Shown here piece after piece: positions 1 through 64,000 of a stretch of 64,000 bases of DNA (position 1 is its first letter; each line of letters opens with the position of its first letter). Origin of the DNA: an uncultured virus (IMG/VR IMGVR_UViG_3300032220_002272) (taxonomy: Duplodnaviria > Heunggongvirae > Uroviricota > Caudoviricetes). The stretch lies in IMG/VR virus record IMGVR_UViG_3300032220_002272; one strand, written 5' to 3'. A model generated the notes under the pieces. That model saw only the letters and a program-made list of their open reading frames with translations, had not been told where the DNA came from and ran no database searches. The position numbers and the translations under genes are program-made.

Positions 1-1143
1 TTACCCCTCGATCACGTGCGGCACAAAGCGGGCGGTGTTGCCGGTGATCAGCCCGTCCTCGCGAATGCCGATCCCGGCCGGCTCGCCATCGACCAGCCAG
101 CTGCCGATCACGGGAAAACATCCCGGCGCCGTCTCGGGCAGCCGGTACAGCGCCTGATAGACATAGCCCTCGTCGCCATACTCCCCCGCCGCCTCAGCGA
201 CGACGCGTCCGTTCTGCCGGATCGACACGTTCGCGCCCTCGCGCGCCAGCAGCGGCTTGGCGACGGCATCGCCTTCCGGAATGTCGAAGCCGGCGGGCAG
301 CAGGTTGGGATGATCCGGAAACAGCTGCCACAGGATCGCGAGGATCGCCTTGTTCGACCAGATCATCTTCCAGATCGGTTCGATCCACAGCGTATCGTCG
401 AGGCTTTCGAGCAGCGGCGCCGCAAAGGCCTCCGCGGTCAGCCATTCCCACGGATACAGCTTGAACAGCGCCTCGATCCGCTGCTCGGCCAGATCGACGA
501 AACAGCGCCGGTCATGGTCCCAGCCCAGATCGTCGACCAGGATCGGCACCGTCGTGATCCCCGCCGCCTCCGCCGTGTCGCGCAGATAGGATGTCGTGAC
601 GATATCCTCGCCCGCCTCGTCCGAGACATGCGCGAAATGGACGACCGGCGGCAGCAGCGGCGCGATATCGCGCCACTTGGCGATCAGGCGGTCGTGCAGG
701 CTGGTATATTGGTCGAGGTGCGGGAAGCGCTCCTCCTTCCAGCTCCACTGGATCACCGCGGCTTCCAGCAGCGACGTCGGCGTATCGCAGTTGAACTCGA
801 ACAATTTGGGCGGCCCGGCCCCGTCATACCCCAGATCGAACCGCCCGTAGTTCAGCGCGGGCGGCTCCACCTCCCACGCGTCGCGGATCGCCTGGTGGAA
901 GGGCGCCGGAATGCCGAACCGGTCGAACAGTGCGGGATCGTCGACGATCGCCTGCCCGGCGGCGAGGAACAGTCGGTACAGCTCTGCCGTCGCCCCCTCG
1001 ATCGTGGCGATCTGCGCGGCCGAAAAGCGGTAATAGACGCTTTCGTCCCAATAGGGCCGGCCATCGACGCTGTGCCAGATTAGCCCCTCCGCCTCGACCT
1101 TCGCCTGCCAGTCGGGGCGCGGCGCGATGCCGACGCGAATCAT
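1..1143 (-). CDS. Glutathionylspermidine synthase family ATP-grasp protein (YgiC/YjfC-like)
   Basis: Motifs YWDESVYYRF, YGRFDLGYDG, EFNCDTPTSLLEAA, FKLYPWEW, EPIWKMIWSNKAIL, KPLLAREGAN; start MIRVGIAPRPDW; TAA at 1-3. Confidence 0.9.
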   Translation of the reverse strand: MIRVGIAPRPDWQAKVEAEGLIWHSVDGRPYWDESVYYRFSAAQIATIEGATAELYRLFLAAGQAIVDDPALFDRFGIPAPFHQAIRDAWEVEPPALNYGRFDLGYDGAGPPKLFEFNCDTPTSLLEAAVIQWSWKEERFPHLDQYTSLHDRLIAKWRDIAPLLPPVVHFAHVSDEAGEDIVTTSYLRDTAEAAGITTVPILVDDLGWDHDRRCFVDLAEQRIEALFKLYPWEWLTAEAFAAPLLESLDDTLWIEPIWKMIWSNKAILAILWQLFPDHPNLLPAGFDIPEGDAVAKPLLAREGANVSIRQNGRVVAEAAGEYGDEGYVYQALYRLPETAPGCFPVIGSWLVDGEPAGIGIREDGLITGNTARFVPHVIEG

Positions 1144-1541
1144 GCCCGGCCGCTGCCGAAGCTGTGCGCCGATGCGCCGAACCCGCCACGGCTGATCGCG
1201 CCCGATCGGCTGACGAAGGTGTTGGCCGGCGCGCGCGCATAGCTGACGCCGCCCGCACGGCTGAACGATCCCCCGCGCGCCGTCTCGCCATAGGGCGGGA
1301 TCACACTGTTGCGCCCGAGGAAGTACCACAGGAACGCGTTGCTGCCGCCCCCGCCATGATAGCCGCTCGTCAGCGCCTGCCGCGGGCATTGGTCGTCGGC
1401 GACCCGCCGCCCCTCACGATCGGTACAGATCGCGGTATCGGTCTGCGCGGTCCAGCCATCCGGCTCCGGTTCCGACCGGCCACACCCCGACGCCAGCAGC
1501 GCCGCGGCGATCGCCGTCGTGATCCTCAGATCCGTCCTCAT
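1140..1541 (-). CDS. Lipoprotein, YgiB/DUF1190-like partner of the GSP synthase family gene
   Basis: Lipobox LASGC, Gly/Ser-rich C-terminus ISRGGFGASA, ATGA overlap with the downstream gene. Confidence 0.7.
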   Translation of the reverse strand: MRTDLRITTAIAAALLASGCGRSEPEPDGWTAQTDTAICTDREGRRVADDQCPRQALTSGYHGGGGSNAFLWYFLGRNSVIPPYGETARGGSFSRAGGVSYARAPANTFVSRSGAISRGGFGASAHSFGSGRA

Positions 1542-1756
1542 GCCCTTCCCCCAAAGCCACCGAAACGGCGCGCACCATAGGGCAGGATCACGGCAGCCAC
1601 CATGACCTGATGCGCTGTCGATGCACGGAGTGTGGAACACACCATCGAGGTCTGCCGCGCATCCTAGGCTGTGCATTGTCGCGACGTTCAGCCTGCCCCC
1701 CGGATTAACCACTCTATTGCATCGCCGCGTAACGCTTCGGGGCAAAGAGGCGTCCG

Positions 1757-1957
1757 ATGAATACCGGCCTCACCCGTGAGCTTCTGCAACGCCGCATCGA
1801 GGATCAGATGGCACTCGCCACGCTGGCGACCAGTGACGCCGTGCGCGCCATGCATCGCGATCTCACCTGCCTGTATCGATCGCAGCTGGCATGCCTTGTC
1901 GCTGGCGACGCGCTCACATCCCCTGTGGAGCCGCTTGAGTTCGACCTCGCGGCTTAA
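1757..1957 (+). CDS. Small hypothetical protein
   Basis: GAGG RBS, 66-aa ORF. Confidence 0.5.
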   Translation: MNTGLTRELLQRRIEDQMALATLATSDAVRAMHRDLTCLYRSQLACLVAGDALTSPVEPLEFDLAA

Positions 1958-2127
1958 TCCCTGCCGCGGGACTTTGCGCAGGACGCCAAACCCCTGCGAC
2001 GGAACCTAAGGCAGCCCATAGGCCATCCAAGCGGCTCGTTGCAGGCGTATGTTCACGACCAAACTGCATGAAATTAAAACAAATTTGATGTTTGAATGAG
2101 AATGGCCTGAAAAAAGGGTCAATCCGG

Positions 2128-4476
2128 ATGCGCTTCCTCTCGTGTCTCACGCAGGATCATAACCTCTGGCTGGTCGGCCTGGCGGCTTTGTTCTGCCTGG
2201 TCGGGTCGACGATCACGGTTCAGCTGCTGGGTCGCATCCGTCAGGCCGAGCCAAGGACGCGATTGGCGTGGATCTTCATGGGCGGCGTTTCGACCGGCGC
2301 GACGATCTGGTGCACGCACTTCATTGCGATGATCGCCTATCAGCCGGGCGTCCGCGTCAGCTACGAGCCACGTCTGACCGGGGTGTCCCTGCTCCTCGCA
2401 ATCGCTGGCAGCGCGATCGCCCTGAATGCGGCGACGAAGAAGGGGCGCTGGATGCCGGTCCTCGGCGGCGCGATCTTCGGTCTGGCAGTGGCCGTGATGC
2501 ATTACACCGGCATGCGGGCATTCGCCGCTCAGGGCTTCATCTCCTGGTCCCCCGACTATGTCACGGTATCGATCGCGGGCGTCGTGGTGCTGGGCGCCGC
2601 GGCCTTCGATCGAGCCCTTGCGCGCGGGCGTTTTGCTGGGCCCTTACGCGCGACAGTATTGATGGTCGGCTCCATCGTAGTGCTGCACTTCACCGGCATG
2701 GCAGCCATGGCCATCGTCCCCTTCGCACCCGCACCAGGTCAGCCGGGATCGGACGACGCCGCGACGATCATGGCCCTCGCTGTCGCCGGCGTCGGCATGC
2801 TGGTGTTGGGCACGGGCCTGTCGACCTATGTCCTCGACGCGCAGGCCAGCGCGGAGTCGAAGCGGCGCCTGGACGAAGTGCTGGAGGGCAACGTCGATGG
2901 CATGGTCGTGACCTCTGCAGGTCGCATTGTGGCCGCCAATGCGGCATTCGCGGCGCTCGCCGGTATTGCGTCCGCGGACATCATCGGAGAGCCGATCGAG
3001 CGCTGGATCGCGGGTGCCACGGCGATCACCGCCGACCGGCTGACGCAATCGACGATGATCGGCGTCGACGGAAGTGCCATCGCGATCGAGATCGCGGTCC
3101 GGATCGATGCGCGCGGACGCGAACCGCATACGATCTACTCCATCCGCGATCTCAGGGCTCGCCTTGCGCAGGAACGCCGGATTACGCATCTGGCGCGCAA
3201 CGACAGTCTGACCGGCCTGCCGAACCGGACGTCATTCCTGGAGTGGTTGACCAAGCAGGCGTCGCCGGACACCGGGCACGCTGCCGTCGCGCTTTTATCG
3301 ATCGACCTCGACCGCTTCAAAGAGGTCAACGATGTTCATGGCCATGCCGCGGGCGACCAGCTGCTGATCACGATCGGTGAGCGCATGAAGGCAGCGATGG
3401 GCCCGGGCGAATTCGTCGCGCGCCTTGGCGGCGACGAGTTCGTGGCGGTCATGCCCGTCAAACAAGCGGCCGATGCGCTTGGCCTTGCCGAACGGCTGCG
3501 CGCCGCGATCATGGAACCGGTCGTGCTCGATCACAGCGAGGCAAGTTGCGGCGCCAGCGTCGGCATCGCGCTATGGCCGCAAGACGCCGACGATGTCTCG
3601 GCGCTCATCAACAACGCTGACCTCGCAATGTACCGGGCCAAGGGGTCGATAGCGTCGAACGTCTGCTTCTACGAAGAGGAGATGGATCGCGCCGTCCGCG
3701 ATCGCCGGCGGATGGTGCAGGAATTGCGCCACGCGCTCGACCACGACGAACTGGCTCTTCATTGGCAGGTACAAGGCGACGTTCGCACCGGCAGAACCAC
3801 GGGCTATGAAGCCCTGCTCCGGTGGACGAAGGCGGACGGCTCATCGGTGTCGCCATCCGACTTCATCCCGCTTGCCGAACAGTCGGGACTGATCCTGCCC
3901 ATCGGCGAATGGGTCTTGCGTACCGCATGCCGCGAAGCGGCGGCCTGGACGGAGCCGCACAAGATCGCGGTGAACCTGTCGCCAGTCCAGCTCGGCCACG
4001 TCGATCTTCCCAGTCTCGTTCACCAGATTTTGCTGGAAACGGGTCTGCCGGCGTCGCGCCTCGAACTCGAAATCACCGAAACGGCGATGATCGAGGATCA
4101 CGCACGCACGACCCACGTCCTCCGCCAGCTGAAGGCGCTGGGCGTATCGGTAGCAATGGATGATTTCGGAACCGGCTATTCGTCGCTGTCGACGCTGCGA
4201 TCTTTCCCCTTCGACAAGATCAAGCTCGACAAGTCCTTCATGGTCGACCTGGACTGTGGGCCGCAATCGGCCGCTATCATCCGTGCGGTGCTGGCCCTCG
4301 GCGAAAGCCTTTCGATCCCGGTTCTGGCGGAAGGCGTAGAAACCACAGAGCAGCTGGAGTTTCTGCGCCAGCAAGGTTGCGACGAAGCGCAAGGGTATCT
4401 GCTCGGACGGCCGGCTCCCATCCATCAGGCGGACGCAGCGCAGCCGATGACGATGATGGCAGCGCGTGCCGGGTGA
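2128..4476 (+). CDS. MHYT-PAS-GGDEF-EAL diguanylate cyclase/phosphodiesterase
   Basis: TM segments with WCTHFIAM, MHYTGM, LHFTGM; RLGGDEF; YEALLRW; DDFGTGYSS; QGYLLGRP. Confidence 0.93.
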   Translation: MRFLSCLTQDHNLWLVGLAALFCLVGSTITVQLLGRIRQAEPRTRLAWIFMGGVSTGATIWCTHFIAMIAYQPGVRVSYEPRLTGVSLLLAIAGSAIALNAATKKGRWMPVLGGAIFGLAVAVMHYTGMRAFAAQGFISWSPDYVTVSIAGVVVLGAAAFDRALARGRFAGPLRATVLMVGSIVVLHFTGMAAMAIVPFAPAPGQPGSDDAATIMALAVAGVGMLVLGTGLSTYVLDAQASAESKRRLDEVLEGNVDGMVVTSAGRIVAANAAFAALAGIASADIIGEPIERWIAGATAITADRLTQSTMIGVDGSAIAIEIAVRIDARGREPHTIYSIRDLRARLAQERRITHLARNDSLTGLPNRTSFLEWLTKQASPDTGHAAVALLSIDLDRFKEVNDVHGHAAGDQLLITIGERMKAAMGPGEFVARLGGDEFVAVMPVKQAADALGLAERLRAAIMEPVVLDHSEASCGASVGIALWPQDADDVSALINNADLAMYRAKGSIASNVCFYEEEMDRAVRDRRRMVQELRHALDHDELALHWQVQGDVRTGRTTGYEALLRWTKADGSSVSPSDFIPLAEQSGLILPIGEWVLRTACREAAAWTEPHKIAVNLSPVQLGHVDLPSLVHQILLETGLPASRLELEITETAMIEDHARTTHVLRQLKALGVSVAMDDFGTGYSSLSTLRSFPFDKIKLDKSFMVDLDCGPQSAAIIRAVLALGESLSIPVLAEGVETTEQLEFLRQQGCDEAQGYLLGRPAPIHQADAAQPMTMMAARAG

Positions 4477-4658
4477 GCGGCACCCGATACGCCTGCCTTT
4501 TGCCCAATCCCCGCCACCGTCCGATTGCGGCGCGCCGCGTGTCAACCAACATGGCGATCCATCGCTCCATCCCTCCCGACCACAAAGGTCAGGAACGATG
4601 CCGTGTCGCCTGCGTAATCCCCCTCACGTGCCGCAATGGCGCTGACGAAGGAGGATTC

Positions 4659-4898
4659 ATGACGCTCAAGATGCTGTTCGCTGCCGTGGCCATGATGGCG
4701 GGCTCCGCTGGTCTCGCCGGTACTGCCGATGCGCAGCGCCACGATCGTGGCCGTCCCCATTACGACCAACGCGATCACCGCGACCATCGTGGGTATGATC
4801 GGAACCGTCGCGACCGCGGCCACCATTGGGGTCGCGATCGCCGCGATCACTGCCGTATCGTCTACCGTCACCATCGCCGCGTCCGCGTCTGCCGCTGA
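4659..4898 (+). CDS. Small secreted Arg/His/Asp-rich protein
   Basis: GGAGG RBS, signal peptide ending ADA, C-terminal CRIVYRHHRRVRVCR. Confidence 0.65.
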   Translation: MTLKMLFAAVAMMAGSAGLAGTADAQRHDRGRPHYDQRDHRDHRGYDRNRRDRGHHWGRDRRDHCRIVYRHHRRVRVCR

Positions 4899-5327
4899 TA
4901 CACGGCCGGGACGGTGCCGAGCCTAGGCGCCGTCCAAAGGCTGCCAGCAGGCGCTCGCCGTAACGCTGGCTCGGCCTGTCGCGTGATCGGCCAGGATCGC
5001 GGCCCCGCTCACCTGCCGTAAACCTTTGCTAGGCCAACGATCTGCTCCTCACAGGCCGCAAGGCCGATGCCGCAGAGAGACGATCCATGGCCTTCTACGT
5101 CACCATGTCCGCCTTTATCGCCGCGAACCTCGCCCTCATCGGGTTCGAAATGCGCCGGGGCCAATCGCGCGCCAGCCGGGAGCTTGCTCTGGTGCCCGTC
5201 AATCGCCGGCCTACCCACCGCTGACATGCTCGCGTAGCCGTGCGGTGGCGACGCAAGCGAACGCCGATCGCTGCCCAATAACAAGAGAAAAGGGCGCGTG
5301 ATCGGCGCGCGCCCTCCCCTGACCGCC

Positions 5328-5555
5328 TCAGCTCGGGTGGGCTTCGCTCTCGGCAACCGCGCCTGCGTCGCTGACGGGCATGGCCGCATCCGCCACGGCC
5401 GCAGTGGGCACACCGCCGGTGGTGCCTTCGGCTTCCTCGGCAAGGCGCATCTGCTCGTACGCGACTTCGAGATCGGCGGGGCCGGAACCGGTCGGCTGCA
5501 TCGGCAGATCGGTGTAGCTCTCGGGTTCGTGGGTCGGATCGTTCACATCGGCCAT
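5328..5555 (-). CDS. Small acidic hypothetical protein
   Basis: AGGAG RBS before MADVNDPTHE. Confidence 0.4.
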   Translation of the reverse strand: MADVNDPTHEPESYTDLPMQPTGSGPADLEVAYEQMRLAEEAEGTTGGVPTAAVADAAMPVSDAGAVAESEAHPS

Positions 5556-6029
5556 GTCGCTCTCCTGCGCGTGTCTGGTGGTAATCAACGCACGACAGCA
5601 CATTCGGCTCAGGGCCGGCGCATGATGGCATGATAGACGCCGCCGATCAGCGAGGCAGCTATTCAGGCTTCGAGACGATCGACTGCAATTCGTCGCATCG
5701 TCGTTGCCAAGGCACGCTTCATCGTGCGATTCATCAACGCATTATGGGCCAGTCCATCCCTCCGCAGCGGCTTTCCGACCTCCCCCGCGACGAGTGCATC
5801 CGCGCTCTTCATCAGCGGGCAGCAGAAGCGCGGGCGCAATGGCAGGCTTCACGGTCTGTGCAGCCGTCGTTCTGGAGCCGGCTGTTCGGCTGATAGAGCG
5901 GGCCGACTATGGCGGGGGTTCGTGTCCCGTCGCGATCGGCCTCAACATGAATGCCGTGACTTGGCGATAGACGCATTCGGGGCAGCGGATCGCGGCGCCC
6001 ACCGCGTGGCGGGCGCCTGCGTAACCGAC

Positions 6030-6293
6030 TTACTTCTCGCCGGCGCGCTCGTTAGTGCCGCTCATATTCAACGAGCGGCGGAAGTCGCTCACGCCCTGCT
6101 GCGTAATCCCGTCAAACTGACGCCATCCTGCCTCAGTATTGCAGACGCGGGTGGCCATGAACGAACCCGTCGGCGTCAGCCTGCGGCAGGTCTTCTTCTC
6201 GGCAGGCTTTGCCTGGGTATCCGCTGACTGCGCGAAGGCCGGCACCGCACAGGCCGCGATCGCCACGACTGCTGCCGTCCAAATGCGCTTCAT
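6030..6293 (-). CDS. Small secreted protein with CxxxxxTGS...C motif
   Basis: Signal peptide (AFA), KTCRRLTPTGSFMATRVC. Confidence 0.65.
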   Translation of the reverse strand: MKRIWTAAVVAIAACAVPAFAQSADTQAKPAEKKTCRRLTPTGSFMATRVCNTEAGWRQFDGITQQGVSDFRRSLNMSGTNERAGEK

Positions 6294-6636
6294 TGTCCCC
6301 ACCCCTCTTGTTCGCGTCAAATCATGCGTCAGCAATACCGACATATCAAGCGTAGACATCTGGCGGTGTGCGCGTGCTCCAGCGAGACCTCGAAACAGCC
6401 GTCGAAGGTCTTCCGCTCCTTTCTATCGCTCGAATCGGCGAGATTGTCCGACGTGCCGCCCCAGTCCCGCGCCTGCGCATCGATAAGCGTCACGATGCCC
6501 GCCATCATAATCTTATGTGTGCGGCGCGCCGGTTGATCGGAGGAAGCGCGGTGCGACGCCACGCGACGCGGGATTGGCGGACGCTGCGGCTTATGAGCTG
6601 GTCTGGGACCGGATAGATGCCCCCGGAAAGCGTCGA

Positions 6637-6734
6637 TGGTGGGTCCGCCGCCCACCACTTGCAATGCAATAAACGACGCGTTTCTGCGGCATGCTGGTCA
6701 GACTATACCGGCTGATACCCCCACGGATACCCCC
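6637..6734. other. Candidate prophage left attachment region
   Basis: TGGTGGG-N7-CCCACCA inverted repeat (6637-6657) followed by GATACCCCC direct repeats (6714, 6726) resembling integrase arm sites; lies at the host/phage boundary. Confidence 0.4.
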
Positions 6735-6779
6735 TGACGATATTTGGCTTACGGATCGATCGCGAGCATGAGCTCGAAC

Positions 6780-6814
6780 GAAAAATGGGGCCGGCCATCC
6801 CTGACCGACCCCAT
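6780..6814 (-). terminator. Intrinsic terminator ending the late operon
   Basis: Minus strand ATGGGGTCGGTCA-GGGA-TGGCCGGCCCCAT followed by a T run, right after the spanin stop. Confidence 0.6.
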
Positions 6815-6815
6815 G

Positions 6816-7184
6816 TCATTGCGTTCGAAGCGGAGGACACCCCGGCGGCGGCGCGCCGGTAGCGAGCAGCCCGGAGACGCACCGCCGTTCCCGGATCACG
6901 CCGCCGGCGCGCACGTTGCCGCGCTCGACCGCGCCCACCGCCTCGGCGAACCGCGTCATGATCTCCGTCAGCACCGCGACGTCGATCGTTACCAGCCGCC
7001 CGACAGGCTTCGCCGCCAGCGGCTCAAGATGCTCCGTCTTGACCAGCTCCGGCGACAGCGGTGGCAGCCTCGGCCGCTCGGTTCGCGCGAGCGATGGCAA
7101 CGTTGATGTCGTCCCGCATGCCGTCGACAGGAGCGGCAGGCAGAACATCGCCGGCAGGAGCAGGCGGGATAGTGTCGAGCGCAT
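6816..7184 (-). CDS. o-spanin-like lipoprotein (Rz1)
   Basis: Lipobox LSTAC, Pro-rich, overlaps the i-spanin gene. Confidence 0.6.
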   Translation of the reverse strand: MRSTLSRLLLPAMFCLPLLSTACGTTSTLPSLARTERPRLPPLSPELVKTEHLEPLAAKPVGRLVTIDVAVLTEIMTRFAEAVGAVERGNVRAGGVIRERRCVSGLLATGAPPPGCPPLRTQ

Positions 7185-7452
7185 GGCGTAGGTTCTCCAC
7201 GATGTGATGAGTGACGGCCGCCGAGGCGACCGTCTGTTGCGCGACGCTGGTCGCGATGGTGGCGGATGCGTCGACGGCGGCGCGCTCGTCCTGGCGCGCT
7301 ACGGTGACGGCGGCGGCGTGATCGCGCTGCACCTGGACGGTGACGTGGTCGGCCCCTGCCCGCTCGCCCTTTCGGTGGGCGGTGAGCAGGGCTGCGCCGA
7401 GCAACAGCGCGACGACGCCGATGGCGATCGCCCGGACCTGCCAGCCGGTCAT
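7024..7452 (-). CDS. i-spanin-like protein (Rz)
   Basis: N-terminal TM then Ala-rich helix; follows the endolysin. Confidence 0.6.
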   Translation of the reverse strand: MTGWQVRAIAIGVVALLLGAALLTAHRKGERAGADHVTVQVQRDHAAAVTVARQDERAAVDASATIATSVAQQTVASAAVTHHIVENLRHALDTIPPAPAGDVLPAAPVDGMRDDINVAIARANRAAEAATAVAGAGQDGAS

Positions 7453-7976
7453 TGGGGCAGCCTCGTCAGGCACAGGTCGCGCTCCGCGCGCCGGCGGTTC
7501 GCAAGCCCGGAGATGACCCTGCCCCCGGCCTTGTTCCACATGAGGAAGGCATCGCACGCGCCACGCCAGTCGCCTGCGTCGAAGCGACGATCCACCGTCG
7601 ACCTGCAATAGGCGGCCGTGCCGATGTTGTAGGCGAGGCTAGTCGCCGCCGCCCACTGATAGTCCCGGCCGCGGAGCGACGGCGTGCAGCTCGCGACCGC
7701 ATGGGCGAAGGCGGCGAGGCGGCGGTCGAGCTTTACCGCGCAGCCCTCGGGCGTCTCCTTCGGCGATCGCGCGGTCACGCCGAGCGTCTCGCCGCTACAC
7801 TGCGTCCATACCCCGACGATGTCGCGATATGGCACGAGCGCGGGGCCGGACGGCCCGTCTTCCCATCGGGCAACAAACGGCGTCGTCAGCGCCGCCGCCG
7901 CCACGCCCATCGTGATCGCGAGCGCGGTGAGCGGCGACTTGCCCGCGCGCGGGGCGGAGTTATCGGGGCTCGCCAT
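7449..7976 (-). CDS. Endolysin, GH24 lysozyme, probable SAR type
   Basis: WE...PYRDIVGVWTQCSGET, AYNIG, WNKAGGRVISGLANRR; Ala-rich N-terminal hydrophobic segment. Confidence 0.9.
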   Translation of the reverse strand: MASPDNSAPRAGKSPLTALAITMGVAAAALTTPFVARWEDGPSGPALVPYRDIVGVWTQCSGETLGVTARSPKETPEGCAVKLDRRLAAFAHAVASCTPSLRGRDYQWAAATSLAYNIGTAAYCRSTVDRRFDAGDWRGACDAFLMWNKAGGRVISGLANRRRAERDLCLTRLPQ

Positions 7977-8208
7977 CGCCCGCCTCCTTCTGCTTGAGCA
8001 CGCGGGCCACCGCCGCGGCGGTGAGCAAGGCGAGGCCCAGCTCCTGCTGGTTGGGCAGATGCTCCTTCACCTCGGTTGGCAGCGCGTTCCAGATCGCCAA
8101 CGCCTGGTCGGGCGCAGCGAGCAGGAAGGCGAAAACGGCGGCGCCGAACGCGGACACGCGCACGGACCAGAGGCGCCACGACTGGCGCCACTCGGCGATC
8201 AGCTTCAC
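7960..8208 (-). CDS. Putative holin
   Basis: GTG start after GGAG; KLIAEWRQSWRLWSVR, two hydrophobic segments, ARVLKQ; adjacent to the endolysin. Confidence 0.65.
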   Translation of the reverse strand: MKLIAEWRQSWRLWSVRVSAFGAAVFAFLLAAPDQALAIWNALPTEVKEHLPNQQELGLALLTAAAVARVLKQKEAGDGEPR

Positions 8209-8250
8209 GATGTTTCTCCAGGAGAAGGCGGGCACCGCGCCCGCCGAGGG

Positions 8251-8442
8251 TCAGGGAATCTGGTCGAGCAGGCCGACCATGTCGGCCGGCACAGCTTGGG
8301 GGATGGCAGCGCGGCTATCGCCGAGCAGTTGGCGCGCCGCCTCGATCGGGCGGCGAGCGAGGCCGCGCACGCACGTCACGGACCCGGCCGACATGGCCGC
8401 GCCGCCGACGACCATCATGGCGCCGCCGATGATGTCCGCCAT
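8251..8442 (-). CDS. Small hypothetical membrane protein in the lysis region
   Basis: 63 aa, hydrophobic N-terminus, TAATG coupling. Confidence 0.35.
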   Translation of the reverse strand: MADIIGGAMMVVGGAAMSAGSVTCVRGLARRPIEAARQLLGDSRAAIPQAVPADMVGLLDQIP

Positions 8443-8738
8443 TACCGCCCCCTCTGGCTGGCGCGCTCGTCCTCGCGGCGCGCGCGATCGGCGAGGTAGC
8501 TGACGTCGCGCGTCATGCCGACCAGCACCGGGATGTACGTCCGGTCGTTGGCTTCGGCCTGCGACGCCTGCGCCTTCAGCTGGGCAATGTCCTTGTCGAC
8601 ACCGCCCCGCCAGTTGCCGATCGCGATCAGATAGCCGCACACGGCGACGATCAGACCGGAGCATGTAGCGATCGCGCCAGCGATCGCGATCCAGCGCGGC
8701 GGCGCTGGCGCGGGGGTGTCGGGCATCGATGTCTCCAA
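8442..8738 (-). CDS. Single-TM coiled-coil protein (holin/antiholin-like)
   Basis: TM segment followed by a helical tail, upstream of the lysis genes. Confidence 0.5.
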   Translation of the reverse strand: METSMPDTPAPAPPRWIAIAGAIATCSGLIVAVCGYLIAIGNWRGGVDKDIAQLKAQASQAEANDRTYIPVLVGMTRDVSYLADRARREDERASQRGR

Positions 8739-10430
8739 TCAGCCGTGCTGCACGTCGACCCACGGCCGACCGTCGCGGATCGCCCAGACGGCGCCGAGGC
8801 GGCGCATGTAGAGCGGCAGCGTCATGTCGGTTTCGCGCACGGCGGTGGCACCGATCCCGTCACCGTGAGCGACCGCGACGAGGTAGACAGCTACACCGTC
8901 TCCCAGCGCAGCCTCGCACATGGCAAGCGTGTCGGCGTCGACATTGACCGGCACCTGTCCGCAAAAGGCGATGCGGTCGACGGTCTGGCGGGCCGCCTCG
9001 AGCTCCGCTTCCCAAGCGGTCAGCGCTGCGGCATGATCCTTCACCGCCGCGACGTGCGCCGCCTCGGCTGCGGCCACCGCCTTGGCATAATCGGCTTGGG
9101 CAGCGTTGTAAGCGTCGTGCGCGTTCCAAGCGTCAGCCTCGGTCGGCTCTGCTGGCCCATTGTACGCGGGTGGGGCGTAAACCGGCGCTTCCGGCCGCTG
9201 CCCGAGGTGGGCCGCCCAGGTATCGCCGCCGACGAGGTTCGGATCGGTCGACTTGACGACGTAGCGCACCGCATCGGCCCAGGTGGTGACGAGCTGTCCA
9301 TTCCAGTCAACGCCGCAAACGTCGCCCTTCCGGATCGTGCTGCAACCCGCCGCCTTGCGGACATATTCGGCATAGTCCGCGCCGCTGGCGTTGATCGTGC
9401 CGCCTGCCGAGATACTCCGCCCACTTTGGGCAACTGTCGTAACCTTCATTACCGCAGCGACGCCGCTTGCCGGAGCGCTATCCCCGCCAAAAATCTCAAC
9501 GCTGGAATACGTTGGACGCGCCACTTCAAGAATACTGACCGCCGGATCGACCGGCTTAGAGATCATATGCTTAGCACCGGCGGTAGATCCAACGAGTAGA
9601 TTTCCGGCACCATCGACCGTCAAGGCCGTTTGACTGGTAGAGACATTAAAGAGCGAAAAGCTTTCCTGACGCTCAGCGTTGACACCAGCAACAAGGTCAT
9701 ACCCGCCAGCGCTGGTTCCCGACGCGAGGCTGTTCTGTAGCCGGATGCGCGCAACGGCCTGGTCCGGCGAGACTACATGCAACCTAATGGCGGGCGCCGC
9801 GGTTCCGATGCCAACATTGCCCGAGGGGTCAACGCGAAAACGATCTACGTTCGCGTTGCCGTTCGTAATGCGGAACGACCCTTCGGTCGTGAGACGCGGC
9901 CCGAACTGGCCGTCGCTCATGGTGAACGTTTCGGCCGGGAGACCGGCGATACCAAGCCCCTTTCCGGTCGGAAACAGCGCCTGACCGCTGGCATCGATCG
10001 TCATCCGGTCGACGCCACCAGTCACCAGCGACAAGCTATTGGAACCTGCCCGCCGCCATCCCGTGTCCTGATCCGCAGCGAAGCGGATACCCGGAGTTGC
10101 GACCGAGCCATCCGGGAACATACCCTGCCCGATGGTATCGAGCATCGCACCCGCCACATTTTTGAATCCGGCGAAAGCCAGGGCGAGATCGTTTGCGAAG
10201 CTCTGCGTCGGCAGGATGGTGAACGGCTGCCCCGCGGCCGTCGCCCCGCCATACGGACGCGCCAGCGTGATCTGCGAAGCGCTGTCGACGCTCGCGATCT
10301 CCATCGGCAACCCGTTCGGCCCCACAAAGGCTTGGCCCGGCTGCGCGTTCGGGAAGGAAAAGACGGTGCCGGCGCCCGTGATCACAGGCGAGCCATTCGT
10401 CACCGTGACGGTGCCGGTGCTGTTCCACAT
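8739..10430 (-). CDS. Tail fibre/receptor-binding protein with C-terminal chaperone-like domain
   Basis: N-terminal GTVTVTNGS..GAGT, GNVGIGT repeats, GADYAEY...IAFCGQVPVN. Confidence 0.8.
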   Translation of the reverse strand: MWNSTGTVTVTNGSPVITGAGTVFSFPNAQPGQAFVGPNGLPMEIASVDSASQITLARPYGGATAAGQPFTILPTQSFANDLALAFAGFKNVAGAMLDTIGQGMFPDGSVATPGIRFAADQDTGWRRAGSNSLSLVTGGVDRMTIDASGQALFPTGKGLGIAGLPAETFTMSDGQFGPRLTTEGSFRITNGNANVDRFRVDPSGNVGIGTAAPAIRLHVVSPDQAVARIRLQNSLASGTSAGGYDLVAGVNAERQESFSLFNVSTSQTALTVDGAGNLLVGSTAGAKHMISKPVDPAVSILEVARPTYSSVEIFGGDSAPASGVAAVMKVTTVAQSGRSISAGGTINASGADYAEYVRKAAGCSTIRKGDVCGVDWNGQLVTTWADAVRYVVKSTDPNLVGGDTWAAHLGQRPEAPVYAPPAYNGPAEPTEADAWNAHDAYNAAQADYAKAVAAAEAAHVAAVKDHAAALTAWEAELEAARQTVDRIAFCGQVPVNVDADTLAMCEAALGDGVAVYLVAVAHGDGIGATAVRETDMTLPLYMRRLGAVWAIRDGRPWVDVQHG

Positions 10431-10453
10431 ACTGATGTTCCTTGGCTATAGGC

Positions 10454-10885
10454 CTAAAGCGCGGCCGGTTTGATCTCGTTGAATTCGAGGTAGAGGCCGG
10501 CTTTCACCGTGAGATCGCCGTCAGGTTCGCGGTTGCGGATGAATAGCGCAGCCTCGTACGGACCGGCCGGAAGGCCGGACACCGCGGTGATCATGGTGAG
10601 CGGACCTTGCGCGTTGCTGTTGAACCCGTCGAAGATGAGATTGACCGGCGTCACCTTCCGGATGACGCCGCCGATCACGAGATAGGCGATGAGCTGAAGG
10701 TCATCGGGACTTGCCAGATCCGCGCTGAGCAGCACCCGAAGCAGGCTGCCGTCCATCTGCTTGGTGATCGGCTTCGACGTTACCAGCTGGCCAATATTCT
10801 CGCCGCCGCCACCACCGCCGCCGCCACCCCCGCCTGTTCCGGGATCTCCGATACCTGGTTCGTCAGGCGTGTTTTCGTTCGCCAT
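10454..10885 (-). CDS. Hypothetical tail-associated protein with poly-Gly linker
   Basis: Between fibre genes; beta-rich C-terminus. Confidence 0.55.
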   Translation of the reverse strand: MANENTPDEPGIGDPGTGGGGGGGGGGGENIGQLVTSKPITKQMDGSLLRVLLSADLASPDDLQLIAYLVIGGVIRKVTPVNLIFDGFNSNAQGPLTMITAVSGLPAGPYEAALFIRNREPDGDLTVKAGLYLEFNEIKPAAL

Positions 10886-10892
10886 GGTGGCC

Positions 10893-13800
10893 TCAACTGT
10901 ACTTGATGATGATGTCCGCCGTGGTGATCGTGAAAGCAGTCTGCTGGACCGCGGACCCCGATAGCTCGCGTGCGGTGACGACGTTGGCCTTCAGGCTGTT
11001 GACCACGGTCACACCCGTCGTCGCGTCGACTTCAAATATCTGGCTCGCCCCGACGATGAACTTGTCGGCCGCGACGGCGAATACGCTATCCTGCCCGTTA
11101 ATGCGGAAACCGGTGATCTTGCGGTTCACGTCGAGCGTCAGCTGCGCGACCGCCTCCTTGCCGTCGATCGACCGCAGGAGGAAGTTGATCGTCGAGGTGT
11201 GCCCGTCCTGCGTCGTGGACACCTGCTGAAGCAGCTGCCCCAGCGCCTGGTCGCCGTCTACCTGCGCCTGCTTGTTGGTCGCGACGGTGGCCCGTGTGGC
11301 GGTGAGGCCCGTGCCGGGATCATGCAGTTCGGCCGTCAGAATCTCGATCAGCTTCGACAGCGCCGCCGCGCGGTCGGCGCTGGTCGTTCGCTCCAGCTCC
11401 AGCCCCGCTGCGGTTGCCGGCAGCCCGGATGCGGGATCATTGACCTGCGCCGACAGCTGCTGGATGTCCCGAGCGTTGGCGGCATCGCGATCGGCGCTCG
11501 CCTGTCGATCCTGCGCGACGACGGCGCGCGTCGCCGGCAACCCCGTCGCCGGGTCGTGCAGCTCGGCAGTGATGAGATCGATCTGCTGCCCGCGCGCGCT
11601 GTCGCGATCAGCGCTCGCGGTCTTTTCCTGCGCAAGCGCCGCCGCCGTTGCTGGCAGTCCCGTGGCCGGATCATTGACCTGCGCCGACAGCTGTTGGACG
11701 TCATGGGCGTTCGCCGCGTCCCGGTCGGCGCTGGCCTGGCGATCCTGCGCGACGACCGCCTTGGTGGCTTCCAAACCCGACGCGGTGTCGTTGGCCACCG
11801 CCTCCGTCAGGTCGAGCCGATGAGCGAGCGCGGCATCGGCCTTGGCGGTTGCATCCTCGACCGCGACGATTCGGGAGCGCGTCGCGGGCAACCCCGACAC
11901 AGGGTCGTTGAAGGCCGCCTCCAGCGCGGCGATCCGGCTGGTCGCCGCCTGCGTGCTGTCCGTCAGCGCCTTCGACGTCGTGACGATCGCCGCCTCGGCC
12001 AGCCCCAACCGCGCGTACAGCGCCTCACGCGCCGCCGCCTCCGACCGCTGCCCGGCGACGAGGGTCGTCGAGAATTCGGTCTGCACCTGCACCAACTGCG
12101 CGGCGCGCGCCTGCCCCGCCTGCTCGCCAGCGGCCAAAGCCCGCAGGAGGGCCTCGCCACTGTCATCCGCCGCACCGACCGCCTGACGGATCGTCATCTG
12201 AGCGCTGGCGATGCCTGCCGCCGCCGTGATCGACGCCTGCTCCAGCCGGCCAATCGCGGCGGACTGGCCGTTCATGGCCACGCCAACCGCGTCGATGCGC
12301 TCGCCCAGAGCGCGATCGCCATCGACCTGGGCCTTTTGCGTGGTAACCAGGTTCGCGTAGGTCGCCGCCAAGCCTGTCGTTGGGTCATGCAGCTCGGCGA
12401 CCAGCGACTGGAACTGCTCGGTCAGCGCGCTCGTGCGATCCGACGCGGCTTTGAGGCCGGCGGTCAGCGCCGCGCGCGTCGCGGGCAAGCCCGTGACCTG
12501 GTCGTTGACGATCGCCTCGACACCGTCGACGCGGGTGCCGAGCGCTGCATCCCGGGTCGCACTGGCATCGTCGACCGCGTTGATGCGAACGCGCGTAGGG
12601 GCGAGGCCCGTCACCGGATCCGCCAGCGCCACCTCCATGGCGGCGATGCGACTGCCGTAGGCGCCGGTCGTGTCCGCCAGGACCTTCGACGTCATGACGA
12701 TCGCCGCCTCGGCCGCATTCATTCGCGCGAGGATCGCCTGCTGCGCGATGGCGGAGGCTTGGCGATCGGCGATAAGCGACGTCGAGAAGTCAGTCTGGAT
12801 CTGCACGAGCTGCGCGGCACGCGCCTGCCCCGCCTGCTCGCCGGCCGCGATCGAGCGGAGGAGCGCTTCGCCCGTGTCCCCCGCCGCGCCAACGATCTGA
12901 CGGATCGTCATTTGGCTCGATGCGACGCCGCCGGCAGCGTCGAGCACTGCCCGGTCGATCCGCCCGATCGCGGCGGATTGGTCGCCCAGGATGGCGGCCT
13001 GCGCATCGATGCGTTGCGTCAGCGCGGCATCCCGCGTGACGCTGGCATCGGCCTGGGACAGCATCAGCGCGTTGGCCTGGTCGATCCGCACCGACAGAAG
13101 GGTTCGCGCGGTGGCAGCCGCAGAGAAGCCGTCATCCATCCGCGTCGACAGTTCCTGCCGCGCGAGAGCGATCTGGCTGACCTGATACCGCCCGGCCGTC
13201 TCCCCGGCGGCCAGCGAACGCAACAGGGCGTCTGCATTTGCGTCGGCGGTGCCCCGCGCCTGGCGGACCTCGACAACCAACCCGGCTGTATCGGGCATTG
13301 CGGTTAGCGTCTGCTCGATGCTGGCGGTTCGCAGCGTCAGCCGGTCGACCGCGTCGGCTGTCGCAAGAAGGCCGATCTTGCCATTGAGGGCATCGACGTT
13401 AATTTCGGTGGTGCGGACGCGCGCGGTAAGCGCTGTAAGCTCGGCAATGGACGCCTTCAGCCGCACCGCTGCGTTCAGGCCGTCGACCGTCGTCTCGGCT
13501 TGGCTAAGGCGGGCGAGGATTGGCTCGAGCTGCGCGACCTGCGACGGATCCAGAACGGCGAGCGCGATCTGCTCGTTGACGAAATTGACGGACGCCTTCT
13601 GCGTGAGCGTACCCTTCACGCTATCGACTGACAGCTCCACCAGCGACGTGCGGTCCTCGAGCTGATCGATCGCATAGATACGCACCGTTCCCGAGATGGG
13701 ATCGATCACCACCCCCGCATCGCGGAGGATGTCGCGGGTCTGGGCGTTCGCCAGCACCGCTCGCAGCAGCGATTCCTCGACGCGGCCGACGGAGCGATCG

Positions 13801-14252
13801 AGTTGGCGCTGCGCTTCGTCCTGGTCGGCGACGACGCCCACCAACGCACCCAGCGCATCGCTCGCCTTTACGTCCGCCAGCTCGAGCGCCGAGATCGACA
13901 GCGCGGCATCGCCCAGCTGCTGTCCCAGCGTTCCAAGCGCCAGGTCGAGCCCGATGTCCGTCTGCTTCAGCGCGCTGATGTCGCTGGTGATCGGACCGAA
14001 CTGCGCCTGGATGGGGCCGAACTGCGCTTTGATCGGGTCTAGCTCGTCGAAGGTTCGCAGCAGATCGGCGCGCGCCTCCTGAAGCCCCTGCGCCGACATA
14101 CCCGCGACCGTCGTCAGGCGATCCTCAGCACCGGCGGCATAGGCCGCCAGTTGCCGCTGAAGGTCAGCGACACCGATAAGCTCGCGCAACTGGTCCATCG
14201 AGACCAGCAGCGGCTGCCCATCCGTGAAGACGGCAAAGGTCGGCCCGGCCAC
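10893..14252 (-). CDS. Long coiled-coil tail fibre-like protein with gpJ/DUF1983-like C-terminus
   Basis: 1119 aa, repeated (N/H)DPxTGLxAT units, C-terminal LTLDVNRKITGFRING..FAVAADKF. Confidence 0.7.
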   Translation of the reverse strand: MAGPTFAVFTDGQPLLVSMDQLRELIGVADLQRQLAAYAAGAEDRLTTVAGMSAQGLQEARADLLRTFDELDPIKAQFGPIQAQFGPITSDISALKQTDIGLDLALGTLGQQLGDAALSISALELADVKASDALGALVGVVADQDEAQRQLDRSVGRVEESLLRAVLANAQTRDILRDAGVVIDPISGTVRIYAIDQLEDRTSLVELSVDSVKGTLTQKASVNFVNEQIALAVLDPSQVAQLEPILARLSQAETTVDGLNAAVRLKASIAELTALTARVRTTEINVDALNGKIGLLATADAVDRLTLRTASIEQTLTAMPDTAGLVVEVRQARGTADANADALLRSLAAGETAGRYQVSQIALARQELSTRMDDGFSAAATARTLLSVRIDQANALMLSQADASVTRDAALTQRIDAQAAILGDQSAAIGRIDRAVLDAAGGVASSQMTIRQIVGAAGDTGEALLRSIAAGEQAGQARAAQLVQIQTDFSTSLIADRQASAIAQQAILARMNAAEAAIVMTSKVLADTTGAYGSRIAAMEVALADPVTGLAPTRVRINAVDDASATRDAALGTRVDGVEAIVNDQVTGLPATRAALTAGLKAASDRTSALTEQFQSLVAELHDPTTGLAATYANLVTTQKAQVDGDRALGERIDAVGVAMNGQSAAIGRLEQASITAAAGIASAQMTIRQAVGAADDSGEALLRALAAGEQAGQARAAQLVQVQTEFSTTLVAGQRSEAAAREALYARLGLAEAAIVTTSKALTDSTQAATSRIAALEAAFNDPVSGLPATRSRIVAVEDATAKADAALAHRLDLTEAVANDTASGLEATKAVVAQDRQASADRDAANAHDVQQLSAQVNDPATGLPATAAALAQEKTASADRDSARGQQIDLITAELHDPATGLPATRAVVAQDRQASADRDAANARDIQQLSAQVNDPASGLPATAAGLELERTTSADRAAALSKLIEILTAELHDPGTGLTATRATVATNKQAQVDGDQALGQLLQQVSTTQDGHTSTINFLLRSIDGKEAVAQLTLDVNRKITGFRINGQDSVFAVAADKFIVGASQIFEVDATTGVTVVNSLKANVVTARELSGSAVQQTAFTITTADIIIKYS

Positions 14253-14254
14253 GA

Positions 14255-15190
14255 TCAGCGTCCGATCGCCTGCCAGCGGAAGGTATGTGCGTTGGAGTAT
14301 GGGCGCTCACCCCAGCCCGTGTCGAGGAAGCCCGTGGCGCCGGCGATCGTCGGCGCGTTGAACACGACGATCATAGGGTGCCACTGTCCCTGTCCGAGCT
14401 GATACGGGTCGCCATTGGCGACGATCGAGCCGCAGACGTTGAGGAACGGACGCGGAAACGACAGCGAGAACGCGCGTGCGCTGGTGCCATCGCCGAACAC
14501 CGTCAGCGACCCCCATTGAATCATGTTGCCGCCCGGCAGCGGAGCCCAACCGCTCGACCCATCGCCGCCTCCCGCCGCGCCGAACGCCGCCGGCGTCAGC
14601 GCCTTGGTCGCATCGCTCTGCTGGTTGAGATCCGACGCGCCGGCCGCCGGCACCGCAAGCGACAGGTCGCTCATGAGGTTGCCACCGCCGGTCAGCAGGC
14701 CGCCCGTCGAGATCACGCGGCTGGTGAGCACCCGCGCAGCCAATGCAGCGGTGACGTTCGTCGCGAACGCCGGATCGTTGCCGATCGAGGCGGCGATCTC
14801 TCCGAGGGTATTGAGGTTCGCAGGTGCGCCGCCGATCACTCCGAGGATCCGGTCGGCCACGAGCGCCGCGCCCGACTGGGGCGACAGCGCTCGATTGTTG
14901 ATCGCCCCTGCGACCGCCTCCTGGTTCGACGCGAATGCGATGCCGCCGGACGCGATCAGCGCCCGGATCGCGGCAAGAACCTGACCGCGGTCGGCCTTCG
15001 ACAGGCTGATGCCGGCCGCCGCTACGATCGCGACGAGCTCCTCCTGGATCATGTTGAGCCAGTCGGCCGGAACGTCGGTGGGCGGCGTCGGCACAGACGG
15101 ATCGCCCCCGGTGAAATAGCCGGGAGTGCCGGACACGGCAGCGGGCGCCGGCAGCGCGGGCGCTGCCGTGGGGCCATCGACACGGAACAT
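14255..15190 (-). CDS. Tail fibre protein (Mu-like N-terminus, gp53-like C-terminus)
   Basis: GYFTGGDP...ADWLNMIQEEL; APANLNTLGEIA; GWAPLPGGNMIQWG...WQAIGR. Confidence 0.82.
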   Translation of the reverse strand: MFRVDGPTAAPALPAPAAVSGTPGYFTGGDPSVPTPPTDVPADWLNMIQEELVAIVAAAGISLSKADRGQVLAAIRALIASGGIAFASNQEAVAGAINNRALSPQSGAALVADRILGVIGGAPANLNTLGEIAASIGNDPAFATNVTAALAARVLTSRVISTGGLLTGGGNLMSDLSLAVPAAGASDLNQQSDATKALTPAAFGAAGGGDGSSGWAPLPGGNMIQWGSLTVFGDGTSARAFSLSFPRPFLNVCGSIVANGDPYQLGQGQWHPMIVVFNAPTIAGATGFLDTGWGERPYSNAHTFRWQAIGR

Positions 15191-15200
15191 GGGCGGTCCT

Positions 15201-15740
15201 TCAGGCGAGGAGGATGGTGGTTTCGGCCGGCCGGATCGCGTCGAGCTCGGCTTTCAGCGTGGCGACCGGCAGGCCGCCGCGGTTGGCGAGGACGCGGACG
15301 CGCCAGGCGTCGATCCAGAGGCGCGACCGGGCGGGATCGCCAGCGCGGAAGCGGCCTGCGCGTAAGGGGGCGAAATTGTCGATTGCGATCGTGAAGCCGA
15401 GCGTCGCGGCGAAGGCGATGAACCGGGCGCGCGATTGACCGCCGGCGCCGACCAGTCGTGCGACGACGCGTGCGCGGCGCTGCTCTGCCGTTGCCCCATC
15501 GGCCGCGACAAGCCCCAGGCTCGCCTCCCACTCGACCAACAGCGCGGTCGTGGTCGCCGGGAACGCGTCGACGAGCAGCTGCATCGATGCCGCATCGCTG
15601 CGCCATAGCGACAGCGCCAAGGCGGCGAGCGTGCGGCCCTGCACGGACTGAGGATCATTCGCCCAGGCGGGGCCGCGGGGCATCAGCGCGCGGGCGGCGC
15701 GGGCATATTCGTCCGCCGCGAAGCGAGCGCCTACGCCCAT
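15201..15740 (-). CDS. Baseplate wedge protein (Mu gp48/YmfQ-like)
   Basis: ALMPRGPAW, LLVEWEASLGL, GGQSRARFI, RPAET. Confidence 0.82.
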   Translation of the reverse strand: MGVGARFAADEYARAARALMPRGPAWANDPQSVQGRTLAALALSLWRSDAASMQLLVDAFPATTTALLVEWEASLGLVAADGATAEQRRARVVARLVGAGGQSRARFIAFAATLGFTIAIDNFAPLRAGRFRAGDPARSRLWIDAWRVRVLANRGGLPVATLKAELDAIRPAETTILLA

Positions 15741-16873
15741 GTGATGCTCGCCAGGGCCGGCAGGCAACCGGCGTTCGAAACGATGTTGCCCGCCGCGCCC
15801 GGGGTTACGGCGCCGGCGCTCGCGTCAACGTTGGTGATGACGAACCCGGCCGAGCCGTTGACCGCGGCGATCGCCGCCTCGATCGCAGACATATTGGTCA
15901 CGCCGCCGGGCACGGCGCTGGCGAGCAATGCCGCCGTGATTGCCGAGGCGATCGCGCCTTTCAGCGTCGCCGACGCACCCGCCAGGCCGGCGATCGTGAA
16001 GGTCAGGCTGTTGGGGCGCGGCGACACCGCATAGATGATCGGCGTGACCGGCTGGCGCACGAAAATTGCATTGGCGACGGTCAGCTGGTCGCCCGCCGCG
16101 GCGATATCGCGCGCCTCGGCAGCGGCGACGCCGTTTGTGCCTTGCGGATACCCACCGTGGGAGGCCTGCGCATCGTCCATCATGAAATAGAGGACGACGG
16201 TCGATGGCCCCATACCTCCCGGGTCTACCCATGCTCGCGTGACGCCCGGCACCGCCAAGGCCCATTGCCTGTAGTCGGACGCCGATCCGCCCTGCGGCGG
16301 GTTGGCATAGGCGAGCAACATGCGTGACCGCAGCGAATCGTCGCTCTCAACGGCAGCGCCGCCGGTGATGGGGCCGGCCGCCGCACCGGCAGCTGAAACC
16401 CCGGCAACGCCCGACCCGAGCGCAAAGGCGGCGCCGCCGGCGGCATTGCCAGTCGTACCAGCGGCAATTGACGCGATTGGGGCTGTTACCGACCCGCCCG
16501 CGCCGACCGATGCCTCGGCGGTTGTGGTATAGGCGAACCCGTCACTGCGCAGAACCGAGGTTCCGACCGGGATAACGGCACCTGGCGTCCCGGTGAACGC
16601 CACCGCGCCCGTGGCGGCCGTCGCCGGCTTGCGGGTAACGCCTTTGAGGCCCGCCCAGCCCTCCAGCATTTCGCCGATCGCGGTGAAGGGCGTCGCCTGA
16701 CGGGCGATATAATCGAGGTAGCCGTAATGGCCGGTGGCGAGGCCCGCCAGGATGTTGGCGAGGATCGCGAGGTTCGAATAGCGCAGCAGCGCGTCGGCGC
16801 CGGGAAGCGCGGATTGCAGGTCCGTCTGCGTCTGCTTGCGCAGCTCGTCGAGCGTCGGCCGGGCGAAGGTCAT
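15731..16873 (-). CDS. Baseplate J-like protein (Mu gp47)
   Basis: FARPTLDELR, ESDDSLRSR, PPQGGSASDYRQWALAVPGVTRAWV. Confidence 0.9.
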   Translation of the reverse strand: MTFARPTLDELRKQTQTDLQSALPGADALLRYSNLAILANILAGLATGHYGYLDYIARQATPFTAIGEMLEGWAGLKGVTRKPATAATGAVAFTGTPGAVIPVGTSVLRSDGFAYTTTAEASVGAGGSVTAPIASIAAGTTGNAAGGAAFALGSGVAGVSAAGAAAGPITGGAAVESDDSLRSRMLLAYANPPQGGSASDYRQWALAVPGVTRAWVDPGGMGPSTVVLYFMMDDAQASHGGYPQGTNGVAAAEARDIAAAGDQLTVANAIFVRQPVTPIIYAVSPRPNSLTFTIAGLAGASATLKGAIASAITAALLASAVPGGVTNMSAIEAAIAAVNGSAGFVITNVDASAGAVTPGAAGNIVSNAGCLPALASITWA

Positions 16874-17382
16874 GCGAGGTCCTTCCAGGCGTAATCGAAG
16901 GGGACGGCAGTGGTGCCGGTGGGATGCGAGACGACGATCCGCCCCGCCAGCCGGCCGCCTGCCTGCCATTCTGCGGTGACGTCGATCGCCGATGCCGCGC
17001 CATCCGCGGTGAGCCAGCCGAGGGCCTGACGAATGTACGCGATCGCGAGCTGGAGGTTCTGCGGCGTGCGCTTCGCGCGTGCGAGCAGCCAAAGCTTGGA
17101 GCCGATCGTCGGATCGGCCCACCAGCCCCGCGGGTCGTCGGTGCCATCGGGGATCACGTCATCCGGACCCGCCGCCGCGTCCGTGAACAGGCTTATGAGG
17201 ACGGCGGTCTGGATATCGCTGCCCGCGACCAGCCCGGTCGCCTGGGCCGGTGATGCGCCGACAGCGAACCCGTCGGGACCGATGACCGGCCGGCCCGCGC
17301 CGTCGCGCATGAAGCCGGCCGCCGCCGGCACAGCCCAATCGCCGCGGCTGTTCGCCGCGTCCCAGATCGTTGCGATGTCCAT
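16870..17382 (-). CDS. Baseplate protein (Mu gp46-like)
   Basis: TAVLISLFTD, RGWWAD, GSKLWLL. Confidence 0.88.
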   Translation of the reverse strand: MDIATIWDAANSRGDWAVPAAAGFMRDGAGRPVIGPDGFAVGASPAQATGLVAGSDIQTAVLISLFTDAAAGPDDVIPDGTDDPRGWWADPTIGSKLWLLARAKRTPQNLQLAIAYIRQALGWLTADGAASAIDVTAEWQAGGRLAGRIVVSHPTGTTAVPFDYAWKDLA

Positions 17383-17385
17383 GGG

Positions 17386-17931
17386 TCAGGCCTGTGGCTT
17401 CGGGGGGCCGGAACCCCAGCTCCCTCCGGCCGCGACCGGAGGATGGTTGTGGAGATTGAAGGTGTCGTGGAGCGCGCCCAAGCTGACCGCCTTGCCATCG
17501 GCGCGGGCCACGACATCCCCCGTCGTCTCGATGTCGCAAGTGCAGCGCACCTTGCTGGCATTCGTCACCGTGACCATGCCACCTGCCCCGTCGATCTCGA
17601 TGCCATCCTCCGTCAGGCGGATGATCCGCCCCCGAACGTCATAGATCGCCGCATCGCCGGGCTTCAGGTTGCGCGGGCGAGATGCGCGGTGCGCGGTGCC
17701 GAGGGCAACGCCGAGCGCCGCCTCGCCATTGCGATTGATCACCACGACGTCGGCGTCGATCGGCGGCACGCTGGTAAAGCCGAACTGCGCGATGCGGAGC
17801 ACCCGGTCGGTAATCCGATCCGACCCGCCGTTGCCGGCTGCCCGCTGCGCGAGCTGGAGGCGCTGGAAGTCGTCGGCATCGTCGACGAGGGTAACGCGGC
17901 CGAACCACAGGAGATTGCGGAGCCAGCTCAT
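17386..17931 (-). CDS. Baseplate spike protein (Mu gp45/gpV-like)
   Basis: QFGFTSVPP, RPRNLKPGDAAIYD, C-terminal HNH apex. Confidence 0.85.
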   Translation of the reverse strand: MSWLRNLLWFGRVTLVDDADDFQRLQLAQRAAGNGGSDRITDRVLRIAQFGFTSVPPIDADVVVINRNGEAALGVALGTAHRASRPRNLKPGDAAIYDVRGRIIRLTEDGIEIDGAGGMVTVTNASKVRCTCDIETTGDVVARADGKAVSLGALHDTFNLHNHPPVAAGGSWGSGPPKPQA

Positions 17932-19007
17932 TATGGTTGCGCGTCCGGAGGCGTGATGTCGGCCGCGTTGATCGCCAGCAGGCTGATCGGCTCGATCGTG
18001 AACGCCTCGCGCGGCATCAGGACCAGATCGGCATGCGTGCCGTCGGGGCCGCGACGAAACCTCACCTCAGCAAGGATCATCGCGCCGGCGCCGAGGCGGT
18101 TTGCGGGCAGGCTGACCGGGACCAGCGTGTTTGGTGCCCAGAGCGCACCGGCGGCATCGCGCCAGCTGTCGACCTGCACCAGCACGACCGTTGAGCGGCC
18201 CGCGCGCCGCGCAACCTCCCATTTCGCCTTCCGGATGGCGAACGCATTGGCATCCTCCGCCACGCTCTCGAGAAAGACGTATTTCCGCCGGTGCCGCGGC
18301 ACGTTCGGATCGGTCTGGGTGTCGAAAAACGTGCTGCCGCCGACGTCCATGGCGACGTCGACCGTATAGCTCGAGCAGACGATCTCCGAGAATCGCTCGT
18401 GCATCGAATGCTGCACGGACCATTTCTCGACGTTCTGGCCGTAGACCGCGCCGGACGCGGCCTGGGCCGTCCCGACGTTGGCGAGCAGGAGGCGACCGGT
18501 CGAGTCCTCATAGGCCAGCAACCCGGCATTCTGCGCGAGGCGCTGGATGATGTCCGCCGGCGTTTCGCCGTAATTCAGCGCCCACTGCGTGACGGTCGGG
18601 CCGGCGCTCGCCCCATTCGCGAGCACGACCTCGATGCCATAGACCGCGGCGAGCTTCTGCGAGATCGACAGGGCGTCGCCGCCGATCTGCTGGCCGGTCG
18701 CCCATTCCGCGCCGCAGTCGGTCAGATCCTGTGTCTTGCCGCGGCCGGTGAGCCTGAGCGAGCGCGACTGCGCGTCACCGCCACCGATGTCCTGGTCGAT
18801 ATAGCCGCTGATGACGAGGTCGGACCCGAGATAGACCTGGCAGGGGTCCCCGGCCGCTGCGATCACCGCGCCCTTGGTGACGGGATCCTTCCACGACATG
18901 GCGATGTCGAATTCGCCTGGGAAGCCGTCCGCGCGCAGCGTCACTTCGATTTCGGTCCACCCGCTGATCCGGCGACCGCGAGCGGTCAGGTAAAGCTCTT
19001 CCGTCAC
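17931..19007 (-). CDS. Baseplate hub protein (Mu gp44/gpP-like)
   Basis: GWTEIEV, GRGKTQDLTDC, WRDAAGALWAPNTLV. Confidence 0.87.
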   Translation of the reverse strand: MTEELYLTARGRRISGWTEIEVTLRADGFPGEFDIAMSWKDPVTKGAVIAAAGDPCQVYLGSDLVISGYIDQDIGGGDAQSRSLRLTGRGKTQDLTDCGAEWATGQQIGGDALSISQKLAAVYGIEVVLANGASAGPTVTQWALNYGETPADIIQRLAQNAGLLAYEDSTGRLLLANVGTAQAASGAVYGQNVEKWSVQHSMHERFSEIVCSSYTVDVAMDVGGSTFFDTQTDPNVPRHRRKYVFLESVAEDANAFAIRKAKWEVARRAGRSTVVLVQVDSWRDAAGALWAPNTLVPVSLPANRLGAGAMILAEVRFRRGPDGTHADLVLMPREAFTIEPISLLAINAADITPPDAQP

Positions 19008-20323
19008 GCGGCTAGCGCCTGAAGCGTAACCGGCATGAACAGCGGGCTGACGCAGGAGTCGCCCGCCTCGCCCACCAGCTCATCCGCGCGAGCCGCATCA
19101 CGGTAGAGCCGCTGTGCGAGACTGAGGGCGGGGAGCGGCGCGGGAAGCGAAAACGTGCGGACGTGGGCGAGGCTGGCGCCCCGCACGCGGAGATCCTCGA
19201 CGACAGCGATACGCAGGGCGCGCAGCGCGGCGAACAGATCGTCAAGCCCGCCGCCGGCAGTTTCCGCCGCGGCGTCGATCGCTGCCGTGACGTCGACCAA
19301 CCTCGCGAACGCGTCTTCGTAGCTCGACGGCTGATAGGCGGCCGACGCGCGGGCGAGTTCGATCGTGATCGTCAGTCGAAACAGCCGCGACACTGCCGCG
19401 CCTGCGGCACCGAGGGCATCCGATCCCACCGGTTGGAACACCAGCAGCCCGGATAGCAGGCGAAGAGCGTCGGCGGGATCGGCGCACGCGCCAGTGAGTG
19501 CGGCGAGCAGCGCCGCGATCGCGTCGGCGAGATCGGCCTCGACCGAACCGACGGTCAGCGCCGCCATGGTCACGTCGACGGTGTCGATCGCGGCTGCGAT
19601 CGTCGCGCGCTGTGTCGCCGCCAGGGCGACCAGCTCCGGCAGGCTGTCGGTGCCTGCTGCCGAGGCCTTGGAGAGGTATCCCGACGTCGCGCCGCGGCTG
19701 TACCGCCCGAAGTTGCCAGGGAGCGCCGTCGCCAGGCGCGACAACGCCGTGGCATCGGCGCCGGCGGCAGTCACCTGCGCGGTCCATTGGTTCACTGTGG
19801 CGGGGAGCGCGCCGCTGGCGCTGCCGGCAGCGCTCGTCTTGCCGAGGCCCAGGAGGCGCACTGCCGTCGCGGCACCCGCTGCGGCAGTGATGACCGCCGC
19901 CGACACGGTGAGGCCGTCGAGGGAGATGTTCGGGAAAGTCTGGCGCCCCGCCTCGATAAAGGCGAACTCCACCGTGCTGTACGTCGCCCCATCCAGCGCC
20001 TCGCCCATGCTGATCGCGTCGAGCACGACAGTGAGGATGCCGAGCGTGGGGTGGATCAGCACGCCCGAACCAGCCGCCCGCGCCGCGGTCAACAGCGCGA
20101 GGCGCTGGGCGTCGATCGGCAGACCGCCGAGGATGGGATCCTTGTCGACGACGAATCCGCGGATGCGATAGCGCGTCGCGCCCCGACCCATATCCTCGGT
20201 CCATACGTCCTCACGGCCGGGATACTCATGGACAGCTAGGCGCCGGCCGGCAGTCGTGACATGATCGGTCACGGCAAAGGGAACGCCGCGGAAGGACGCG
20301 GGCAGCAGGTTGAGCAGGGACAT
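19004..20323 (-). CDS. DNA circularisation protein (Mu gpN-like)
   Basis: ASFRGVPF, RRLAVHEYPGRE, LIHPTLG, LAQRLYRDAARADEL. Confidence 0.88.
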   Translation of the reverse strand: MSLLNLLPASFRGVPFAVTDHVTTAGRRLAVHEYPGREDVWTEDMGRGATRYRIRGFVVDKDPILGGLPIDAQRLALLTAARAAGSGVLIHPTLGILTVVLDAISMGEALDGATYSTVEFAFIEAGRQTFPNISLDGLTVSAAVITAAAGAATAVRLLGLGKTSAAGSASGALPATVNQWTAQVTAAGADATALSRLATALPGNFGRYSRGATSGYLSKASAAGTDSLPELVALAATQRATIAAAIDTVDVTMAALTVGSVEADLADAIAALLAALTGACADPADALRLLSGLLVFQPVGSDALGAAGAAVSRLFRLTITIELARASAAYQPSSYEDAFARLVDVTAAIDAAAETAGGGLDDLFAALRALRIAVVEDLRVRGASLAHVRTFSLPAPLPALSLAQRLYRDAARADELVGEAGDSCVSPLFMPVTLQALAA

Positions 20324-20373
20324 GTTGGACCTCCTCAGGCTGTCGCGGGTTACGCGGTGAGAGGGAGACGGTT

Positions 20374-20850
20374 GTGCTTGGACTTATGATCGCCGCAGCA
20401 ATCGGCAGCACTGCTGGGCAATCGCTGCACCGCTACACCAACGTTCGCTACGGCTACTCGACTTGCTTTCCAGTCCCCGAATTTAAGGCCCAGGGCGTGT
20501 CGGATTCCGGCGATGGCCAGGTTTTCAAAGCTACAAGCGGGGCGGAAATTCGCGTCTGGGGTCGCTACGCTACTGGAGCGAACCCCTCCGCAGACTTCTC
20601 AGCCGACGTTTCCGATAACGCAAAAGACTTGGCCGGAAATGGGGGGAAGGTCACATATCGCGTAGATCGCCCGACGTGGGCGGTGTTTTCCGGCACATCC
20701 GCATCCCAGATTTTCTGGTCGAAGGAGATGTTAAAGGGGGATCGAATTGTAGTCGTGCAATTCGTCTATCCGAGCTCGTTGCGCGCCAGATACCAATCCA
20801 TCCCGGCGACACTCAACCGATGCTCGATGGTCGGTACGGCGCCGTTCTAA
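20374..20850 (+). CDS. Secreted protein (moron), candidate superinfection-exclusion/hydrolase inhibitor
   Basis: Opposite strand, GGGAG RBS, hydrophobic N-terminus, stop overlaps the tape-measure stop; function inferred. Confidence 0.65.
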   Translation: MLGLMIAAAIGSTAGQSLHRYTNVRYGYSTCFPVPEFKAQGVSDSGDGQVFKATSGAEIRVWGRYATGANPSADFSADVSDNAKDLAGNGGKVTYRVDRPTWAVFSGTSASQIFWSKEMLKGDRIVVVQFVYPSSLRARYQSIPATLNRCSMVGTAPF

Positions 20851-22508
20851 CGAGCCACAGCGTGGCTGATCGCAGGCTGGCTGCCGTGCCGTGACTTTGC
20901 GGTAACTCTGGTGCCCTGCGGCAGCCCATGCACTTCGAGCGAGATTTGGGTGGGCTGACCAGCCGGCGGGCGGTCGTAACGTTCAAGCCCCTGCTTATGG
21001 ATGACGCTCTTCAGCTTCGCACCATAGCGATGGTCCGTGGCATATACGCCCGTCAAGGAGTCCGCCGCCTCGTCAACTGTCCGGGCCTGTTGGAAGGCCC
21101 TGTATCGCTTGCCGGATAGTAGCTTGGCATGCGCCTCAAACGCATCTTCCAACGTGTCGAATTTTCTGAATTTGGCCGTGGTGTAATAGCTGCGCCCGAA
21201 GCGATCTTCCTCGCGTGTCCGCGCCAGTACGAACGGCTCGCCACGCCGCGCCTTGATACCGAAGGGGTTATTGCTCCCGGCTGGCATGCGCTTCCCGTAG
21301 GAACTTTCCAATCCATATTGGCCGAGCGTAACCGATGCCCGAACGCCGGTTCGCGCCTGCGTCCGTTGCGCAGCGCTGATGGCGCGGGCTGTCAGTCCAG
21401 CCGCTGCGCGCTCGATCGACCTACCACCTTGCTCGATCGCCCTGCCCCCGCGTTCGATCAGCCCGGCCGCCGGCGCAAACGTGTTCTTGACGATCCCCCC
21501 GAACGTCGTGGCGCCGCCGACGATCTGGCGCCCTGCGGCGAGCGTCGCATCATAACCCGGCTCCGCCGCATCCGCCGCCGCGCTGCCGGCGATCGCCATC
21601 GCGCGGTCGGTCAGCTGCCCAACCATGGCGCCTTTCCGCTGAATGCGCTGGCCGCGCTTAATGTCGTCATCGGACGCGATATAGGCCGTATTGCCCGCGT
21701 CCTTCATGTCGTCGCCCAGAGCCTTGCCGCCCTGCGAGAAGACGGGGATCAGGGCGTCCGACAGGCCCAGCGCTGACGCTGCGGTACGGCGACCCGACGA
21801 ATTCTGGCGCGCGATGGCATCGGCGATCGCGGGCAGCATCGCGCCGACATTGACGGTGCCGTCGTCATTGAGCTGCATCTTGACGCCGAGCTTCGACAGC
21901 ATCGCCAGCGCGCCGGTGTTGCGGCCGTATCGGGCATCGTTCAGCGTCTGCGATAGGCTGGCCAGCCCGCCGGTCGCTGCGCCCTTGTCGACGCCCATGC
22001 GCTCGCTCGCCGCGGCGAACTCCTGCATCTCCTTCCGCGCAACGCCCATGGTATCGGCCATGCGTCCTACGGCTGCGGCGCCCTTGGCCCATCCGTCCGC
22101 CATCTTGAACGCTGCGAAGCCCGCCGCCGCCAGCACACCGACGGTAGCCCCCGCGACCGTGCCGAGCACGCCGAGCGTGCTGCCCAGCATGGACGCGCTG
22201 CCCGCCGCCTCGCCCAACCCCGTGCCGGTCGCCGCCGCCGCCTCCCGGATCGCGCCGAGGCGCGTCGCAAAGCCCGACGTGACCGAACGGCCGCCGAACA
22301 CCCGCGCGCTCGCCTGCTCGACCTGCCCGAGGGTGCGTAGCGCGCTCCGGCTGGAGCGACCCAGCCCCTCGCGCATCGCGCGATCCTGGTTACGGGTGAC
22401 GGCGCTGACATGCTTCGGCACCGTGCCGAGGCGCTTCTCCGCCGACCGGGCGCCCTTCGCCGTCCGGTCGTTCGCGGTAATGTCGATCGCGACCTTCGGC
22501 TGGCTCAT
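20847..22508 (-). CDS. Helper tape measure protein with C-terminal FlgJ/GH73-like glucosaminidase domain
   Basis: Lies between the chaperone and gpN; Ala/Gly-rich helix; GLESSYGK..NNPFGIKA...FRKFDT...YATDHRY. Confidence 0.85.
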   Translation of the reverse strand: MSQPKVAIDITANDRTAKGARSAEKRLGTVPKHVSAVTRNQDRAMREGLGRSSRSALRTLGQVEQASARVFGGRSVTSGFATRLGAIREAAAATGTGLGEAAGSASMLGSTLGVLGTVAGATVGVLAAAGFAAFKMADGWAKGAAAVGRMADTMGVARKEMQEFAAASERMGVDKGAATGGLASLSQTLNDARYGRNTGALAMLSKLGVKMQLNDDGTVNVGAMLPAIADAIARQNSSGRRTAASALGLSDALIPVFSQGGKALGDDMKDAGNTAYIASDDDIKRGQRIQRKGAMVGQLTDRAMAIAGSAAADAAEPGYDATLAAGRQIVGGATTFGGIVKNTFAPAAGLIERGGRAIEQGGRSIERAAAGLTARAISAAQRTQARTGVRASVTLGQYGLESSYGKRMPAGSNNPFGIKARRGEPFVLARTREEDRFGRSYYTTAKFRKFDTLEDAFEAHAKLLSGKRYRAFQQARTVDEAADSLTGVYATDHRYGAKLKSVIHKQGLERYDRPPAGQPTQISLEVHGLPQGTRVTAKSRHGSQPAISHAVAR

Positions 22509-22660
22509 GACGCCTCCCCGGTTTCGAGCATGTCAGCCCAGCCCAGCCACTTCAGCAGGACCGACCATGGCCGGGTGGCGATCTCGTCCGGCATCTTGCC
22601 GTATCGCTGAGCAAGCGCGTCGAGTGCGCCCTCCCAGCCAGACGGCCTCAAAGCAAAAAA
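22505..22660 (-). CDS. -1 frameshift extension of the tail assembly chaperone
   Basis: GAT TTT TTG slippery run (22654-22660), as in P2 E/E'; -1 frame reads RPSGWEGALDALAQRYG... and stops overlapping the TMP start. Confidence 0.7.
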   Translation of the reverse strand, partial: FFALRPSGWEGALDALAQRYGKMPDEIATRPWSVLLKWLGWADMLETGEAS

Positions 22661-23001
22661 TCGCCGATCCGCCGCGACGCGCGATAGAAGACGCGGGCGG
22701 GGAGCTTCTCGACGACCGAAGTGGGAACGCCCGCGACGACGCTGATCGCCTTCACGTCGGCCTCGGCCCCGGAGAGCTTGTCCCACTGCATGATCTCGGC
22801 CGCCGTGGGCTCGCGGATGACGATCTGCGCCACCGGCCCCGCTGGCCCGTCGATCGGCTTGGCCAAGGGGAGCACCAGCTCCTGGTCGAGATCGTGAGGG
22901 ACGATATCCGCCCCCAGCCCGATCAGCGCCTCGAGCATCTGCGGCGGCAGTGCGCCGGCGACGATCGTCACCAGCGCGCGCTGATCAGTTTTCACGGACA
23001 T
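22648..23001 (-). CDS. Tail assembly chaperone (Mu gp41/P2 gpE-like)
   Basis: LAKPI..IVIREPTAAE..VAGVP..KLPAR; between tube and TMP. Confidence 0.8.
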   Translation of the reverse strand: MSVKTDQRALVTIVAGALPPQMLEALIGLGADIVPHDLDQELVLPLAKPIDGPAGPVAQIVIREPTAAEIMQWDKLSGAEADVKAISVVAGVPTSVVEKLPARVFYRASRRIGDFLL

Positions 23002-23350
23002 CTGCGCCCTCCCACTGGATCGCGAACGAGGCGTCCTCGGTGTCGACTTCGACCGGCTCGCCGGCGCGCCACATGTTCCGCCCGATCACCGTCTTGCCGT
23101 TGGCGAGCTGGGCAACGACGGTGACGTCGGTCGCATTGGCGAGATCCGCGACCGGGATCGCCCCGCTGTCGCGCAGCTTGGCTTTGATCATCCCGGCCGC
23201 CGGCGTCGACTTCACGCCGTGGACGCCATCCATGCCGAGCAGCGTCTCGTTATTGCCCTGGGTCGGCCGATAGCTGAATTCGCCGACGAGCTGCACGGAG
23301 CGGCCGTCGACGGTCAGATACGCGGTGCCCGCGATCATATTGGTTGCCAT
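22985..23350 (-). CDS. Tail tube protein (Mu gpM-like)
   Basis: IAGTAYLTVDG, GMDGVHG, AQLANGK, WEG. Confidence 0.88.
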   Translation of the reverse strand: MATNMIAGTAYLTVDGRSVQLVGEFSYRPTQGNNETLLGMDGVHGVKSTPAAGMIKAKLRDSGAIPVADLANATDVTVVAQLANGKTVIGRNMWRAGEPVEVDTEDASFAIQWEGADVREN

Positions 23351-23363
23351 GGTGGCCTTCCGC

Positions 23364-24857
23364 TTACTGGAGCTTGAACTGGACGAGCATGGCGACGACG
23401 CGCAGCTGGCCGATCAAGATGATCGGGAGCAGCACGTCGACCCGGCCCGGGGTGGCGGTGTTCTTCGCCACGCTGACGGCCGCGGCGAAGGCATCGCTGT
23501 TCTGCACCCATGCCTGATTGGTCTCGAGCGACCGGTACAGCGCGACGAACTCCGCCCGAATCGTGGCAGGGGTCAAAACGTTGGAGCCCGGCCCGTACCG
23601 CACCCCGTCCTGTCCCAGCTTTGCCCGGGCGAACTTGGTCGACCAGAGCGTCGCATAGGCCCGCAGCACTGCCATGAGCGTGAACATGGTTTCGGCGTCG
23701 AGATAGGCGTTGTCGGCCTGCCCCTGCGCGTTCACCTGGTAGGTGGTGATGAGACGCTCGATCTGAACGGTCCCCGCAGGATCGACGCGGAACGTCGAAA
23801 TGCCGTCGTACAACAGCAGGTTGCGCTGCCCGATCTGGAACTGTGACTGGATGGGCGGGGCGAGCACGCCAGCGATGGCGACCGTCTGGAGCGGGGTCCC
23901 CGGATCCGCGCGGACGCTCGGCGCCACCGCGCCTGCCAGCGCCGCCGCCCACGCGTAGGGCGGCGTGGGGCTGTCTGCATAACCCAGACACGTCAGATGC
24001 TGGTCGTTCAGCGCGGCGCCGAAGCTCGCGAGCGACCCTTGCGTGCCGCGCTTCGCAATGAAGCAATGGCCGTAGATCTGCGTCGTCGGCGCCCAGCGGC
24101 CCGCCTGATCGCCGAGCAGGCCAGTGATCGCGGCGATCGAGGTCGTGTCGGAATAGGGCGAGACGATGAAGTCGAACGGCATGCTGCCGAGGGCAGCGAG
24201 CGCCGTGGTGAGCGTCGGGTTGGTCGTGCCACCGGACATGGCGGTGACGGCGACGGTAACGCCACCGGGCAGCGCTTCACCGCCGGGTGCGCCGCGATAG
24301 TTGACGCGCACATCGATATCGTTGGCGACCGCGCCCTTGTTCTTCGCGGTGAGGTTCACCTTCGCCGGGTTGCCACCGTCTACCGCAGCCGTGACGGGCA
24401 GGTCGATCGCGGCGTTGATCGCCGCCGCGGCCGTTGTGGCTACCTGCGCGGCCGTCGCGCTGGCCGCAACGGCGATCTGCACGATCTGACCTGCGATGTA
24501 GAGGCTGACGGCACCGGCGCCCGTCGCGGGGCCACCGAACACGATAGCCCCCGTCGCGGCGGCCGCGGCGCCATCGTCGGCGAGCGGCAAGTACCAGACC
24601 TCGCCGAACGCGTCGTTGGCGCGATAGGCGGCGACCATGGCCGCCAGCATCGACCCGGCACCGCCGGCGCTGTTCGCCTCGGTGACGCTTGCCGACTGCA
24701 CGGGGACGTTCGGCGTGAGCGTACCTGCCGCCGTGATCTGGCCGATGATCAGCGCGCGCTGGGTGCCAGCGGCGGTGTTCGCCTGGCTCGCGTCGAGCTC
24801 GGCGAACGTGCCCGGCGTGCGCAGGCCGGCGGGAATGGTGCGGAATGCGATCGTCAC
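23364..24857 (-). CDS. Tail sheath protein (Mu gpL-like)
   Basis: IPAGLRTPG, GAGSMLAAM, RNLLLYDGIST, ITTYQVN, RVDVLLP. Confidence 0.93.
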   Translation of the reverse strand: MTIAFRTIPAGLRTPGTFAELDASQANTAAGTQRALIIGQITAAGTLTPNVPVQSASVTEANSAGGAGSMLAAMVAAYRANDAFGEVWYLPLADDGAAAAATGAIVFGGPATGAGAVSLYIAGQIVQIAVAASATAAQVATTAAAAINAAIDLPVTAAVDGGNPAKVNLTAKNKGAVANDIDVRVNYRGAPGGEALPGGVTVAVTAMSGGTTNPTLTTALAALGSMPFDFIVSPYSDTTSIAAITGLLGDQAGRWAPTTQIYGHCFIAKRGTQGSLASFGAALNDQHLTCLGYADSPTPPYAWAAALAGAVAPSVRADPGTPLQTVAIAGVLAPPIQSQFQIGQRNLLLYDGISTFRVDPAGTVQIERLITTYQVNAQGQADNAYLDAETMFTLMAVLRAYATLWSTKFARAKLGQDGVRYGPGSNVLTPATIRAEFVALYRSLETNQAWVQNSDAFAAAVSVAKNTATPGRVDVLLPIILIGQLRVVAMLVQFKLQ

Positions 24858-25051
24858 TTCTCGGCCCCTTCACGATTGGTGGCGGCGCGCGGCGCCGTGG
24901 TCACGGCCGACGCCGCAGCGACGTCCCCGTCGACGAGGAGGCGAGCCCAATAGGGATCATTCTCGTCGATCGTGGTGCCGGCAGCGATGGCAAGAGTAGT
25001 GGCCGGGTCGCGCACCAGCGCGCCCGGGGCGGGATCGACGATCATGTTCAC
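24854..25051 (-). CDS. DUF2635/Mu gp38-like protein
   Basis: PAPGALVRDP, YWARLLVDGDV. Confidence 0.78.
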   Translation of the reverse strand: MNMIVDPAPGALVRDPATTLAIAAGTTIDENDPYWARLLVDGDVAAASAVTTAPRAATNREGAEK

Positions 25052-25052
25052 C

Positions 25053-25580
25053 TCATGGGATATGGAGGGCGACGGGCGGGTGGAGCGGATCGACCGCTCG
25101 CAATTCTGTAATCTCGTCGGCGGGGAGCGGCGCGAAGTCGTCCGCGTCCTGGTACAGCTCGAACGTATAGTCGCACTGGATGCCGGCGAGCCGGGTGGCG
25201 CTGGCGGTATAAGCGAACTGCGACTGCACCCCGACCAGCCGCTGCACGATCCGGAAGAGCGGATAGCTGTTGATGATGGCGATCTCGACCTGCCGCTTCA
25301 GGGCAAGGAGCTTCGCCTGGATTGTGGCAACGAGGATATCGTCGTCGGGATCGACAGGTTCAGATACCTCGCCGTTGATGCGGATCGTCAGGAGCGTCAG
25401 GAAGCTGATCGACCCGTGGCCGGTCGCCTGCTTATCCTCCGCCAGGACGCGCGCCTTCAGCATCGGGAACTGGTCGGACTGCGTCGGCAGATCACCGGGG
25501 ACAGCGATGCGGTTCTCTGCGTCCGTCTTGTCCGCGAGCGCATCCTGCAGGGCGGCGAAAACCTCCACCTCGGTCGTCAT
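25053..25580 (-). CDS. Putative tail terminator/completion protein
   Basis: Synteny; KTDAENRI motif. Confidence 0.55.
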   Translation of the reverse strand: MTTEVEVFAALQDALADKTDAENRIAVPGDLPTQSDQFPMLKARVLAEDKQATGHGSISFLTLLTIRINGEVSEPVDPDDDILVATIQAKLLALKRQVEIAIINSYPLFRIVQRLVGVQSQFAYTASATRLAGIQCDYTFELYQDADDFAPLPADEITELRAVDPLHPPVALHIP

Positions 25581-25930
25581 GCGGCGGCCTCGATCAGGAT
25601 GAGCAAAACATGGCCGTGTCCATCGGCCTGTGCATCAGCGACGCGATAGGTCTTCCCGTTCGAGGGGATGAGCACGCGATCGCCCTGAGCAGGTGGCTGT
25701 TCGAACAGGCTGGCGCGGACGCCGAGCACGGGGGTGGAGGTCGAAACCTCGCTACCGTCACCTTGCTCGACGACGCGGTGGTATTGCTCATCGAACACAG
25801 CATCTGGAAGCTGGAACGCCGACCCGCGCCGCGGCGTGTAGGTCGGCCACGACGAGGGGACGCCAGGGGCGCCCTCACCGAAAACCGACATCACCGGGCC
25901 GAGCAGCTCGGCGTCCCAGTCGATCGACAC
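25577..25930 (-). CDS. Head-tail joining protein (gpFII-like)
   Basis: PVLGVRASLF..PAQGD, DGHG; synteny. Confidence 0.7.
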   Translation of the reverse strand: MSIDWDAELLGPVMSVFGEGAPGVPSSWPTYTPRRGSAFQLPDAVFDEQYHRVVEQGDGSEVSTSTPVLGVRASLFEQPPAQGDRVLIPSNGKTYRVADAQADGHGHVLLILIEAAA

Positions 25931-25933
25931 CGA

Positions 25934-26203
25934 TCAGATTTCCTTGATCTCGATGCCGGACGCCGTCTTCGGACCATCGGAGAAGCCGGCGCGATTGCCA
26001 TCCTCGTCGAGGATGAAGCCCAGCTCGTAGAGGCGGAGCGCATCGTCGTCGGTGAGGTCGACCTTCTCGCCCGGCCCCTTGCCGCCGACCATTCGGCCGG
26101 GCGCAACTTCATATGCGGTTACGGCGGGCTGCGCCTCGGCATCGCCCTGGGTTGTGTCCGGCTTGCTCTTCGTCGTGGTCTTGCCGGTGGCGGTATCGTC
26201 CAT
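25934..26203 (-). CDS. Small head-associated protein (gpFI-like position)
   Basis: Follows the major capsid gene; DALRLYELGFI. Confidence 0.55.
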   Translation of the reverse strand: MDDTATGKTTTKSKPDTTQGDAEAQPAVTAYEVAPGRMVGGKGPGEKVDLTDDDALRLYELGFILDEDGNRAGFSDGPKTASGIEIKEI

Positions 26204-26220
26204 GGGAAACTCCCGTGAGA

Positions 26221-26251
26221 GAAACCGGCGCGGCAATACACCGCGCCGGCG
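26221..26251 (-). terminator. Hairpin after the major capsid gene
   Basis: CCGGCGCGG-loop-CCGCGCCGG then TTTCTCT on the minus strand. Confidence 0.4.
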
Positions 26252-26257
26252 GAAGGG

Positions 26258-27328
26258 TTAGAAAGCGGTGATGATCGGATCGCAGACGAGCGCGCACAGG
26301 CATGCGTTCACTCGGCTGGGGATCACGAGCGGAGCGGACTGCATCATGATGATGCGCTGCGCCGGATCGTTGTTCAGCCACGTCTTCGGCGCATAGGCCA
26401 TCGGCTTATAGTTGAACGCCGGGTCGACGATCAGACCGAAGGCGCGGGTGCCCATCAGGTCGGGGCCGGTCATGACGATCATGCCGTCGGGCAACATCGG
26501 CTGCTCGACGCCGTTCGCGTCGATATACCAGTCGTTGTAGAGCCATAGGTCGTACTGGCCCCACTTGCCCTTGTAGATGGCGCCGACCTTCACCTGGCTG
26601 CCGGGGTTCAGCGTGTTGCCATCGACGGCGAGCGTCGGATACTGGATCGCACCCTGCACACCTTCAGCGGTCAGGAACTTCGCCCAGGCCGAGTTGGTGA
26701 AGACGATATCGGTGGCGACCGCGCCCGACGCCTTCAGGATCCGCGTACCGAACGCGTCAATCTGGCCGACGATGTTGGTGTCGCGCCCCTGGTCGTTGGT
26801 GGTCGCACCCCACTTGTTGGCGCCGGTCAACGCGATCGTCAGGGTGGGCGAGCGGCCGAAGTCGATCAGGGTCGTGGGGAAGCCCTCGCCCGCGATGGTG
26901 ATCGTGCCGGTGGTGAGCGCCGACGACGCCATCCACTCCAGGCGGCGGTTCACCATGTCGACCTGGTCGGTCATTTCCGATTCGAGATTGACCATCTCGC
27001 GCTCGGCGGCGGTCAGCTCGCCGCCGATGCGCTCGCCGATCGCGCGGCGAACCGGGCGGCGCAGGTCCGGCGCGCGCTTGTCTTTGATGTACGCGGGCTT
27101 GAACTTGTTGGTGACGAACCGCTTCTGCTCGACGAGCTTGCCCTCAACGAGGGGGCTGACGAACGGCGACATCCGGCGAAGGCCGACATCGACGTCGATC
27201 GCGACCTCTTCGGTATCGCTTTCGACGATGCCGCCGAAGAAACGATCGAGCAGGAAATTCTGCGACGCAATGAGCGAGGGGACGACCTGCACCAGCTTCG
27301 CGGTCGTATAGGCAATGGTTTCCGCCAT
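26258..27328 (-). CDS. Major capsid protein (lambda gpE family)
   Basis: RRMSPFVSPLVEGK, FKPAYIKDK, RRLEWMA, MMQSAPL. Confidence 0.93.
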   Translation of the reverse strand: MAETIAYTTAKLVQVVPSLIASQNFLLDRFFGGIVESDTEEVAIDVDVGLRRMSPFVSPLVEGKLVEQKRFVTNKFKPAYIKDKRAPDLRRPVRRAIGERIGGELTAAEREMVNLESEMTDQVDMVNRRLEWMASSALTTGTITIAGEGFPTTLIDFGRSPTLTIALTGANKWGATTNDQGRDTNIVGQIDAFGTRILKASGAVATDIVFTNSAWAKFLTAEGVQGAIQYPTLAVDGNTLNPGSQVKVGAIYKGKWGQYDLWLYNDWYIDANGVEQPMLPDGMIVMTGPDLMGTRAFGLIVDPAFNYKPMAYAPKTWLNNDPAQRIIMMQSAPLVIPSRVNACLCALVCDPIITAF

Positions 27329-27393
27329 CGGGGGCTCCATGGAAAAGCCCGCGATCGGCGGGCGAGAGGATCAGGGGGCGATCGCTGTCGCGA

Positions 27394-27810
27394 TCAGGTG
27401 GGCAGCGCCGCCGACACCGACGACTTGAGGTAGATGTTCTTCAGCTCGAGCGCGGCCTTCGCGGCGGCGAGCGTGATGCCCGCGCCGAGGATCACTGCGC
27501 GCTCGTTAAATTCGCCCATGACGTAGGTGCCGCCGTCGACGTTGCCGCCGGTGGTATCGACATCGTCCGCCAGGATCTCGACCGGGGTCTGCGATCCGTC
27601 GTTGGCCGCGGCCGTCGCGATCGTGAACAGGCCGGAGGCGGTGATCATGCCCAGCACCGTGCCGCGCTTGAAGATTGCACCGCCGGTCAGGGTACGGTGA
27701 CGGCTGACGATCTTGAGGTCGCCGCCGATCAGCTGATCGGGAACGAACACGTCCTGGGCGACGCCAGGCTGGAACGGGCTGTTGCCCTGAAGGGTCGAGG
27801 AAAGAACCAT
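27394..27810 (-). CDS. Head decoration protein (gpD-like)
   Basis: PDQLIGG, KRGTVLG, DGSQTP, GEFN. Confidence 0.85.
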   Translation of the reverse strand: MVLSSTLQGNSPFQPGVAQDVFVPDQLIGGDLKIVSRHRTLTGGAIFKRGTVLGMITASGLFTIATAAANDGSQTPVEILADDVDTTGGNVDGGTYVMGEFNERAVILGAGITLAAAKAALELKNIYLKSSVSAALPT

Positions 27811-27854
27811 TCGAGATCTCCTGTGAGAAGGGGGTCAGGCGGAAGCGCCGCGGG

Positions 27855-28478
27855 TCAGCTGCGGCGACCAGCCTTTTTCGAGGCGGCCAGCACCTGGTCG
27901 GCGAACGTCTTCTCGCCGCCGCCGCTGGCACCCGCACCCGGGCGTGCCTCCCGACGCGCGTTCATGCGCTCATCGAGGCTGCGGCCGCGCGTCGGCGCCG
28001 AAGCACCCGCCATGCCGAGAACGCCGATCGCTTCGGCCGACGTCATGGTCGTCTCGAACGCCAGCTGGGCGGCGAGGTCGGGGCGGCCGGCGGCGGCGGG
28101 CGATGCGAAGATGGCGCGCGCGCGCTTGTTGGCGGCGGCGTAGCCGCGGTTGAAGCCGGAAGCCTTCTTGCCCTTCGGCTCCGGCTCTTCGTCCTCGGCA
28201 TCCGCATCATCGCCTTCGTCCTCGGCATCCGCGTCATCATCGCCGTCTTCCGCGTCAGCGTCGTCTTGCTCTTCCGCCTTGCGACCCCTTGCCTTGCGGC
28301 CCTTGGGTTCGGCGCCTTCGTCTTCGGCGTCGACATCGCTGTCATCGCTTTCGGCCTCGGGGGCCTCGTCTTCGTTTTCGGCGCGGCTTCCGAGGGTACG
28401 GCCCGCGAGCGCCGCGGCACCGCTCAGCAAATGGGCGAACGGGGACGTCCCCGCCGCCAGGATGGTCTTCTTCGACAT
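27855..28478 (-). CDS. Putative capsid scaffolding protein
   Basis: Between protease and gpD; acidic repeats, RARAIFASPAA..LAFET; N-terminal SPFAHL. Confidence 0.65.
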   Translation of the reverse strand: MSKKTILAAGTSPFAHLLSGAAALAGRTLGSRAENEDEAPEAESDDSDVDAEDEGAEPKGRKARGRKAEEQDDADAEDGDDDADAEDEGDDADAEDEEPEPKGKKASGFNRGYAAANKRARAIFASPAAAGRPDLAAQLAFETTMTSAEAIGVLGMAGASAPTRGRSLDERMNARREARPGAGASGGGEKTFADQVLAASKKAGRRS

Positions 28479-28498
28479 GGGAAGTCTCCGGTTGGTGG

Positions 28499-29377
28499 TC
28501 AGGCGGCAAGGAAGGCGGCGAATGCCGCATCGGGCGCCATCACGGCGTCGGCGAGGCCGGCCGTGACGCCGTCGGCGCCCATGAACGTGCCCGCGCGCAT
28601 GTCGCGCACGGCGGAGGTCGCGATGCTGCGGTTGCGCGCCACGGTGTCGTGGAACAGCGCACCCATGGTATCGATCTCGTGCTGGAATGCGGCGAGCGCT
28701 TCCTTGCTCAGCGGGATTTCCGAATGGCCATCCGTCTTGCGGTCGGCCCCGGTGTTGGTGATGAACGTGACCTTCAGGCCCGCCTTGGTCAGCGCCTCCG
28801 AAAGGTCAACGTGCATGCAAATCACGCCGATCGATCCGGTGCCACCGGTGCGGGGCACGTAAATCGTGTCCGCGGCTGAGGCGATCGCATACGCTGCCGA
28901 ATAGGCGCTTTCCGTCAGGATCGCCGCTATCGGCTTGTCGCCGCGCGCCTCGTGGATGGTATCGACGAGGTCGAAGCAGCCCGCGACCTCGCCGCCGCCC
29001 GAACTGATATCGAGCGCGATGCGGCTGACCGCGCTGTCAGCGCGCGCCGTCAGGAACGCCTGGCGAATGCCATTGTAGCCCGTCATCCCCGAGTAGGGGC
29101 GAAGCGACGACTGCTTTTGCACCAGCGTGCCTGCGATCGGAATGATCGCGGTGCCAGCCACCACGTCGTAGCCGAGGTCCGTCTGGCGGCTCTGACGCGA
29201 CGAGACGAATTCCTCGTCATCGTCGAACGCCATCGGCACGGGACGGCCGTCGCCACGCATCAAGTGCGTTATGCCCAGACGATCGGCTAGCGCGGCCATC
29301 GCGATTTCCGCCTTGCGCGGATGGATCGCGATCGGCGTGTTGAACATGCGCTGCGCCAGATGAGCGAATTCCATCAC
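28499..29377 (-). CDS. Capsid maturation protease, S49 family (gpC-like)
   Basis: LDISSGGGEVAG, AYSAAYAIASAA, TGSIGVI. Confidence 0.9.
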   Translation of the reverse strand: MMEFAHLAQRMFNTPIAIHPRKAEIAMAALADRLGITHLMRGDGRPVPMAFDDDEEFVSSRQSRQTDLGYDVVAGTAIIPIAGTLVQKQSSLRPYSGMTGYNGIRQAFLTARADSAVSRIALDISSGGGEVAGCFDLVDTIHEARGDKPIAAILTESAYSAAYAIASAADTIYVPRTGGTGSIGVICMHVDLSEALTKAGLKVTFITNTGADRKTDGHSEIPLSKEALAAFQHEIDTMGALFHDTVARNRSIATSAVRDMRAGTFMGADGVTAGLADAVMAPDAAFAAFLAA

Positions 29378-31041
29378 TGCGCCTCCGGATCTGCAATCGT
29401 CTTGTTGGCAGGCACGTCGTAGAGCCCCATCGCCGCCCAGCTTGGCGGCTCGAGGCCGGCCTCGCGGAACCGCGCTATGGTGTTCTTACGCGCCTGGATC
29501 ATGTCGTCGCCGTCGACGCCCTGCTCGGCACAGATCTCGTCGTAATCCATGAGCGCACTGTCCATGCCCAGGATCGCGCCTTTCACCTCGGCGACGGGAT
29601 CGATCCAACCGCGGCCGGGCCCGATCCACTTCGCGCGGGCGTAGGCCTCGCGGAACTCGGCGAAATCGGGCGCGCCCGCCGGTAGGGGCACGTCGTCAAC
29701 ATCGTGCGCCTCTTCCACATGGCAGCTGTAGACGGGCTGGCAGGTGCCGGTCGCGAAGTCGTCCCGTCGACGCGACATCGTTTTCCAAAATTCGAGCATG
29801 GCGCCGCGCGCGCTCGAATAGTTGACGTCAGACCAGTCGTTGGAAACCTGCTGCGCCGACAGGCCGCCCGCCGAGGCGACGTTGCGGAGAACTGCCTTTT
29901 CGAAGGCGACGAAGTTGGTGCTGGGGCGCTTCGTGTCGAGCTGCTCCAGCTTTTCGCCCGGAAATAGCTTCGCGAGGTTAGGCCCGGCGCCCGGGATGCG
30001 GAGCCGGGCATCGTCATGGTAGGAGGCGCGTGCTTCCTGGTAATTGCCGATGCTCTCACCGGCGGAAAACGCCTCTTCGGCAAACTCCGGATCGAATGGG
30101 CTTTCCAGCCAGGCGCCGAAGATCGCGTTCAGCAACGAGGCATCGAGTTCGGCAACGTCGTAGCGGAACAGCATCTTGAGGCGCTGCACGACTGGCCCAA
30201 GGATCCCGACGCCACCACGGTGCTGATCTGCGCGATCCGATTCGAAGTCGTGGATGATGACCGGGCGGCCCCACTCGGTTTCGCGCTCGATCCGGTCCCA
30301 CGTCAGCGATTTGCCAGCGCTGAACCAGTCCCCCTGATGCGCGCGCCGGATATGATAGGCGATGGCGACGCCGTCTTCGTCGATCTCGACACCGCCTCGA
30401 TTGGTGGCAGTGTCGAGGCCCATCTGCGGGTTCGACAGCCGATCCGGATCAATCAGCTGCATCGAAGTGGCGTAGCGCGCCCGACCATAGCCGAGCCGTT
30501 CAGGCCGCCACTGCGAATGGATGACGTCGTCACCGTCGATGAGCTTATGGCGGAAAGCCACACGGAACATCTGCGGGATCGTCAGCCGTCGCTGCGCGTC
30601 GCTCCATTTGCCGTCGCTGAGCGCCCAGGTGCGATAGCTCGCGTCGAGCGCCTTCGAATATTCATATGCCCAGGTGGCGTCGAACGCCTTGTTGCCCGTG
30701 TAATAGGCGAGTGCGCGCCAGTCCGGCTTGGCGATCGGGCGAAAGTTCGCGCCGACGGCATTGTCGAGAACGCGTGTGATCGCGCCGGATGCCCATCCAT
30801 CATTGCGAACCAGGTCACGCATGCGCGCGACGATCGTGTCGCGGTATGGGTTGAGCTCGCCGTCGGTGGACCAGAGGTAGGGGTTCCACTCCGCGGTATG
30901 GGCACCGAACCGGTCGGCCGCGTCATAGGGCACGTTGTTGCCGCCAGTCAGCGCCGCCGCCCTCGGCCGGCCAGATGAGCGCGGCGCTGCCGGAACCATC
31001 GGGTTACCGCGGGCATCCAGAATGCGAACGGCACCCGTCAT
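29374..31041 (-). CDS. Portal protein, lambda family
   Basis: RMRDLVRNDGWA, NYSSARGAMLEFW, WIDPVAE. Confidence 0.93.
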   Translation of the reverse strand: MTGAVRILDARGNPMVPAAPRSSGRPRAAALTGGNNVPYDAADRFGAHTAEWNPYLWSTDGELNPYRDTIVARMRDLVRNDGWASGAITRVLDNAVGANFRPIAKPDWRALAYYTGNKAFDATWAYEYSKALDASYRTWALSDGKWSDAQRRLTIPQMFRVAFRHKLIDGDDVIHSQWRPERLGYGRARYATSMQLIDPDRLSNPQMGLDTATNRGGVEIDEDGVAIAYHIRRAHQGDWFSAGKSLTWDRIERETEWGRPVIIHDFESDRADQHRGGVGILGPVVQRLKMLFRYDVAELDASLLNAIFGAWLESPFDPEFAEEAFSAGESIGNYQEARASYHDDARLRIPGAGPNLAKLFPGEKLEQLDTKRPSTNFVAFEKAVLRNVASAGGLSAQQVSNDWSDVNYSSARGAMLEFWKTMSRRRDDFATGTCQPVYSCHVEEAHDVDDVPLPAGAPDFAEFREAYARAKWIGPGRGWIDPVAEVKGAILGMDSALMDYDEICAEQGVDGDDMIQARKNTIARFREAGLEPPSWAAMGLYDVPANKTIADPEAQ

Positions 31042-31286
31042 CGAAGCACGAACCCCGTCATGCGGCGCGACCCGCCAGGCATGTTGAGCGCACGCTTCAG
31101 CTGCATGATGAGAGCGGTGCATTCCGCCACGGTGGTGACGCGCTTCGTCAGCGACTTGGCGCCGTCGCCTTGCGTGTAGGAGACGGACGCGATCGAATTG
31201 CCCGACATCAGCTGTATCAGAGCCGCTTGCGCAGACGCCAGGGCGGCGCGCAGCTGCGGTTCGGGCAGGCCGTCGAATAGGCTCAT
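31038..31286 (-). CDS. Head-tail adaptor (gpW-like)
   Basis: 82 aa between TerL and portal; AQAALIQLMSG..SVSY. Confidence 0.78.
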   Translation of the reverse strand: MSLFDGLPEPQLRAALASAQAALIQLMSGNSIASVSYTQGDGAKSLTKRVTTVAECTALIMQLKRALNMPGGSRRMTGFVLR

Positions 31287-33505
31287 GGCCGTCCTCCTCT
31301 TGCCAGCCGGGCGCCCAGCGACAGTTTTTTGGCCGGTGCGGCGCTAGTGACTGACACAACCGGAGCAGCAGCGGTTGTCGCCGGTGGCGCTGGCGATGAG
31401 CTCGGCATCGCCGGTGTCGGCGGCGCTTCAGCGTCGGGGAGGTGGTCGCTTTCGTCGCGATCCCCATCGTCAGGATCGCCGACCACCTCGGTATGCGGCG
31501 TCACCTCCGCGCCGACCTTGTCCGCCTCACGGTTCAGCTTCAGGCCAGTGTGCATTAGGCCGCGAAGCGCGGCGAGCGCATAGACGCGGCAGTCGAGGCG
31601 TTCGTTCGCCCGTCCGGCGATCGGGACCCAACGGCGGATTTTCTGTGAACCTTCGCCTTTAATTTCGATCTGCTCGGACGTGAGCTGTTCGAAGGCGGGG
31701 AGGTCCCAATCCCCGTTGAAGTGCATGTACCCAGGCCCAGGAGTGGGCTTGGGCAGATAGCTCTGAAGAATGGTGTCCTTACCGGCGTTCACGCCGAGAA
31801 TAATCGGCCGAAACGTCTTTTTTGATCGCGAGGACGGCCGTTTGGTCGGCCACAGCGGATTACGAAAACCCGTCCGCGCACTCTCGCCTTTGATCGCCCA
31901 CCACTTACGTCGCAGGTTTTCCTTCGAAAATGCGTAGACAGCGTCCGTATGGTGGCCGCCGCTGTCCTGGCACGCTGCGGCGATCGTGAAAGGTCGCTCG
32001 TCGGCTCGATACCACGTCCGCGATAGGAACCGTTCCAGCTGGGCGCGAACATCGGGATCGCTCATCTCGCCGTCGATGACGTGATGTTCGATTGACCAGC
32101 TTTCCTCGTCGCGCCCCCATCCGACGACTTCGATCTCGATGCGGTAATCTTGCGTATCGATGCCGGCCGTCAGCATCGCGACGCCGTTGGGTACGAACCC
32201 TTCAGGCCAATTCTCGCGGCGGGCGAGCAGCGCATGCCCATCGACCTGCTTGGCCATGTGCTTGCGATAGGTCAGCGCCAACTGCGTATTATAGAAGGTG
32301 AGCTTGCCGTCCTCGTCCGTGATGGCGAGGAACTTCTCGGCCATCCGCGGCGGGGAATCGTTTTGCCACGGGCTATAGAGCTTGCCCGCCTGGAAACCGG
32401 CATGGATGTTCGGCACGGCCCAGGTGCCGCATTCGCTGCACTTTGCCCTATAAACGGCGTGCCGAGGGCCTTCCCACCAGTCCCAGATGCGATCAACCGC
32501 CGCCGACCCGGTCTCGCTATGCCACTCAGCCTCGTAGCGATCGAGCGGCTTTTGGAAGACGCCGCAGCATTCGAACGGACGCGTCTGATGCCAGCGGATC
32601 GTGCCGAGCGAGCGCAGGCGCTGACCTTCGGTCCAGCTTTCCTTGCAGCTTTCGCAGTAAACCTGCGCCGTTTCCGGGCGGTGCGTCTTGCCGTCTTTTC
32701 CCTTTTCCCAATGAACGTGACGGAAGAAGTCGAGAAACTGGCGATGACCGCAATGAGGGCAGGCGACCGACGCGCGACGCTGGTCGGACTGGTTGAAGCG
32801 AACCTCGATCTTGCTCTCGCCCGTGACCGTTGGCGAGCAGACCGCAACGTCGAGCGAGTTCGATTCGAACGTGGCGAGACGCTCGGCGCCGATGAGGAGC
32901 GGGTCGCCCTCCTTCAGGGGCGCGTACTTATCGACCTCGTCGAAGAGGATGATCCGGATCGGCCGGCGGGCGAGGTTGTCGGGGCTGCCGGCGCCGACGA
33001 TTCCGAGGAAACCGCCGGGGAAGGCCTTGTAATCAAGCGTGTCGCCCGCGTCGCGCGTCTTGGAGGCGCCGACCAGGCCCCTTAGGACCGGCGTCGCTTT
33101 GATGAAGGGCGCCACGCGCTCCTTCGAAAACTGGAGGGCCGCCGTGTCCTTCGGCTGGACGATCAGCATCGGACAGGGGTCGAGGTGGGCGTGATACCCC
33201 GTGATGTTCTCGATCAGCGTCGTCTTGAGCAGCTGCGTCGCGACCATCGCCGAGATCTTGCGGCAGCCTGGCTCCGTCGCTGCCAGCATCGGCCCGCGGG
33301 CGATTTCCACGCGCCCGGTACGGTATTTGCCCGAGGTGCTCCCCGCCTCCTTGGCGAGGACGCGATATCGATCTGCCCATTCAGGTAGGCTGATACGCGG
33401 CGGCGGCGTCCAACCTCGTCGACTAGCTCGGCGGAGACGATCAGCTTTCGACGGCGGTGAAGTCGAGATCCGGCTCGCCGAGCTCATCAAGCTGCTGGTG
33501 GACAT
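31283..33505 (-). CDS. terL: Terminase large subunit (lambda gpA family)
   Basis: TQLLKT Walker A variant, ILFDEVD Walker B, CPHC, GIDTQ, DSGGH, NERLDCRVYA; exact start uncertain. Confidence 0.93.
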   Translation of the reverse strand: MSTSSLMSSASRISTSPPSKADRLRRASRRGWTPPPRISLPEWADRYRVLAKEAGSTSGKYRTGRVEIARGPMLAATEPGCRKISAMVATQLLKTTLIENITGYHAHLDPCPMLIVQPKDTAALQFSKERVAPFIKATPVLRGLVGASKTRDAGDTLDYKAFPGGFLGIVGAGSPDNLARRPIRIILFDEVDKYAPLKEGDPLLIGAERLATFESNSLDVAVCSPTVTGESKIEVRFNQSDQRRASVACPHCGHRQFLDFFRHVHWEKGKDGKTHRPETAQVYCESCKESWTEGQRLRSLGTIRWHQTRPFECCGVFQKPLDRYEAEWHSETGSAAVDRIWDWWEGPRHAVYRAKCSECGTWAVPNIHAGFQAGKLYSPWQNDSPPRMAEKFLAITDEDGKLTFYNTQLALTYRKHMAKQVDGHALLARRENWPEGFVPNGVAMLTAGIDTQDYRIEIEVVGWGRDEESWSIEHHVIDGEMSDPDVRAQLERFLSRTWYRADERPFTIAAACQDSGGHHTDAVYAFSKENLRRKWWAIKGESARTGFRNPLWPTKRPSSRSKKTFRPIILGVNAGKDTILQSYLPKPTPGPGYMHFNGDWDLPAFEQLTSEQIEIKGEGSQKIRRWVPIAGRANERLDCRVYALAALRGLMHTGLKLNREADKVGAEVTPHTEVVGDPDDGDRDESDHLPDAEAPPTPAMPSSSPAPPATTAAAPVVSVTSAAPAKKLSLGARLARGGRP

Positions 33506-34109
33506 ACGGCTTCAGCGCCTCCGCCAGCGCGGCGCCATCGATATCGAGATCGGCGGCGAGCAGGGGCGCGAACCGCGAAGGGAACGCCATCCACGCGTCG
33601 CGCGCGGCGCGCCGGTCATCGAAAATCACCGCCTCGGCAACCTCGATCTCAACGAGCTTGCTGGCCTCCTTCTGCGCGGCGAGCAGGTGCTTCAGCGCGA
33701 GAGCATTCTCTTTGATCGCGACCGCTTCGACCTTGGATCGAAACTGCCCTGCGAGCAGCTCTTCGATGAAGCCGGTAGCGATCGCCTCGTCGATCTCGTC
33801 GTCTTCCGCGGCCGCTTTGAAGTCGGCAACAACCTCGTCAATGACCGCAACAACCTCAGGCGCAACAGGAGACTTGTTGCGTTTCTTGTTGCGCCCGCTG
33901 TTGCGGGGGCTTGTTGCGGGTGCGGGAGTAGCCGTCGCGGCCGCCGATTTGAACCGTCCCAGCCCAGCTTTGCGCAGCGCTTCGTCGGAGGCGCGCACGT
34001 CGACCAGCTTGCCGGAAAGCGTGATAAAACCGCGCCTTACCCAGTTCTGCACTGCCTGCCGCTTCATGCCGTGCGTTTCCGCATAGGCCGTTATCGACAG
34101 CAGCGTCAT
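33441..34109 (-). CDS. terS: Terminase small subunit (Nu1-like)
   Basis: N-terminal HTH MTLLSITAYAETHGMKRQAV; C-terminal RDAWMAFPSR..AADL; directly upstream of terL. Confidence 0.82.
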   Translation of the reverse strand: MTLLSITAYAETHGMKRQAVQNWVRRGFITLSGKLVDVRASDEALRKAGLGRFKSAAATATPAPATSPRNSGRNKKRNKSPVAPEVVAVIDEVVADFKAAAEDDEIDEAIATGFIEELLAGQFRSKVEAVAIKENALALKHLLAAQKEASKLVEIEVAEAVIFDDRRAARDAWMAFPSRFAPLLAADLDIDGAALAEALKPYVHQQLDELGEPDLDFTAVES

Positions 34110-34120
34110 CGGCGCCCCCT

Positions 34121-34225
34121 CCCCCGCAACAAGCGACCCCCCGCAACAAACTTTTCGACCCCGTAGCTGGGCGAGCATCGGGGTGCGCAATTACCCCCGA
34201 TGCAGAAGGGGGCAGGAGGGACCCA
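34121..34225 (-). other. Helper cos region
   Basis: Minus strand GGGTCCC (lambda cosQ is GGGTCCT), then partially symmetric CGGGGGTAATTGCGCACCCCG, then GTTGCGGGG repeats, upstream of terS. Confidence 0.7.
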
Positions 34226-34236
34226 TTCGCGCTGGG

Positions 34237-34646
34237 CTAGCGACGCGCGGTGGCGAGGGCGCGGCGCAGCGCGGCGTCGAAGGCGGCGGCGGCATTCCGC
34301 TGGATGTACCGGCGGGCGGCCTGCTCGAACGGCAGTCGCTTGCGCACTGGCGTCGTATCCTCGAACTGGATCAGGAGCTTCAGGCCTTGGCGAGGCTGGG
34401 CTCCGCTTGCCCGTCGCCCCTTCGCGGCCTTGGCCTTCGCTGGGCGCTGCCAAACGCCATTGATGACGCGGCCGGACTTCGTCTTGATTGGACCGATGTA
34501 GACGTTCGGCTTCGCGCGCAGTGAGGCGAGCTTGCTCTTCGGCAGGTTGCCGTACTGGTTGAGGCCGACGGCACGCGGAGCGAGCATGCCGCGCTTGGTG
34601 CCGAGCGAACGATCTCCGCCGAAGACGTAAGGGGCCAGATATTCGG
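34237..34646 (-). pseudogene. 3' part of interrupted helper gene (phage protein upstream of terS)
   Basis: Reads EYLAPYVFGGDRSLGTKRGMLAPR...; joins in frame with 54187-54446 through the TATTCGG repeat to give 220 aa. Confidence 0.88.
34640..34646. repeat. Satellite left att core TATTCGG
   Basis: Identical 7-mer at 54187-54193; 20 bp from the integrase stop. Confidence 0.85.
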
Positions 34647-34665
34647 TTTGGTTTTTATCGTTTAG

Positions 34666-35907
34666 TTACAGTGCGCTTAGGCCCCGTGCGTCACTAATGC
34701 GCAATGGCTTTGCGAAAACCGATGGCGCGACGGGTTCAATTTCGGCGCCGGTGAGGCGATGCGCCAGGGCGTCCACCGCCTCCAGCGACTGCGCCCGCTT
34801 CTCGATGCTGTGGGCGTAAACCTGCATGGTGATGTTCACGTTGGCGTGTCCCAGCTGCGCCGCAACGTCGGGCAGAGGCCATCCGTTTTCAATCATCCAG
34901 CTCGCAGCGAAATGTCGCAGGGCGTGGAAGCGGAAGGACTGCCCGTCCTTCAATCCCGCCCGTTCGAGCAGCGCCGACCAGCTCTTCGTCCACCAAGCAC
35001 CATATCCGATCGGGAGGTTGTGGCACGTCTGGAACACCAGGCTGTCCGGTCCTTCCGGCGGGAAGTCGGCAACATAGGCGCGAAGCAGCGCCAGCATGGA
35101 GGTAGGCAGCCGGATATCGCGCCGGCCCGCCTTCGTTTTCGGATCGACCAGCTTCGTGCGATCGACGCGGCTCAGCGACGTGCGCACGCGGAGAATGCCT
35201 GCGTCGAGGTCGAGGTTCTTCGATTGCAGCCCGGCAATCTCGCCCCATCGCATGCCCAGGAATGCCGCCAGCGACACGAAACATTGCAGCGTGGCCGTGG
35301 GGCGGCGTTTGGCCTTGTGGTAGCGCTGCCCGGCCGCGGCGAGCAGCGCCCGCACGTCGTCCAAACGAAATTGCCGGATGGGTTCCGTTCGAGCGATTCT
35401 CACGATCGGGGAAATCGATGCGGTAGGATTGATCCGCGCCCATTTATACCGGATCGCGAAATCCATAATCATCTTGAGCAGACTGATGCAATTGGTGACG
35501 GTTTTCGGGGCATAGCCGTCAAGGCGCAGCTGGCCGATCCATGTTTCAATCTGATGGACCTCCAGTTCGGTGACGATGATGTTCCCGATGCGCGGGCGCA
35601 GCAGGCTATCGATACGCTGCGAATATTGGGCGACGGACGATGCCCGCATCGCGCCGCGCTTCGCGGCCTGATCGATGTGCCGAACATATTCCGTGGCAAC
35701 GAAGTCGATCGTCTTCGCCTGCGATGCTGGGATATGCTCGCGATGCAGCAACTCGGTTTCTACCTTGTTCCGGTAGATGTCCGCTTCCTTTTTGCGTTGG
35801 AACGTCTTCTGACGGTAAGCCCCGCCCTGGTCCTTGTAGCGGACCGCCCACGCCTCTTTTTTCGTGCCGTCCGGTGCGGTCCACGATCGCTTCGATACGC
35901 TGGCCAT
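34666..35907 (-). CDS. int: Tyrosine integrase
   Basis: Arm-binding N-terminus; GMRWGE, PKTKAG, FHALRH, LGHAN, VYAH. Confidence 0.94.
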   Translation of the reverse strand: MASVSKRSWTAPDGTKKEAWAVRYKDQGGAYRQKTFQRKKEADIYRNKVETELLHREHIPASQAKTIDFVATEYVRHIDQAAKRGAMRASSVAQYSQRIDSLLRPRIGNIIVTELEVHQIETWIGQLRLDGYAPKTVTNCISLLKMIMDFAIRYKWARINPTASISPIVRIARTEPIRQFRLDDVRALLAAAGQRYHKAKRRPTATLQCFVSLAAFLGMRWGEIAGLQSKNLDLDAGILRVRTSLSRVDRTKLVDPKTKAGRRDIRLPTSMLALLRAYVADFPPEGPDSLVFQTCHNLPIGYGAWWTKSWSALLERAGLKDGQSFRFHALRHFAASWMIENGWPLPDVAAQLGHANVNITMQVYAHSIEKRAQSLEAVDALAHRLTGAEIEPVAPSVFAKPLRISDARGLSAL

Positions 35908-36752
35908 TACCGGCCTCCCTTCATGCTGTTCCAGTGGTCGAGCGCCGCCGTGCTGGCGACGGTGCAACCGTCATCCTGATAGGTGGGCAACCGACGTTCG
36001 GCGTCGAGACGCGTCACGTCCGCCGCCGGTATGCCCAAGTGCGCGGCAATGGCCCGATGCCCGTAGAGCAGCGCAGGTGACGCCGCCGCCGACGCTGGCG
36101 AAGGCGCCGCCCTTGATGAGCCCCCACCCGCATCGGATGCTTGCGATCCAGCGCGCTTTGTCGGGTCGCGGGGACCATACCGCCTGCTACCCTTTGGTAC
36201 TTCAGCAGCATTCGCAGACAACGCACCATCAAGCTCGATGCGTCGCGCGCAAATGCGGCTTCCCAGGCGGAAGGTTGGAAGGTTGCCCTTATCATGGAGG
36301 TGCGACGCGACCCGCTTCGGCAAGCCGAGGTATTCCGCGATGGCATCCATCCCGTACAGAATGCCGTTGGCCTCCCGTTGCGCCTGATCCGCCTCTCGTT
36401 GGGCCTCCAAGGAAGCCGCCTTACGTGCCCGGTACATCTCAACCTGCGAAGCGCGGTCAGCGATGCGTGCCGCAATGACGGACGGATCGGTTATCGGCGC
36501 CCTCCCCCTCTGCTGTGACTGCTCCACAGCAACAGTTTCCGCCGTTGCTCGCCCGCCCTTCGGTATTTTAAGACGCGCTTTGCGGTCCTCGGCGTAGCGG
36601 TCGAGGGCTGAGGGCCGTGCGTACACGGTATTTCCGGTCCCTTGGCGGAAGGTGGGCAGCCAGCCCTTGTCGGCTTCGGATTTCGCGAGAGACACGGTTA
36701 TTCCAAGATGCGCGGCGATCGCCTTGTAGCCGTGGATCAGGTCGGGCTTCAT
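35907..36752 (-). CDS. DNA-binding protein with three tandem Xis/AlpA-like domains
   Basis: Three copies of L(I/L)(H/Y)GxxAIAx(H/Y)LG...LPT(F/Y). Confidence 0.72.
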   Translation of the reverse strand: MKPDLIHGYKAIAAHLGITVSLAKSEADKGWLPTFRQGTGNTVYARPSALDRYAEDRKARLKIPKGGRATAETVAVEQSQQRGRAPITDPSVIAARIADRASQVEMYRARKAASLEAQREADQAQREANGILYGMDAIAEYLGLPKRVASHLHDKGNLPTFRLGSRICARRIELDGALSANAAEVPKGSRRYGPRDPTKRAGSQASDAGGGSSRAAPSPASAAASPALLYGHRAIAAHLGIPAADVTRLDAERRLPTYQDDGCTVASTAALDHWNSMKGGR

Positions 36753-37540
36753 GCCACCCTCCGTTCGTTCGTCAGCAACTCGGCGAGCTTCGTCAGCCCC
36801 TTCGCCGTCACCATGACCTGAAACGTCGAGCGCTCCGGCTGGCCGGGCGGCTGGTATCTGACCAGCCTGTGTTCCAGGTATCCCGCGTCGACCTTCGCCT
36901 GATAGGCAAGGATCCGTTCGCCGTCCGGCCGGCGGTAGGTCCACCCGTGCGTGCGCAGCCATTCGCCCAGCGCGCGTGGGCCGATCTGCAACGTCTTCGC
37001 CGCCGCCGTGATGTTCATGCTGCCTTCGGTGCCGGCGATCCGGTCGAGCGCTTCCGCCTTGGGCGCCAGCGTCGCGTTCTCGCCAGCAAGGGCGGTGTTT
37101 CGGTCCTCAAGCTCCAGGACCCGCTCCGAATAGCCGAGCAGCAGCCCGCGCAGCGCGGCGGGGTCATTAAGCGCCGCCGCCGTCGTCGCAGTGCCGTAAG
37201 CGCCGGACTTGCGCAGGGCGGGGATGACGTCGCCGGTGATCCACTTGCGGAACCGGTATGGCGCGGTGCCCGGCGTCATCGCATCGCGGCATCGGAGCGC
37301 CAACGTATAGACGCCTGCCTCCGACAGCGCGGTCGTTTCCTGCGCGCCGCCGGGGGTGTCGGAGATTACGACACCCTTCTCGTCAGGATCGAGCTTGGCC
37401 ACCGCGTCCCGTGCGTTCGCCAGCCCCAGGGCACGGCAAACGTCGTTGGCGATGAACCACGCCTGCCCGTCTCGCTCGATCGCGCGAACGGGGGTCGTGT
37501 CGAATTGAAATGGTGTGATCGCGTTCATGGGTATCTCCAT
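36749..37540 (-). CDS. Bro-N/KilAC antirepressor
   Basis: WFIANDVCRALG, FRKWITGDVIPALRKSGAY, APKAEALDR, VTAKGL. Confidence 0.88.
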   Translation of the reverse strand: MEIPMNAITPFQFDTTPVRAIERDGQAWFIANDVCRALGLANARDAVAKLDPDEKGVVISDTPGGAQETTALSEAGVYTLALRCRDAMTPGTAPYRFRKWITGDVIPALRKSGAYGTATTAAALNDPAALRGLLLGYSERVLELEDRNTALAGENATLAPKAEALDRIAGTEGSMNITAAAKTLQIGPRALGEWLRTHGWTYRRPDGERILAYQAKVDAGYLEHRLVRYQPPGQPERSTFQVMVTAKGLTKLAELLTNERRVA

Positions 37541-37585
37541 GAGAATGGCCCCGCCGCGCCGCCGATCGGCTGGCGGGGCGAGTTT

Positions 37586-37795
37586 TCATTCGCTCCAGGT
37601 GAGCTGCAGGCGCAGTGCGATGTGGCGCAGCGGGTGTTCGAACATGTCCCCGTACATCTGCCGCGCGGCATCCTGCTCGGCCTCAGATCGGCCTTTGACT
37701 TGCCATCCGATGCCGTACCCACGGCCATGTCGCCAGACCACGCCGCCGGTTGCGCGGAATGCGCGGAGCCAGCGCTTTGCGCTCCACCCGCTCAC
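37586..37795 (-). CDS. Small hypothetical protein
   Basis: ATGA-coupled in the satellite operon. Confidence 0.4.
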   Translation of the reverse strand: MSGWSAKRWLRAFRATGGVVWRHGRGYGIGWQVKGRSEAEQDAARQMYGDMFEHPLRHIALRLQLTWSE

Positions 37796-37998
37796 TGCGA
37801 CACCTTGAAGGCAAGCGCCATCAGCGTCTGCGCGCCCCTTGTCGCACCCGCCAGAATGGTATGAGTGGCCGGTTCCGCGCGCCCATCCTCCAGATTGAGC
37901 GCCACAAGGGAGAGGACCGCGTATGCTTCCTCAATGTAGTCGCAGGCTTCCATGCTCAGGGGGGATGCCCCCAAGAGCTTCATTCGAGGATCGATCAT
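37792..37998 (-). CDS. Small hypothetical protein
   Basis: GGAGG RBS before MIDPRMKLL. Confidence 0.4.
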   Translation of the reverse strand: MIDPRMKLLGASPLSMEACDYIEEAYAVLSLVALNLEDGRAEPATHTILAGATRGAQTLMALAFKVSQ

Positions 37999-38047
37999 CA
38001 CGGCCGAGCCTCCCTCAGCAATAGACCGCTGGTCGTTTGGCGCGCCG

Positions 38048-38494
38048 TCATCGCGCCGCCGGCTGCACCGCAGCCGCCTCCCGTCCGAACGGCGCGCGCG
38101 GAGTCCGCCCGTTGATCTGGAACGGCCAATAGGCATCCCGAACCGGGACGCATCGCCGCGCCCGGATGCGATCCCGATAGCGGACGCGAATCATGCGATC
38201 GTCGGCGTCTTCCTCGCGATCGTCGTCAGCATAGGCGAGCAGAGCGCTACCTTGCCCGATCTGCTCCACGAGGGTTACCCCCTCCCGGTCGTTGTCGCGG
38301 TCGTCCTCACCGCGATCGTCAACACAGGTATCGTCGTCCACGTCCTCGCTGTCGGCGTCCCCGTCGGCGAGGTCGAGCAGCGCAATAAGCCCCTCGATAC
38401 TCGCTTCCACCGCAGCGCGCGGCATCGTGGCCGCGGCGAGGATCAGCGCGCGCACGTCAATGGGCGCGGGGGTGAAGGTCTGTCGCTCAAGCAT
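38048..38494 (-). CDS. Acidic hypothetical protein
   Basis: IEGLIALLDLADGDAD.ED motif, coupled operon. Confidence 0.5.
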   Translation of the reverse strand: MLERQTFTPAPIDVRALILAAATMPRAAVEASIEGLIALLDLADGDADSEDVDDDTCVDDRGEDDRDNDREGVTLVEQIGQGSALLAYADDDREEDADDRMIRVRYRDRIRARRCVPVRDAYWPFQINGRTPRAPFGREAAAVQPAAR

Positions 38495-38837
38495 GGCCCA
38501 CCGCCTTTCCGGCGCGGGCGAGGGCATCGGCGCCGCCGTCCGGCCCGACAGCGCCCATCATTCCGTCGAGGTCCGAGAGGATGGCGATCAGGCATGCGTC
38601 GCCGCCCCGCCCCTCCATGAGCATCGTGCGGACTTTCGCGGCAATGTCGCTCGGCGCCATGGCGCGGGTAGCGATAACCCGATCAACCGCCCCGCCCCAC
38701 GTTTCGAGCAGGGCGTCGCTATGCCCGCCGTCTGCGAGGGCTGCCTCCCGCGCGGTACGATAGCGGACCATGGCGGCGGCAAAGTCGTCGCCGCGGTCGA
38801 AGTGCTGCGCTGCGCTCCAGCTCGGCCCGTTACCCAT
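38487..38837 (-). CDS. Hypothetical protein
   Basis: GGAGG RBS; coupled operon. Confidence 0.45.
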   Translation of the reverse strand: MGNGPSWSAAQHFDRGDDFAAAMVRYRTAREAALADGGHSDALLETWGGAVDRVIATRAMAPSDIAAKVRTMLMEGRGGDACLIAILSDLDGMMGAVGPDGGADALARAGKAVGHA

Positions 38838-39078
38838 GGCTGGCCTCCCCACCGATCGCGTTGCGGATGCGCTCGACGGTGGCCGCCGCCGGCATGGCGC
38901 CGCCGCGCAGCTGCGCGATGAGGCGGGTGCTGCCCGTCACGCTGCGCGCGAAGCTGCTGGGAGTGATGCCCTGTTCGTCTAGATGGTCTTCCACCGCGCG
39001 CAGCAGGCGGGCGGCAGGCGTCATCGCCGGACGGGGTTTGATTCCGCGCGACGGAGGATTGCTCCGAAAATGGTGCAT
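38830..39078 (-). CDS. Small HTH protein
   Basis: GITPSSFARSVTGSTRLIAQLRGG; first gene after the C4-like target site. Confidence 0.55.
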   Translation of the reverse strand: MHHFRSNPPSRGIKPRPAMTPAARLLRAVEDHLDEQGITPSSFARSVTGSTRLIAQLRGGAMPAAATVERIRNAIGGEASHG

Positions 39079-39085
39079 GTTTCAC

Positions 39086-39336
39086 TCACTGGTTTCGGCC
39101 TCTCACAGCCGTTTTTCCGTCAACGGGACGGAGCCGGGGGGTGAGAGCCTGCCAGTGAGACAGGTCGGCGGCTTTTAAGCACGAATGCTCTGGACATGGC
39201 GCACCGGCCCCGGCCATAAGGTCCGAGTTAGGTGCACGCCGCCAAGCGCGCCCTTCATTGCGATCCCGCCAAGGGTCGCATCGGCGTTCTTCCCGCGCCA
39301 ACGGGTTGACTGCCTATCACTGGTCCGGGCTCTCAC
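39086..39336 (-). ncRNA. C4/CI-like antisense RNA region with two target sites
   Basis: TCACTGG..CTCTCAC at 39086-39106 and 39317-39336; reverse complement GTGAGAG..CCAGTGA at 39141-39158 within hairpins. Confidence 0.65.
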
Positions 39337-39499
39337 ACCCACGGTCCTAAATGCTTGATCCACATTCGTAGCGCAAGTCCTCCCTCGCCAAAGGGAGGAT
39401 GACGCGCGTCCGCACTTCCGAACATTCGGAAGCCCCGCCCTGGACAATGCCGCCGCCGGCGCGAACCCTTCGGCCGTTTCGCGACCCGCCTGCCATCTC

Positions 39500-39533
39500 T
39501 TGCATCTGCAATGTAGACGTATACATTGCAGAT
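39500..39533 (+). promoter_or_regulatory. Promoter/operator of the PadR-like gene
   Basis: Perfect 12-bp inverted repeat ATCTGCAATGTA-N6-TACATTGCAGAT overlapping TTGCAT/TACATT hexamers. Confidence 0.65.
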
Positions 39534-39544
39534 AAGGAGGCCCT

Positions 39545-39859
39545 ATGATCGGAAAACTGGAAGAGGTTGTGCTGCTCGCCGCGATTCGCGCAGGCGCGGG
39601 TTCGTTGCCGAGCGGCATCTATGAGCACATCGTGGCGACCGTGCCTGAAGGCGAAAAGGAACCGGCGTTCGGCGCGGTCTACACGACCATCATGCGTATG
39701 GCGGCGAAGGGCATGCTGTCCGAAGGCGCAAAAACTGACGACAAGGGCCGGCCGCGCAAGTCCTTCACCGTCACCGCCGATGGTACGCGGGCGTTGCAGG
39801 CCGGGTTGTCGCAGACGGCTGCCCTTGGCGGCTATCAGCTGAAGGGAGCACTGGCATGA
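39545..39859 (+). CDS. PadR-family winged-helix regulator
   Basis: IGKLEEVVLLA, GAVYTTIMRM..KG, GRPRKSFTVTADG. Confidence 0.85.
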   Translation: MIGKLEEVVLLAAIRAGAGSLPSGIYEHIVATVPEGEKEPAFGAVYTTIMRMAAKGMLSEGAKTDDKGRPRKSFTVTADGTRALQAGLSQTAALGGYQLKGALA

Positions 39860-40353
39860 GTACCGAAGAACGTACTCCCCTTTCCGCGGAGCAGCTGGAC
39901 GATCTGCTGAAGAACCTCGAACCGGGCAGCGACATTGCTGAATCGATCGTCCGCGCTCAACGCGGCGAGGGCAAGTTGTATTGGCTTACGGAAAAAAGCA
40001 TTTCCCCCTCGCTCCATGCCTTCCGCATTTTGGCTCAGCTGTCCTCCAAAGGGGCATCCTTCAGCCAGCTGGTGGCGCAAGCGAAGCAACTGGCGACGCC
40101 CGGCGACAACGCGCCGCCGTCGACGTTCTTGCTCGATCTGCTCATGAAGCCGGACGAGGCGAAGGACGCCGCCGCCAATCTGGAGGATTACTATCCTGTG
40201 TGGGTGGCGAAGCACGGCGCACGTCGAGCGTCGCGCATATTTCGGTTCCAGGCGAGCCGCATTCTCGTTGGCTACTGGTGGGGCCGGATCATGACGCAGG
40301 TCGAGCGCGTCGTGAAAACGGTCAGCGTGTTCGTCCGTCCCGGCGGAAATTGA
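39856..40353 (+). CDS. Hypothetical protein with permease-prefix-like C-terminal domain
   Basis: PPSTFLLDLL..ANLEDYY..HGARRASRIFRFQ; ATGA-coupled to PadR. Confidence 0.55.
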   Translation: MSTEERTPLSAEQLDDLLKNLEPGSDIAESIVRAQRGEGKLYWLTEKSISPSLHAFRILAQLSSKGASFSQLVAQAKQLATPGDNAPPSTFLLDLLMKPDEAKDAAANLEDYYPVWVAKHGARRASRIFRFQASRILVGYWWGRIMTQVERVVKTVSVFVRPGGN

Positions 40354-40374
40354 CGGACGGCGCCAGATGGGGAG

Positions 40375-40426
40375 TGCGGCAATGCCGTATTTCATCATTG
40401 ACATTGCTACGGCAATGCCGTATTTG
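40375..40426 (+). promoter_or_regulatory. TA promoter with two palindromic operators
   Basis: T(G/A)CGGCAATGCCGTA at 40375 and 40408; TTGACA at 40398 with TATTTG 17 bp later. Confidence 0.7.
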
Positions 40427-40431
40427 GCGCC

Positions 40432-40770
40432 ATGCACACGGTGATCGAAACCAATGCCTACCTTCGCGCTGCGAAGCTGGCCGGTGTCGATGACGATGAG
40501 CGCTCCGCGATCGTTGACCTGATCGCGGAGAACCCGGAGGCCGGCGACATAATGCCCGGATGCGGCGGCGCGCGAAAGCTTCGCGTGGCGCGTGAGGGCG
40601 GCGGAAAGTCAGGCGGCTATCGGGTCGTGACCTACTTTGCGGGTGAGGCGTTTCCGGTGTTCCTGCTCACGGTCTTCCCGAAGAATGTGAAGACCAACCT
40701 TACCAAGGACGAGCAGAACACGTTTGCCAGCGCCTGCAAGCGGCTGACTGATGGACTTGGAGGACGATAA
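40432..40770 (+). CDS. higB: RelE/HigB-family toxin
   Basis: NPEAGDIMPGCGGARKLR..GKSGGYRVV. Confidence 0.88.
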   Translation: MHTVIETNAYLRAAKLAGVDDDERSAIVDLIAENPEAGDIMPGCGGARKLRVAREGGGKSGGYRVVTYFAGEAFPVFLLTVFPKNVKTNLTKDEQNTFASACKRLTDGLGGR

Positions 40771-41063
40771 TGGCTCGCAAGGCATTCGACATGATGATGG
40801 ACGGCATCGCCGATGCCATCGCCTATGTTGAGGGTGACGAAAGCAAGGCGCGCGTCGCGAAGCCGATCGACGCCAAGGCCGTGCGCGTGGCCACCAAGAA
40901 GACGCAGGCCGAATTTGCGCAAACCTATCACCTCCCCATTGGGACAGTGCGGGATTGGGAGCAGAAACGGCGCTATCCTGATGCGCCCGCGCGCGCCTTC
41001 CTGGCGATGATCGAGGCCGAACCGGAGACGGTCGAGCGGCTGATGGCGAAGGTATCCGCGTAA
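40770..41063 (+). CDS. higA: HTH-XRE antitoxin
   Basis: TQAEFA..TVRDWEQKRRYPDAPARA; toxin-first order. Confidence 0.88.
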   Translation: MARKAFDMMMDGIADAIAYVEGDESKARVAKPIDAKAVRVATKKTQAEFAQTYHLPIGTVRDWEQKRRYPDAPARAFLAMIEAEPETVERLMAKVSA

Positions 41064-41315
41064 TTACCCCATCGTAAGGGGACGCCGCCGCCGCCGTTGA
41101 TCGGAAGCGTCCGCAGGCCCCTCCACGACATACACGCTGGCGCGGGTAATCGTGACCCGCGCAGAGGCACCCTCGACGACGTAGAGCGCGCCGCGGGAGG
41201 CAAAGCATCGCGCCGCCGCGCCCTCGACCGCGTACAGGCTGGCGCGCGAGACGTTCGCACCGCCAGCGCTCCCCTCAACCGCATAGAGGCTCGCGTGGCT
41301 CACTTCGGCCGTCAT
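41064..41315 (-). CDS. Small protein with four ~17-aa repeats
   Basis: Repeats ASLYAVEG, ASLYAVEG, GALYVVEG, ASVYVVEG; TGATG coupling. Confidence 0.6.
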   Translation of the reverse strand: MTAEVSHASLYAVEGSAGGANVSRASLYAVEGAAARCFASRGALYVVEGASARVTITRASVYVVEGPADASDQRRRRRPLTMG

Positions 41316-42283
41316 CAGGCCAGCGCCTCGAAACCAAATTCGCCGTTGGCGTGATCGATCGCGCGCCAGGCGCCCCCGGTCACAGGATCCCCGTCGAAAA
41401 TGGTAAGCGAGCCGGCAAACCCCGGCCCGATTCGCGCGGCATAGCCACCCCGATAGAGCTTCCCGTCGACGCGCAGCAGCGCGCGGACGTTCTGCGGCGC
41501 GTCCCCATCGTCGTTGCGAAGGCGCGCGCCGATGGCAACGGCCTTCACGATGTTGCCCGCTGGCGTGGCGGACAGCGCAGGCCCTGTGTACGTCGCCATC
41601 TGGCCTACGTCCGTCGCGCCGATCGTGGTGGTATCGTCAAGTGCAGCCTTGCCGATCGCGGCGACATCCCCGGACCAGTCCGCCGCCGCGCCCGCCGCGG
41701 TGGGGCGGCGGACGCGGACGGTATGGCCGATCGTCCCATAGCTGGCGGCGATGACATCGCGGATCGTCTGGCCGTCATATCCCGATGCCCCGCGGAAACG
41801 CAGGCGTCCGACGTTGCCGATACCCGACGTGTCGATGCCCTTCAGGTCGAGCAGCAGTCCTCCGTTCCAGAAAAGCGCGATTCGCCCCTCGCTCCCATCG
41901 ACAACGATCAGCGCGTCGAGTGCCCCGGAATTGAGCGCCGGAAAGTCGCCCGCGGTTCGCCATGCCCCGTCGGGGCCGCGAAAGCGGAACGTCATGCCGC
42001 GGTTCGCATTGCCCTCCGCCTGCACCGCATCCGCCCCGGCAGCCGTCATCCAGGTGATCGGGAACCGGCCGCGGTCATAGGTGCCGTAGGCCGGGGCGAG
42101 CGCGACATGCGTCCACAGCCGCTTCAGCGATGCCCCGGCGCCGGTTGCCGGGTCGATCAGTACCGCGTCGGCATAGGCCGCAGCGCTGGTCCCGATCTCC
42201 ACCGCGGCGTCGCCGGCCGCGCGCGGCTGCGTCGGGGACAATTCATAGGCGTCGACGCCGCCCGCCGCGAAATATGTCGGCAT
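41315..42283 (-). CDS. Beta-rich putative virion/adhesin protein
   Basis: 322 aa, beta-strand rich, coupled to neighbours; function inferred. Confidence 0.55.
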   Translation of the reverse strand: MPTYFAAGGVDAYELSPTQPRAAGDAAVEIGTSAAAYADAVLIDPATGAGASLKRLWTHVALAPAYGTYDRGRFPITWMTAAGADAVQAEGNANRGMTFRFRGPDGAWRTAGDFPALNSGALDALIVVDGSEGRIALFWNGGLLLDLKGIDTSGIGNVGRLRFRGASGYDGQTIRDVIAASYGTIGHTVRVRRPTAAGAAADWSGDVAAIGKAALDDTTTIGATDVGQMATYTGPALSATPAGNIVKAVAIGARLRNDDGDAPQNVRALLRVDGKLYRGGYAARIGPGFAGSLTIFDGDPVTGGAWRAIDHANGEFGFEALA

Positions 42284-42771
42284 CAGATGGCCACCCCGGA
42301 AATTGTGAAGCGTAGGCGCGCGATGGTCGGGTCAACGACTTCCGGCGCGATGACGGTGACGATATCTCCGACCGCGATCGAGTACCGGCGGTCGAAGGAA
42401 TTGACGAACAGACTCGTCCCATCACTTCCGATGGTCAGCGCCCCGATCGCCTGCCCGTTGACCGACAATTCCGCCGACCAGAACGTCGACGGCGGTGTGC
42501 CGACGCTGGCGACGCAACCCGCGAAGTCCGCCGCCAGGACGTGCGGCGCCGCCGCGACATGATCGAGGAGAATTTCCTTCGACGCGACATCCCCCACGGC
42601 GAAACCGCCGAAGCGATAGAAGCCAGTGATGGTGTCGGGGGCAGGATCGATCCCCCGCAGGATCGTTGCAACCGGGATCGCGATTTGTCGGCCATCCTGG
42701 AAGGCGGCAAGGAGCTCTCCCCCATCAAGTGGGCGCGATGGGCCGGGATAGGCCGCAATAGTCGAGAACAT
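42283..42771 (-). CDS. Fibre-like protein
   Basis: GGAG RBS; N-terminal LDGGELLAAFQDG motif; C-terminal FAGCVASVG...VNG...GDIVTVIAP...DPTIA domain. Confidence 0.55.
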   Translation of the reverse strand: MFSTIAAYPGPSRPLDGGELLAAFQDGRQIAIPVATILRGIDPAPDTITGFYRFGGFAVGDVASKEILLDHVAAAPHVLAADFAGCVASVGTPPSTFWSAELSVNGQAIGALTIGSDGTSLFVNSFDRRYSIAVGDIVTVIAPEVVDPTIARLRFTISGVAI

Positions 42772-42877
42772 ATTCACTCCGGCGGTAATTTCCGCGCGAA
42801 CCGTTATTGCGCCGCGCGGCGTTGGCGTTGAGAATATCGGCGCGTTGCGCGTTGATGCGCAGAACAGGAGACGGTCG

Positions 42878-43204
42878 ATGCTGAAGACATTTGGTTTGCT
42901 GATCGCGCTTGGCGGAGTTTCGATAGCGGCCACGATGCCGGCGACGGCCTCGCTCTACCCGTCGTACATCCGCAAACATTACCCCAAGTCGATCCAGCCA
43001 CTGCTGCTGCGGGAAAATGCTTTGGACGATCAATGCAGCGGCGCGTCTGGCGACCTGCCCTCCACCCAGCGAGCCTGCCGGCAGCGCGACGGAGTCGTAA
43101 GGCAGCTGAAGGCGAAGGGGTGGTGCTGGGGATCGAAAGACCCAGACGCTATTGGGGCAGACATGACATGGCTGCTGTGCCGGGATGATCGGTCGGGCGG
43201 ATAA
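42878..43204 (+). CDS. Secreted 4-Cys protein, candidate inhibitor of the satellite TMP hydrolase
   Basis: AGGAG RBS, signal peptide, convergent with the satellite TMP; function inferred. Confidence 0.65.
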   Translation: MLKTFGLLIALGGVSIAATMPATASLYPSYIRKHYPKSIQPLLLRENALDDQCSGASGDLPSTQRACRQRDGVVRQLKAKGWCWGSKDPDAIGADMTWLLCRDDRSGG

Positions 43205-43209
43205 GCCGA

Positions 43210-44856
43210 CTAGCGGCTGTTACTGAATGCGTGGCTGATCGCGCCGCCGGCTCTTGCAGTCGCCTTCACGCCAGCGGGCGCGTTTTTGAACTCGATCTCG
43301 AGCAAAATGCGCTCCGCGATGTTCGCACGATCGGCGCTATCTCGGTCCTTTTCTTTGGGTCGCTCGTAATATCGGGTGATGGCTTCGGCCTTATCACCGG
43401 TCCCTTGTGCTTGCGAAATCAGCCGCGCGGCCTTCTTCTCAGTGTGACCCAGCTCCCATTTGCGGAACCGCTGCTGATCCTCATACGACGAACCGTATAT
43501 GCTTTTCCCCATCGCCTTCTGGAAGTCGATGCGGCGATCGTTCTTTTTATCGTAGGCACCCCATTGAAAGAGACCGTACCCTGGCCCCTTCGGTTGCTGT
43601 CGGTGCGGATCATTGTTGCTCTCGGCTTCGCCGACCGCAGCCCAAGCGGCAGCTTCGTCGGCTGGCATGCCTTCCGAACGATACCTGAGATAATGCTTAC
43701 TCGCGGCGCGCGCCAAGCTATCGACCTTCTTCGGGCTAAACCGCCCACCGCGGCGCCACCCCTTGGTGTAGCCGGAGGGCGGCGCTGACACTCCACCGCT
43801 CTCCACGCCGCCGCCTGCGGGGGCGGGCGATGCCTCCGAACCGCTGGCGCCGCCGCCCTTGGTCAGCGCCTCGTATCCCGCAATGGCGCCATCGCCGACC
43901 GTCTTGACCGCCGTCGCATTCGCGCGCTGCACGGCATTCAGGCCCTTTCCCGCCCACTGCATCGCCTTCGTGTCGCGCCGGGTGATATCGCGCCCGAGCT
44001 TCACGTCGTCGTCGGTGATGACGGTGCCGTTCTCGCCGTAATCCTTCATGTCCGCCGACAGCGCGGCACCCCCTTGGGTGAAGGCGGCGAGCGCGCCATC
44101 CGATATGCCCAGGGCGCGGCCGGCCGTCCGTTGCCCGGACGAGTTTTGCCGAGAGATGGCATTGGCGATCGAGGGGATCATGGCCTCCACGTCGACGGTG
44201 CCGTCGTCTTTCGTCTTCATGGCGACGCCCATCTTGGACAGGATCGCCAGCGCCCCGGAGTTGCGGCCGTACCTCGCATCGTTGAGCGTCTGCGACAGAC
44301 CGGCCATGGACCCCATCGCCGTATTCTTGTCGACTCCGACCCGCTCAGCAGCCCCCGCGAACTCCTGTAGGCCCTTTGTGCTGACGCCCATGAGGGATGC
44401 CATGTTGCCGAGCTGGTTCGCACCCTTGCCCCACGAGTCTGCCAGCTTCACCATACCGGCCGCCAGGCCGACGACGGCCGCGCCGGCCGTCAGCGCCGCG
44501 CCGCCGATCCCGACGATACCAGCCTCCAGGGCGCCCGCACCGACTGCGGCCTCGCCCATCGATCCGCCGGCGAGGGTCGCCATGTTGCGGATCGCGCCTA
44601 GGCGGCTGATGACGCCGGAACCGTTGCTACCCAGGGGGCCGGCGAAGGCGCGTTCGGTCGCGCGCTCCACCTCGCCGAACGTGCGCGTGATGCCACGCCC
44701 CCAACGCGATATGCCGCGCTGGGTCGCCCCCATGCCCCGGTCAGCGCCCTTCGCCATTTTTTTGGTCGCGCCGTCAAAGCGACGTTCCGCTTTGGCGATG
44801 CCCTTCGCCGTCTTGTCGTTGGCGACGATATCGATGCCGACGCGAGGTGCGTTCAT
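43210..44856 (-). CDS. Satellite tape measure paralogue with phage-tail-lysozyme-like domain
   Basis: Shares IDIxANDxTAKG, LSQTLNDARYGRN, DDGTV, RQNSSG and AISHA with the helper TMP; AES..GYGLFQW...WEL...YYERP. Confidence 0.85.
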   Translation of the reverse strand: MNAPRVGIDIVANDKTAKGIAKAERRFDGATKKMAKGADRGMGATQRGISRWGRGITRTFGEVERATERAFAGPLGSNGSGVISRLGAIRNMATLAGGSMGEAAVGAGALEAGIVGIGGAALTAGAAVVGLAAGMVKLADSWGKGANQLGNMASLMGVSTKGLQEFAGAAERVGVDKNTAMGSMAGLSQTLNDARYGRNSGALAILSKMGVAMKTKDDGTVDVEAMIPSIANAISRQNSSGQRTAGRALGISDGALAAFTQGGAALSADMKDYGENGTVITDDDVKLGRDITRRDTKAMQWAGKGLNAVQRANATAVKTVGDGAIAGYEALTKGGGASGSEASPAPAGGGVESGGVSAPPSGYTKGWRRGGRFSPKKVDSLARAASKHYLRYRSEGMPADEAAAWAAVGEAESNNDPHRQQPKGPGYGLFQWGAYDKKNDRRIDFQKAMGKSIYGSSYEDQQRFRKWELGHTEKKAARLISQAQGTGDKAEAITRYYERPKEKDRDSADRANIAERILLEIEFKNAPAGVKATARAGGAISHAFSNSR

Positions 44857-44936
44857 GCTGCATTCCTTAAGGGAGACCTGCGCCGACGTCGCGGCGAGGG
44901 TAGGCCGGCGGGACGATTACCGCCGGCCGGGATCGA

Positions 44937-45098
44937 TCAGGCGTCAGCCTGCGGAGCGAACTCGAGGCCGGCCCACTGGCACCAGCGCCAGAGGTCCGAC
45001 CACCGGCGCGCGGCGATCACGTCGGGCGCCTGCCCGTAGCGCATCGCCAGCGCGTCGATCAGCGGTCCCCAGCCGGCAGGCCGGGCACGAGAAAATTT
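44937..45098 (-). CDS. -1 frameshift extension of the satellite chaperone
   Basis: A AAT TTT heptamer; -1 frame RPAGWGPLIDALAMRYGQAPDVIAARRWS is homologous to the helper extension. Confidence 0.75.
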   Translation of the reverse strand, partial: KFSRARPAGWGPLIDALAMRYGQAPDVIAARRWSDLWRWCQWAGLEFAPQADA

Positions 45099-45625
45099 GC
45101 CAGATAGCTCCCCGCCGCCACCAGGTCCCGCGCCCCCAGCTTGTGGAGCGCCACCTCCGGCACACCGGATACCGCGCCGATAATTTTCAGATCGGCGAGG
45201 ATCCCGTCCGCCTTATCCCACTCGATCAGCTGGTTCGCCGTCGGCTCATGGAGCGCGATCTGACGATAGGTCGTCTCGCCGTGCTCGATCGGATACCGCA
45301 AGTCGATGACGAGCTCGGCGGGTACGTCCTGCGGCTGATCGACGCTGACTAGGCCGAACGCGTTGACGAACTCCGCTGCGGCGATGATGTCGCGGGCGAC
45401 GAGCTGGCCAATGACGCTGACCGGTCGGCCCGATACGACCGACACTGCAACGATGTTTGCTTCGATGCCGGACAGGTGCGCCCATCGCAACATTTCGCCC
45501 GCGCGAGGCTCCCGCAGATCAAGGGTCGCGACCGACTCGTCGAGGAAGGGGACGGGCTTGCGCAGGGTAAGGGTCCGGGTGTCCGGCATGATATCAGCCA
45601 TGGCGGGGGTATCGGTATCGTTCAT
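45059..45625 (-). CDS. Satellite tail assembly chaperone with two tandem gp41-like domains
   Basis: LRKPV..LREPRAGE..VSGRP and LRYPI..LHEPTANQ..VSGVP; similar to 22648-23001. Confidence 0.8.
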   Translation of the reverse strand: MNDTDTPAMADIMPDTRTLTLRKPVPFLDESVATLDLREPRAGEMLRWAHLSGIEANIVAVSVVSGRPVSVIGQLVARDIIAAAEFVNAFGLVSVDQPQDVPAELVIDLRYPIEHGETTYRQIALHEPTANQLIEWDKADGILADLKIIGAVSGVPEVALHKLGARDLVAAGSYLANFLVPGLPAGDR

Positions 45626-45720
45626 CTGTCGTCTCCAGGAGGGCGCGGGGTAGCGCGTTGACGGCCGCCAGAAGGCGGCGGTTATCGTGATCGGAAGGCG
45701 TGACCCGGTGGGGCGGCGCG

Positions 45721-46143
45721 TCAGGCGGTGAGGAAGTCGCGGATCGTGGCGAGCGTCGCCGCACGGACGCCGGCGTCCTGGCGGACGAACAGGCCATCCC
45801 CGTCGTTGAGCGCGGTGACGGGGCGAAGGCCCCAGCCAGCACCGTTCGCCGGCAGCGCGAAGGCTGATGCCGTTCCCGTGGTGATCCAGGCGATCAGCTG
45901 GTCGACCGTCGCAATGCCGCAGCCGCCGGTTGCGCCGCTCATGACGCGCAGCTGCTCCGTGCCGCTGATCGCGGTGACGGCCGGTTGACCGACCGGCGGA
46001 TTGGGCGCGCCCGCGCCGATCGGTTGGCCGCGGACGATCTGGCGCAGCTGCGCGAGCGTCACCGTGCCACCGCGTCCGGCGACGTTGAGCGGAATGCCTT
46101 CGCTCCCGTCGAGCGGAAATGCGGGGGGTGAGAATGCGACCAT
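45721..46143 (-). CDS. Protein with three fibre-type repeats
   Basis: LDGSE..TLAQL / ISGTE..TVDQL / LNDGD..TLATI; AAGGA RBS. Confidence 0.55.
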   Translation of the reverse strand: MVAFSPPAFPLDGSEGIPLNVAGRGGTVTLAQLRQIVRGQPIGAGAPNPPVGQPAVTAISGTEQLRVMSGATGGCGIATVDQLIAWITTGTASAFALPANGAGWGLRPVTALNDGDGLFVRQDAGVRAATLATIRDFLTA

Positions 46144-46205
46144 GAGGTGTCCTTTCGTGCGGTCGAGGATGAGAGGGGAGGCGCGGGCTTGGCCGCAGCG
46201 CGCCG

Positions 46206-46931
46206 ATGGCGCAGGCTGCGCGCATGACGATCGAAGTGACCAAGATGATTGAGCCGGCGAAGGCCGTGCTTGCCCCCGCTGGGAACACATTGAGCGAGGC
46301 GTGGGCCGGCGTGATCGGTGATCGCGTCGCCGCGTGGCGCCTGAAGAACGCCGCCGCGTTACAGGTAAAAGTGAACGAGGAATGCGCGGCGTTGGGGCTG
46401 AAGGTCGACCGCGCCAAGATCCCCGAACGCTATGCGATCGCGTGGTTCGAGGAAGCGACGAAACAGGACGAGCCGGAGATACAGACGCTATTCGCACGCC
46501 TGCTAGCGCGGGCCACAGCGGGGGATGACGATGCCGGCGACCGCCGCCTACTGGCGATCGTCAGCCAACTGACGCCGATTGATGCGAAGGTGCTGGAGTG
46601 GCTGTTCAAAAGGGTAGGGCACCCCACTGCGTTTCCGCAGATCGAAGAATTCGTGGCTTGGCGTGAGGTCAAAGACGAGTTTGGCGAACGCGCGCTCATC
46701 TCACTCGACCAATTCGTCGTGCTTGGAATATTCGAACGGCAGTATTCATTGCGCAACGACGCCGGCCTATCGTCATGGCATTCGGTAGAGTCCGGGATGT
46801 CGATCAGTCGCCTAGCGGAAGACATCACGGGCAATATGACGGTCACGCCCGATCTGTCCGCAACGCCTTTGGGATTGGCGCTGTATAAGGCCTGCCTTTC
46901 TGGCAACCCCCAGGAAGTCACCGGGGGGTGA
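46206..46931 (+). CDS. Abi-alpha (DUF4393)-like protein
   Basis: WRLKNA...EEATKQDEPEIQTLFARLLA...IVSQLTPIDAKVL. Confidence 0.7.
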   Translation: MAQAARMTIEVTKMIEPAKAVLAPAGNTLSEAWAGVIGDRVAAWRLKNAAALQVKVNEECAALGLKVDRAKIPERYAIAWFEEATKQDEPEIQTLFARLLARATAGDDDAGDRRLLAIVSQLTPIDAKVLEWLFKRVGHPTAFPQIEEFVAWREVKDEFGERALISLDQFVVLGIFERQYSLRNDAGLSSWHSVESGMSISRLAEDITGNMTVTPDLSATPLGLALYKACLSGNPQEVTGG

Positions 46932-47505
46932 GGCGAGGGTCCGTCAAGTCTTGCTCGAAAATCTCCAGCGAGGCGAGACGAGCGCGGACGTGCCGGTGTA
47001 GGACCGCTTGCACCGCGTCCACCCGACCGGGGATCCCCAGGTCAGCCGCGACGGCCGCCGCGATGCCCCCCGGCCACCGGTCCCACCCCGCGTCCTTACA
47101 CGCCTCGTCCCAGGCGGCGTGATCCGCAGCGTCTAGGGCTTCCACCCGATCGGCTTCGTCGCCGCTCTCGATCCACGTCCGCAGTTGCGTCGACATAGTG
47201 TTGGGGTTGCCGAGCCGATGCCAGCCCGCCCAGGGGGACGGCGCCGGCAGCACCTCAACGGGCTTGCCGGCGACATACCCCATGCCAGGCCGATCGATCA
47301 GGCCGCGGACGCCCTCAGTACGCCTTCCACCGTGCGCCTTTACCCGGAAACGGCCCTTGCCGGCCGCCTGCATCTTGGCGTCCGACGCCGCCGCATCGAC
47401 CTGATCGCCTTGCATGACGAGGTATCCACGGTCCTGCCATTTCTTCGCGGCCTGACGGCTGGCGCTGTGGGTGGCCGCATAGGCGGTCAGGGACATGAGG
47501 GTCAT
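46918..47505 (-). CDS. terS: Satellite terminase small subunit paralogue
   Basis: MTLMSLTAYAATHSASRQA vs helper MTLLSITAYAETHGMKRQA; C-terminal W..WP..IA..VAADLGI; adjacent to the cos copy. Confidence 0.78.
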   Translation of the reverse strand: MTLMSLTAYAATHSASRQAAKKWQDRGYLVMQGDQVDAAASDAKMQAAGKGRFRVKAHGGRRTEGVRGLIDRPGMGYVAGKPVEVLPAPSPWAGWHRLGNPNTMSTQLRTWIESGDEADRVEALDAADHAAWDEACKDAGWDRWPGGIAAAVAADLGIPGRVDAVQAVLHRHVRARLASLEIFEQDLTDPRLTPR

Positions 47506-47539
47506 CAAACGCTCCGGTGTTAAATGGTTGCAGGTCATG

Positions 47540-47860
47540 GTTGCCCCCCCGCAACCAAGCGATGGTTGCGGGGGCAACCGGGTTCGGTTGCGGGGGCAAC
47601 CAAGATGCGGTTGCGGGGGTGCGGTTACGGGGTGTGGCCGCGCCGTCCCGATCGGGCAGACGCCCCGGATTTCTGCGGCGACAGACGCAACAAGCCCCGC
47701 AACAGGCCCCCGCAACAAGCGGCGTTTGTTGCCCGCAACAGACGCAACAGGTTGCGGGGTTTGTTGCGGGGGGTGCCGCAACCAAGATTTCGCAGATTTC
47801 TGCGGGCTAGAGGCCCCTCACCCACCCCGCAACCCCGCAACAGGTTGCCCCCGCAACCAA
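47540..47860. repeat. Array of ~15 CGCAAC/GTTGCG motifs in both orientations
   Basis: Counted by eye; lies between the satellite cos and terS. Confidence 0.8.
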
Positions 47861-47935
47861 CTTTTTGATTTCGTAGCTGGGGTTACGTCGGGGTGCGCAA
47901 TTACCCCCGTTGCAGAAGGGGGTCGGAAGGACCCA
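47851..47935 (-). other. Satellite cos copy
   Basis: Ungapped 71/85 match to 34141-34225; exact GGGTCCT cosQ-like motif. Confidence 0.8.
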
Positions 47936-48017
47936 AAAGACCCCCCGGGGGGTATAGGCGACGGGATCGGCAGGCACGCCGGGCGGCCGTCGCCCCCTGT
48001 CCCCCGTGACGGGCACT

Positions 48018-48059
48018 TTCGTCCCTAGGGACAGCGCCGTTCGTCCCTAGGGACAGCGC
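48018..48059. repeat. Two 20-bp direct repeats TTCGTCCCTAGGGACAGCGC
   Basis: Perfect repeats, each with palindrome GTCCCTAGGGAC. Confidence 0.8.
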
Positions 48060-48095
48060 GCGAAGGCGCGGCGCCATGGGGCTGCTGCGATGCCG

Positions 48096-48809
48096 CTAAC
48101 GTTTCGGCTTCATCGCCAGGCTCGCACGGAAGCCCGCCAGGATGCCAAATAGGTCGGCGGTGCGCGGTGACGGGTAGAGCTTCACGTCGTAGTGTATCGA
48201 GCCGTTCTTCGGCGTACCGATCGCGAGCACGCTGTCGTGCGTCACGCTGCGTCGCGGACCGGAATAGACGGGTTCGTTGGCGTACAGGCGGCGCGCCTGA
48301 TTGAGCGCGTCAAGTGGCCCCATGACCGCGCCATAAAAGTCGCCCCATCGCGCCTCCAGCTCGATCGTCATCGCGTCGCGGGCGACGTTGACGAAGCCTT
48401 CCCATGCGATCTCATGCAGCCGCTTGGCCTCTGCCAGGGCCTCCCGGCGCGCGGTCAGGTGATCGGATACGCTCGACAGCGCCTGCGCGATGATCGTCCG
48501 CTTGCCCCTCCACGCCGACAGGGCGGCGGCGGTGGCATCCTGCGCTTCGCGCAACCGCCCTTCCCAATCCGCTGACGCCGCCGCCGTCGGGTTGTCGGCG
48601 AGCAGCTGCGCCAACTCGGCGGTGACGTCAGGATCCTGCGCAGGCTCGATCGCAGCGTGCTCGGCCTGCGCAGCACGCAAATCGCGTTCGCGCTTGGCGG
48701 CGTCGTTCACATCGGCCTGCGCGGCCTGCACGGCAGCGGCGGCGGCGTCCACGTCCGCACTGAGGCGGACGACGCGAGCCAGAGTTTCGGGGTTCGAGAT
48801 AGGCGGCAA
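48096..48809 (-). CDS. Coiled-coil protein, paralogue of 52068-52769
   Basis: TTG start after AAGGAG; AWEGFV..EL..RW..V..PL. Confidence 0.65.
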   Translation of the reverse strand: MPPISNPETLARVVRLSADVDAAAAAVQAAQADVNDAAKRERDLRAAQAEHAAIEPAQDPDVTAELAQLLADNPTAAASADWEGRLREAQDATAAALSAWRGKRTIIAQALSSVSDHLTARREALAEAKRLHEIAWEGFVNVARDAMTIELEARWGDFYGAVMGPLDALNQARRLYANEPVYSGPRRSVTHDSVLAIGTPKNGSIHYDVKLYPSPRTADLFGILAGFRASLAMKPKR

Positions 48810-48899
48810 AGTGCATCTCCTTCGTGGCACTGGTGAAAGACGGGCTGCCGCGCGATCATCCCCGGACCGGCCAACGAGTCGGACAGGGAGGCGACAGCA

Positions 48900-49349
48900 A
48901 TGGACGAGGTTTCAGGCCACCGATTGGACGACGTGATTGCGCAAAAACGGGTGCCGGTATTGATCCGGCGCGGCCCAGGTCTTCCGCCGCGGCTTCAGAT
49001 ACCGTTCGACCTCGGCAATCGGGCTTGGTTGCGAGCGACGGGCATGAACAATCCGAAATGGATCGCGCCGGATAAGCAATGGGAGGTGCCGCAATCCCGC
49101 TTTACGGAATTGGTGAACAGGTGCCTCGAAAAATTCGGGAAGGTGTGGGTGGTCCAGCCCTACAACGAACAGGAGAAGTGCGCTCCGGCATGCTGGGACG
49201 CGGAGAAGGAAGAATGCCAGTGCTCTTGCATGGGCGTGAACCACGGCTCGCGCGGTCCGGCTGGGCGCTGGAAAATCGTGTCGGACCATTTCGCCACCCG
49301 ATGGCTCGGCGCCCGCATGGCGGCGAGGCTGGTCGTGAGACGGTCCTAG
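48900..49349 (+). CDS. Cys-rich accessory protein
   Basis: GGAGG RBS; CAPACWDA..ECQCSCMGVNHG. Confidence 0.65.
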   Translation: MDEVSGHRLDDVIAQKRVPVLIRRGPGLPPRLQIPFDLGNRAWLRATGMNNPKWIAPDKQWEVPQSRFTELVNRCLEKFGKVWVVQPYNEQEKCAPACWDAEKEECQCSCMGVNHGSRGPAGRWKIVSDHFATRWLGARMAARLVVRRS

Positions 49350-49933
49350 ATCAGGCCCGCCGTCATCCCGGCGGCGCATGTCGGCGGCGCATTGGGCGCG
49401 ACAGACGTCACGGTCTTAATCGGCTCCCGGTAGGGTGGCCGTGGTGGACCGTAGTACAGCGCGCGACTCACCATCGTTCCGTCGGATAGCAGCCGCATCG
49501 CTCCATCCTCGACCGCGATCCGCATCCATTTCTCCGGCACGTCACCGATCGGCCCGCCTTCGCGCACGCTCGAGAGCCAGAGCGGGAATTGCGCGTCTGT
49601 GAATCGCTTGACCTCGATCAGCGCGTCAGCCTGTTCCGACGCGGGGGGCTGGTAGCGGTTGAGGATGTCGAGGCATTGGCTGGGCGACGGAAACCATTCG
49701 AGGGTCGCGCAAGCCGTGCGGGCCATGAACGCCAAGGCGGCTTCGCTCCGATCGCCCAGCAACGCCGCGTAAACGGCAAACCGCATTTTCCCGGTCCGGT
49801 CGTCATCGCCGCGCGAGGGTAGCGCCGCGCGCATGAAGTCGAGATGCCGGGCCAACTGGTCGCGCGTCGCCGGCGTCGCGGCACCGCCGGCCGTGGACAA
49901 GGCCCATTCGCGCAGCTGGTCAGCCTCGGCCAT
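49346..49933 (-). CDS. Replication accessory protein (loader-like position)
   Basis: Downstream of the initiator; WFPSPSQCL; start uncertain (alternative 50059). Confidence 0.55.
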   Translation of the reverse strand: MAEADQLREWALSTAGGAATPATRDQLARHLDFMRAALPSRGDDDRTGKMRFAVYAALLGDRSEAALAFMARTACATLEWFPSPSQCLDILNRYQPPASEQADALIEVKRFTDAQFPLWLSSVREGGPIGDVPEKWMRIAVEDGAMRLLSDGTMVSRALYYGPPRPPYREPIKTVTSVAPNAPPTCAAGMTAGLI

Positions 49934-50669
49934 CGTCGTCGGCGTTCCCACCGGCCTGCACCTCACGGAGGGCGGCGACGAAGCCATCGAGGGGCCGTCC
50001 TCTATCACGCGCAGCGCCCGCGCCGCCGCCGCGCCGATCCCCGAAGGTCCGTTGTCCATGCTCGCCTCCCGTGATGCTCGATTGCCGGCGGCTGCGGCGG
50101 ACCCAATTGCGCCAGGTCGCCAGCCAATCGGCCTTCCGGCCCGCCGCGCCCGGCTGCGCGACCCAATAGTCGCGGAACACGTCCGCCTCCGCGCTGGCAT
50201 CCGCGGCGGTCCATCCGCGCTCTGCCGTCGCCCACGCAGTCCATTCGGCCGGCGGGGTGAAGTCCGACGCGAGCCGCGATCCTGATGCCGCCGCCGGCCG
50301 CGTCTTCGCGCGCACGGACTTATCTCTATTACTGACGGTTCTTGGTGTATTGGGGGGCAGCGTGTCCGGGGTTTGGGTATTCTCTGTCCGGGGGGACAGC
50401 GTGTCCGGGGGGACAGCGTGTCCGGGGTGAACGGTATAGAGAATGCCGCGACCGGGCTTTCGAATTGTGCTGATGCAGCCGCCCGCCTCCAATCGCGCCA
50501 TGACACGCCGCGCAGTGCGTACATCGACGCCGGTTTTCTCGGCTATCGTCGGCATCGATGGCCAGCACTGCCCGCTCTCATTCGCCCAGTCGGCAAGTGC
50601 GACCAGGACGAGGCGGTCGATAGGCGGAACCCCCGATGCCCACGCCTCGGCGATGAGGCGGAAACTCAT
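49920..50669 (-). CDS. Satellite replication initiator (HTH_36, lambda-O-like layout)
   Basis: LVLVALADWANESGQCWPSMPTIA; internal iterons; C-terminal FRDYW..DWLATWRNW. Confidence 0.8.
   Translation of the reverse strand: MSFRLIAEAWASGVPPIDRLVLVALADWANESGQCWPSMPTIAEKTGVDVRTARRVMARLEAGGCISTIRKPGRGILYTVHPGHAVPPDTLSPRTENTQTPDTLPPNTPRTVSNRDKSVRAKTRPAAASGSRLASDFTPPAEWTAWATAERGWTAADASAEADVFRDYWVAQPGAAGRKADWLATWRNWVRRSRRQSSITGGEHGQRTFGDRRGGGAGAARDRGRPLDGFVAALREVQAGGNADDDGRG
50352..50427. repeat. Iteron-like repeats (putative satellite ori)
   Basis: 17-bp tandem TGTCCGGGGGGACAGCG units inside the initiator gene. Confidence 0.7.
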
Positions 50670-50995
50670 TATGCATCGCCGATGCGGGGGTGAAGCTCCG
50701 TAAAGGCCCCGCGCCCCCGGCTGTGAAATCGCGTCAGGTGTCCGTCGCGTTCCAGCTCCCGGATACCGCGCTGGACGGCCCGGAGGCTGTACCCCGATTC
50801 GTGAGATATTGCCGCCACGGAGCTGCGGACCGCGCCACGCTCATCGACGTCGAGCGCAAGGACCATGAGGACCAGCTTTGCGACAGGTCCGCACCGCACG
50901 CGGGTGCATCGTTCGAACAGATCGATCACCGCCGGACTGCGATCATGGCTTGGCGTTGAGACTGACCGGTCTTTACCGGCGCATGCGTCAAGCAT
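50669..50995 (-). CDS. HTH protein
   Basis: KLVLMVLA..SVAAISHESGYSLRAVQRGIRELE. Confidence 0.65.
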   Translation of the reverse strand: MLDACAGKDRSVSTPSHDRSPAVIDLFERCTRVRCGPVAKLVLMVLALDVDERGAVRSSVAAISHESGYSLRAVQRGIRELERDGHLTRFHSRGRGAFTELHPRIGDA

Positions 50996-51458
50996 GCCCC
51001 TGTCCCGATCGAACGGCGAGCAACAGGCGATCGACGTGGGCGACCGTCAGCGTCAGGTGCGCCGGGACGGTGATGCCGCGCAGGCCCGCCACGTCGAAGC
51101 CTTGGCGGTCCACGAAGACCGCCGTTGGCCGGCCGTGTTCCTCATGCCAGCGCGCGACGGCGGCGGCCCGGTCGGGGTTCGCCCAATCCGTCCGCCAGTC
51201 GGATGCGAATGCTGCGCGGACGCCGTCCGAGAGCAGCTGATCGCGTGCGTCGTAGGGATCGGTACTGGCGGTGCATACCAGGACCGCCCCCAGCTTGTCG
51301 CACAGGTGAGTAACGGCAGCGACAGGGGGATGCCTCAACACGACGGCGCCGCCGGTTGGAGCGCCAGCAGGCGGCACAAGCCCTACCGTCGTCACTCTCG
51401 ATGCGGCGGTGACGATCACGGGATTGAGGAAGACGACTGGAGGATGCTGTGACGGCAT
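50988..51458 (-). CDS. Hypothetical protein
   Basis: AAGGA RBS, coupled to the next gene. Confidence 0.45.
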   Translation of the reverse strand: MPSQHPPVVFLNPVIVTAASRVTTVGLVPPAGAPTGGAVVLRHPPVAAVTHLCDKLGAVLVCTASTDPYDARDQLLSDGVRAAFASDWRTDWANPDRAAAVARWHEEHGRPTAVFVDRQGFDVAGLRGITVPAHLTLTVAHVDRLLLAVRSGQGHA

Positions 51459-51532
51459 AGGACGGTCCTTGTTCGATGGCGGCAGGCGCTGTTGCCGGTG
51501 CGTGATGTGCGATGACCTAGGGTCGTCCAGTC

Positions 51533-52045
51533 TCAGCGGACGCCCGCGGTGGGTGCGCGCAGCGTTTGACCCGTCATCCGCGGGCCAGCCCCGGCTTTGT
51601 CGAGCATAGTCGAAACCGCATGTTCGACCGCCGCCGCCGGCGCATCCCCGTCGAACGACAGATGGTCGCCGATGCGATCCCGTTCGGCGAATGGACGGAC
51701 GGTGACGGTCGTGCCACCCGGCCCGCATTGCACCTCGACCCAATCCCCCTTGGTATGTTCGACACCAGCCGGCCAGTCTGGGCCAGGTCGCGCATAGACG
51801 GCGATGACAGCGCGCTTTGGCTGCATGTCGTCGGCAAACTGAGGCTCGATCACGAGGACGACACCGGCGGACGCCAACTCGGCGGCGGCGCGCTCCAGTG
51901 CGGGCATCACCCGTTCCTGCAACTGATCGATAAACGGGCGCAGGATGGTCAGGCCGTTGCGCCGGTCACGCTCTGCGGCGGCGGCGGTGTTGAGGTCGAG
52001 GCGGATAGCCCCGGCGCGCGCGATCAGGGCGGCGAGATAGGTCAT
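51533..52045 (-). CDS. Hypothetical protein
   Basis: GGAG RBS, 170 aa. Confidence 0.5.
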   Translation of the reverse strand: MTYLAALIARAGAIRLDLNTAAAAERDRRNGLTILRPFIDQLQERVMPALERAAAELASAGVVLVIEPQFADDMQPKRAVIAVYARPGPDWPAGVEHTKGDWVEVQCGPGGTTVTVRPFAERDRIGDHLSFDGDAPAAAVEHAVSTMLDKAGAGPRMTGQTLRAPTAGVR

Positions 52046-52067
52046 AGGTATCTCCGTTTCCGGTCAA

Positions 52068-52769
52068 TCAGGAGGCGAGCGCAGCACGCAAAGCGTCGAC
52101 CGCTTCGGGGTGGCGATCCCGCACGCCGCCGCCGCCGCGCTCCGCCACCAGCAGATAAACGCGCTCGTTGCCGGGTCCGACGAGCGACAGCGAGCTCTCC
52201 GGCGCGATGCGGCGTTGCAAGCCATTGACGATGCCGCCCGGCCCGTCCGCCAGCCGCAGAAGGGAAAGCTCCTGCATAGGGGTGAGCACCTCGCGGGTCA
52301 GAACCTCCCAGCGCGTCAGCAATTCGGCGGCCAGGCCGTCATACGCCCCCCGCACGAACGCCTCCCATGCGTGCGCGCGATCGACCTGCCCCGCGGCGAT
52401 GTCCGCTTCCAGCCCCGCGATCTCGCCCTCGACCGCCGTCAGGGCCTGATGGAAAGCAGCCTGTACGGCGGCGGCGGCGTGATCCTGAACCGCCGCCGCC
52501 GCACGGCTATCGCGAAGCTGCGCCGTCGTGCTCGCGTCGATTGCCGTCGCCGGATCGGCAGCGAGGCGCGCAGCCAGATCGTCGGTTGCCGCGTCGGGTG
52601 CTGTCGACACAGCGCTTTCGCCTGCGATCCGCGCCGTAAGGGCATCGCGTCGGGCGCGCGCGCCGTCGAGGCGATCCGTGAAAGTCGCCAGGGCGGTATC
52701 GAGCTTGCGTACATCGGCGTCGAGCGCGGCAATGCGCTGACGCTCCGCCGTGTTGGTGAAGGGCGTCAT
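52068..52769 (-). CDS. Coiled-coil protein, paralogue of 48096-48809
   Basis: AAGGA RBS; AWEAFV..EL..RW..V..PM. Confidence 0.68.
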   Translation of the reverse strand: MTPFTNTAERQRIAALDADVRKLDTALATFTDRLDGARARRDALTARIAGESAVSTAPDAATDDLAARLAADPATAIDASTTAQLRDSRAAAAVQDHAAAAVQAAFHQALTAVEGEIAGLEADIAAGQVDRAHAWEAFVRGAYDGLAAELLTRWEVLTREVLTPMQELSLLRLADGPGGIVNGLQRRIAPESSLSLVGPGNERVYLLVAERGGGGVRDRHPEAVDALRAALAS

Positions 52770-52935
52770 GGTGAATCCTTGTAATGGTGGGAGGCTGCCG
52801 GCGGACTGACATCGCCGGCTTGGGTCACGCCAGGCGATGGCGTGCCGGGTGGGGATGAGAAAGGCGACCAAGCCAGCGCGGTCCCCTGCCCGGTGCTATC
52901 CGCGCTTCGCTTCTCGGTAAGCGGTCACAGGCTGA

Positions 52936-53160
52936 TTACCGCGCCAGCGCCTTGCCGGCCTTGGCGAGCAGGCCAGCCCACCCATGGTCCGGCGCGGCGG
53001 CGGCGCGCTCGGCGGGCGCGGCGTTTTTCAGCGGTGCGCCGGCCTTCGCGAAGGCGCCTCCCCAGCCGTTCTTTGCGTCGGCGCGGTGAGCGGCGCCCCA
53101 ATCGCGCAGGCCCGCGGTGGCCGCGGGCGTTCCGAAGTGCGAGAAATCGTGTTTCGGCAT
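52936..53160 (-). CDS. Small protein with repeated W-G/A-x-x-x-AKAG motifs
   Basis: GAGGA RBS; MPKHDFSHFG...WGGAFAKAG...WAGLLAKAG. Confidence 0.5.
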   Translation of the reverse strand: MPKHDFSHFGTPAATAGLRDWGAAHRADAKNGWGGAFAKAGAPLKNAAPAERAAAAPDHGWAGLLAKAGKALAR

Positions 53161-53195
53161 GTGTCGTCCTCGCTGGCGTATTGAAGCGAACCCGA

Positions 53196-53531
53196 TCACC
53201 GCGGCCAGCGACGCGGGGGCGGGATCAGGTGCGCGAACGGAGACGATGGCGTGGGAGGTGGCGCGTCTGCATCGCCGCGAAGGTGCGCGAAAGGGCCTGA
53301 CGGCGGTGGGACCGCTGCGCCGGGGCGAAGGTGTCCGAAGGTCCCGACCGGCGGGGCGTCGCGCTTGACCAGGTGCCATACCTGCCATGGCAGGCGCCTG
53401 CGGTCCGTCCTCCGCTTCGGCTCCGGCTGCTCTGCGTTCGCAAGCACGGGCGACGGCGCGGCGGCCGGTGCCTGCCCCTTCATTGTGCGGAACGCGGCCA
53501 TGAGCATTTCGAAGGGGGAACGGCTCGCCAT
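53196..53531 (-). CDS. Pro-rich protein with repeated PFAHL-like motifs
   Basis: SPFEML, GTFGHL, GPFAHL, SPFAHL; TGATG coupling. Confidence 0.5.
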   Translation of the reverse strand: MASRSPFEMLMAAFRTMKGQAPAAAPSPVLANAEQPEPKRRTDRRRLPWQVWHLVKRDAPPVGTFGHLRPGAAVPPPSGPFAHLRGDADAPPPTPSSPFAHLIPPPRRWPR

Positions 53532-53788
53532 CAGGACGCGTCCGCTGCTCGGCCCGCCCGGCGGAGGACGATCATATTGCGGCCGGACAGCTCATGAAGG
53601 GCGCGGCGCGTTACGTCGACCGGTAGGCCGGACGCAGCGGCGGCGGCGGCATCCGTGCCTCCATAGACGCCGGCAGGATCGACCATGCCACGGATCGCTC
53701 GCAGGACGGTGCGGGCGTTCAACGACACATCGAACCCGCCAGGGCGCGACGCGGAGCGCGAACGCTGCGCGATCGTGCCGCGCTTCAC
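53531..53788 (-). CDS. Small winged-helix-like protein
   Basis: GTGA overlap with the upstream gene; SGLPVDVTRRALHEL. Confidence 0.45.
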   Translation of the reverse strand: MKRGTIAQRSRSASRPGGFDVSLNARTVLRAIRGMVDPAGVYGGTDAAAAAASGLPVDVTRRALHELSGRNMIVLRRAGRAADAS

Positions 53789-54012
53789 TTCGCTTCCCCA
53801 GCCGATGAGCGCGCCGCCGCAGCTTCCTGGGCAGCGAAATGCTTCGCCAGCGTCGACCGCCGGGCGCAGACTGTCTTGCCCATCTTGAAGGTCGGAAGAC
53901 CGCCGTTGCCGTGAAGGTGATACACCTGCTTGGCGGTCAGATTGAGATGTTCGGCGATCGCGTTGACCCCATGAAGGAGGTCCGTTGTCGATGCGCCCTG
54001 TGCGTCGCTCAT
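53785..54012 (-). CDS. AlpA/excisionase-like DNA-binding protein
   Basis: LLHGVNAIAEHL..LPTFKMGKTVCARRSTL; first gene inside the right end. Confidence 0.75.
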   Translation of the reverse strand: MSDAQGASTTDLLHGVNAIAEHLNLTAKQVYHLHGNGGLPTFKMGKTVCARRSTLAKHFAAQEAAAARSSAGEAK

Positions 54013-54108
54013 GCGTCACTCCATGCGTTATTGAGGTGCCGGCCGATCTCGAAAAATGGCGGAAAACCGCCATTTATGCCGGCAGATGTCGGGAACACGC
54101 CTGACGTG

Positions 54109-54132
54109 AAAAAGGGGCGCCGTAGCGCCCCT
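54109..54132 (-). terminator. Intrinsic terminator just inside the satellite right end
   Basis: GGGGCGC-TACG-GCGCCCC-TTTTT on the minus strand. Confidence 0.75.
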
Positions 54133-54186
54133 AAACTGTTGGAAAACTGCCGTTTTCTACCCTCTCAGCGTGAGAGGATACACAAG

Positions 54187-54193
54187 TATTCGG
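54187..54193. repeat. Satellite right att core TATTCGG
   Basis: Identical to 34640-34646. Confidence 0.85.
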
Positions 54194-54446
54194 CCTGCAC
54201 GTCTTTGAATGCCACGGTCGCCACAGGCCGCGACTTGGTCGCCACTACGATGCGCGTCGCCTTCTGCGTAAAGGGCGTCGGCGTGTCGAACGTGTCGTTG
54301 ATCTCGTCCTGCTCGACTGCGGCGACGCCGCGAGCGAGGTCGTTCAGCGCCAGCGACATCGCGAACGGGACCTGCTGCGCGCCTAGCGCGATCATCGCCC
54401 GGTGCAGTGGTTTGAGGTCAGCCTTAATGCTGATCCCGACGGGCAT
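54187..54446 (-). pseudogene. 5' part of the interrupted helper gene
   Basis: MPVGISIKADL..QVPFAMSLALN..FDTPTPFT..KDVQAEY; currently ends CILSR-stop in satellite DNA. Confidence 0.88.
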
Positions 54447-54631
54447 CAGGCCCGACTGCGGCCGCGCACCGCGGCGCGCGCCTCGGCGGCGATCCGCTCA
54501 ACGTTCGCGATGCGATCCTCGGCGCGGCCGTGGCTTTCGACATCAGTCTCGAAGTCAAACGCGGCGCTGTGCAGCTCGCCGGCCAAGCGCTCGAGGATCA
54601 TCGCAGTGGTAGCGACAGGCTGGGGCATCAA
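54446..54631 (-). CDS. Small hypothetical protein
   Basis: GGAGG RBS; TGATG coupling to the split gene. Confidence 0.5.
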   Translation of the reverse strand: MMPQPVATTAMILERLAGELHSAAFDFETDVESHGRAEDRIANVERIAAEARAAVRGRSRA

Positions 54632-54763
54632 CGCCTCCCAACTTCCGAAACTTCGGTAGCCTTCGGACTTCCGCCGGCGCGGGCCGGGGAATGAGGTGGC
54701 GGGCGCGATTGGCTCATTGGCCAGCCTTCAAACCCGCGAGACTGCTTACGGCAGTGGCGCCCA

Positions 54764-55342
54764 TCAGCTGGGCTGGCGTTCCTGTACCTGATCCGTTCGC
54801 AAATGCATAGAGGCGATCTTGAAGTCGAACGGGCCGCCGAACGTCACGACTGTCCATGCGCCATCGGATTGCACCACTTCCCCGGTAAGACCGCGAAAGT
54901 GATTGCTTTCGACCCGCACCTGCTGCCCCGCGGCGAAGAGCGGCGCCCCTGCGCCGGTCGATCGCCGCGCCTTTCCACGCAGCTCCTCGGTGCGGAGGCG
55001 CTCGACCTCCGAATTCCATACCCGGACCACCTTCCCCAGGTGGTGGAAGATCGAAAACGCGGGGTAAGGTGAGACCGGCAGACGTAGGACGATTTGGAGA
55101 TCATCGAGCCGATTGGCGCGAGCGAAAACGAACGTCGGCATAAGCGCGACCTCGACCTCGGTGGTCTTCGTCTTGCCCCGCAGCGCGCGACGTTTCTGCA
55201 TGCGCGTCGGCGTCCAAACATCATAGCCCGCTGCGCGCAACGCCTCGGCGAGGATCAACGTCCGCGGCGCAGCGGTGCGCAGCACAATCCATCGATCCGC
55301 ATCACGCGCGGCGCCCGCCGCCTCAATCCTCTGGTGCATCAT
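54764..55342 (-). CDS. NusG-family antiterminator (NGN + KOW), probable late regulator
   Basis: WIVLRT, ALMPTFVF, FAAGQQVRV..FRGLTGEV; occupies the Q-like position. Confidence 0.78.
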   Translation of the reverse strand: MMHQRIEAAGAARDADRWIVLRTAAPRTLILAEALRAAGYDVWTPTRMQKRRALRGKTKTTEVEVALMPTFVFARANRLDDLQIVLRLPVSPYPAFSIFHHLGKVVRVWNSEVERLRTEELRGKARRSTGAGAPLFAAGQQVRVESNHFRGLTGEVVQSDGAWTVVTFGGPFDFKIASMHLRTDQVQERQPS

Positions 55343-55436
55343 CCGCTATTCCCCGCATGCGATCACCGCGGGGACGGCTATCGCGTCACCTATGTGACGC
55401 GGGCCACGGCGGCGGAATAGTTGCCATTCCGTTCCG

Positions 55437-55721
55437 CTATGCGGCCAAAGGGGCAACGACCTGCCATCCCCGTCGCTGGAGCAGCGCAACGGCCGCCTCG
55501 ACGTCACCCGGCACCGCCAGCCCATCGGCATGCCGCACCAACCGCCCGGCTGTGACGAGGCGCGCCACCGCGCGGCTGACGGCCGTCTTCGACCCCGCCC
55601 CCACCTCGAGCATGATCTCCCGAAGGCTGGGGCCGCGGTCGTATGTGAGCCGGAAGGCACGTACGAACGACACGATCTTGACGTCGATCCGAACGGCGCG
55701 CGGGATCGTCTGTTCGTTCAC
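55437..55721 (-). CDS. LexA-like HTH protein
   Basis: GPSLREIMLEVGAGSKTAVSRAVARL. Confidence 0.62.
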   Translation of the reverse strand: MNEQTIPRAVRIDVKIVSFVRAFRLTYDRGPSLREIMLEVGAGSKTAVSRAVARLVTAGRLVRHADGLAVPGDVEAAVALLQRRGWQVVAPLAA

Positions 55722-56374
55722 GCCGCCTCCTGATGCCGACCCTCGAACGACATGGCGGCGGCGACCTGCTCCTCGGTCAGGAAGCCGGCACGAAGGCCCA
55801 TGCGCCGTAGGTCGACCGTCATGGCCCGTATGCTCTCGGCGGAGATCTCGACATCCGCCGGCGGCGGGAGGGCGGCGACCGGCGGGTTGAGCGCCCGATC
55901 GATCTCCGCGCGATGTCGCTGCATGGCGGCTTCCCGCTCCTCCCGCTCGATGATCAGCTCCAGTGCGATACTGCGCAGCGTCGTCTCGATCTCTCCGATG
56001 AAGCGGAACGGGCAATGGATTGCCCGCTTGGCGGCAGTCAGCGAGATCATCGCCGGCAGATCGGCGAGCGCGTCCACCATGGCCTCGCGCCACGCCTGGG
56101 TATCCGCCGGCTTGGCGGTGGGGAGCACCTTGGCCGCCAGCCGCCGCAGGCGCTCGTCGATGGCATCGCCCCACTGCTTCCGGCCCTCGCTATCCTTGGG
56201 CACAGGCCGGAGATCATGAGCGATTTTCGCGAGGGCCGCGTCGATGCACGCCGGGGCGTCAGCGCCGAGCCGCGTAGCGAGGGTCGTCGTCGTCGAGGGA
56301 TGCAGGCTCAACGCCCGCCATGCCTGGTCGCGGAGCCCATCCACTAGCCCCCCGGTCGTCAGCCCGTTTTCCAC
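55718..56374 (-). CDS. Helper replication accessory protein
   Basis: Downstream of the initiator; WREAMVDALADLP; start uncertain. Confidence 0.5.
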   Translation of the reverse strand: MENGLTTGGLVDGLRDQAWRALSLHPSTTTTLATRLGADAPACIDAALAKIAHDLRPVPKDSEGRKQWGDAIDERLRRLAAKVLPTAKPADTQAWREAMVDALADLPAMISLTAAKRAIHCPFRFIGEIETTLRSIALELIIEREEREAAMQRHRAEIDRALNPPVAALPPPADVEISAESIRAMTVDLRRMGLRAGFLTEEQVAAAMSFEGRHQEAA

Positions 56375-57155
56375 TGCGAAGCACTCCCTCGATGTAGCTG
56401 ATGGGCTCGATGGCCCCTTCCCTCTGCGCCTTGCCCAGCGCGACGATCACCGCCTCTGGTCCGTGGCCGCCCTTCCACTTGCCGAGCAGCTTGCCCGCCT
56501 TCGGATCGACGATGCCGTGGCTGGCCAGGAACGCCTTGCCCTGATCCCACATGACCTTTTCCGGATCGATCGGCGGCGCTGCGGCGCCCGATCCGATAGG
56601 ATCGGAATTAGAATCTCTCTGTCCCTGTCCCTCTCCCTGTCTCTTGGAGACTTCGTCCCCAAGGACACGCGCCGCTGCCCCTGGGGACAGGTGCGGGACA
56701 GAGGCGGGGAAATGCTGGGACAGGAAGGTGACGAAGTCCGGCGCGGCCACGTCTGTCTCGTGCCGCTGGTTATGCTTCTTCACCCGCGCGCATTCGGCGC
56801 GGTGACGCTGTTCGACCTTGCTGCGCCAGGCGGCCAGCACCTGCTCGGCGACCACTGGATGGTAGAGCCGGCCGTCCGCAGCCTCGACCCACCCGCGCAG
56901 CGCATCGGCGCGATGCTTGCGGAACGTCTTCAGGTCGCGCCCCAGCCCGCATAGGCGCGCCAGCACCGCATCCGCCGCCGGCAAAGACCCGGCCGGCAGC
57001 TGATGCCACGCCGCTGACCAGAGCAGCACGGCGTACCAGCACGCCTCCGGGTGGCTCTCCGCGGCGAGGTCGCTGTCGCGCAGCCGTGCAACATGCAGCG
57101 GCATGAACGGGAAGTCCTGCAGGTCCGCATCGGCGGGTGTCAGCGGCGCGGTCAT
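56259..57155 (-). CDS. Helper replication initiator (DUF1376-like N-terminus)
   Basis: DFPFMPLHVARLRDS, WHQLPAGSLP, DGRLYHPVV; internal GTCC-N4-GGACA repeats. Confidence 0.72.
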   Translation of the reverse strand: MTAPLTPADADLQDFPFMPLHVARLRDSDLAAESHPEACWYAVLLWSAAWHQLPAGSLPAADAVLARLCGLGRDLKTFRKHRADALRGWVEAADGRLYHPVVAEQVLAAWRSKVEQRHRAECARVKKHNQRHETDVAAPDFVTFLSQHFPASVPHLSPGAAARVLGDEVSKRQGEGQGQRDSNSDPIGSGAAAPPIDPEKVMWDQGKAFLASHGIVDPKAGKLLGKWKGGHGPEAVIVALGKAQREGAIEPISYIEGVLRSGKRADDRGASGWAPRPGMAGVEPASLDDDDPRYAARR

Positions 57156-57520
57156 GCGCGATCCTTTGCGGGGGGTGAGATGCGGACGATCACGGCGCCG
57201 CCGGTGACGGGCGCGCCGCGCGACATGCTGAGTTCGAACAGGCTGTCGTCGATGCCGATCGCGGCGCTAACCGCGTCGAGGCCGGCTTTGATCGCGGCGA
57301 GCATGTTGTCGATGTCGCGGCGCTGCGCGTCAGGCGGGTGGAAGACGACCGTCACCGCCGCCGCCGTGTAGTCCACCGGACGAAGTCCGGCCGCCTTGCA
57401 CGCCCAGCCGCAATCGGTCTTGTAGCGCTTGGCCGCCTTGGCGCGCTTGCTCCAGTGGAGGCGGCGCGCCTGGTTCGGGTTCAGCGATGGCGCGGGCCAT
57501 GGGAGCGTGACCTCGATCAT
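57152..57520 (-). CDS. rusA: RusA-like Holliday junction resolvase
   Basis: LPWP..LNPN, RRDIDNMLAAIKAGLD, GIDDS. Confidence 0.75.
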   Translation of the reverse strand: MIEVTLPWPAPSLNPNQARRLHWSKRAKAAKRYKTDCGWACKAAGLRPVDYTAAAVTVVFHPPDAQRRDIDNMLAAIKAGLDAVSAAIGIDDSLFELSMSRGAPVTGGAVIVRISPPAKDRA

Positions 57521-58368
57521 ACGCCACACATCCCCTCGCATTCGAGGTCGAAGCCGAGTTGCCGGTCATCGCCGCCGATTGGCGCCTCAGACAGCGGCAG
57601 CATGGACGGATGCATGAATTCTTGCCCGCGCATCTTGCCGCCATCCCCGAGGCGCATCTGGCGATCGACTTCACATGCGTCTGCCCATTCGGCGGGGGAG
57701 TTGTCCCGCATGTCGCGCCACATCGCATTCGTGTGAAAGGGGCAGCCGATACAGGAGGACTTGGGGGCCGTTTCCTGCCGTTCCGCCATCCACCGGATGC
57801 AGTCCGCGCGAGACATGCCCGCCTCGATCAAAGGCCACCGATTCACCTGCCACTGCACGCGGCTGGGCTTCATGCGCGCGATCTCGTCCATGGAGATGCC
57901 GACCCACATCTCGACCGCGCCGGGCTTGATCCTAGCGCGGGGCCCTACGCCGAGCAGCTCGCGTAATTTTCGGCTGATGGGCTGGAGCTTGTACTCCTTG
58001 GTGCATTGGCGACGGCCCATACCCTTCGTGCCGTCGGGATTGAGGACGAACCAGGGCACCGCCGCGTATCGGCCGCCTATCGTCGTGCGCCGCGCGATAA
58101 CGTCCTCCCGTATGTTGCCGGCAGACACGACATGGACAGGGAAAGGCAGGCGATCGCGGAGGCGAGCCAGATGTTCGCGCACCGCCCGGGGTTCCCAACC
58201 TGTATCGGCGAATATGGCGCAGTCCGGCATCGGGCCGACGTCGCCCCGCGCCGCCGCCAGTGCGAGCGTGGTCGACTGTACGCCCGCCCCCAAGGACAGC
58301 ACCCGCTTCTGGGGAGCGGGAAGCGGTGCCGACAATGTCGGCCACTCGTTCGGCCACTGATAGGTCAC
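57517..58368 (-). CDS. PAPS-reductase-like (adenine nucleotide alpha hydrolase) protein
   Basis: SLGAGVQST, FADTGWE, RQCTKEYK, KSSCIGCPFH, CEGMCGV. Confidence 0.78.
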   Translation of the reverse strand: MTYQWPNEWPTLSAPLPAPQKRVLSLGAGVQSTTLALAAARGDVGPMPDCAIFADTGWEPRAVREHLARLRDRLPFPVHVVSAGNIREDVIARRTTIGGRYAAVPWFVLNPDGTKGMGRRQCTKEYKLQPISRKLRELLGVGPRARIKPGAVEMWVGISMDEIARMKPSRVQWQVNRWPLIEAGMSRADCIRWMAERQETAPKSSCIGCPFHTNAMWRDMRDNSPAEWADACEVDRQMRLGDGGKMRGQEFMHPSMLPLSEAPIGGDDRQLGFDLECEGMCGV

Positions 58369-59771
58369 GCTGCGCGCACCTCCGCGCCATCCTGCGCCGC
58401 CATCACGTCGGCCAAGCCGTGCGCGATCCACCGCATCACGTTGACCGCTTGGCTGTTCCCCAGCGCCTTGTAGCGCGGCCCGTCCGCCGCCGGCTTCCCG
58501 CGATAGGTGATCGCGGTGAAGCCGTCCGGCGCGCCCATGAGCCGCTCGCATTCAGTGGGCGTGAGGCGGCGCACCGCCCACTGGTCGGCGATGTTCAGTT
58601 CCTGACGCCGACCGCCGCCGGACGGCGCGTTGAGGCTATAGGCAAGCCCCTCCTGCCACTCGACGTTTCGACCGCCTTCCCGGCCGCGCTCCTGAAACGC
58701 GATCGGTTGCACGATCGCCTGCGCACTGCGGTCTGTCCCGGTCGTCAGCGATCCACTGACGCCGCAGGTTTCATAGGCGCCATCGTTCGGCGTGATGCGG
58801 TAGGCCACTGCGTCAGGGCGCTTGGCCCGCATAGCGTAGCCGACGTCCGGCTGCACGCCCAACCCGGAGCGCTCCGCTGCGGTGCCTCCGGCTCCTTCCC
58901 CGGACCGATCCAGCGCATCGCTGTGAATGGCATAGCACGGCACTATCGGCGTACCGCGCCCGGTGCCGTCTTCGCTGGCATCAAACCCTTCGGCGCGCAG
59001 GGCATGCGCCACGAAGGTTTCAACCTCAAAATCGCATTTGTGCCCGCGCGCCGTCAGGCATGCCGCCTGCTCTACCGCTCCAGCCCGATTGCCACCGCCG
59101 AAAGCGCGCGCGCCAAGAGCGCCGGCAATGCCTTCCCCCGCTTGGCGGCGCGGCGCAGGATTCCCGCGCAGGCTTTCGCGCTCAAATAATACCGCTGCGG
59201 GACCGGCTGCGTCTCCAAGATGTGCGACAACGAACACACGCCGCCGCCGCTGGGGCACGGCCCCCTCGTGCCCGTCCACTCGGACGTATTGAGCGTCCAG
59301 CACTCGGTAGGCCCACCCATACCCGAGTTCGCCCAGGAGCCGGAGGAAGGTTCCCATCGTTCGTCCGCTGTCGTGCGACAGGAAACCGGGGACATTCTCC
59401 CATACCAGCCATCGCGCGCGAACGCGTCGAGCCAGCGCCAGGAACTCAAGGGTGAGGTTGCCGCGCGGGTCGTCCAGGCCAAGGCGCTTTCCTGCGACGC
59501 TGAATGCTTGGCAGGGGGTGCCTCCGGCAAGGAGGTCAACAGGTCCAACATGGTGGCTCTCGATCTTGGTGAAGTCGCCGAACAGGGGCGTCGTGTTGCT
59601 GCCGGGGACGAAGCGGTGATCCCACTCGACCGGCACCGCGCCGTGACGCTGCTCGAGCACCGCGCGCGGGAACGCTTCGATCTCGGAATAGCCGACGCAG
59701 CGGAACCCCAGCCCCGCCGACGCGAGGGTGAAGGCGCTGTAGCCCGAGCAGACGTCGAGGTAGCGGATCAT
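58365..59771 (-). CDS. C5-cytosine DNA methyltransferase
   Basis: DVCSG, GGTPCQAFS, WENVPG, PQRRRRVF, RRLTPTECERL, YKALGNS. Confidence 0.92.
   Translation of the reverse strand: MIRYLDVCSGYSAFTLASAGLGFRCVGYSEIEAFPRAVLEQRHGAVPVEWDHRFVPGSNTTPLFGDFTKIESHHVGPVDLLAGGTPCQAFSVAGKRLGLDDPRGNLTLEFLALARRVRARWLVWENVPGFLSHDSGRTMGTFLRLLGELGYGWAYRVLDAQYVRVDGHEGAVPQRRRRVFVVAHLGDAAGPAAVLFERESLRGNPAPRRQAGEGIAGALGARAFGGGNRAGAVEQAACLTARGHKCDFEVETFVAHALRAEGFDASEDGTGRGTPIVPCYAIHSDALDRSGEGAGGTAAERSGLGVQPDVGYAMRAKRPDAVAYRITPNDGAYETCGVSGSLTTGTDRSAQAIVQPIAFQERGREGGRNVEWQEGLAYSLNAPSGGGRRQELNIADQWAVRRLTPTECERLMGAPDGFTAITYRGKPAADGPRYKALGNSQAVNVMRWIAHGLADVMAAQDGAEVRAA
59072..59551 (-). CDS. Overprinted alternative-frame polypeptide (M.EcoHK31I beta-like)
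   Basis: Nested in the MTase gene; SLSHILE..YYLSAKACAGILRRAAKRGKALP. Confidence 0.55.
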   Translation of the reverse strand: MLDLLTSLPEAPPAKHSASQESALAWTTRAATSPLSSWRWLDAFARDGWYGRMSPVSCRTTADERWEPSSGSWANSGMGGPTECWTLNTSEWTGTRGPCPSGGGVCSLSHILETQPVPQRYYLSAKACAGILRRAAKRGKALPALLARALSAVAIGLER

Positions 59772-60064
59772 CAGGCGGCCTTCACCCGATCGCGACTGAA
59801 GAACGTCGGATCCGACGGGCGAACCCGCTCGCGCAGATCGTCACCCAACACCGCCCCAGGCTGCGCGCCGTCGATCGGCAAAGCGAACGGCGGCCGGGGC
59901 GGAAGCGGCGCGGGCGGGTTCACCGCGGTGCGCGCCCGGTAGATCGACGCCGCCCATTCCGGCTTCGTGTGCTTCAGCATCTCGAGTTCGGCGGCGGCGG
60001 CGTCGAAGTCGCGGGCCAGGATCGCGCGCGCGAGACGTTCGCGCCAATCAAGTGCAGTTCCCAT
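59771..60064 (-). CDS. Hypothetical protein
   Basis: GAGG RBS; coupled to the MTase gene. Confidence 0.5.
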   Translation of the reverse strand: MGTALDWRERLARAILARDFDAAAAELEMLKHTKPEWAASIYRARTAVNPPAPLPPRPPFALPIDGAQPGAVLGDDLRERVRPSDPTFFSRDRVKAA

Positions 60065-60098
60065 CGTTACCTCCTCTTCGTGGTGGTTGGTGGCCGCG

Positions 60099-61202
60099 TC
60101 AGACGCGGAGCGGCATCAGCACGAGGCTCGCGGCCTTCGCCTTGGGGCTGGTGATCAGTGCGGGCGCCGCCGCATCGCCCAGCGAGAACTCGACATGATC
60201 AACGTCGAGCGCGGCGAGCGCGTCGCGCAGGTACTTGCTGTTGAAGCCGATGGTCAGTGGGTCGCCCTCGTATTCGCAGGGCACCTCGTCGACGGCTTCG
60301 CCATGCTCGGGCGTCGTGATGGAGACGCGTAGGAGATCTCGCTTCAGATCGAAGCGGACCGCGCGCACCTTGTCCGTCGCCACCAGGGCAAGCCGGCCGA
60401 CCGCCACCCTCAGCGCGTCGCGATCAACCGAGGCGACGGCTGGGGCTGGCGCCGGTATCGTGCGAGCGTAATCCGGATACGTCCCATCGACCACCTTGGC
60501 GACGATGACGAAATCGCCGGCGGCCATCGTGACCTTGCCGTCGCCGACCGCGACGTCGATCGACGTTTCGCGCGCTTCAGCCGCCGCGCGCGCCAGATCA
60601 ATGCAGCGGGTGCGCAGGATGGTGTCGGGCATGCTTTGAGCGCCTTCCGGCAGGTCGTCGACATAGCGGGCGAGCCGATGGCCGTCGCACGATGCAAACC
60701 GGAGCGATCCTTCGAACGCGTGCAGGAAGACGCCGTTCAAATAATAGCGAACCTCTTCGGTCGACACCGCGTGGCGCACCACGTCCAGCGCGCACACCAA
60801 CGCCTTGCTTTCCAGTGTGAAGCGCGCCTGCACGACCTCCTGCTTCAGGATCGGGAATTGGTCCTTCGGCAGCGTCGCGAAGCGGAACCGCGCCCGGCCG
60901 TTCGATACTGTCGCGGCCGATCCGTCGAACTTGATCGCCGTCTGGCTGCCGCCGCCGAACGACCCGACCACGTCCGCCAGGCGGTGCGCGTCGAGGGTGA
61001 AGCTGATCGGCCGCTCAACGACGGCGGGAACGGTCAGCGTGACCATCACGTCCAGGTCGGAAGCGGTCAGGCGGACCATCCCGGCTTCCGCCTCGACCAA
61101 CACGTTCGCGAGGATCGGGATGGTGTTGCGGCGCTGTACGGCGGCGCGCACCTCGCGCAGCGCGCGGTTGAGCTTGTCGGTTTCAAAGGCGATGGTCGTC
61201 AT
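60099..61202 (-). CDS. dnaN: DNA polymerase III beta sliding clamp (prophage-encoded)
   Basis: RRNTIPILANVL, STEEVRYYLNGVFLH, DGHRLA, DGTYPDY, IGFNSKYL, VLMPLRV. Confidence 0.92.
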   Translation of the reverse strand: MTTIAFETDKLNRALREVRAAVQRRNTIPILANVLVEAEAGMVRLTASDLDVMVTLTVPAVVERPISFTLDAHRLADVVGSFGGGSQTAIKFDGSAATVSNGRARFRFATLPKDQFPILKQEVVQARFTLESKALVCALDVVRHAVSTEEVRYYLNGVFLHAFEGSLRFASCDGHRLARYVDDLPEGAQSMPDTILRTRCIDLARAAAEARETSIDVAVGDGKVTMAAGDFVIVAKVVDGTYPDYARTIPAPAPAVASVDRDALRVAVGRLALVATDKVRAVRFDLKRDLLRVSITTPEHGEAVDEVPCEYEGDPLTIGFNSKYLRDALAALDVDHVEFSLGDAAAPALITSPKAKAASLVLMPLRV

Positions 61203-61525
61203 GCGATGGCTCCGATGGACGGGGCGGCGGGCTCGACAGGCCCCTCGCCAATTTCGCGGAAGAGGTTTGCGGACACGCGGGCGCAGCGCTCGGCGACCTT
61301 GGCGAGCTCGCGCGCCAGCATGCGGACTTCGAAATCCGTGATGGTCGTGTTGCCCTGCCGCTTGTCGTACAGGCCGCGCTCGCTGCACCCGATCAGGGCG
61401 GCGACGTTCTTGAACCCGCCGCGATCGCACATGATCTCGCAAGCAGTTTCGAGGCCGGCCATGCGTGGCACCGACAACCGCCGCGCGACTGCTTCCGAAT
61501 GTTCGGAAGTGGCTTTTTCCACCAT
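61199..61525 (-). CDS. Small HTH-like protein
   Basis: GGFKNVAALIGCSERGLYDK; coupled on both sides. Confidence 0.5.
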   Translation of the reverse strand: MVEKATSEHSEAVARRLSVPRMAGLETACEIMCDRGGFKNVAALIGCSERGLYDKRQGNTTITDFEVRMLARELAKVAERCARVSANLFREIGEGPVEPAAPSIGAIA

Positions 61526-62742
61526 CACGCCACCTCCACATTGCTGAGCAGGACGCCCTGATCGGCCTCGATTCGGCGGCGTGCGATCGCCGCGTATTCC
61601 GGGTTCAACTCGATCAGGATCGCATCGCGCTGCAGGCGATCTGCGACGAGGCCGGTCGTACCAGCGCCGCCGAACGGGTCGAGGACGACGCCGCCGGCTG
61701 GGCATCCCGCAAGGATGGCGCGCGCAGCCAGCTCAGTCGGGAAAGTGGCGAAGTGGGCCTCTTTGAACGGCTGGATCGCGATCTCCCACACCGGAAGCGC
61801 CGCGGGTTCGTAATTGCGGAGGTATCGTCCGTCGCCACGAGGGGTGTTGGCGATCCCGGTGTGATTGACGTGACCCTCGTGGCGCGGGCCAACGGTGCGA
61901 GTCTTCCCCTTCTCACGGCCCTGACGATGGTGCGACCCATGGGCGCCAGCACCCGTGTCCCAGCCATCTGGCATCTTGATGCGACGGTTGCCCGTTACCG
62001 CGCGAGGCCCCGGTACGCCGCCGACATAGCTGCCACCCCGAAAGGTCGCGGCGTCCTCGTCCGACGTGCGTCCTTGGAGGACGGCGGCCGCATTGTAATA
62101 GGTGCCGATCTTGAGCCAGCGAGACCCATCCCGCTCCGGATCGGTGATCAGCGGGCAGCGCTCGGTCAGGTCGGGGCAGAACGACAGCTCGCCGGTGTCG
62201 CGGGCGCGCCAGATATCTCCGTCGTCCGACTTCGCCAGCCAGAAGACCTTCTCGTGCGAAGTAGATGGGCGCTGCGAACCCGAGCTGTCGGGCATCGGGT
62301 TGAGCTTGCCCCACACGATCTCAGAGCGCACCCACCAGCCCGCGTCCTGCAACGCGATGGCAAGCCGGTTCGGCACCATGCACAGATCCTTGGGCTTGAT
62401 CCCGGCACCGACGGTGCTGAACGGCTTGTCGCGGAAGGTGCGATCGTCGTTGCCCGCAACCTTCGCATCTGCCGCTGATCGCCCGTTCGGAGCGGAAGCA
62501 TAGCAGTCGCCGTAATTCAGGAAGCAATTGCCGGTCGGCTTCAGAACCCGGCGCACCTCCTCGAACACCGCGACCATGATCTCGAGATGGTCTGCAAGCG
62601 TCGGCTCCAGTCCGATCTGCCCGGCGACGCCGTAATCGCGCAGCCCCCAATAGGGCGGCGACGTCACGCAGCAGTCCACGGAGTCGGACGGGATCAACGC
62701 GAGCTGCTCACGCACGTCCCCGAGCATGATGCGGACACTCAT
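61525..62742 (-). CDS. N4-C/N6-A DNA methyltransferase (beta order)
   Basis: VTSPPYWGLRDY, HFATFP, LDPFGGAGTTG. Confidence 0.9.
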   Translation of the reverse strand: MSVRIMLGDVREQLALIPSDSVDCCVTSPPYWGLRDYGVAGQIGLEPTLADHLEIMVAVFEEVRRVLKPTGNCFLNYGDCYASAPNGRSAADAKVAGNDDRTFRDKPFSTVGAGIKPKDLCMVPNRLAIALQDAGWWVRSEIVWGKLNPMPDSSGSQRPSTSHEKVFWLAKSDDGDIWRARDTGELSFCPDLTERCPLITDPERDGSRWLKIGTYYNAAAVLQGRTSDEDAATFRGGSYVGGVPGPRAVTGNRRIKMPDGWDTGAGAHGSHHRQGREKGKTRTVGPRHEGHVNHTGIANTPRGDGRYLRNYEPAALPVWEIAIQPFKEAHFATFPTELAARAILAGCPAGGVVLDPFGGAGTTGLVADRLQRDAILIELNPEYAAIARRRIEADQGVLLSNVEVA

Positions 62743-62943
62743 GCCGCGCGACTCTCGCGCACCGGCAACCCGATCACCGGGTGCCAGCCCATCACGCAGC
62801 CGTTCACGGCATACAGGCGCGTTGCGAGCGCGCTGGCCGCAGGACGCAGAGGTTCGTCCGCCGTCCCGCCCTTCGACGGGATCGACGCTGTTCGCATCGT
62901 CATGGTGTCACTCCTGGCGGGCGGCTGCCCGCGGGCTAGATCC

Positions 62944-63429
62944 TCAGGTCTGGTCGGTCAGGCGGCGTTGGGACTTGGCGCGCTGCTCACGCAGGCGGTC
63001 GATGTGTCGGGCGACAGCTTCGATCTCGGGCCACATGCCGTCGAGCTCCTCGTCGTCGACGATGTTGTCGTTCTCGAGCGCCGCCGCCTTTTTCGCCATG
63101 AGGTCGGCGAGCGCCTTCAGTGCCGTGCGGCCTTCACAGGCGCCGGCCGCGTCGATCGGGCTGATCCGCATGCCAACGAGGCCCATGACGTCGTTGGCAA
63201 AGCGGCCGTCCCACTCGCGGCAGCCGCGCAGGAACGATACGACACCCATCTCGCCCAGGGCTGTGCGGTAGCGCGCGGCGGTGTCCTCGTGCTTTCCCAG
63301 CACCGCACCAAGGTCGGCATCGGTCGCCCCATCCTCCGTCTTGATCGTCTCGAGGCTCTTGCCGAGCGTCTCAAGCAGTAACGATGCGGGAACGGTGCGG
63401 TAGCGGTTGTGGATGTGCGGCGCGGTCAT
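62944..63429 (-). CDS. CII-like regulatory protein
   Basis: Position after Cro; DLGAVLGKHEDTAARY; DNIVDDEEL. Confidence 0.5.
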   Translation of the reverse strand: MTAPHIHNRYRTVPASLLLETLGKSLETIKTEDGATDADLGAVLGKHEDTAARYRTALGEMGVVSFLRGCREWDGRFANDVMGLVGMRISPIDAAGACEGRTALKALADLMAKKAAALENDNIVDDEELDGMWPEIEAVARHIDRLREQRAKSQRRLTDQT

Positions 63430-63686
63430 GCTGCAAAGCCTTCGACATGAACAGGGAAACGATCCACCTCGCCCCGAAAGACGACCGCCTCGCGGTTGCC
63501 CGCGCGTTGGTCGACAAAGGTGCCGGTGACGCAGGTACGCGCGTCACCGGCGAGGGGGCGGCCGCCCGTCATGGTTTCAGCGGCCGCGGGGAGAGCTTGG
63601 GCGCGACGGATCGCGCAATCGGTGTGGGTGCAGGCGAAGGCCTCCGGATGCCAGGGGCCGATGCCGCAGCGATCGCAGGTGCTCAT
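63426..63686 (-). CDS. Small hypothetical protein
   Basis: ATGA-coupled on both sides. Confidence 0.4.
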   Translation of the reverse strand: MSTCDRCGIGPWHPEAFACTHTDCAIRRAQALPAAAETMTGGRPLAGDARTCVTGTFVDQRAGNREAVVFRGEVDRFPVHVEGFAA

Positions 63687-63925
63687 GCGGCCGCGACCTC
63701 ATCGATCGGATACAGGTCCGGCCGCAGATCGTGGCGGCTGCCGAAGCCTTCCCGTTCTGCCTTTAAAACGAACTCTCCCGGGAGCGGTCGGCCGTTCTTA
63801 AGCCAGTACGAAACCATCTGCTGCGAAGTGCCAATTGCCGCAGCGAAACGCGACTGGTTGTCCCCTGCGGCTGCGACAGCAGCCCTGAGTGCGGTGTGCA
63901 TGGTGTCGGGAGAAGGATCGCTCAT
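63683..63925 (-). CDS. Cro/YdaS-like repressor
   Basis: NQSRFAAAIGTSQQMVSYWL, HDLRPDLY. Confidence 0.85.
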   Translation of the reverse strand: MSDPSPDTMHTALRAAVAAAGDNQSRFAAAIGTSQQMVSYWLKNGRPLPGEFVLKAEREGFGSRHDLRPDLYPIDEVAAA

Positions 63926-63937
63926 GACCCGCATTTA

Positions 63938-64000
63938 TACAGAAGTTCTGTAGCCGTGCAACAGGACTTTTGTAGCCCCGCCAGCCGCAGTATTTTTGTA
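63938..64000. promoter_or_regulatory. Three 15-bp operator sites of the lysis-lysogeny switch
   Basis: TACAGAAGTTCTGTA (63938), AACAGGACTTTTGTA (63960), CGCAGTATTTTTGTA (63986). Confidence 0.72.

Follow-up and report, generated by a model that had tools for sequence, protein, structure and literature searches.

Cos-type PICIs (EcCICFT073) and SaPI-type satellites carry the cos of the helper or a small terminase (TerS) of their own, diverting the helper terminase. P4 has an integrase, its own replication, a cos that matches that of its helper P2 and a possible plasmid state, and integrates into a chromosomal tRNA gene. The provirophage Sputnik 2 is integrated in the mimivirus genome. Satellites embedded in the helper itself, the HE-PICIs, have been described in Enterobacteriaceae by Tommasini, Mageeney and Williams in 2023 (PMC10111431). 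According to the available portion of that paper, the founding example is Eco567.11capE (hereafter 11capE) in E. coli NRG857c, which is stated to be without terS, and Phase 1 of the survey covered Enterobacteriaceae only; EcCICFT073 is mentioned as well. Because the helper-embedded configuration is already published there, the locus analyzed here is less novel in this respect than its initial annotation assumed.

The window, a 64,000-nucleotide stretch of DNA from an uncultured virus, contains a Sphingomonas-type prophage (~45 kb, lambda-type head, Mu-type tail) that is interrupted by a 19,547-bp insert. We conclude that this insert is, with good probability, a helper-embedded phage satellite that uses a tyrosine integrase and the 7-bp core TATTCGG in a late virion gene of the outer prophage; from the features described below, we infer dependence on the helper, packaging and an effect on helper yield.

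The insertion site and its junctions

Judging from its gene complement, the outer prophage looks complete: the lysis, tail, head and terminase genes are all within the window, and those for a CI-like repressor, an excisionase and the helper integrase lie just outside it. The insert is bounded by direct repeats of TATTCGG (Table 1), a heptamer that occurs three times on the plus strand and twice on the minus strand of the window, which by itself is the chance level; the pair is significant because of its context and not as a 7-mer alone. In a profile search, both pieces of the split gene match one family, phrog_1924. The N-terminal fragment runs into a stop 9 codons past the core, and the gene is restored only by taking out 34640-54186, with no replacement sequence.

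Joining the flanks yields a 663-bp ORF for a 220-aa protein. Its full-length alignment with 6 intact homologues shows no indel at the junction, which falls within a conserved YLxPxxxGGxR motif. The joined protein is identical at 220/220 residues to P0113, an uninterrupted protein (13 member sequences, 7 contigs), and has 315 homologues at E <= 1e-8, with lengths of 201-251 aa among the 120 matches listed. The repeat pair and the restored ORF reported in the initial annotation are thereby corroborated, including the check for full-length homologues. The same is true of the two claims on gene order: the split gene sits directly upstream of the helper cos-like core and TerS, and 19.5 kb of insert separates the late operon from the antiterminator-like gene.

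On the basis of its position and of a fold lead (9mu2_P, Z 9.7), the split gene is assigned as a late virion gene, and its product may be a neck or tail-completion-like protein. A Foldseek comparison of a model of the 220-aa protein with the PDB gave no match at E <= 0.001, and a sequence-profile search of the PDB returned only chance matches to antibody light chains. The GC content of the insert is indistinguishable from that of the flanks, and a search for tRNA genes was negative for both the window and L093.

The empty-site, joined-ends and integrated forms are all present in public data, which supports the original proposal of a discrete element integrated in a site-specific manner. A 658-bp contig of run X18 joins 34639 to 54187 with 0 differences (empty site). 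An 18,894-bp contig of run X15 joins 54186 to 34640 (joined ends, attP-type) in a variant that is ~95-97% identical; this joint may stem from a free circle or from a tandem, and contig depths are unusable for copy number. Both products of precise excision, attB (X18) and attP (X15), are thus seen as natural forms, without induction. The attL junction is bridged in an X6 contig from a diverged strain (variant ~97% identical) and in a 4,800-bp IMG/VR contig at 99.9% identity, the latter being the only match in a scan of IMG/VR with the integrase. The nearest record, G001, was rejected as independent support, being the same DNA as the window.

Table 1. Features of the element and of the adjoining helper genes
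Feature	Coordinates	Strand	Basis and remarks
Split helper late gene, C-terminal part incl. stop codon	34237..34646	-	phrog_1924 positions 123-237, E 4.3e-17
attL core TATTCGG (element left end)	34640..34646	.	X18 empty-site contig and X15 joint; 7 letters fit either side
Tyrosine integrase, last gene of element in late direction	34666..35907	-	PF00589, phrog_1; homologues mainly Sphingomonas
281-aa HTH_17 protein adjoining int	35907..36752	-	PF12728 E 4.3e-5 (below Pfam cut-off), phrog_18541; candidate excisionase/AlpA-like regulator
Bro-N / KilAC (Ant) protein	36749..37540	-	PF02498, PF03374, phrog_130
Opposite-strand cargo: PadR-like regulator, 165-aa ORF, RelE-like toxin with HTH partner	39545..41063	+	PF03551, PF06296, phrog_5869, phrog_2104
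Three phage-type ORFs (83, 322, 164 aa)	41064..42777	-	phrog_6368, phrog_7049
Tape measure protein (TMP') with tail-lysozyme domain, late zone	43210..44856	-	phrog_2276, PF18013
Tail assembly chaperone (TAC'), two tandem TAC_7 domains	45059..45625	-	PF10109, 2 stretches
Abi_alpha-domain protein, candidate abortive-infection cargo	46206..46931	+	PF14337 E 1.9e-12
Small terminase of the element (TerS')	46918..47538	-	50% identity over 54 aa to helper TerS N-terminal domain, E 5e-16
Array of 13 GTTGCGG motifs, candidate TerS-binding sites	47549..47857	.	Between cos-like core and TerS'
Cos-like core, copy of helper's	47833..47935	-	82% identity over 104 bp to helper 34122-34225
Replication module: O-like initiator (249 aa, HTH_36) and 201-aa neighbour	49346..50669	-	PF13730; phrog_1032, phrog_391, phrog_3992
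First gene of element, 75-aa HTH	53785..54012	-	phrog_18541
GC hairpin and U run just inside upstream end, terminator-like	54113..54132	-	-22.4 kcal/mol, z -3.4
attR core TATTCGG (element right end)	54187..54193	.	Repeat; X18/X15 contig joints
Split helper late gene, N-terminal part	54194..54446	-	phrog_1924 profile positions 4-92 of 237, E 8.5e-25
Helper TerS (probable start 34109) and gpA-type TerL	31283..34109	-	phrog_57, PF05876, PF20454
Helper cos-like core	34177..34230	-	Between stop of split gene and TerS
Helper antiterminator-like gene, upstream of split gene	54764..55342	-	phrog_6386 E 1.5e-23

Gene content and packaging parts of the element

The 29 genes of the insert were predicted with a crude codon-bias caller and their products compared with Pfam (E <= 1e-3) and PHROGs (E <= 1e-5). 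The matches agree with the earlier description of an insert with an integrase, a replicon and packaging parts, and without capsid, portal, TerL, sheath or tube genes: none of the 29 proteins matches a capsid, portal, TerL, sheath, tube, baseplate or holin family. Counting against a satellite are the crudeness of the gene calls, the 14 of the 29 proteins that have no Pfam or PHROGs family match (looser Pfam thresholds were of no use for the unassigned proteins) and the size of the element, which at 19.5 kb has ~43% of the length of the helper; no capsid-size gene was recognized in it.

Most of the genes (24 of 29) are on the minus strand, the direction of the late genes, including those for the integrase, the HTH proteins, Bro-N, replication and TerS'; read along late transcription, the order is HTH - replication - cos/TerS' - late genes - Bro-N - HTH_17 - Int. 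Three related elements (XAN, MET and PRO) likewise have a phrog_18541 member close to the end that is distal to int. In addition, genes for a tape measure protein with a lysozyme domain and for a tail chaperone are present in the insert. Aligned over its full length, TMP' has 37% amino acid identity with the helper TMP, including a nucleotide patch (44042-44367) that is 72% identical to helper 21700-22025, and both halves of TAC' match the helper TAC. In an atlas look-up, the phage-type ORFs matched viral clusters with a lectin-like fold, the 322-aa ORF matched only viral hypothetical clusters, and the 140-aa ORF at 45724-46143 gave an uninformative result. The only PADLOC match, a weak one, is to the Abi_alpha protein (E 2.8e-4), and the 3' part of the respective gene is swapped out in the X15 and X6 variants.

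A consensus scan of 34900-54800 for terminators and promoters left the terminator-like hairpin at the upstream end unlisted and was at the chance level, with 12 terminator-like sites versus 13.1 expected. An Rfam search of 33000-56000 gave no match at E <= 0.1, and no P4-like C4 or isrK RNA.

The putative cos sites were assigned from position and from the similarity between helper and element. In all four helper/element pairs that were compared, the cos-like region of the element, located upstream of TerS, copies that of its own helper. The GTTGCGG motif occurs 31 times in the window versus 16 expected; apart from the 13 copies in the array, 5 are found at helper 33845-34147.

Comparison with described satellites and related integrases

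Set against HE-PICIs as characterized in the accessible text of PMC10111431, the element is likewise satellite-sized, disrupts a late gene of a lambda-type prophage without replacement sequence and has its key genes co-oriented with that gene. It shares with them an integrase, a gene of the HTH_17/AlpA type, a Bro-N protein and zones for replication and for late functions, the latter with phage late genes, as well as a cos-like copy of the helper's and defense-type cargo, and precise excision to attB and attP, a feature by which HE-PICIs are recognized, is seen in the X18 and X15 contigs. However, the integrase is unrelated to that of 11capE (BLASTP E 0.49) and belongs to a separate clade; int is last in the late direction, whereas in 11capE it is first, after the N fragment of the capsid gene, and the HE-PICI zone order Integration - Bro - Replication - Late is not matched. 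The doubled TGTATTGC arm motif is absent from the element (the single match in the window, at 26233, is outside it, and 42 of 100 shuffles have at least one match). Replication involves an O-like initiator instead of a primase, a separate TerS is present in contrast to 11capE (PMC10111431), and the host is an alphaproteobacterium, whereas the hosts surveyed in Phase 1 of that paper are Enterobacteriaceae. In the accessible text, phrog_1924 is not named as a target; the full list of the paper comprises 14 sites.

The cos-like copy and the TerS of the element recall cos-type PICIs and SaPIs, but the element resides inside the helper, whereas those satellites occupy host chromosomal sites and act on the helper in trans. 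Capsid, portal and head-tail connector genes of its own, the cf-PICI criterion, have no family match in the insert. With P4, the element shares an integrase, its own replication and a helper-matched candidate cos, and the joined-ends form of X15 may compare with the plasmid state; Pfam and PHROGs gave no match in the insert for Sid, Psu, Delta or an alpha-type primase, diverged homologues of which could escape such searches. The likeness to Sputnik 2 consists in a virus parasite carried within the genome of its helper virus, but that is a eukaryotic giant-virus system without sequence or mechanistic relation.

By its sequence, the integrase of the element is assigned to an alphaproteobacterial clade that is split off at SH-aLRT 99 in a quick ML tree. 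Phage late genes, often a split TerL, come after the integrase in 21 of the 30 assessable loci of this clade. Elements of 11-21 kb split prophage TerL in Xanthobacter, Methylobacterium, Brucella, Sphingomonas and two MAGs, and in these the two halves of the gene were both recovered. The annotated related elements XAN, MET and PRO (11.5-21 kb) have no capsid or portal matches, and the cargo of the related elements includes toxin-antitoxin pairs, SbcCD-like proteins and giant helicase proteins. The closest integrase relative (L009, 76-78% identity) is found upstream of a chromosomal smc gene. This location counts against a satellite and, along with the joined-ends form of X15, makes the earlier statement that the element always co-resides with a helper too strong.

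Alternative explanations and a proposed life cycle

The genes of the element for TAC and TMP, together with several ORFs of phage type, are as in a decayed phage and count against a satellite. The insert could be a second prophage nested in the first: a related temperate phage would have entered the 220-aa gene and lost the genes from TerL to the sheath, leaving cos, TerS, TAC and TMP as remnants, and would not have evolved to depend on the outer phage. A phage late operon that has suffered a deletion would have the order seen here, cos - TerS' - (gap with Abi) - TAC' - TMP'; TMP' and TAC' are 37-40% identical to their helper counterparts, and a related insert in Brucella pituitosa (L016) contains a complete second TerL. 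We nevertheless consider this history unlikely. XAN, MET and PRO lack capsid and portal matches too, and therefore the architecture is a recurring one and not a one-off deletion; the empty-site and joined-ends junctions indicate that the element has kept its mobility, the 29 called ORFs showed no broken frame, and the copy of the cos-like core is pair-specific in 4/4 pairs. Capture of late genes by satellites is documented in the available part of PMC10111431.

An integrative defense or cargo island, possibly an episome, for which the conserved phage gene is merely attB and which spreads by means other than helper packaging, would accommodate the Abi_alpha protein, the RelE-like pair and PadR, the toxin-antitoxin, SbcCD-like and helicase cargo of the relatives and the O-like replication gene, and the joined-ends form of X15 could then be its plasmid state. 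It is slightly less probable again than nested decay, given that Pfam and PHROGs detect no relaxase or conjugation family in the insert and that a TerS homologue and a pair-specific cos-like copy have no evident use for an island that is not packaged. The window is apparently metagenome-derived, with runs X1-X4 labelled as its possible source, but an assembly chimera of two unrelated phage contigs is scarcely conceivable: attL is bridged independently by the IMG/VR contig and the diverged X6 contig, and the ends of the element are exactly those given by the empty-site and joined-ends joints.

For a helper-embedded satellite, the favored explanation, the following life cycle can be proposed. 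Upon derepression of the helper, late transcription from the antiterminator region would pass through the N-terminal fragment of the split gene into the co-oriented element, and read-through would express the replication genes and TerS' of the element and, last, the HTH_17 protein and the integrase. The integrase would then excise the element precisely, restoring the 220-aa gene and rejoining the late operon to its promoter region; the excision junctions, empty site and joined ends, are the part of this cycle that is directly seen in public contigs. TerS' would bind the GTTGCGG array beside the helper-copied cos core and recruit the gpA-type TerL and the capsids of the helper to package the element, which might afterwards re-integrate into a resident helper, stay circular or take a secondary chromosomal site.

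The idea of helper-embedding is already known, and the alphaproteobacterial counterpart is a variant with an unrelated integrase, int last, no arm motif and its own TerS. We lean, by a narrow margin, towards a broader interpretation that combines an independent origin of helper-embedding in Alphaproteobacteria, repeated retargeting of prophage packaging and head genes by an unrelated integrase clade and a helper that is blocked until excision. Late read-through would need to cross the whole satellite before reaching the integrase, so that the helper could not package or complete a virion until excision. The retargeted sites may include TerL codons 28-49, which are within the TerS-binding N-terminus in lambda. 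Elements of such origin may be characterized by having int last, a TerS of their own and a cos core matched to the helper, to which at least one pair would add separate candidate TerS-binding repeats.

Through this element, the helper-embedded lifestyle is extended from Enterobacteriaceae to environmental Alphaproteobacteria, via an unrelated integrase lineage, suggesting that living inside the late and packaging genes of a helper is a recurrent, selected strategy and not the quirk of one clade. In the TerL-splitting relatives, phage packaging comes under a very direct, natural switch based on gene integrity, and the cos/TerS pairs of helper and element are a compact system for redirection of a gpA-type terminase by a satellite TerS. 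On the practical side, prophage callers merge or truncate such helper/satellite composites; the IMG/VR provirus record at this locus begins mid-helper.

Gene content of the insert and its helper

The insert at 34640-54193 (19,547 bp, followed by the repeated 7-bp core) is well supported as a real satellite embedded in its helper prophage. Window genes were called with our own codon-bias caller and annotated with Pfam and PHROGs (see the table). Host genes at 1 to about 6300 (glutathionylspermidine synthase and an MHYT-GGDEF-EAL protein) are followed by a single prophage that runs from about 7000 to the end of the window and continues in G001 up to about 71,522; transcription is mostly on the minus strand. 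G001 is an IMG/VR record of the same DNA, matches the window at 100% identity and gives no independent support. The helper CI-like repressor, excisionase and own integrase lie just outside the window. The outer phage, of about 45 kb, looks complete. Integrase homologues point to Sphingomonas as the probable host.

Features of the helper and the insert; insert rows follow the direction of helper late transcription
Feature	Position	Family or measure	Placement
Lysis genes	7024-8235		first in helper gene order
Fibres, Mu-type baseplate, TMP, TAC, tube, sheath			helper late genes, in this order after lysis
Lambda-E-type capsid, decoration protein, protease, lambda-type portal, gpW			helper head genes, in this order after sheath
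TerL	31283-33310	gpA-type	after gpW
Helper TerS	probable start 34109		after TerL, then split gene and insert
Terminator-like hairpin	54113-54132	-22.4 kcal/mol, z -3.4	start of insert
75-aa HTH protein		phrog_18541	after hairpin, then unknown ORFs
O-like replication initiator and neighbour gene	49920-50669 (initiator)		then 237-aa ORF
Cos-like core	47833-47935		then GTTGCGG motif array
TerS' (of the insert)	46918-47538		after GTTGCGG array
Abi_alpha	opposite strand		after TerS', then 140-aa ORF
Tail chaperone	45059-45625	two TAC_7 domains	after 140-aa ORF
Tape-measure protein with lysozyme domain			after tail chaperone, then three phage-type ORFs
RelE-like pair and PadR	opposite strand		after three phage-type ORFs, then small ORFs
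Bro-N/KilAC protein, then 281-aa HTH_17 protein			between small ORFs and integrase
Integrase	34666-35907		last gene of insert
61-aa ORF, antiterminator-like gene, RusA, two methyltransferases, DnaN-like clamp	54764-55342 (antiterminator-like)		beyond insert, in this order

The provirus call of G001, which begins at window position 20847 amid the helper tail genes, fuses helper and satellite, yet is rated 100% complete by CheckV. The helper early region at 57517-62742 encodes a PAPS-reductase-like protein, C5 and N6/N4 DNA methyltransferases and the DnaN-like sliding clamp; together with the Mom-like and cysteine-dioxygenase-like genes contributed to this set by locus L093, these may form a DNA-modification module. 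In the insert, each of the tandem TAC_7 domains of the tail chaperone matches residues 31-117 of the single-domain chaperone of the helper.

The split gene and the mobility of the insert

Copies of TATTCGG at 34640-34646 and 54187-54193 form the ends of the insert. This heptamer occurs three times on the plus strand and twice on the minus strand of the whole window and is weak evidence by itself; the significance of the pair rests on the flanking gene halves. The minus-strand segment 54194-54446 matches profile positions 4-92 of the 237 in phrog_1924 (E 8.5e-25), and 34240-34587, on the same strand, matches positions 123-237 (E 4.3e-17). Fusing 54446..54194 to 34646..34237 yields a 663-bp gene for a 220-aa protein. 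End to end, with no indels at the junction, this protein aligns with three homologues taken from phage records (199-239 aa) and another three of alphaproteobacterial prophages, all six of them intact; the insertion is precise, and the junction lies inside the conserved YLxPxxxGGxR motif. A search with one intact relative as the query recovered 315 homologues at E <= 1e-8. Among these is the uninterrupted database protein P0113 (13 member sequences, 7 contigs), which shares 220 of 220 residues with the joined ORF. Full-length homologues of the restored ORF therefore exist, so this possible objection to the initial annotation fails.

The AlphaFold model of P0113 (mean pLDDT 74.8, 25 aligned sequences) had no match in the PDB by Foldseek at E <= 0.001. 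Comparison with PDB representatives by VIA-align gave as the best match chain P of the SaPI1 neck structure 9mu2 (Z 9.7, rmsd 2.9, 107 of 109 residues aligned), a chain not named as a particular neck protein in the output, with the second-best match at Z 6.2. In BFVD, the model matched unnamed viral proteins at E 1e-12; weaker matches (E 1e-3 to 0.1) were to HK97-gp10-family, tail-component and neck proteins. As a moderate lead, the product of the split gene may be a neck or tail-completion protein, which agrees with the PHROG label 'minor tail protein'.

Comparison of public contigs over 34420-54419 revealed three natural forms. The empty site is present in a 658-bp contig from sequencing run X18 (organism B), in which 34639 is joined straight to 54187 with no differences. 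An 18,894-bp contig from run X15 (organism A), carrying a variant of about 95-97% identity, has 54186 joined to 34640, with seven letters at the joint assignable to either side; this is a junction of the attP type, from either a circle or a tandem, for which contig depths give no copy number. The integrated form recurs in another strain, in a 7,055-bp contig from X6, a metagenome of a separate study, that spans attL (34519-36186) with 43 differences, and attL is also bridged by an IMG/VR contig at 99.9% identity. Taken together, the empty-site, joined-ends and bridged attL contigs thus identify the 7-bp core as the crossover region.

The same contigs bear on the possibility that the window is an assembly chimera, which they thus exclude for practical purposes, leaving it a negligible probability; the initial reading of the insert as a mobile site-specific element stands. 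Two other readings concern the nature of the insert. That it is a decayed prophage nested in the outer one is unlikely, and that it is a cargo island that is not packaged is somewhat less probable again. Among the 29 called genes of the insert, there is no match to capsid, portal, TerL, sheath, tube, baseplate or holin families (Pfam and PHROGs, including relaxed Pfam searches); 24 of these genes share the late-gene orientation, and 14 of the encoded proteins match no Pfam (E <= 1e-3) or PHROG (E <= 1e-5) family.

Segments at HTH_17, Bro-N, PadR and Abi are replaced in the X15 and X6 variants, so that these regions count as dynamic. In the X15 variant, 36082-36746, 39446-40166 and 46484-46954 are swapped for unrelated sequence, which suggests cargo hotspots; at the 3' half of Abi_alpha, 469 bp are replaced by 862 letters, and the X6 variant has the same replacement.

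Candidate packaging functions

The insert contains 104 bp with 82% identity to the helper sequence that separates the split-gene stop codon from TerS, and TerS' is 50% identical to the N-terminal domain of helper TerS over 54 aa (E 5e-16). The window has 31 GTTGCGG motifs where 16 would be expected, with clusters of 13 copies in the element (47549-47857) and 5 in the helper (33845-34147). The gpA/Nu1-type terminases are cos enzymes; judging by position and conservation, the helper and element sites are predicted to comprise cosN and cosB. In all four helper/element pairs compared (the window and the related elements XAN, MET and PRO, described below), the element carries a copy of the region just upstream of TerS of its own helper, and each copy is specific to its pair. 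Three of the four pairs have a GGGTCCYTCC motif in common; in the element of the window, the core with this motif lies near 47,880-47,930, and the corresponding helper ends are predicted near 34,180-34,230. In the MET composite (L090/L031), helper (about 2230-2290) and element (about 10350-10414) have a common cos-like core, followed in each by four tandem repeats, of GTGAAC for the helper and of GGCAA(A) for the element, which would fit separate TerS specificities.

We infer a pathway in which the composite would excise and replicate first and the element would excise later, late transcription would read through into the element, and TerS' would redirect helper TerL to package it. Because the 19.5-kb element is about 43% of the helper length, it may be packaged as dimers of roughly 39 kb or with the help of an unrecognised small-capsid function.

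Integrase relatives and helper-embedded PICIs

An alignment of 17 integrases led to 80 loci from species-representative genomes, 33 of them alphaproteobacterial (L009-L036, L039, L043, L044, L053, L054); L012, L015 and L029 were left out because their downstream DNA was too short, and 30 loci were assessed. In 21 of the 30, the same strand carries phage virion or packaging genes downstream of int, at a distance of up to about 3 kb, and in 15 of these 21 the ORF that comes first after int is a TerL, portal or protease gene lacking its 5' part. The other nine (L009, L021, L022, L024, L026, L043, L044, L053, L054) do not adjoin late genes, and they include the closest integrase (76-78% identity), that of Sphingomonas fuzhouensis, at L009:6543-6700 directly upstream of chromosomal smc. 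The L009 locus has the same Ant-HTH-Int module; a transposase lies close by, and the downstream DNA contains no phage gene.

The missing 5' gene part was recovered on the same contig, across an element of 11-21 kb, in five cases, all with a split TerL: Xanthobacter (XAN, L033; 19.9 kb, split at PTSIL), Methylobacterium (MET, L031; 21.1 kb, split at LKTTV), a MAG (PRO, L017; 11.5 kb), Brucella pituitosa (L016; 16.6 kb) and Sphingomonas sp. (L032; 11.0 kb). For L010 and L030, the two gene halves were found on separate contigs. XAN, MET and PRO have a phrog_18541-type HTH gene near the int-distal end and int as the last gene at the other; their cargo includes TerS' (XAN and MET), primase or helicase, Ant proteins, toxin-antitoxin pairs and SbcCD-like genes, and no capsid or portal match was found in these three annotated elements.

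Helper-embedded PICIs (HE-PICIs) were published in 2023 (PMC10111431), so that the element is a further variant and not a first example. That paper describes 491 elements, which occupy 14 sites in late genes of lambda type, an integrase clade with repeated late-gene tropism, a division into four zones (Integration, Bro, Replication and Late), along with the capture of late genes, and experiments in which the composite excised and replicated first and the satellite excised after; the Phase 1 elements were all from Enterobacteriaceae. The element described here has the same lifestyle and a large share of the same genes. Three defining features of HE-PICIs are absent from it: the integrase clade (BLASTP E 0.49 against the integrase of the founding example, Eco567.11capE, and a separate clade in a quick tree), the int-first polarity, int being the last gene here whereas in the founding example it comes straight after the capsid-gene N fragment, and the TGTATTGC arm motif. 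In the limited collection of literature searched, no description of such elements in Alphaproteobacteria was found. The apparently independent alphaproteobacterial integrase clade and the TerL-splitting relatives are the part worth pursuing.

Several relatives have additional features. The L016 insert (G007:C2:771962-790472) holds a second complete TerL (phrog_9 positions 186-793), which could reflect large late-gene capture or a phage nested within a phage. PRO encodes a second, more distant integrase at its upstream end (L091:4-795, with L017:151-1206), and therefore an integrase at both ends, with a transposase inside. A Sphingomonadaceae MAG (G005:C213; L092:3058-6873) has the order TerS, 268 aa, phrog_6368, 90 aa, phrog_1924 and TerL N fragment, which places the phrog_1924 gene between TerS and TerL; the phrog_6368 family is also present in the window insert, at 41315-42283.

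Follow-up and report, generated by a model that had tools for sequence, protein, structure and literature searches.

A probable phage satellite inside a Sphingomonas prophage late gene, with its own tail assembly chaperone and tape measure protein

Introduction

The locus described in this study raises the question of why DNA inserted into a prophage should encode a second tape measure protein (TMP), when that prophage already has one. The window, meaning the whole 64,000-nt stretch of DNA that was analysed, contains a Sphingomonas prophage whose head is lambda-like and whose contractile tail is Mu-like; its structural set is complete, and its own integrase and S24 repressor lie past the window end. 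Sequence comparison places a parasitic integrative element of 19,547 bp (~19.5 kb) within a late gene of this prophage, at 34,636–54,193. The element is very likely a satellite, for which the prophage is here called the helper, and 43,210–45,625 is probably the tail-core module of that satellite, made up of a frameshifting tail assembly chaperone (TAC_S) and a tape measure protein (TMP_S). The features discussed are collected in Table 1.

Table 1. Coordinates of features of the element and of its helper prophage in the window.
Feature	Position	Strand	Remarks
Helper gene convergent with TMP_H	20374..20850	+	Signal-like N-terminus, two conserved Cys
Helper tape measure protein TMP_H, 553 aa	20847..22508	-	GH73 cassette
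Helper cos-like region	33899..34225	.	88-nt conserved stretch and 4 exact TGTTGCGGG around terS start (34109)
Split helper late gene, C-terminal part	34237..34646	-	phrog_1924, E 4.3e-17, profile positions 123-237
Left junction core CCGAATATCTG, attL-like	34636..34646	-	Against intact genes in L008, L009
Tyrosine integrase int2	34666..35967	-	PF00589, E 2.7e-23; phrog_1, E 4.8e-65
HTH_17/excisionase-like DNA-binding protein, start uncertain	35907..36500	-	Weak: PF12728, E 6.6e-5; TIGR01764, E 3e-4; both below cut-off
Antirepressor (Ant), Bro-N and KilAC/ANT	36749..37540	-	91% identical to L013 homolog
RelE-family toxin (40432-40770) and HTH antitoxin-like gene (40770-41063)	40432..41063	+	PF06296, E 1.9e-10; NadS family, E 8e-12, below cut-off
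Viral-type 322-aa protein, lectin/jelly-roll-like N-terminal half	41315..42283	-	phrog_6368, E 3.4e-21
Small tail-fibre-like protein	42283..42933	-	phrog_7049 tail fibre (C-terminus), E 1.9e-7; start likely 42771
Small secreted protein, four invariant Cys, ~108 aa from internal Met	42845..43204	+	Convergent with TMP_S; phrog_25984, E 5e-17
Satellite tape measure protein TMP_S, 548 aa	43210..44856	-	C-terminal PF18013 lysozyme cassette
Tail assembly chaperone TAC_S and -1 frameshift product	44937..45625	-	TAC_S proper 45059-45625, two PF10109 units
Conserved 144-aa protein directly 5' of TAC_S	45721..46155	-	64-65% identical in L007, L014; dN/dS 0.25
Abi_alpha (abortive infection) family gene	46206..46931	+	PF14337, E 1.9e-12; same place in L007, L014
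Satellite small terminase terS_S	46918..47505	-	70% identical in L007
Element cos-like packaging region	47548..47935	.	88-nt stretch and 12 copies of (T/G)GTTGCGGG motif
Ala-rich coiled-coil protein	48096..48830	-	Paralogous to 52068-52871; 65% identical in L007
Putative replication zone	49346..50995	-	HTH_36 initiator-like gene, iterons, conserved protein
First gene inside right end	53531..54073	-	Homolog at same end of S. fuzhouensis element
Two terminator-like hairpins, each followed by T run	54058..54131	-	Folding -18.4 and -13.4 kcal/mol; just inside right junction
Split helper late gene, N-terminal part	54165..54446	-	phrog_1924 'minor tail protein', E 8.5e-25, profile positions 4-92
Right junction core CCGAATACTTG, attR-like	54183..54193	-	Same core and element end in L007

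Insertion Site and Borders

The phrog_1924 gene that the element splits lies 3' of a Q-like antiterminator and 5' of cos-terS, and is unbroken in three related prophages (L008, L009 and L025), the intact homolog in L009 being found at 19304–19981 of that locus (225 aa, E 4e-50). Homology to the uninterrupted genes of L008 and L009 starts again at the left junction, the two junctions have an 11-nt core in common with 2 mismatches, and in a related locus, L007, the right junction core and the element end are identical to those of the window element. The insertion evidently is precise. The proposal of the initial annotation that the att site lies within the helper is borne out by these borders, which put the attachment site inside a helper prophage gene. 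The element supplies no replacement sequence, as a stop lies before the C-terminal part and no start is provided, and the frame of that part is open from the junction. No empty site or circle junction that would mark an excised or packaged form was seen in the public-run contigs covering the element (four further runs/studies).

Gene Content

The integrase int2 points outward, with its stop 20 nt from the left junction, and no match to Phage_AlpA was found in the element, the HTH_17 matches being weak only. The putative replication zone comprises an HTH_36 initiator-like gene at 50669–50995 (weak matches to PF13730, E 6.9e-6, and to PHROG replication-initiators, E 3e-6 or weaker), three 28-nt iterons at 50345–50428 (repeat family D10) and a conserved protein at ~49346–50059; no primase or helicase was found in the element. 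Searches with Pfam, PHROGs and NCBIfam returned no capsid, portal, protease, terL, sheath, tube or baseplate family in the element ORFs scanned, although ~14 of these are without any family and may include a divergent structural gene, and Pfam and PHROGs gave no baseplate hub match in these ORFs, the genes after TMP_S being fibre-like or lectin-like. With PF10109 upstream of TMP_S, this agrees with the earlier view that the satellite brings a chaperone and no tube, sheath or baseplate.

The Tape Measure and Chaperone Module

TMP_S fits the plan of the TMPs of the Sphingomonas lambda-head/Mu-tail group, which are encoded after a frameshifting chaperone and consist of a conserved N-terminal region of ~350 aa, an internal hydrolase cassette and a conserved C-terminal stretch of ~30 aa; the N-terminal scaffold was present in 69 of 71 homologous TMP clusters. 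TMP_S aligns with TMP_H at 37% identity across 584 columns (BLASTP, E 3e-84) and at 47% in the N-terminal 326–335 residues, and the alignment contains the motifs to which the initial annotation had drawn attention (IDI.AND.TAKG, LSQTLNDARYGRN, DDGTV, RQNSSG and AISHA). The difference in hydrolase that it reported is likewise recovered by Pfam, which gives PF18013 (Phage_lysozyme2) at residues 386–517 of TMP_S (E 8.7e-18) and PF01832 (glucosaminidase, GH73) at residues 379–505 of TMP_H (E 9.3e-23). Its remark that the two TMPs are nearly equal in length also stands (548 and 553 aa), but as a property of the family and not as a match to this helper, since TMPs from 19 loci measure 515–660 aa, mostly 544–567 aa.

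A PF10109 chaperone gene is found 5' of each TMP, satellite and helper. In TAC_S, a -1 frameshift at the slippery sequence A_AAT_TTT (45098) would add a 51-aa extension that ends at 44937 and is homologous to the extension of the helper chaperone, and the slippery site is kept in L007 and L014. The TMP_S/TAC_S pair is paralogous to the prophage's own TMP_H/chaperone pair.

Putative Packaging Functions

The small terminases of element and helper are 50% identical in the N-terminal 54 aa and 29% across 195 aligned columns, and upstream of both terS genes lies the 88-nt stretch, which is 84% identical between the two. All nine exact copies of TGTTGCGGG in the window fall in the cos-like regions, four in that of the helper and five in that of the element, where the count of 12 motif copies allows one mismatch, and the 8-mer is clustered at terS in five helper-type and two satellite-type loci. 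Compared with the helper, the element's cos-like region evidently has an enlarged array of the terS-associated 9-mer. With a cos-like stretch and a terS of its own, the element would have the means to capture the helper packaging machinery.

Relatives, Selection and Alternative Readings

The TMP gene contexts read number 28, comprising 22 of helper type, one decayed remnant and five of satellite type, namely the window element, L007, L013, L014 and L016, with the layouts of L013, L014 and L016 read from short contigs, on which structural genes may have been missed. In the satellite-type loci terS is followed by TAC and TMP, or by TMP directly, without intervening head genes. A single clade free of helper TMPs (support 100/99) takes in four of the five satellite TMPs, and the TMP of L016 falls outside it. 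In S. fuzhouensis, a syntenic element adjoins a host gene, and that assembly yielded neither a further TMP match nor any match to sheath or terL.

The segment could alternatively be what is left, in decayed or mosaic form, of another, related prophage that had inserted into the first one, in which case TMP and TAC would be left-over cargo with no present role. This would suit a layout like that of a small temperate phage (early genes, late genes, outward integrase), tail genes that are clear homologs of helper-type genes, and the S. fuzhouensis copy, which ends in an IS3 transposase with no integrase visible. However, four further loci show this reduced layout too, at 45–91% protein identity, the true remnant L026 looks different (truncated hub, baseplate fragment, inverted TAC), and each part of the split helper gene has kept an open frame. 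The dN/dS values are 0.13–0.29 for the TMP N-terminus, 0.21–0.28 for TAC and 0.08–0.26 for other element genes; a ratio near 1 had been named beforehand as the sign of decay, and the range of 0.08–0.29 speaks against it. The tail genes are under purifying selection, and the programmed frameshift is kept. Because the layout is common to four related loci and dN/dS is this low, the element is read as a satellite and not as a decayed prophage, and the remnant explanation is considered improbable.

It is also conceivable, though improbable, that the element is a satellite in which TMP_S and TAC_S mainly compete with or poison helper tail assembly, or are passively captured late genes that it does not need for its own transfer. 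The element carries Abi_alpha, blocking tail assembly is a known route of defence in the available parts of the reports on Tai (PMC11364771) and Rta (PMC12987554), and helper-embedded PICIs are described, in the part of the source available, as having a 'dynamic late zone' that contains late genes captured from the helper (PMC10111431). Against capture, the satellite TMPs are at most ~54% identical to the helper-type N-termini in the set compared and seem to be an old clade of their own, not recent captures; a complete chaperone-plus-frameshift system is kept with them; and, according to the available part of the report, deletion of tmp from a PLE satellite lowered transduction by 96–99.9% (PMC12987554).

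Comparison With Known Satellites

The initial annotation did not recognise the strategy as described, a view that has to be given up. Chimeric-tail and helper-embedded satellite strategies are already known from Vibrio PLEs and from PICI work of 2023, and the accessible portions of the literature, to which the comparisons below refer, include PLE chimeric tails with TMP and TAC (PMC12987554), an EPIP TMP (PMC12822802) and satellites embedded in late genes (PMC10111431). The PLE satellites of the Vibrio cholerae phage ICP1 encode a TMP, a TAC and a baseplate hub (BhuB) and build chimeric tails (Mathur, Boyd et al., Nature 2026, PMC12987554). The window element resembles them in having its own TMP and tail assembly chaperone, in that it would borrow sheath, tube and most baseplate parts from a contractile-tailed helper, and in that further satellite proteins may enter the virion, but no counterpart of BhuB was found in it (PMC12987554). 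Satellite and helper TMPs are 37% identical here (N-terminus 47%) and 20% identical between PLE and ICP1, and the 548 and 553 aa of TMP_S and TMP_H predict no change in tail length, whereas PLE shows one of 95 aa and 10 nm (PMC12987554). Unlike PLE, TMP_S has a cell-wall hydrolase cassette, and the window element, which is known from sequence alone, has a temperate helper in which it is embedded and an alphaproteobacterial host.

Satellites embedded in helper late genes are the helper-embedded PICIs (Tommasini, Mageeney and Williams 2023, PMC10111431). The window element shares with these its place within a helper late gene, the lack of replacement sequence, a cos-like stretch in common with the helper, captured late genes and genes for an integrase, a Bro-N protein and a protein of HTH_17 type, besides a putative replication zone (PMC10111431). 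Helper-embedded PICIs are, on the other hand, elements of Enterobacterales that sit in lambda-cognate genes and have an inward integrase, the zone order Integration-Bro-Replication-Late and an AlpA gene, and 'tape measure' has 0 occurrences in the available text of that report (PMC10111431). In the window element, by contrast, the integrase faces outward, and the Bro zone is followed by the late zone before the replication zone is reached.

P4, whose helper is P2, is an integrative satellite of a contractile-tailed cos phage with a helper-like cos site and its own replication; it is not known to have a terS, TMP or chaperone, integrates in a host tRNA gene and resizes the capsid with Sid. The window element is like P4 in being integrative and in having a contractile-tailed cos helper and a helper-like cos, to which it adds terS, TMP and chaperone, and no Sid-like capsid-resizing gene was identified in it. 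The EPIP satellites of Mycolicibacterium are reported to carry genes for a TMP and a small terminase, as the window element does, but are actinobacterial, with a siphovirus helper, a serine integrase, capsid-related genes and longer, variable tails (preprint PMC12822802). If the interpretation favoured here is correct, the two strategies, a chimeric tail with the satellite's own TMP and life in a helper late gene, would be combined in one element, and their known range would come to include an alphaproteobacterial host and a temperate helper whose head is lambda-like and whose tail is Mu-like.

Proposed Cycle

Upon helper induction, the element would excise and so mend the helper gene; the excised form would replicate, and the helper large terminase would package it into helper heads by way of the element's terS and cos. 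TMP_S, folded by its own chaperone, would replace TMP_H in tails otherwise made of helper sheath, tube and baseplate, as in Vibrio PLE, and on balance TMP_S seems to be functional and built into particles, albeit with modest assurance. As the primary attachment site is in the helper, the useful recipients would be helper lysogens. In these, the GH73 domain that helper-type tails bring in is predicted to be blocked by the periplasmic protein encoded beside TMP_H. A tail whose TMP has a PF18013 lysozyme would evade this block, and the satellite in turn carries a convergent secreted-protein gene of its own beside TMP_S. Myovirus tails assemble apart from heads, so that tails with TMP_S would serve helper genomes too, which counts against this reading. 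Escape from exclusion may be the selected benefit of TMP_S, a suggestion made with considerable doubt.

Hydrolase Exchange and Possible Superinfection Exclusion

The swapped hydrolase noted in the initial annotation is not peculiar to the satellite; the same exchange is seen between helper TMPs: P0015 is 99% identical to TMP_H over the first ~360 residues and yet has a PF18013 cassette. Five cassette types (PF18013, PF01832, PF07486, PF01464 and PF01551) occur on the one conserved scaffold, satellite TMPs carry three of them (PF18013, PF07486 or PF01464), and swapping is evidently general in this TMP family. Since cassettes change between near-identical helper TMPs and satellites have three, the difference between TMP_S and TMP_H needs no satellite-specific explanation, and it is a serious possibility, if not quite the expected one, that the difference is incidental, arising from free shuffling unrelated to entry into helper lysogens. 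What argues otherwise is P0001, which is 98% identical to TMP_S in the N-terminus and 83% in the cassette, together with the predicted inhibitor-like complex and the hydrolase-specific neighbour genes described below, which point to selection on hydrolase identity; such selection would explain general cassette shuffling too.

The initial annotation had also cast the helper gene at 20374–20850 as an exclusion factor directed at the hydrolase, and the support gained for this is computational, in the form of a predicted GH73-cleft complex and of co-occurrence with GH73 alone. With residues 365–530 of TMP_H its product gave an ipSAE of 0.91 (three runs, 0.90–0.91; best control 0.01); in calibration, 116 of 157 solved complexes attained this mark, as did 2 of 215 mismatched pairs. 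The prediction was made from self-built, shallow alignments of 3 and 12 rows and supports binding without proving it. Contacts agree between runs to at least 94%, the pLDDT of the partner is at least 93, the predicted interface on the GH73 domain lies at residues 399–403, 416–419 and 488–495, and invariant residues of the 20374–20850 protein are enriched there (14 of 32 against 8.2 expected, p 0.008). The protein is predicted to plug or bind the GH73 cleft of TMP_H. Its gene family adjoins GH73-type TMPs only (3/5 vs 0/10 loci, one-sided p 0.022). Family profile and fold searches matched it to no known inhibitor family or fold, its model resembling PsbP/Mog1/DcrB folds (TM ~0.5), and LprI lysozyme-inhibitor domains occupy the same TMP-adjacent slot in L032 and L025.

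Behind each of the satellite TMPs lies a convergent gene that encodes a small secreted protein. The family of the one in the window, 42845–43204, comprises four homologous clusters of 107–108 aa with invariant Cys columns. Its protein also aligns, at 49% identity across 63 aa (E 8e-12), with the C-terminal domain of the L032 LprI protein, which adjoins a helper-type TMP with PF18013. The product of 42845–43204 is a candidate periplasmic inhibitor of the PF18013 hydrolase.

More speculatively, and we regard this as rather unlikely, the hydrolase cassette and the adjoining convergent gene may act as key and lock, exchanged as a pair in the manner of a toxin with its immunity gene. The resident prophage or satellite would then secrete a periplasmic inhibitor directed at the hydrolase type that it encodes itself and exclude tails with the same key, whilst the satellite, having to enter helper lysogens, would bring a different key and its own lock against rival satellites. 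If true, this would account both for the rampant cassette swapping and for a satellite encoding a TMP. If the exclusion reading holds, the pairs of hydrolase and neighbour gene would constitute a new class of module for superinfection exclusion, explaining the ready swaps of tail-borne hydrolases; no description of such TMP-hydrolase/inhibitor pairs was found in open-access papers and bioRxiv.

The available part of the literature on T4 describes Spackle, a periplasmic phage protein that inhibits the gp5 lysozyme, the cell-wall hydrolase of the incoming tail (PMC7677548). The role proposed for 20374–20850, and perhaps for 42845–43204, is similar but predicted only; there is no sequence or fold kinship between 20374–20850 and Spackle, the target would be a GH73 domain inside a TMP and not a tail-spike lysozyme, and a prophage gene is concerned in place of an early gene of a lytic phage (PMC7677548). 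The exclusion idea offers a testable reason for a satellite TMP, in that the hydrolase of a TMP may be the target of a Spackle-like protein beside the helper TMP.

Further Genes of the Element

The two hairpins just inside the right junction are absent from the output of a consensus scan. The toxin-antitoxin pair is 84–89% conserved in L013. Three virion-like genes, 42283–42933, 41315–42283 and 45721–46155, come in addition to those listed in the initial annotation. The product of 45721–46155 has no family match in Pfam/PHROGs/NCBIfam-type profile searches; for that of 42283–42933, which is 66% identical in L013, the Atlas entry begins at residue 55 and Mtd_N is a lead only. The protein encoded at 41315–42283, whose Atlas look-alikes are mainly viral, is 81% identical in L013 with a dN/dS of 0.13, and is a candidate fibre or receptor-binding part.

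Helper prophage

The helper prophage, whose nearest named relatives are from Sphingomonas, carries its late genes on the minus strand and its early genes towards the end of the window (see table). The IMG/VR provirus record G001 is identical to 20847-64000 of the window and then continues for 7.5 kb. An S24 repressor and, at the far end, a second integrase with an arm-binding domain are encoded in this extension, which gives the helper a lysogeny module of its own. Its length without the element is estimated at ~43-44 kb. Record G001 begins exactly at the stop codon of the helper tape measure protein (TMP_H), so the helper baseplate and fibre genes (8.7-20.8 kb) are missing from it, and the satellite lies inside the record unmarked. 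The helper early region 57517-62742 was observed to hold a PAPS-reductase-like gene, C5 and N6/N4 DNA methylases and a full three-domain DNA polymerase III beta-clamp homolog, and the tail fibre gene 10893-14252 (1,119 aa) has internal repeats at 234-nt and 714-nt spacing (families D2-D4 and D6).

Features of the helper prophage, the satellite element and related loci, with element genes in order of transcription from the right end
Feature	Coordinates	Strand	Content or position
Helper head and packaging set	within 8,739-34,109	-	terS, gpA-type terL, gpW, lambda-family portal, S49 protease, gpD- and gpE-like head proteins, head-tail parts
Helper tail core	within 8,739-34,109	-	sheath, tube, chaperone, TMP_H
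Helper tail end	within 8,739-34,109	-	Mu gp43-like DNA circularisation protein, Mu gp44-48-like baseplate proteins, tail fibres
TMP_H	20847-22508	-	553 aa
Helper slot gene	20374-20850		family also in L010 (14427-14930) and L028 (4243-4743)
Helper early genes	~54.7 kb to window end		Q-like antiterminator (phrog_6386, E 1.5e-23), DUF1376 replication protein, RusA, two methylases, beta-clamp homolog
Element, first gene	right end		homolog at same end of S. fuzhouensis element; several unassigned genes next
Element replication zone			HTH_36 initiator-like gene, three 28-nt iterons, conserved protein
Iteron-like direct repeats	50345-50428		3 x 28 nt, between HTH_36 initiator-like gene and conserved gene
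Second weak HTH_36-like stretch	50424-50624		different frame
Coiled-coil protein, then putative cos-like region and terS_S			next in order
Abi_alpha		opposite	between terS_S and 144-aa protein gene
Conserved 144-aa protein, then TAC_S and TMP_S			next in order
TMP_S	43210-44856	-	548 aa
Convergent small gene	42845-43204		after TMP_S
Small fibre-like protein and 322-aa lectin-like viral protein			after convergent small gene
RelE-type toxin-antitoxin pair and PadR gene		opposite
Ant (Bro-N and KilAC), HTH_17/excisionase-like gene, integrase			last in order
Convergent small genes, other satellites	L007:11694-12119; L013:1753-2172; L014:3867-4109; L016:3470-3898		after the satellite TMPs
LprI-domain slot genes	L032:1683-2282; L025:4111-4776		E 1.5e-9 and 1.9e-8

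Element boundaries and gene content

In three helper-type relatives (L008, L009 and L025), a single uninterrupted gene immediately upstream of terS is homologous to both window ORFs, 54165-54446 and 34237-34587. The L009 copy encodes 225 aa, with a match to phrog_1924, 'minor tail protein' (E 4e-50), and in isolated Rhodobacter and Dinoroseobacter phages its homolog comes last before the right genome end; no homolog was found in L010 and L024, though both extend upstream of terS. The window copy is split after '...QAEYL' with both halves still open, and no start codon is supplied to the C-terminal half. This bears out the proposal of the initial annotation that the satellite att site lies within the helper. 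A junction core, CCGAATA[C/T][T/C]TG, is common to 54183-54193 and 34636-34646; this core is imperfect, with no exact repeats of at least 10 nt between 34200-34800 and 53900-54500, and the window has no tRNA gene. Together with the intact relatives, the shared cores give an element of 19,547 bp, and we consider it very likely to be a genuine, well-delimited satellite. An 88-nt direct repeat (34138-34225 and 47848-47935, 84% identical) was weighed as a pair of att sites bounding a 13.7-kb insert, but this is refuted by the true flanks in L008, L009 and L025, the repeat being the region upstream of both terS genes.

The element lies two genes downstream of the helper antiterminator and is oriented like helper late transcription. 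Two terminator-like hairpins, spotted by eye and then folded, lie just inside its right end; a consensus promoter and terminator scan of 53800-55500 listed nothing. Among the element ORFs, searches of Pfam, PHROGs and NCBIfam revealed no head, portal, terL, sheath, tube or baseplate families, and around 14 ORFs are without any family match. PADLOC gave two weak matches (the Abi_alpha ORF to PDC-S47, E 2.8e-4, and 52068-52871 to JetC, E 6.3e-4), and NCBIfam gave nothing further above its cut-offs. Two Ala-rich coiled-coil paralogs (48096-48830 and 52068-52871) are 27-28% identical; one is directly upstream of the satellite cos-like region and is kept in L007, the S. fuzhouensis element, and weakly in L016. 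Capsid-size redirection by these paralogs was considered and set aside.

Putative packaging region shared with the helper

Upstream of each terS gene, the 88-nt stretch holds an imperfect palindrome. The 9-mer TGTTGCGGG occurs in nine exact copies in the 64-kb window, four at 33899-34148 and five at 47696-47842, all of which adjoin the two terS starts. With one mismatch allowed, there are 37 matches in the whole window, against 21.3 ± 4.7 in shuffles, and 12 of the copies lie at 47548-47858; the satellite array (47548-47935) is thus three times that of the helper (33899-34225), with 12 versus 4 copies. Copies of the 8-mer are likewise grouped around the terS start in helper-type L008, L009, L010, L024 and L025, and in satellite-type L007 (nine copies) and L016 (two copies). 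The satellite small terminase, terS_S, is 50% identical to helper terS in its first 54 residues and 29% over 195 aligned columns; a query with terS_S against viral_contigs found no relative. We infer a cos-like recognition region that includes terS binding sites and is larger in the satellite. A helper-like cos in a satellite has a parallel in P4 with P2. For a helper-embedded PICI, a 258-bp stretch in common with the helper is reported (PMC10111431). An element dimer would be ~39 kb long, and packaging as a dimer or in a smaller capsid are both possible.

Two tape measure proteins and their chaperones

Both TMP ORFs are present, and their alignment displays the motifs that the initial annotation had quoted. 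TMP_S, the satellite protein, and TMP_H share 37% identity over 584 columns (E 3e-84), rising to 47% in the first 326-335 residues, and PHROGs assigns both to tape measure proteins. Their C-terminal enzymes do differ as had been claimed, with PF18013 Phage_lysozyme2 (E 8.7e-18) in TMP_S and PF01832 glucosaminidase, GH73 (E 9.3e-23), in TMP_H. The near-identical length is real, but is a family trait rather than a peculiarity of the pair, as TMPs at 19 related loci range from 515 to 660 aa, the majority being 544-567 aa.

A PF10109 chaperone gene precedes TMP_S and TMP_H alike. The satellite does bring a chaperone, and no tube, sheath or baseplate family was found in it. The window has a GC content of ~66%, and canonical -1 slippery heptamers in the right phase were found in both chaperone genes, T_TTT_TTG at 22660 in the helper and A_AAT_TTT at 45098 in the satellite, the latter being kept in L007 and L014. 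The frameshift extensions of the two chaperones (49 and 51 aa) are homologous. The satellite tail-core module looks functional.

Distribution and maintenance of the element type

Contexts were read for 28 TMP-family genes, two in the window and 26 at further loci. At genus level, 9 of 201 genomes gave a match, five of these via the TMP scaffold, and at family level 5 of 401; left out of the context count were the weak loci L023 and L035 (25-29% identity) and the genus-level matches to the lysozyme domain only (G005, G019, G045 and G202). Twenty-two contexts are helper-type, with the order sheath, tube, chaperone, TMP, DNA circularisation and baseplate, a count in which L017/L018, L021/L022 and L024/L033 are each probably one phage sampled twice. 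Five are satellite-type and one is a remnant. In the remnant (L026; G588:C1:2574000-2593999), the TMP and DNA circularisation genes are followed by a truncated hub, a baseplate J fragment and an inverted chaperone gene, with no sheath or head genes within 12 kb upstream.

A reduced layout of the kind for which a survey had been proposed, with a TMP and no capsid or sheath gene seen, occurs in four further loci besides the window element. L007 is syntenic from the right end through the TMP (60-86% identity), lies next to a host oxidoreductase gene and carries the junction core of the window element; no other TMP match, and no match to sheath or terL, was found in the S. fuzhouensis assembly. 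L013 holds the TMP, fibre-like gene, lectin-like gene, toxin-antitoxin pair, Ant and HTH_17 (52-91% identity), L014 holds Abi_alpha, the 144-aa protein, chaperone and TMP, and in L016 a coiled-coil protein and terS are followed directly by the TMP. A tree built on the N-terminal 345 residues groups four of the five satellite TMPs in a single clade (support 100/99), which also holds eight proteins of unknown context and zero helper TMPs; L016 lies apart.

Decay of the satellite TMP had been set as a refuting test. Among satellite copies, dN/dS is 0.13-0.29 for the TMP N-terminus, 0.21-0.28 for the chaperone, 0.13 for the lectin-like gene, 0.19 for the fibre-like gene and 0.08 for Ant, in comparisons with dS of 0.65-1.75, partly near saturation. 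The pattern fits a maintained element type rather than decay. Contigs of four further studies (public runs X5, X9, X10 and X12) cover 29-30 of 30 element bins, and no empty-site or circle-junction joins were found among them. Joints in X9 and X10 (36074 to 53854 and 53946 to 36749) were rejected as excision, since they fit the likeness of two HTH_17-type genes, both matched by one L007 stretch. The element variants in X9 and X10 are 95-99% alike over most of their length; over 43094-44425, inside TMP_S, contig cover at 90% likeness is scant or absent. Such a gap proves nothing and is, from contigs only, a hint at most.

Proposed mechanism and relation to known satellites

By analogy with PLEs and helper-embedded PICIs, the element would excise upon helper induction, restoring the helper gene, and would then replicate. 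Helper terL would package it through terS_S and the cos-like site, and TMP_S, chaperoned by TAC_S, would take the place of TMP_H in chimeric tails. Myovirus tails assemble apart from heads, and tails with TMP_S would therefore serve the helper too.

The strategy, which the initial annotation did not recognise as described, is already known in its parts. PLEs carry genes for a TMP, a TAC and a baseplate hub, and their building of chimeric tails was demonstrated with western blots, mass spectrometry, electron microscopy and deletions; the legend of Extended Data Fig. 10 names putative tmp genes in PLE-like elements and cf-PICIs (PMC12987554). EPIPs also encode a TMP (PMC12822802). Helper-embedded PICIs interrupt helper late genes without replacement sequence and have a cos-like stretch in common with the helper (PMC10111431). 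PLEs share TMP and TAC with the present element but also have a hub gene, none being found here; helper-embedded PICIs share the interrupted late gene without replacement sequence and the cos-like stretch, but the layout of the present element departs from theirs in zones and orientation. What is seen here is the combination of PLE, EPIP and helper-embedded PICI features in one alphaproteobacterial element, and no description of a Sphingomonas satellite of this kind was found in the open-access papers searched.

Hydrolase exchange and the genes adjoining the tape measure proteins

The proposed benefit of the swapped hydrolase is that it would allow entry into helper lysogens past a hydrolase-specific periplasmic block. 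The difference between TMP_S and TMP_H may instead be incidental, because cassette shuffling is general across the TMP family. A common N-terminal scaffold is carried by 69 of 71 homologous protein clusters, followed by PF18013, PF01832, PF07486, PF01464, PF01551 or no recognised domain. The satellite TMPs are themselves mixed, with PF18013 in the window, PF07486 in L007, L013 and L014, and PF01464 in L016. Over the N-terminal 345 residues compared, the helper-type TMP P0015 shares 99% identity with TMP_H; it stays near-identical to around residue 360, after which it has a PF18013 cassette instead of GH73 and then TMP_H-like last 30 residues. Another homolog, P0001, matches TMP_S at 98% in the N-terminus but at 83% in the cassette. 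The P0015/TMP_H pair and the mixed cassettes show that the swap is a clean internal cassette exchange which includes helper phages, so the exchange stands as claimed but is not peculiar to the satellite. Escape from hydrolase-specific exclusion as the selected benefit is a tentative reading that we lean somewhat against.

The proposal that helper gene 20374-20850 is the exclusion factor fares better in part. In helper-type loci, opposite-strand genes with signal-bearing products have a slot between the TMP and DNA circularisation genes; at 9 of 16 loci the gap there measures 337-1,778 nt. The 20374-20850 family, which has a signal-like N-terminus and two invariant Cys, occupies the slot in the window, L010 and L028, all with GH73-type TMPs (3 of 5 distinct GH73 loci versus 0 of 10 others; one-sided Fisher p 0.022). 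A complex of its residues 18-158 with TMP_H 365-530 was predicted with an ipSAE of 0.91 (runs 0.90-0.91; best control 0.01), on a calibration in which 116 of 157 solved complexes and 2 of 215 mismatched pairs reach the mark, counts that are rough with custom alignments. The runs share at least 94% of contacts, with partner pLDDT of at least 93. The predicted interface on TMP_H comprises residues 399-403 (LESSY), 416-419 and 488-495 (with YATD), which we take to line the GH73 catalytic cleft, and the partner's invariant residues are enriched there (14 of 32 versus 8.2 expected, p 0.008). The prediction supports, but does not prove, binding of this protein to the GH73 domain; the predicted cleft complex and GH73-only co-occurrence favour a role in exclusion. 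There is no PDB sequence match to the protein, its model resembles PsbP/Mog1/DcrB-like folds only (TM ~0.5), and no solved inhibitor complex is among the top fold hits. Inhibition of gp5 lysozyme by T4 Spackle is a precedent for the proposed role (PMC7677548).

Slot genes for proteins with an LprI lysozyme-inhibitor domain were found in L025 and in L032, which has a PF18013 TMP. All five satellite TMPs are directly followed by a convergent gene for a small signal-bearing protein, whose family tracks the hydrolase type of the adjoining TMP, the three PF07486 satellites having one family in common. The proposed hydrolase/inhibitor pairing is the most original lead here, and no description of TMP-hydrolase/inhibitor pairs was found in the open-access papers searched. 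A model of the window protein from 42845-43204 (pLDDT 73.3) had no Foldseek match at E 0.001 or better. In sequence, it resembles the C-terminal domain of the L032 LprI protein (49% identity over 63 aa, E 8e-12), and its family, which has four invariant Cys, includes four further clusters of 107-108 aa.
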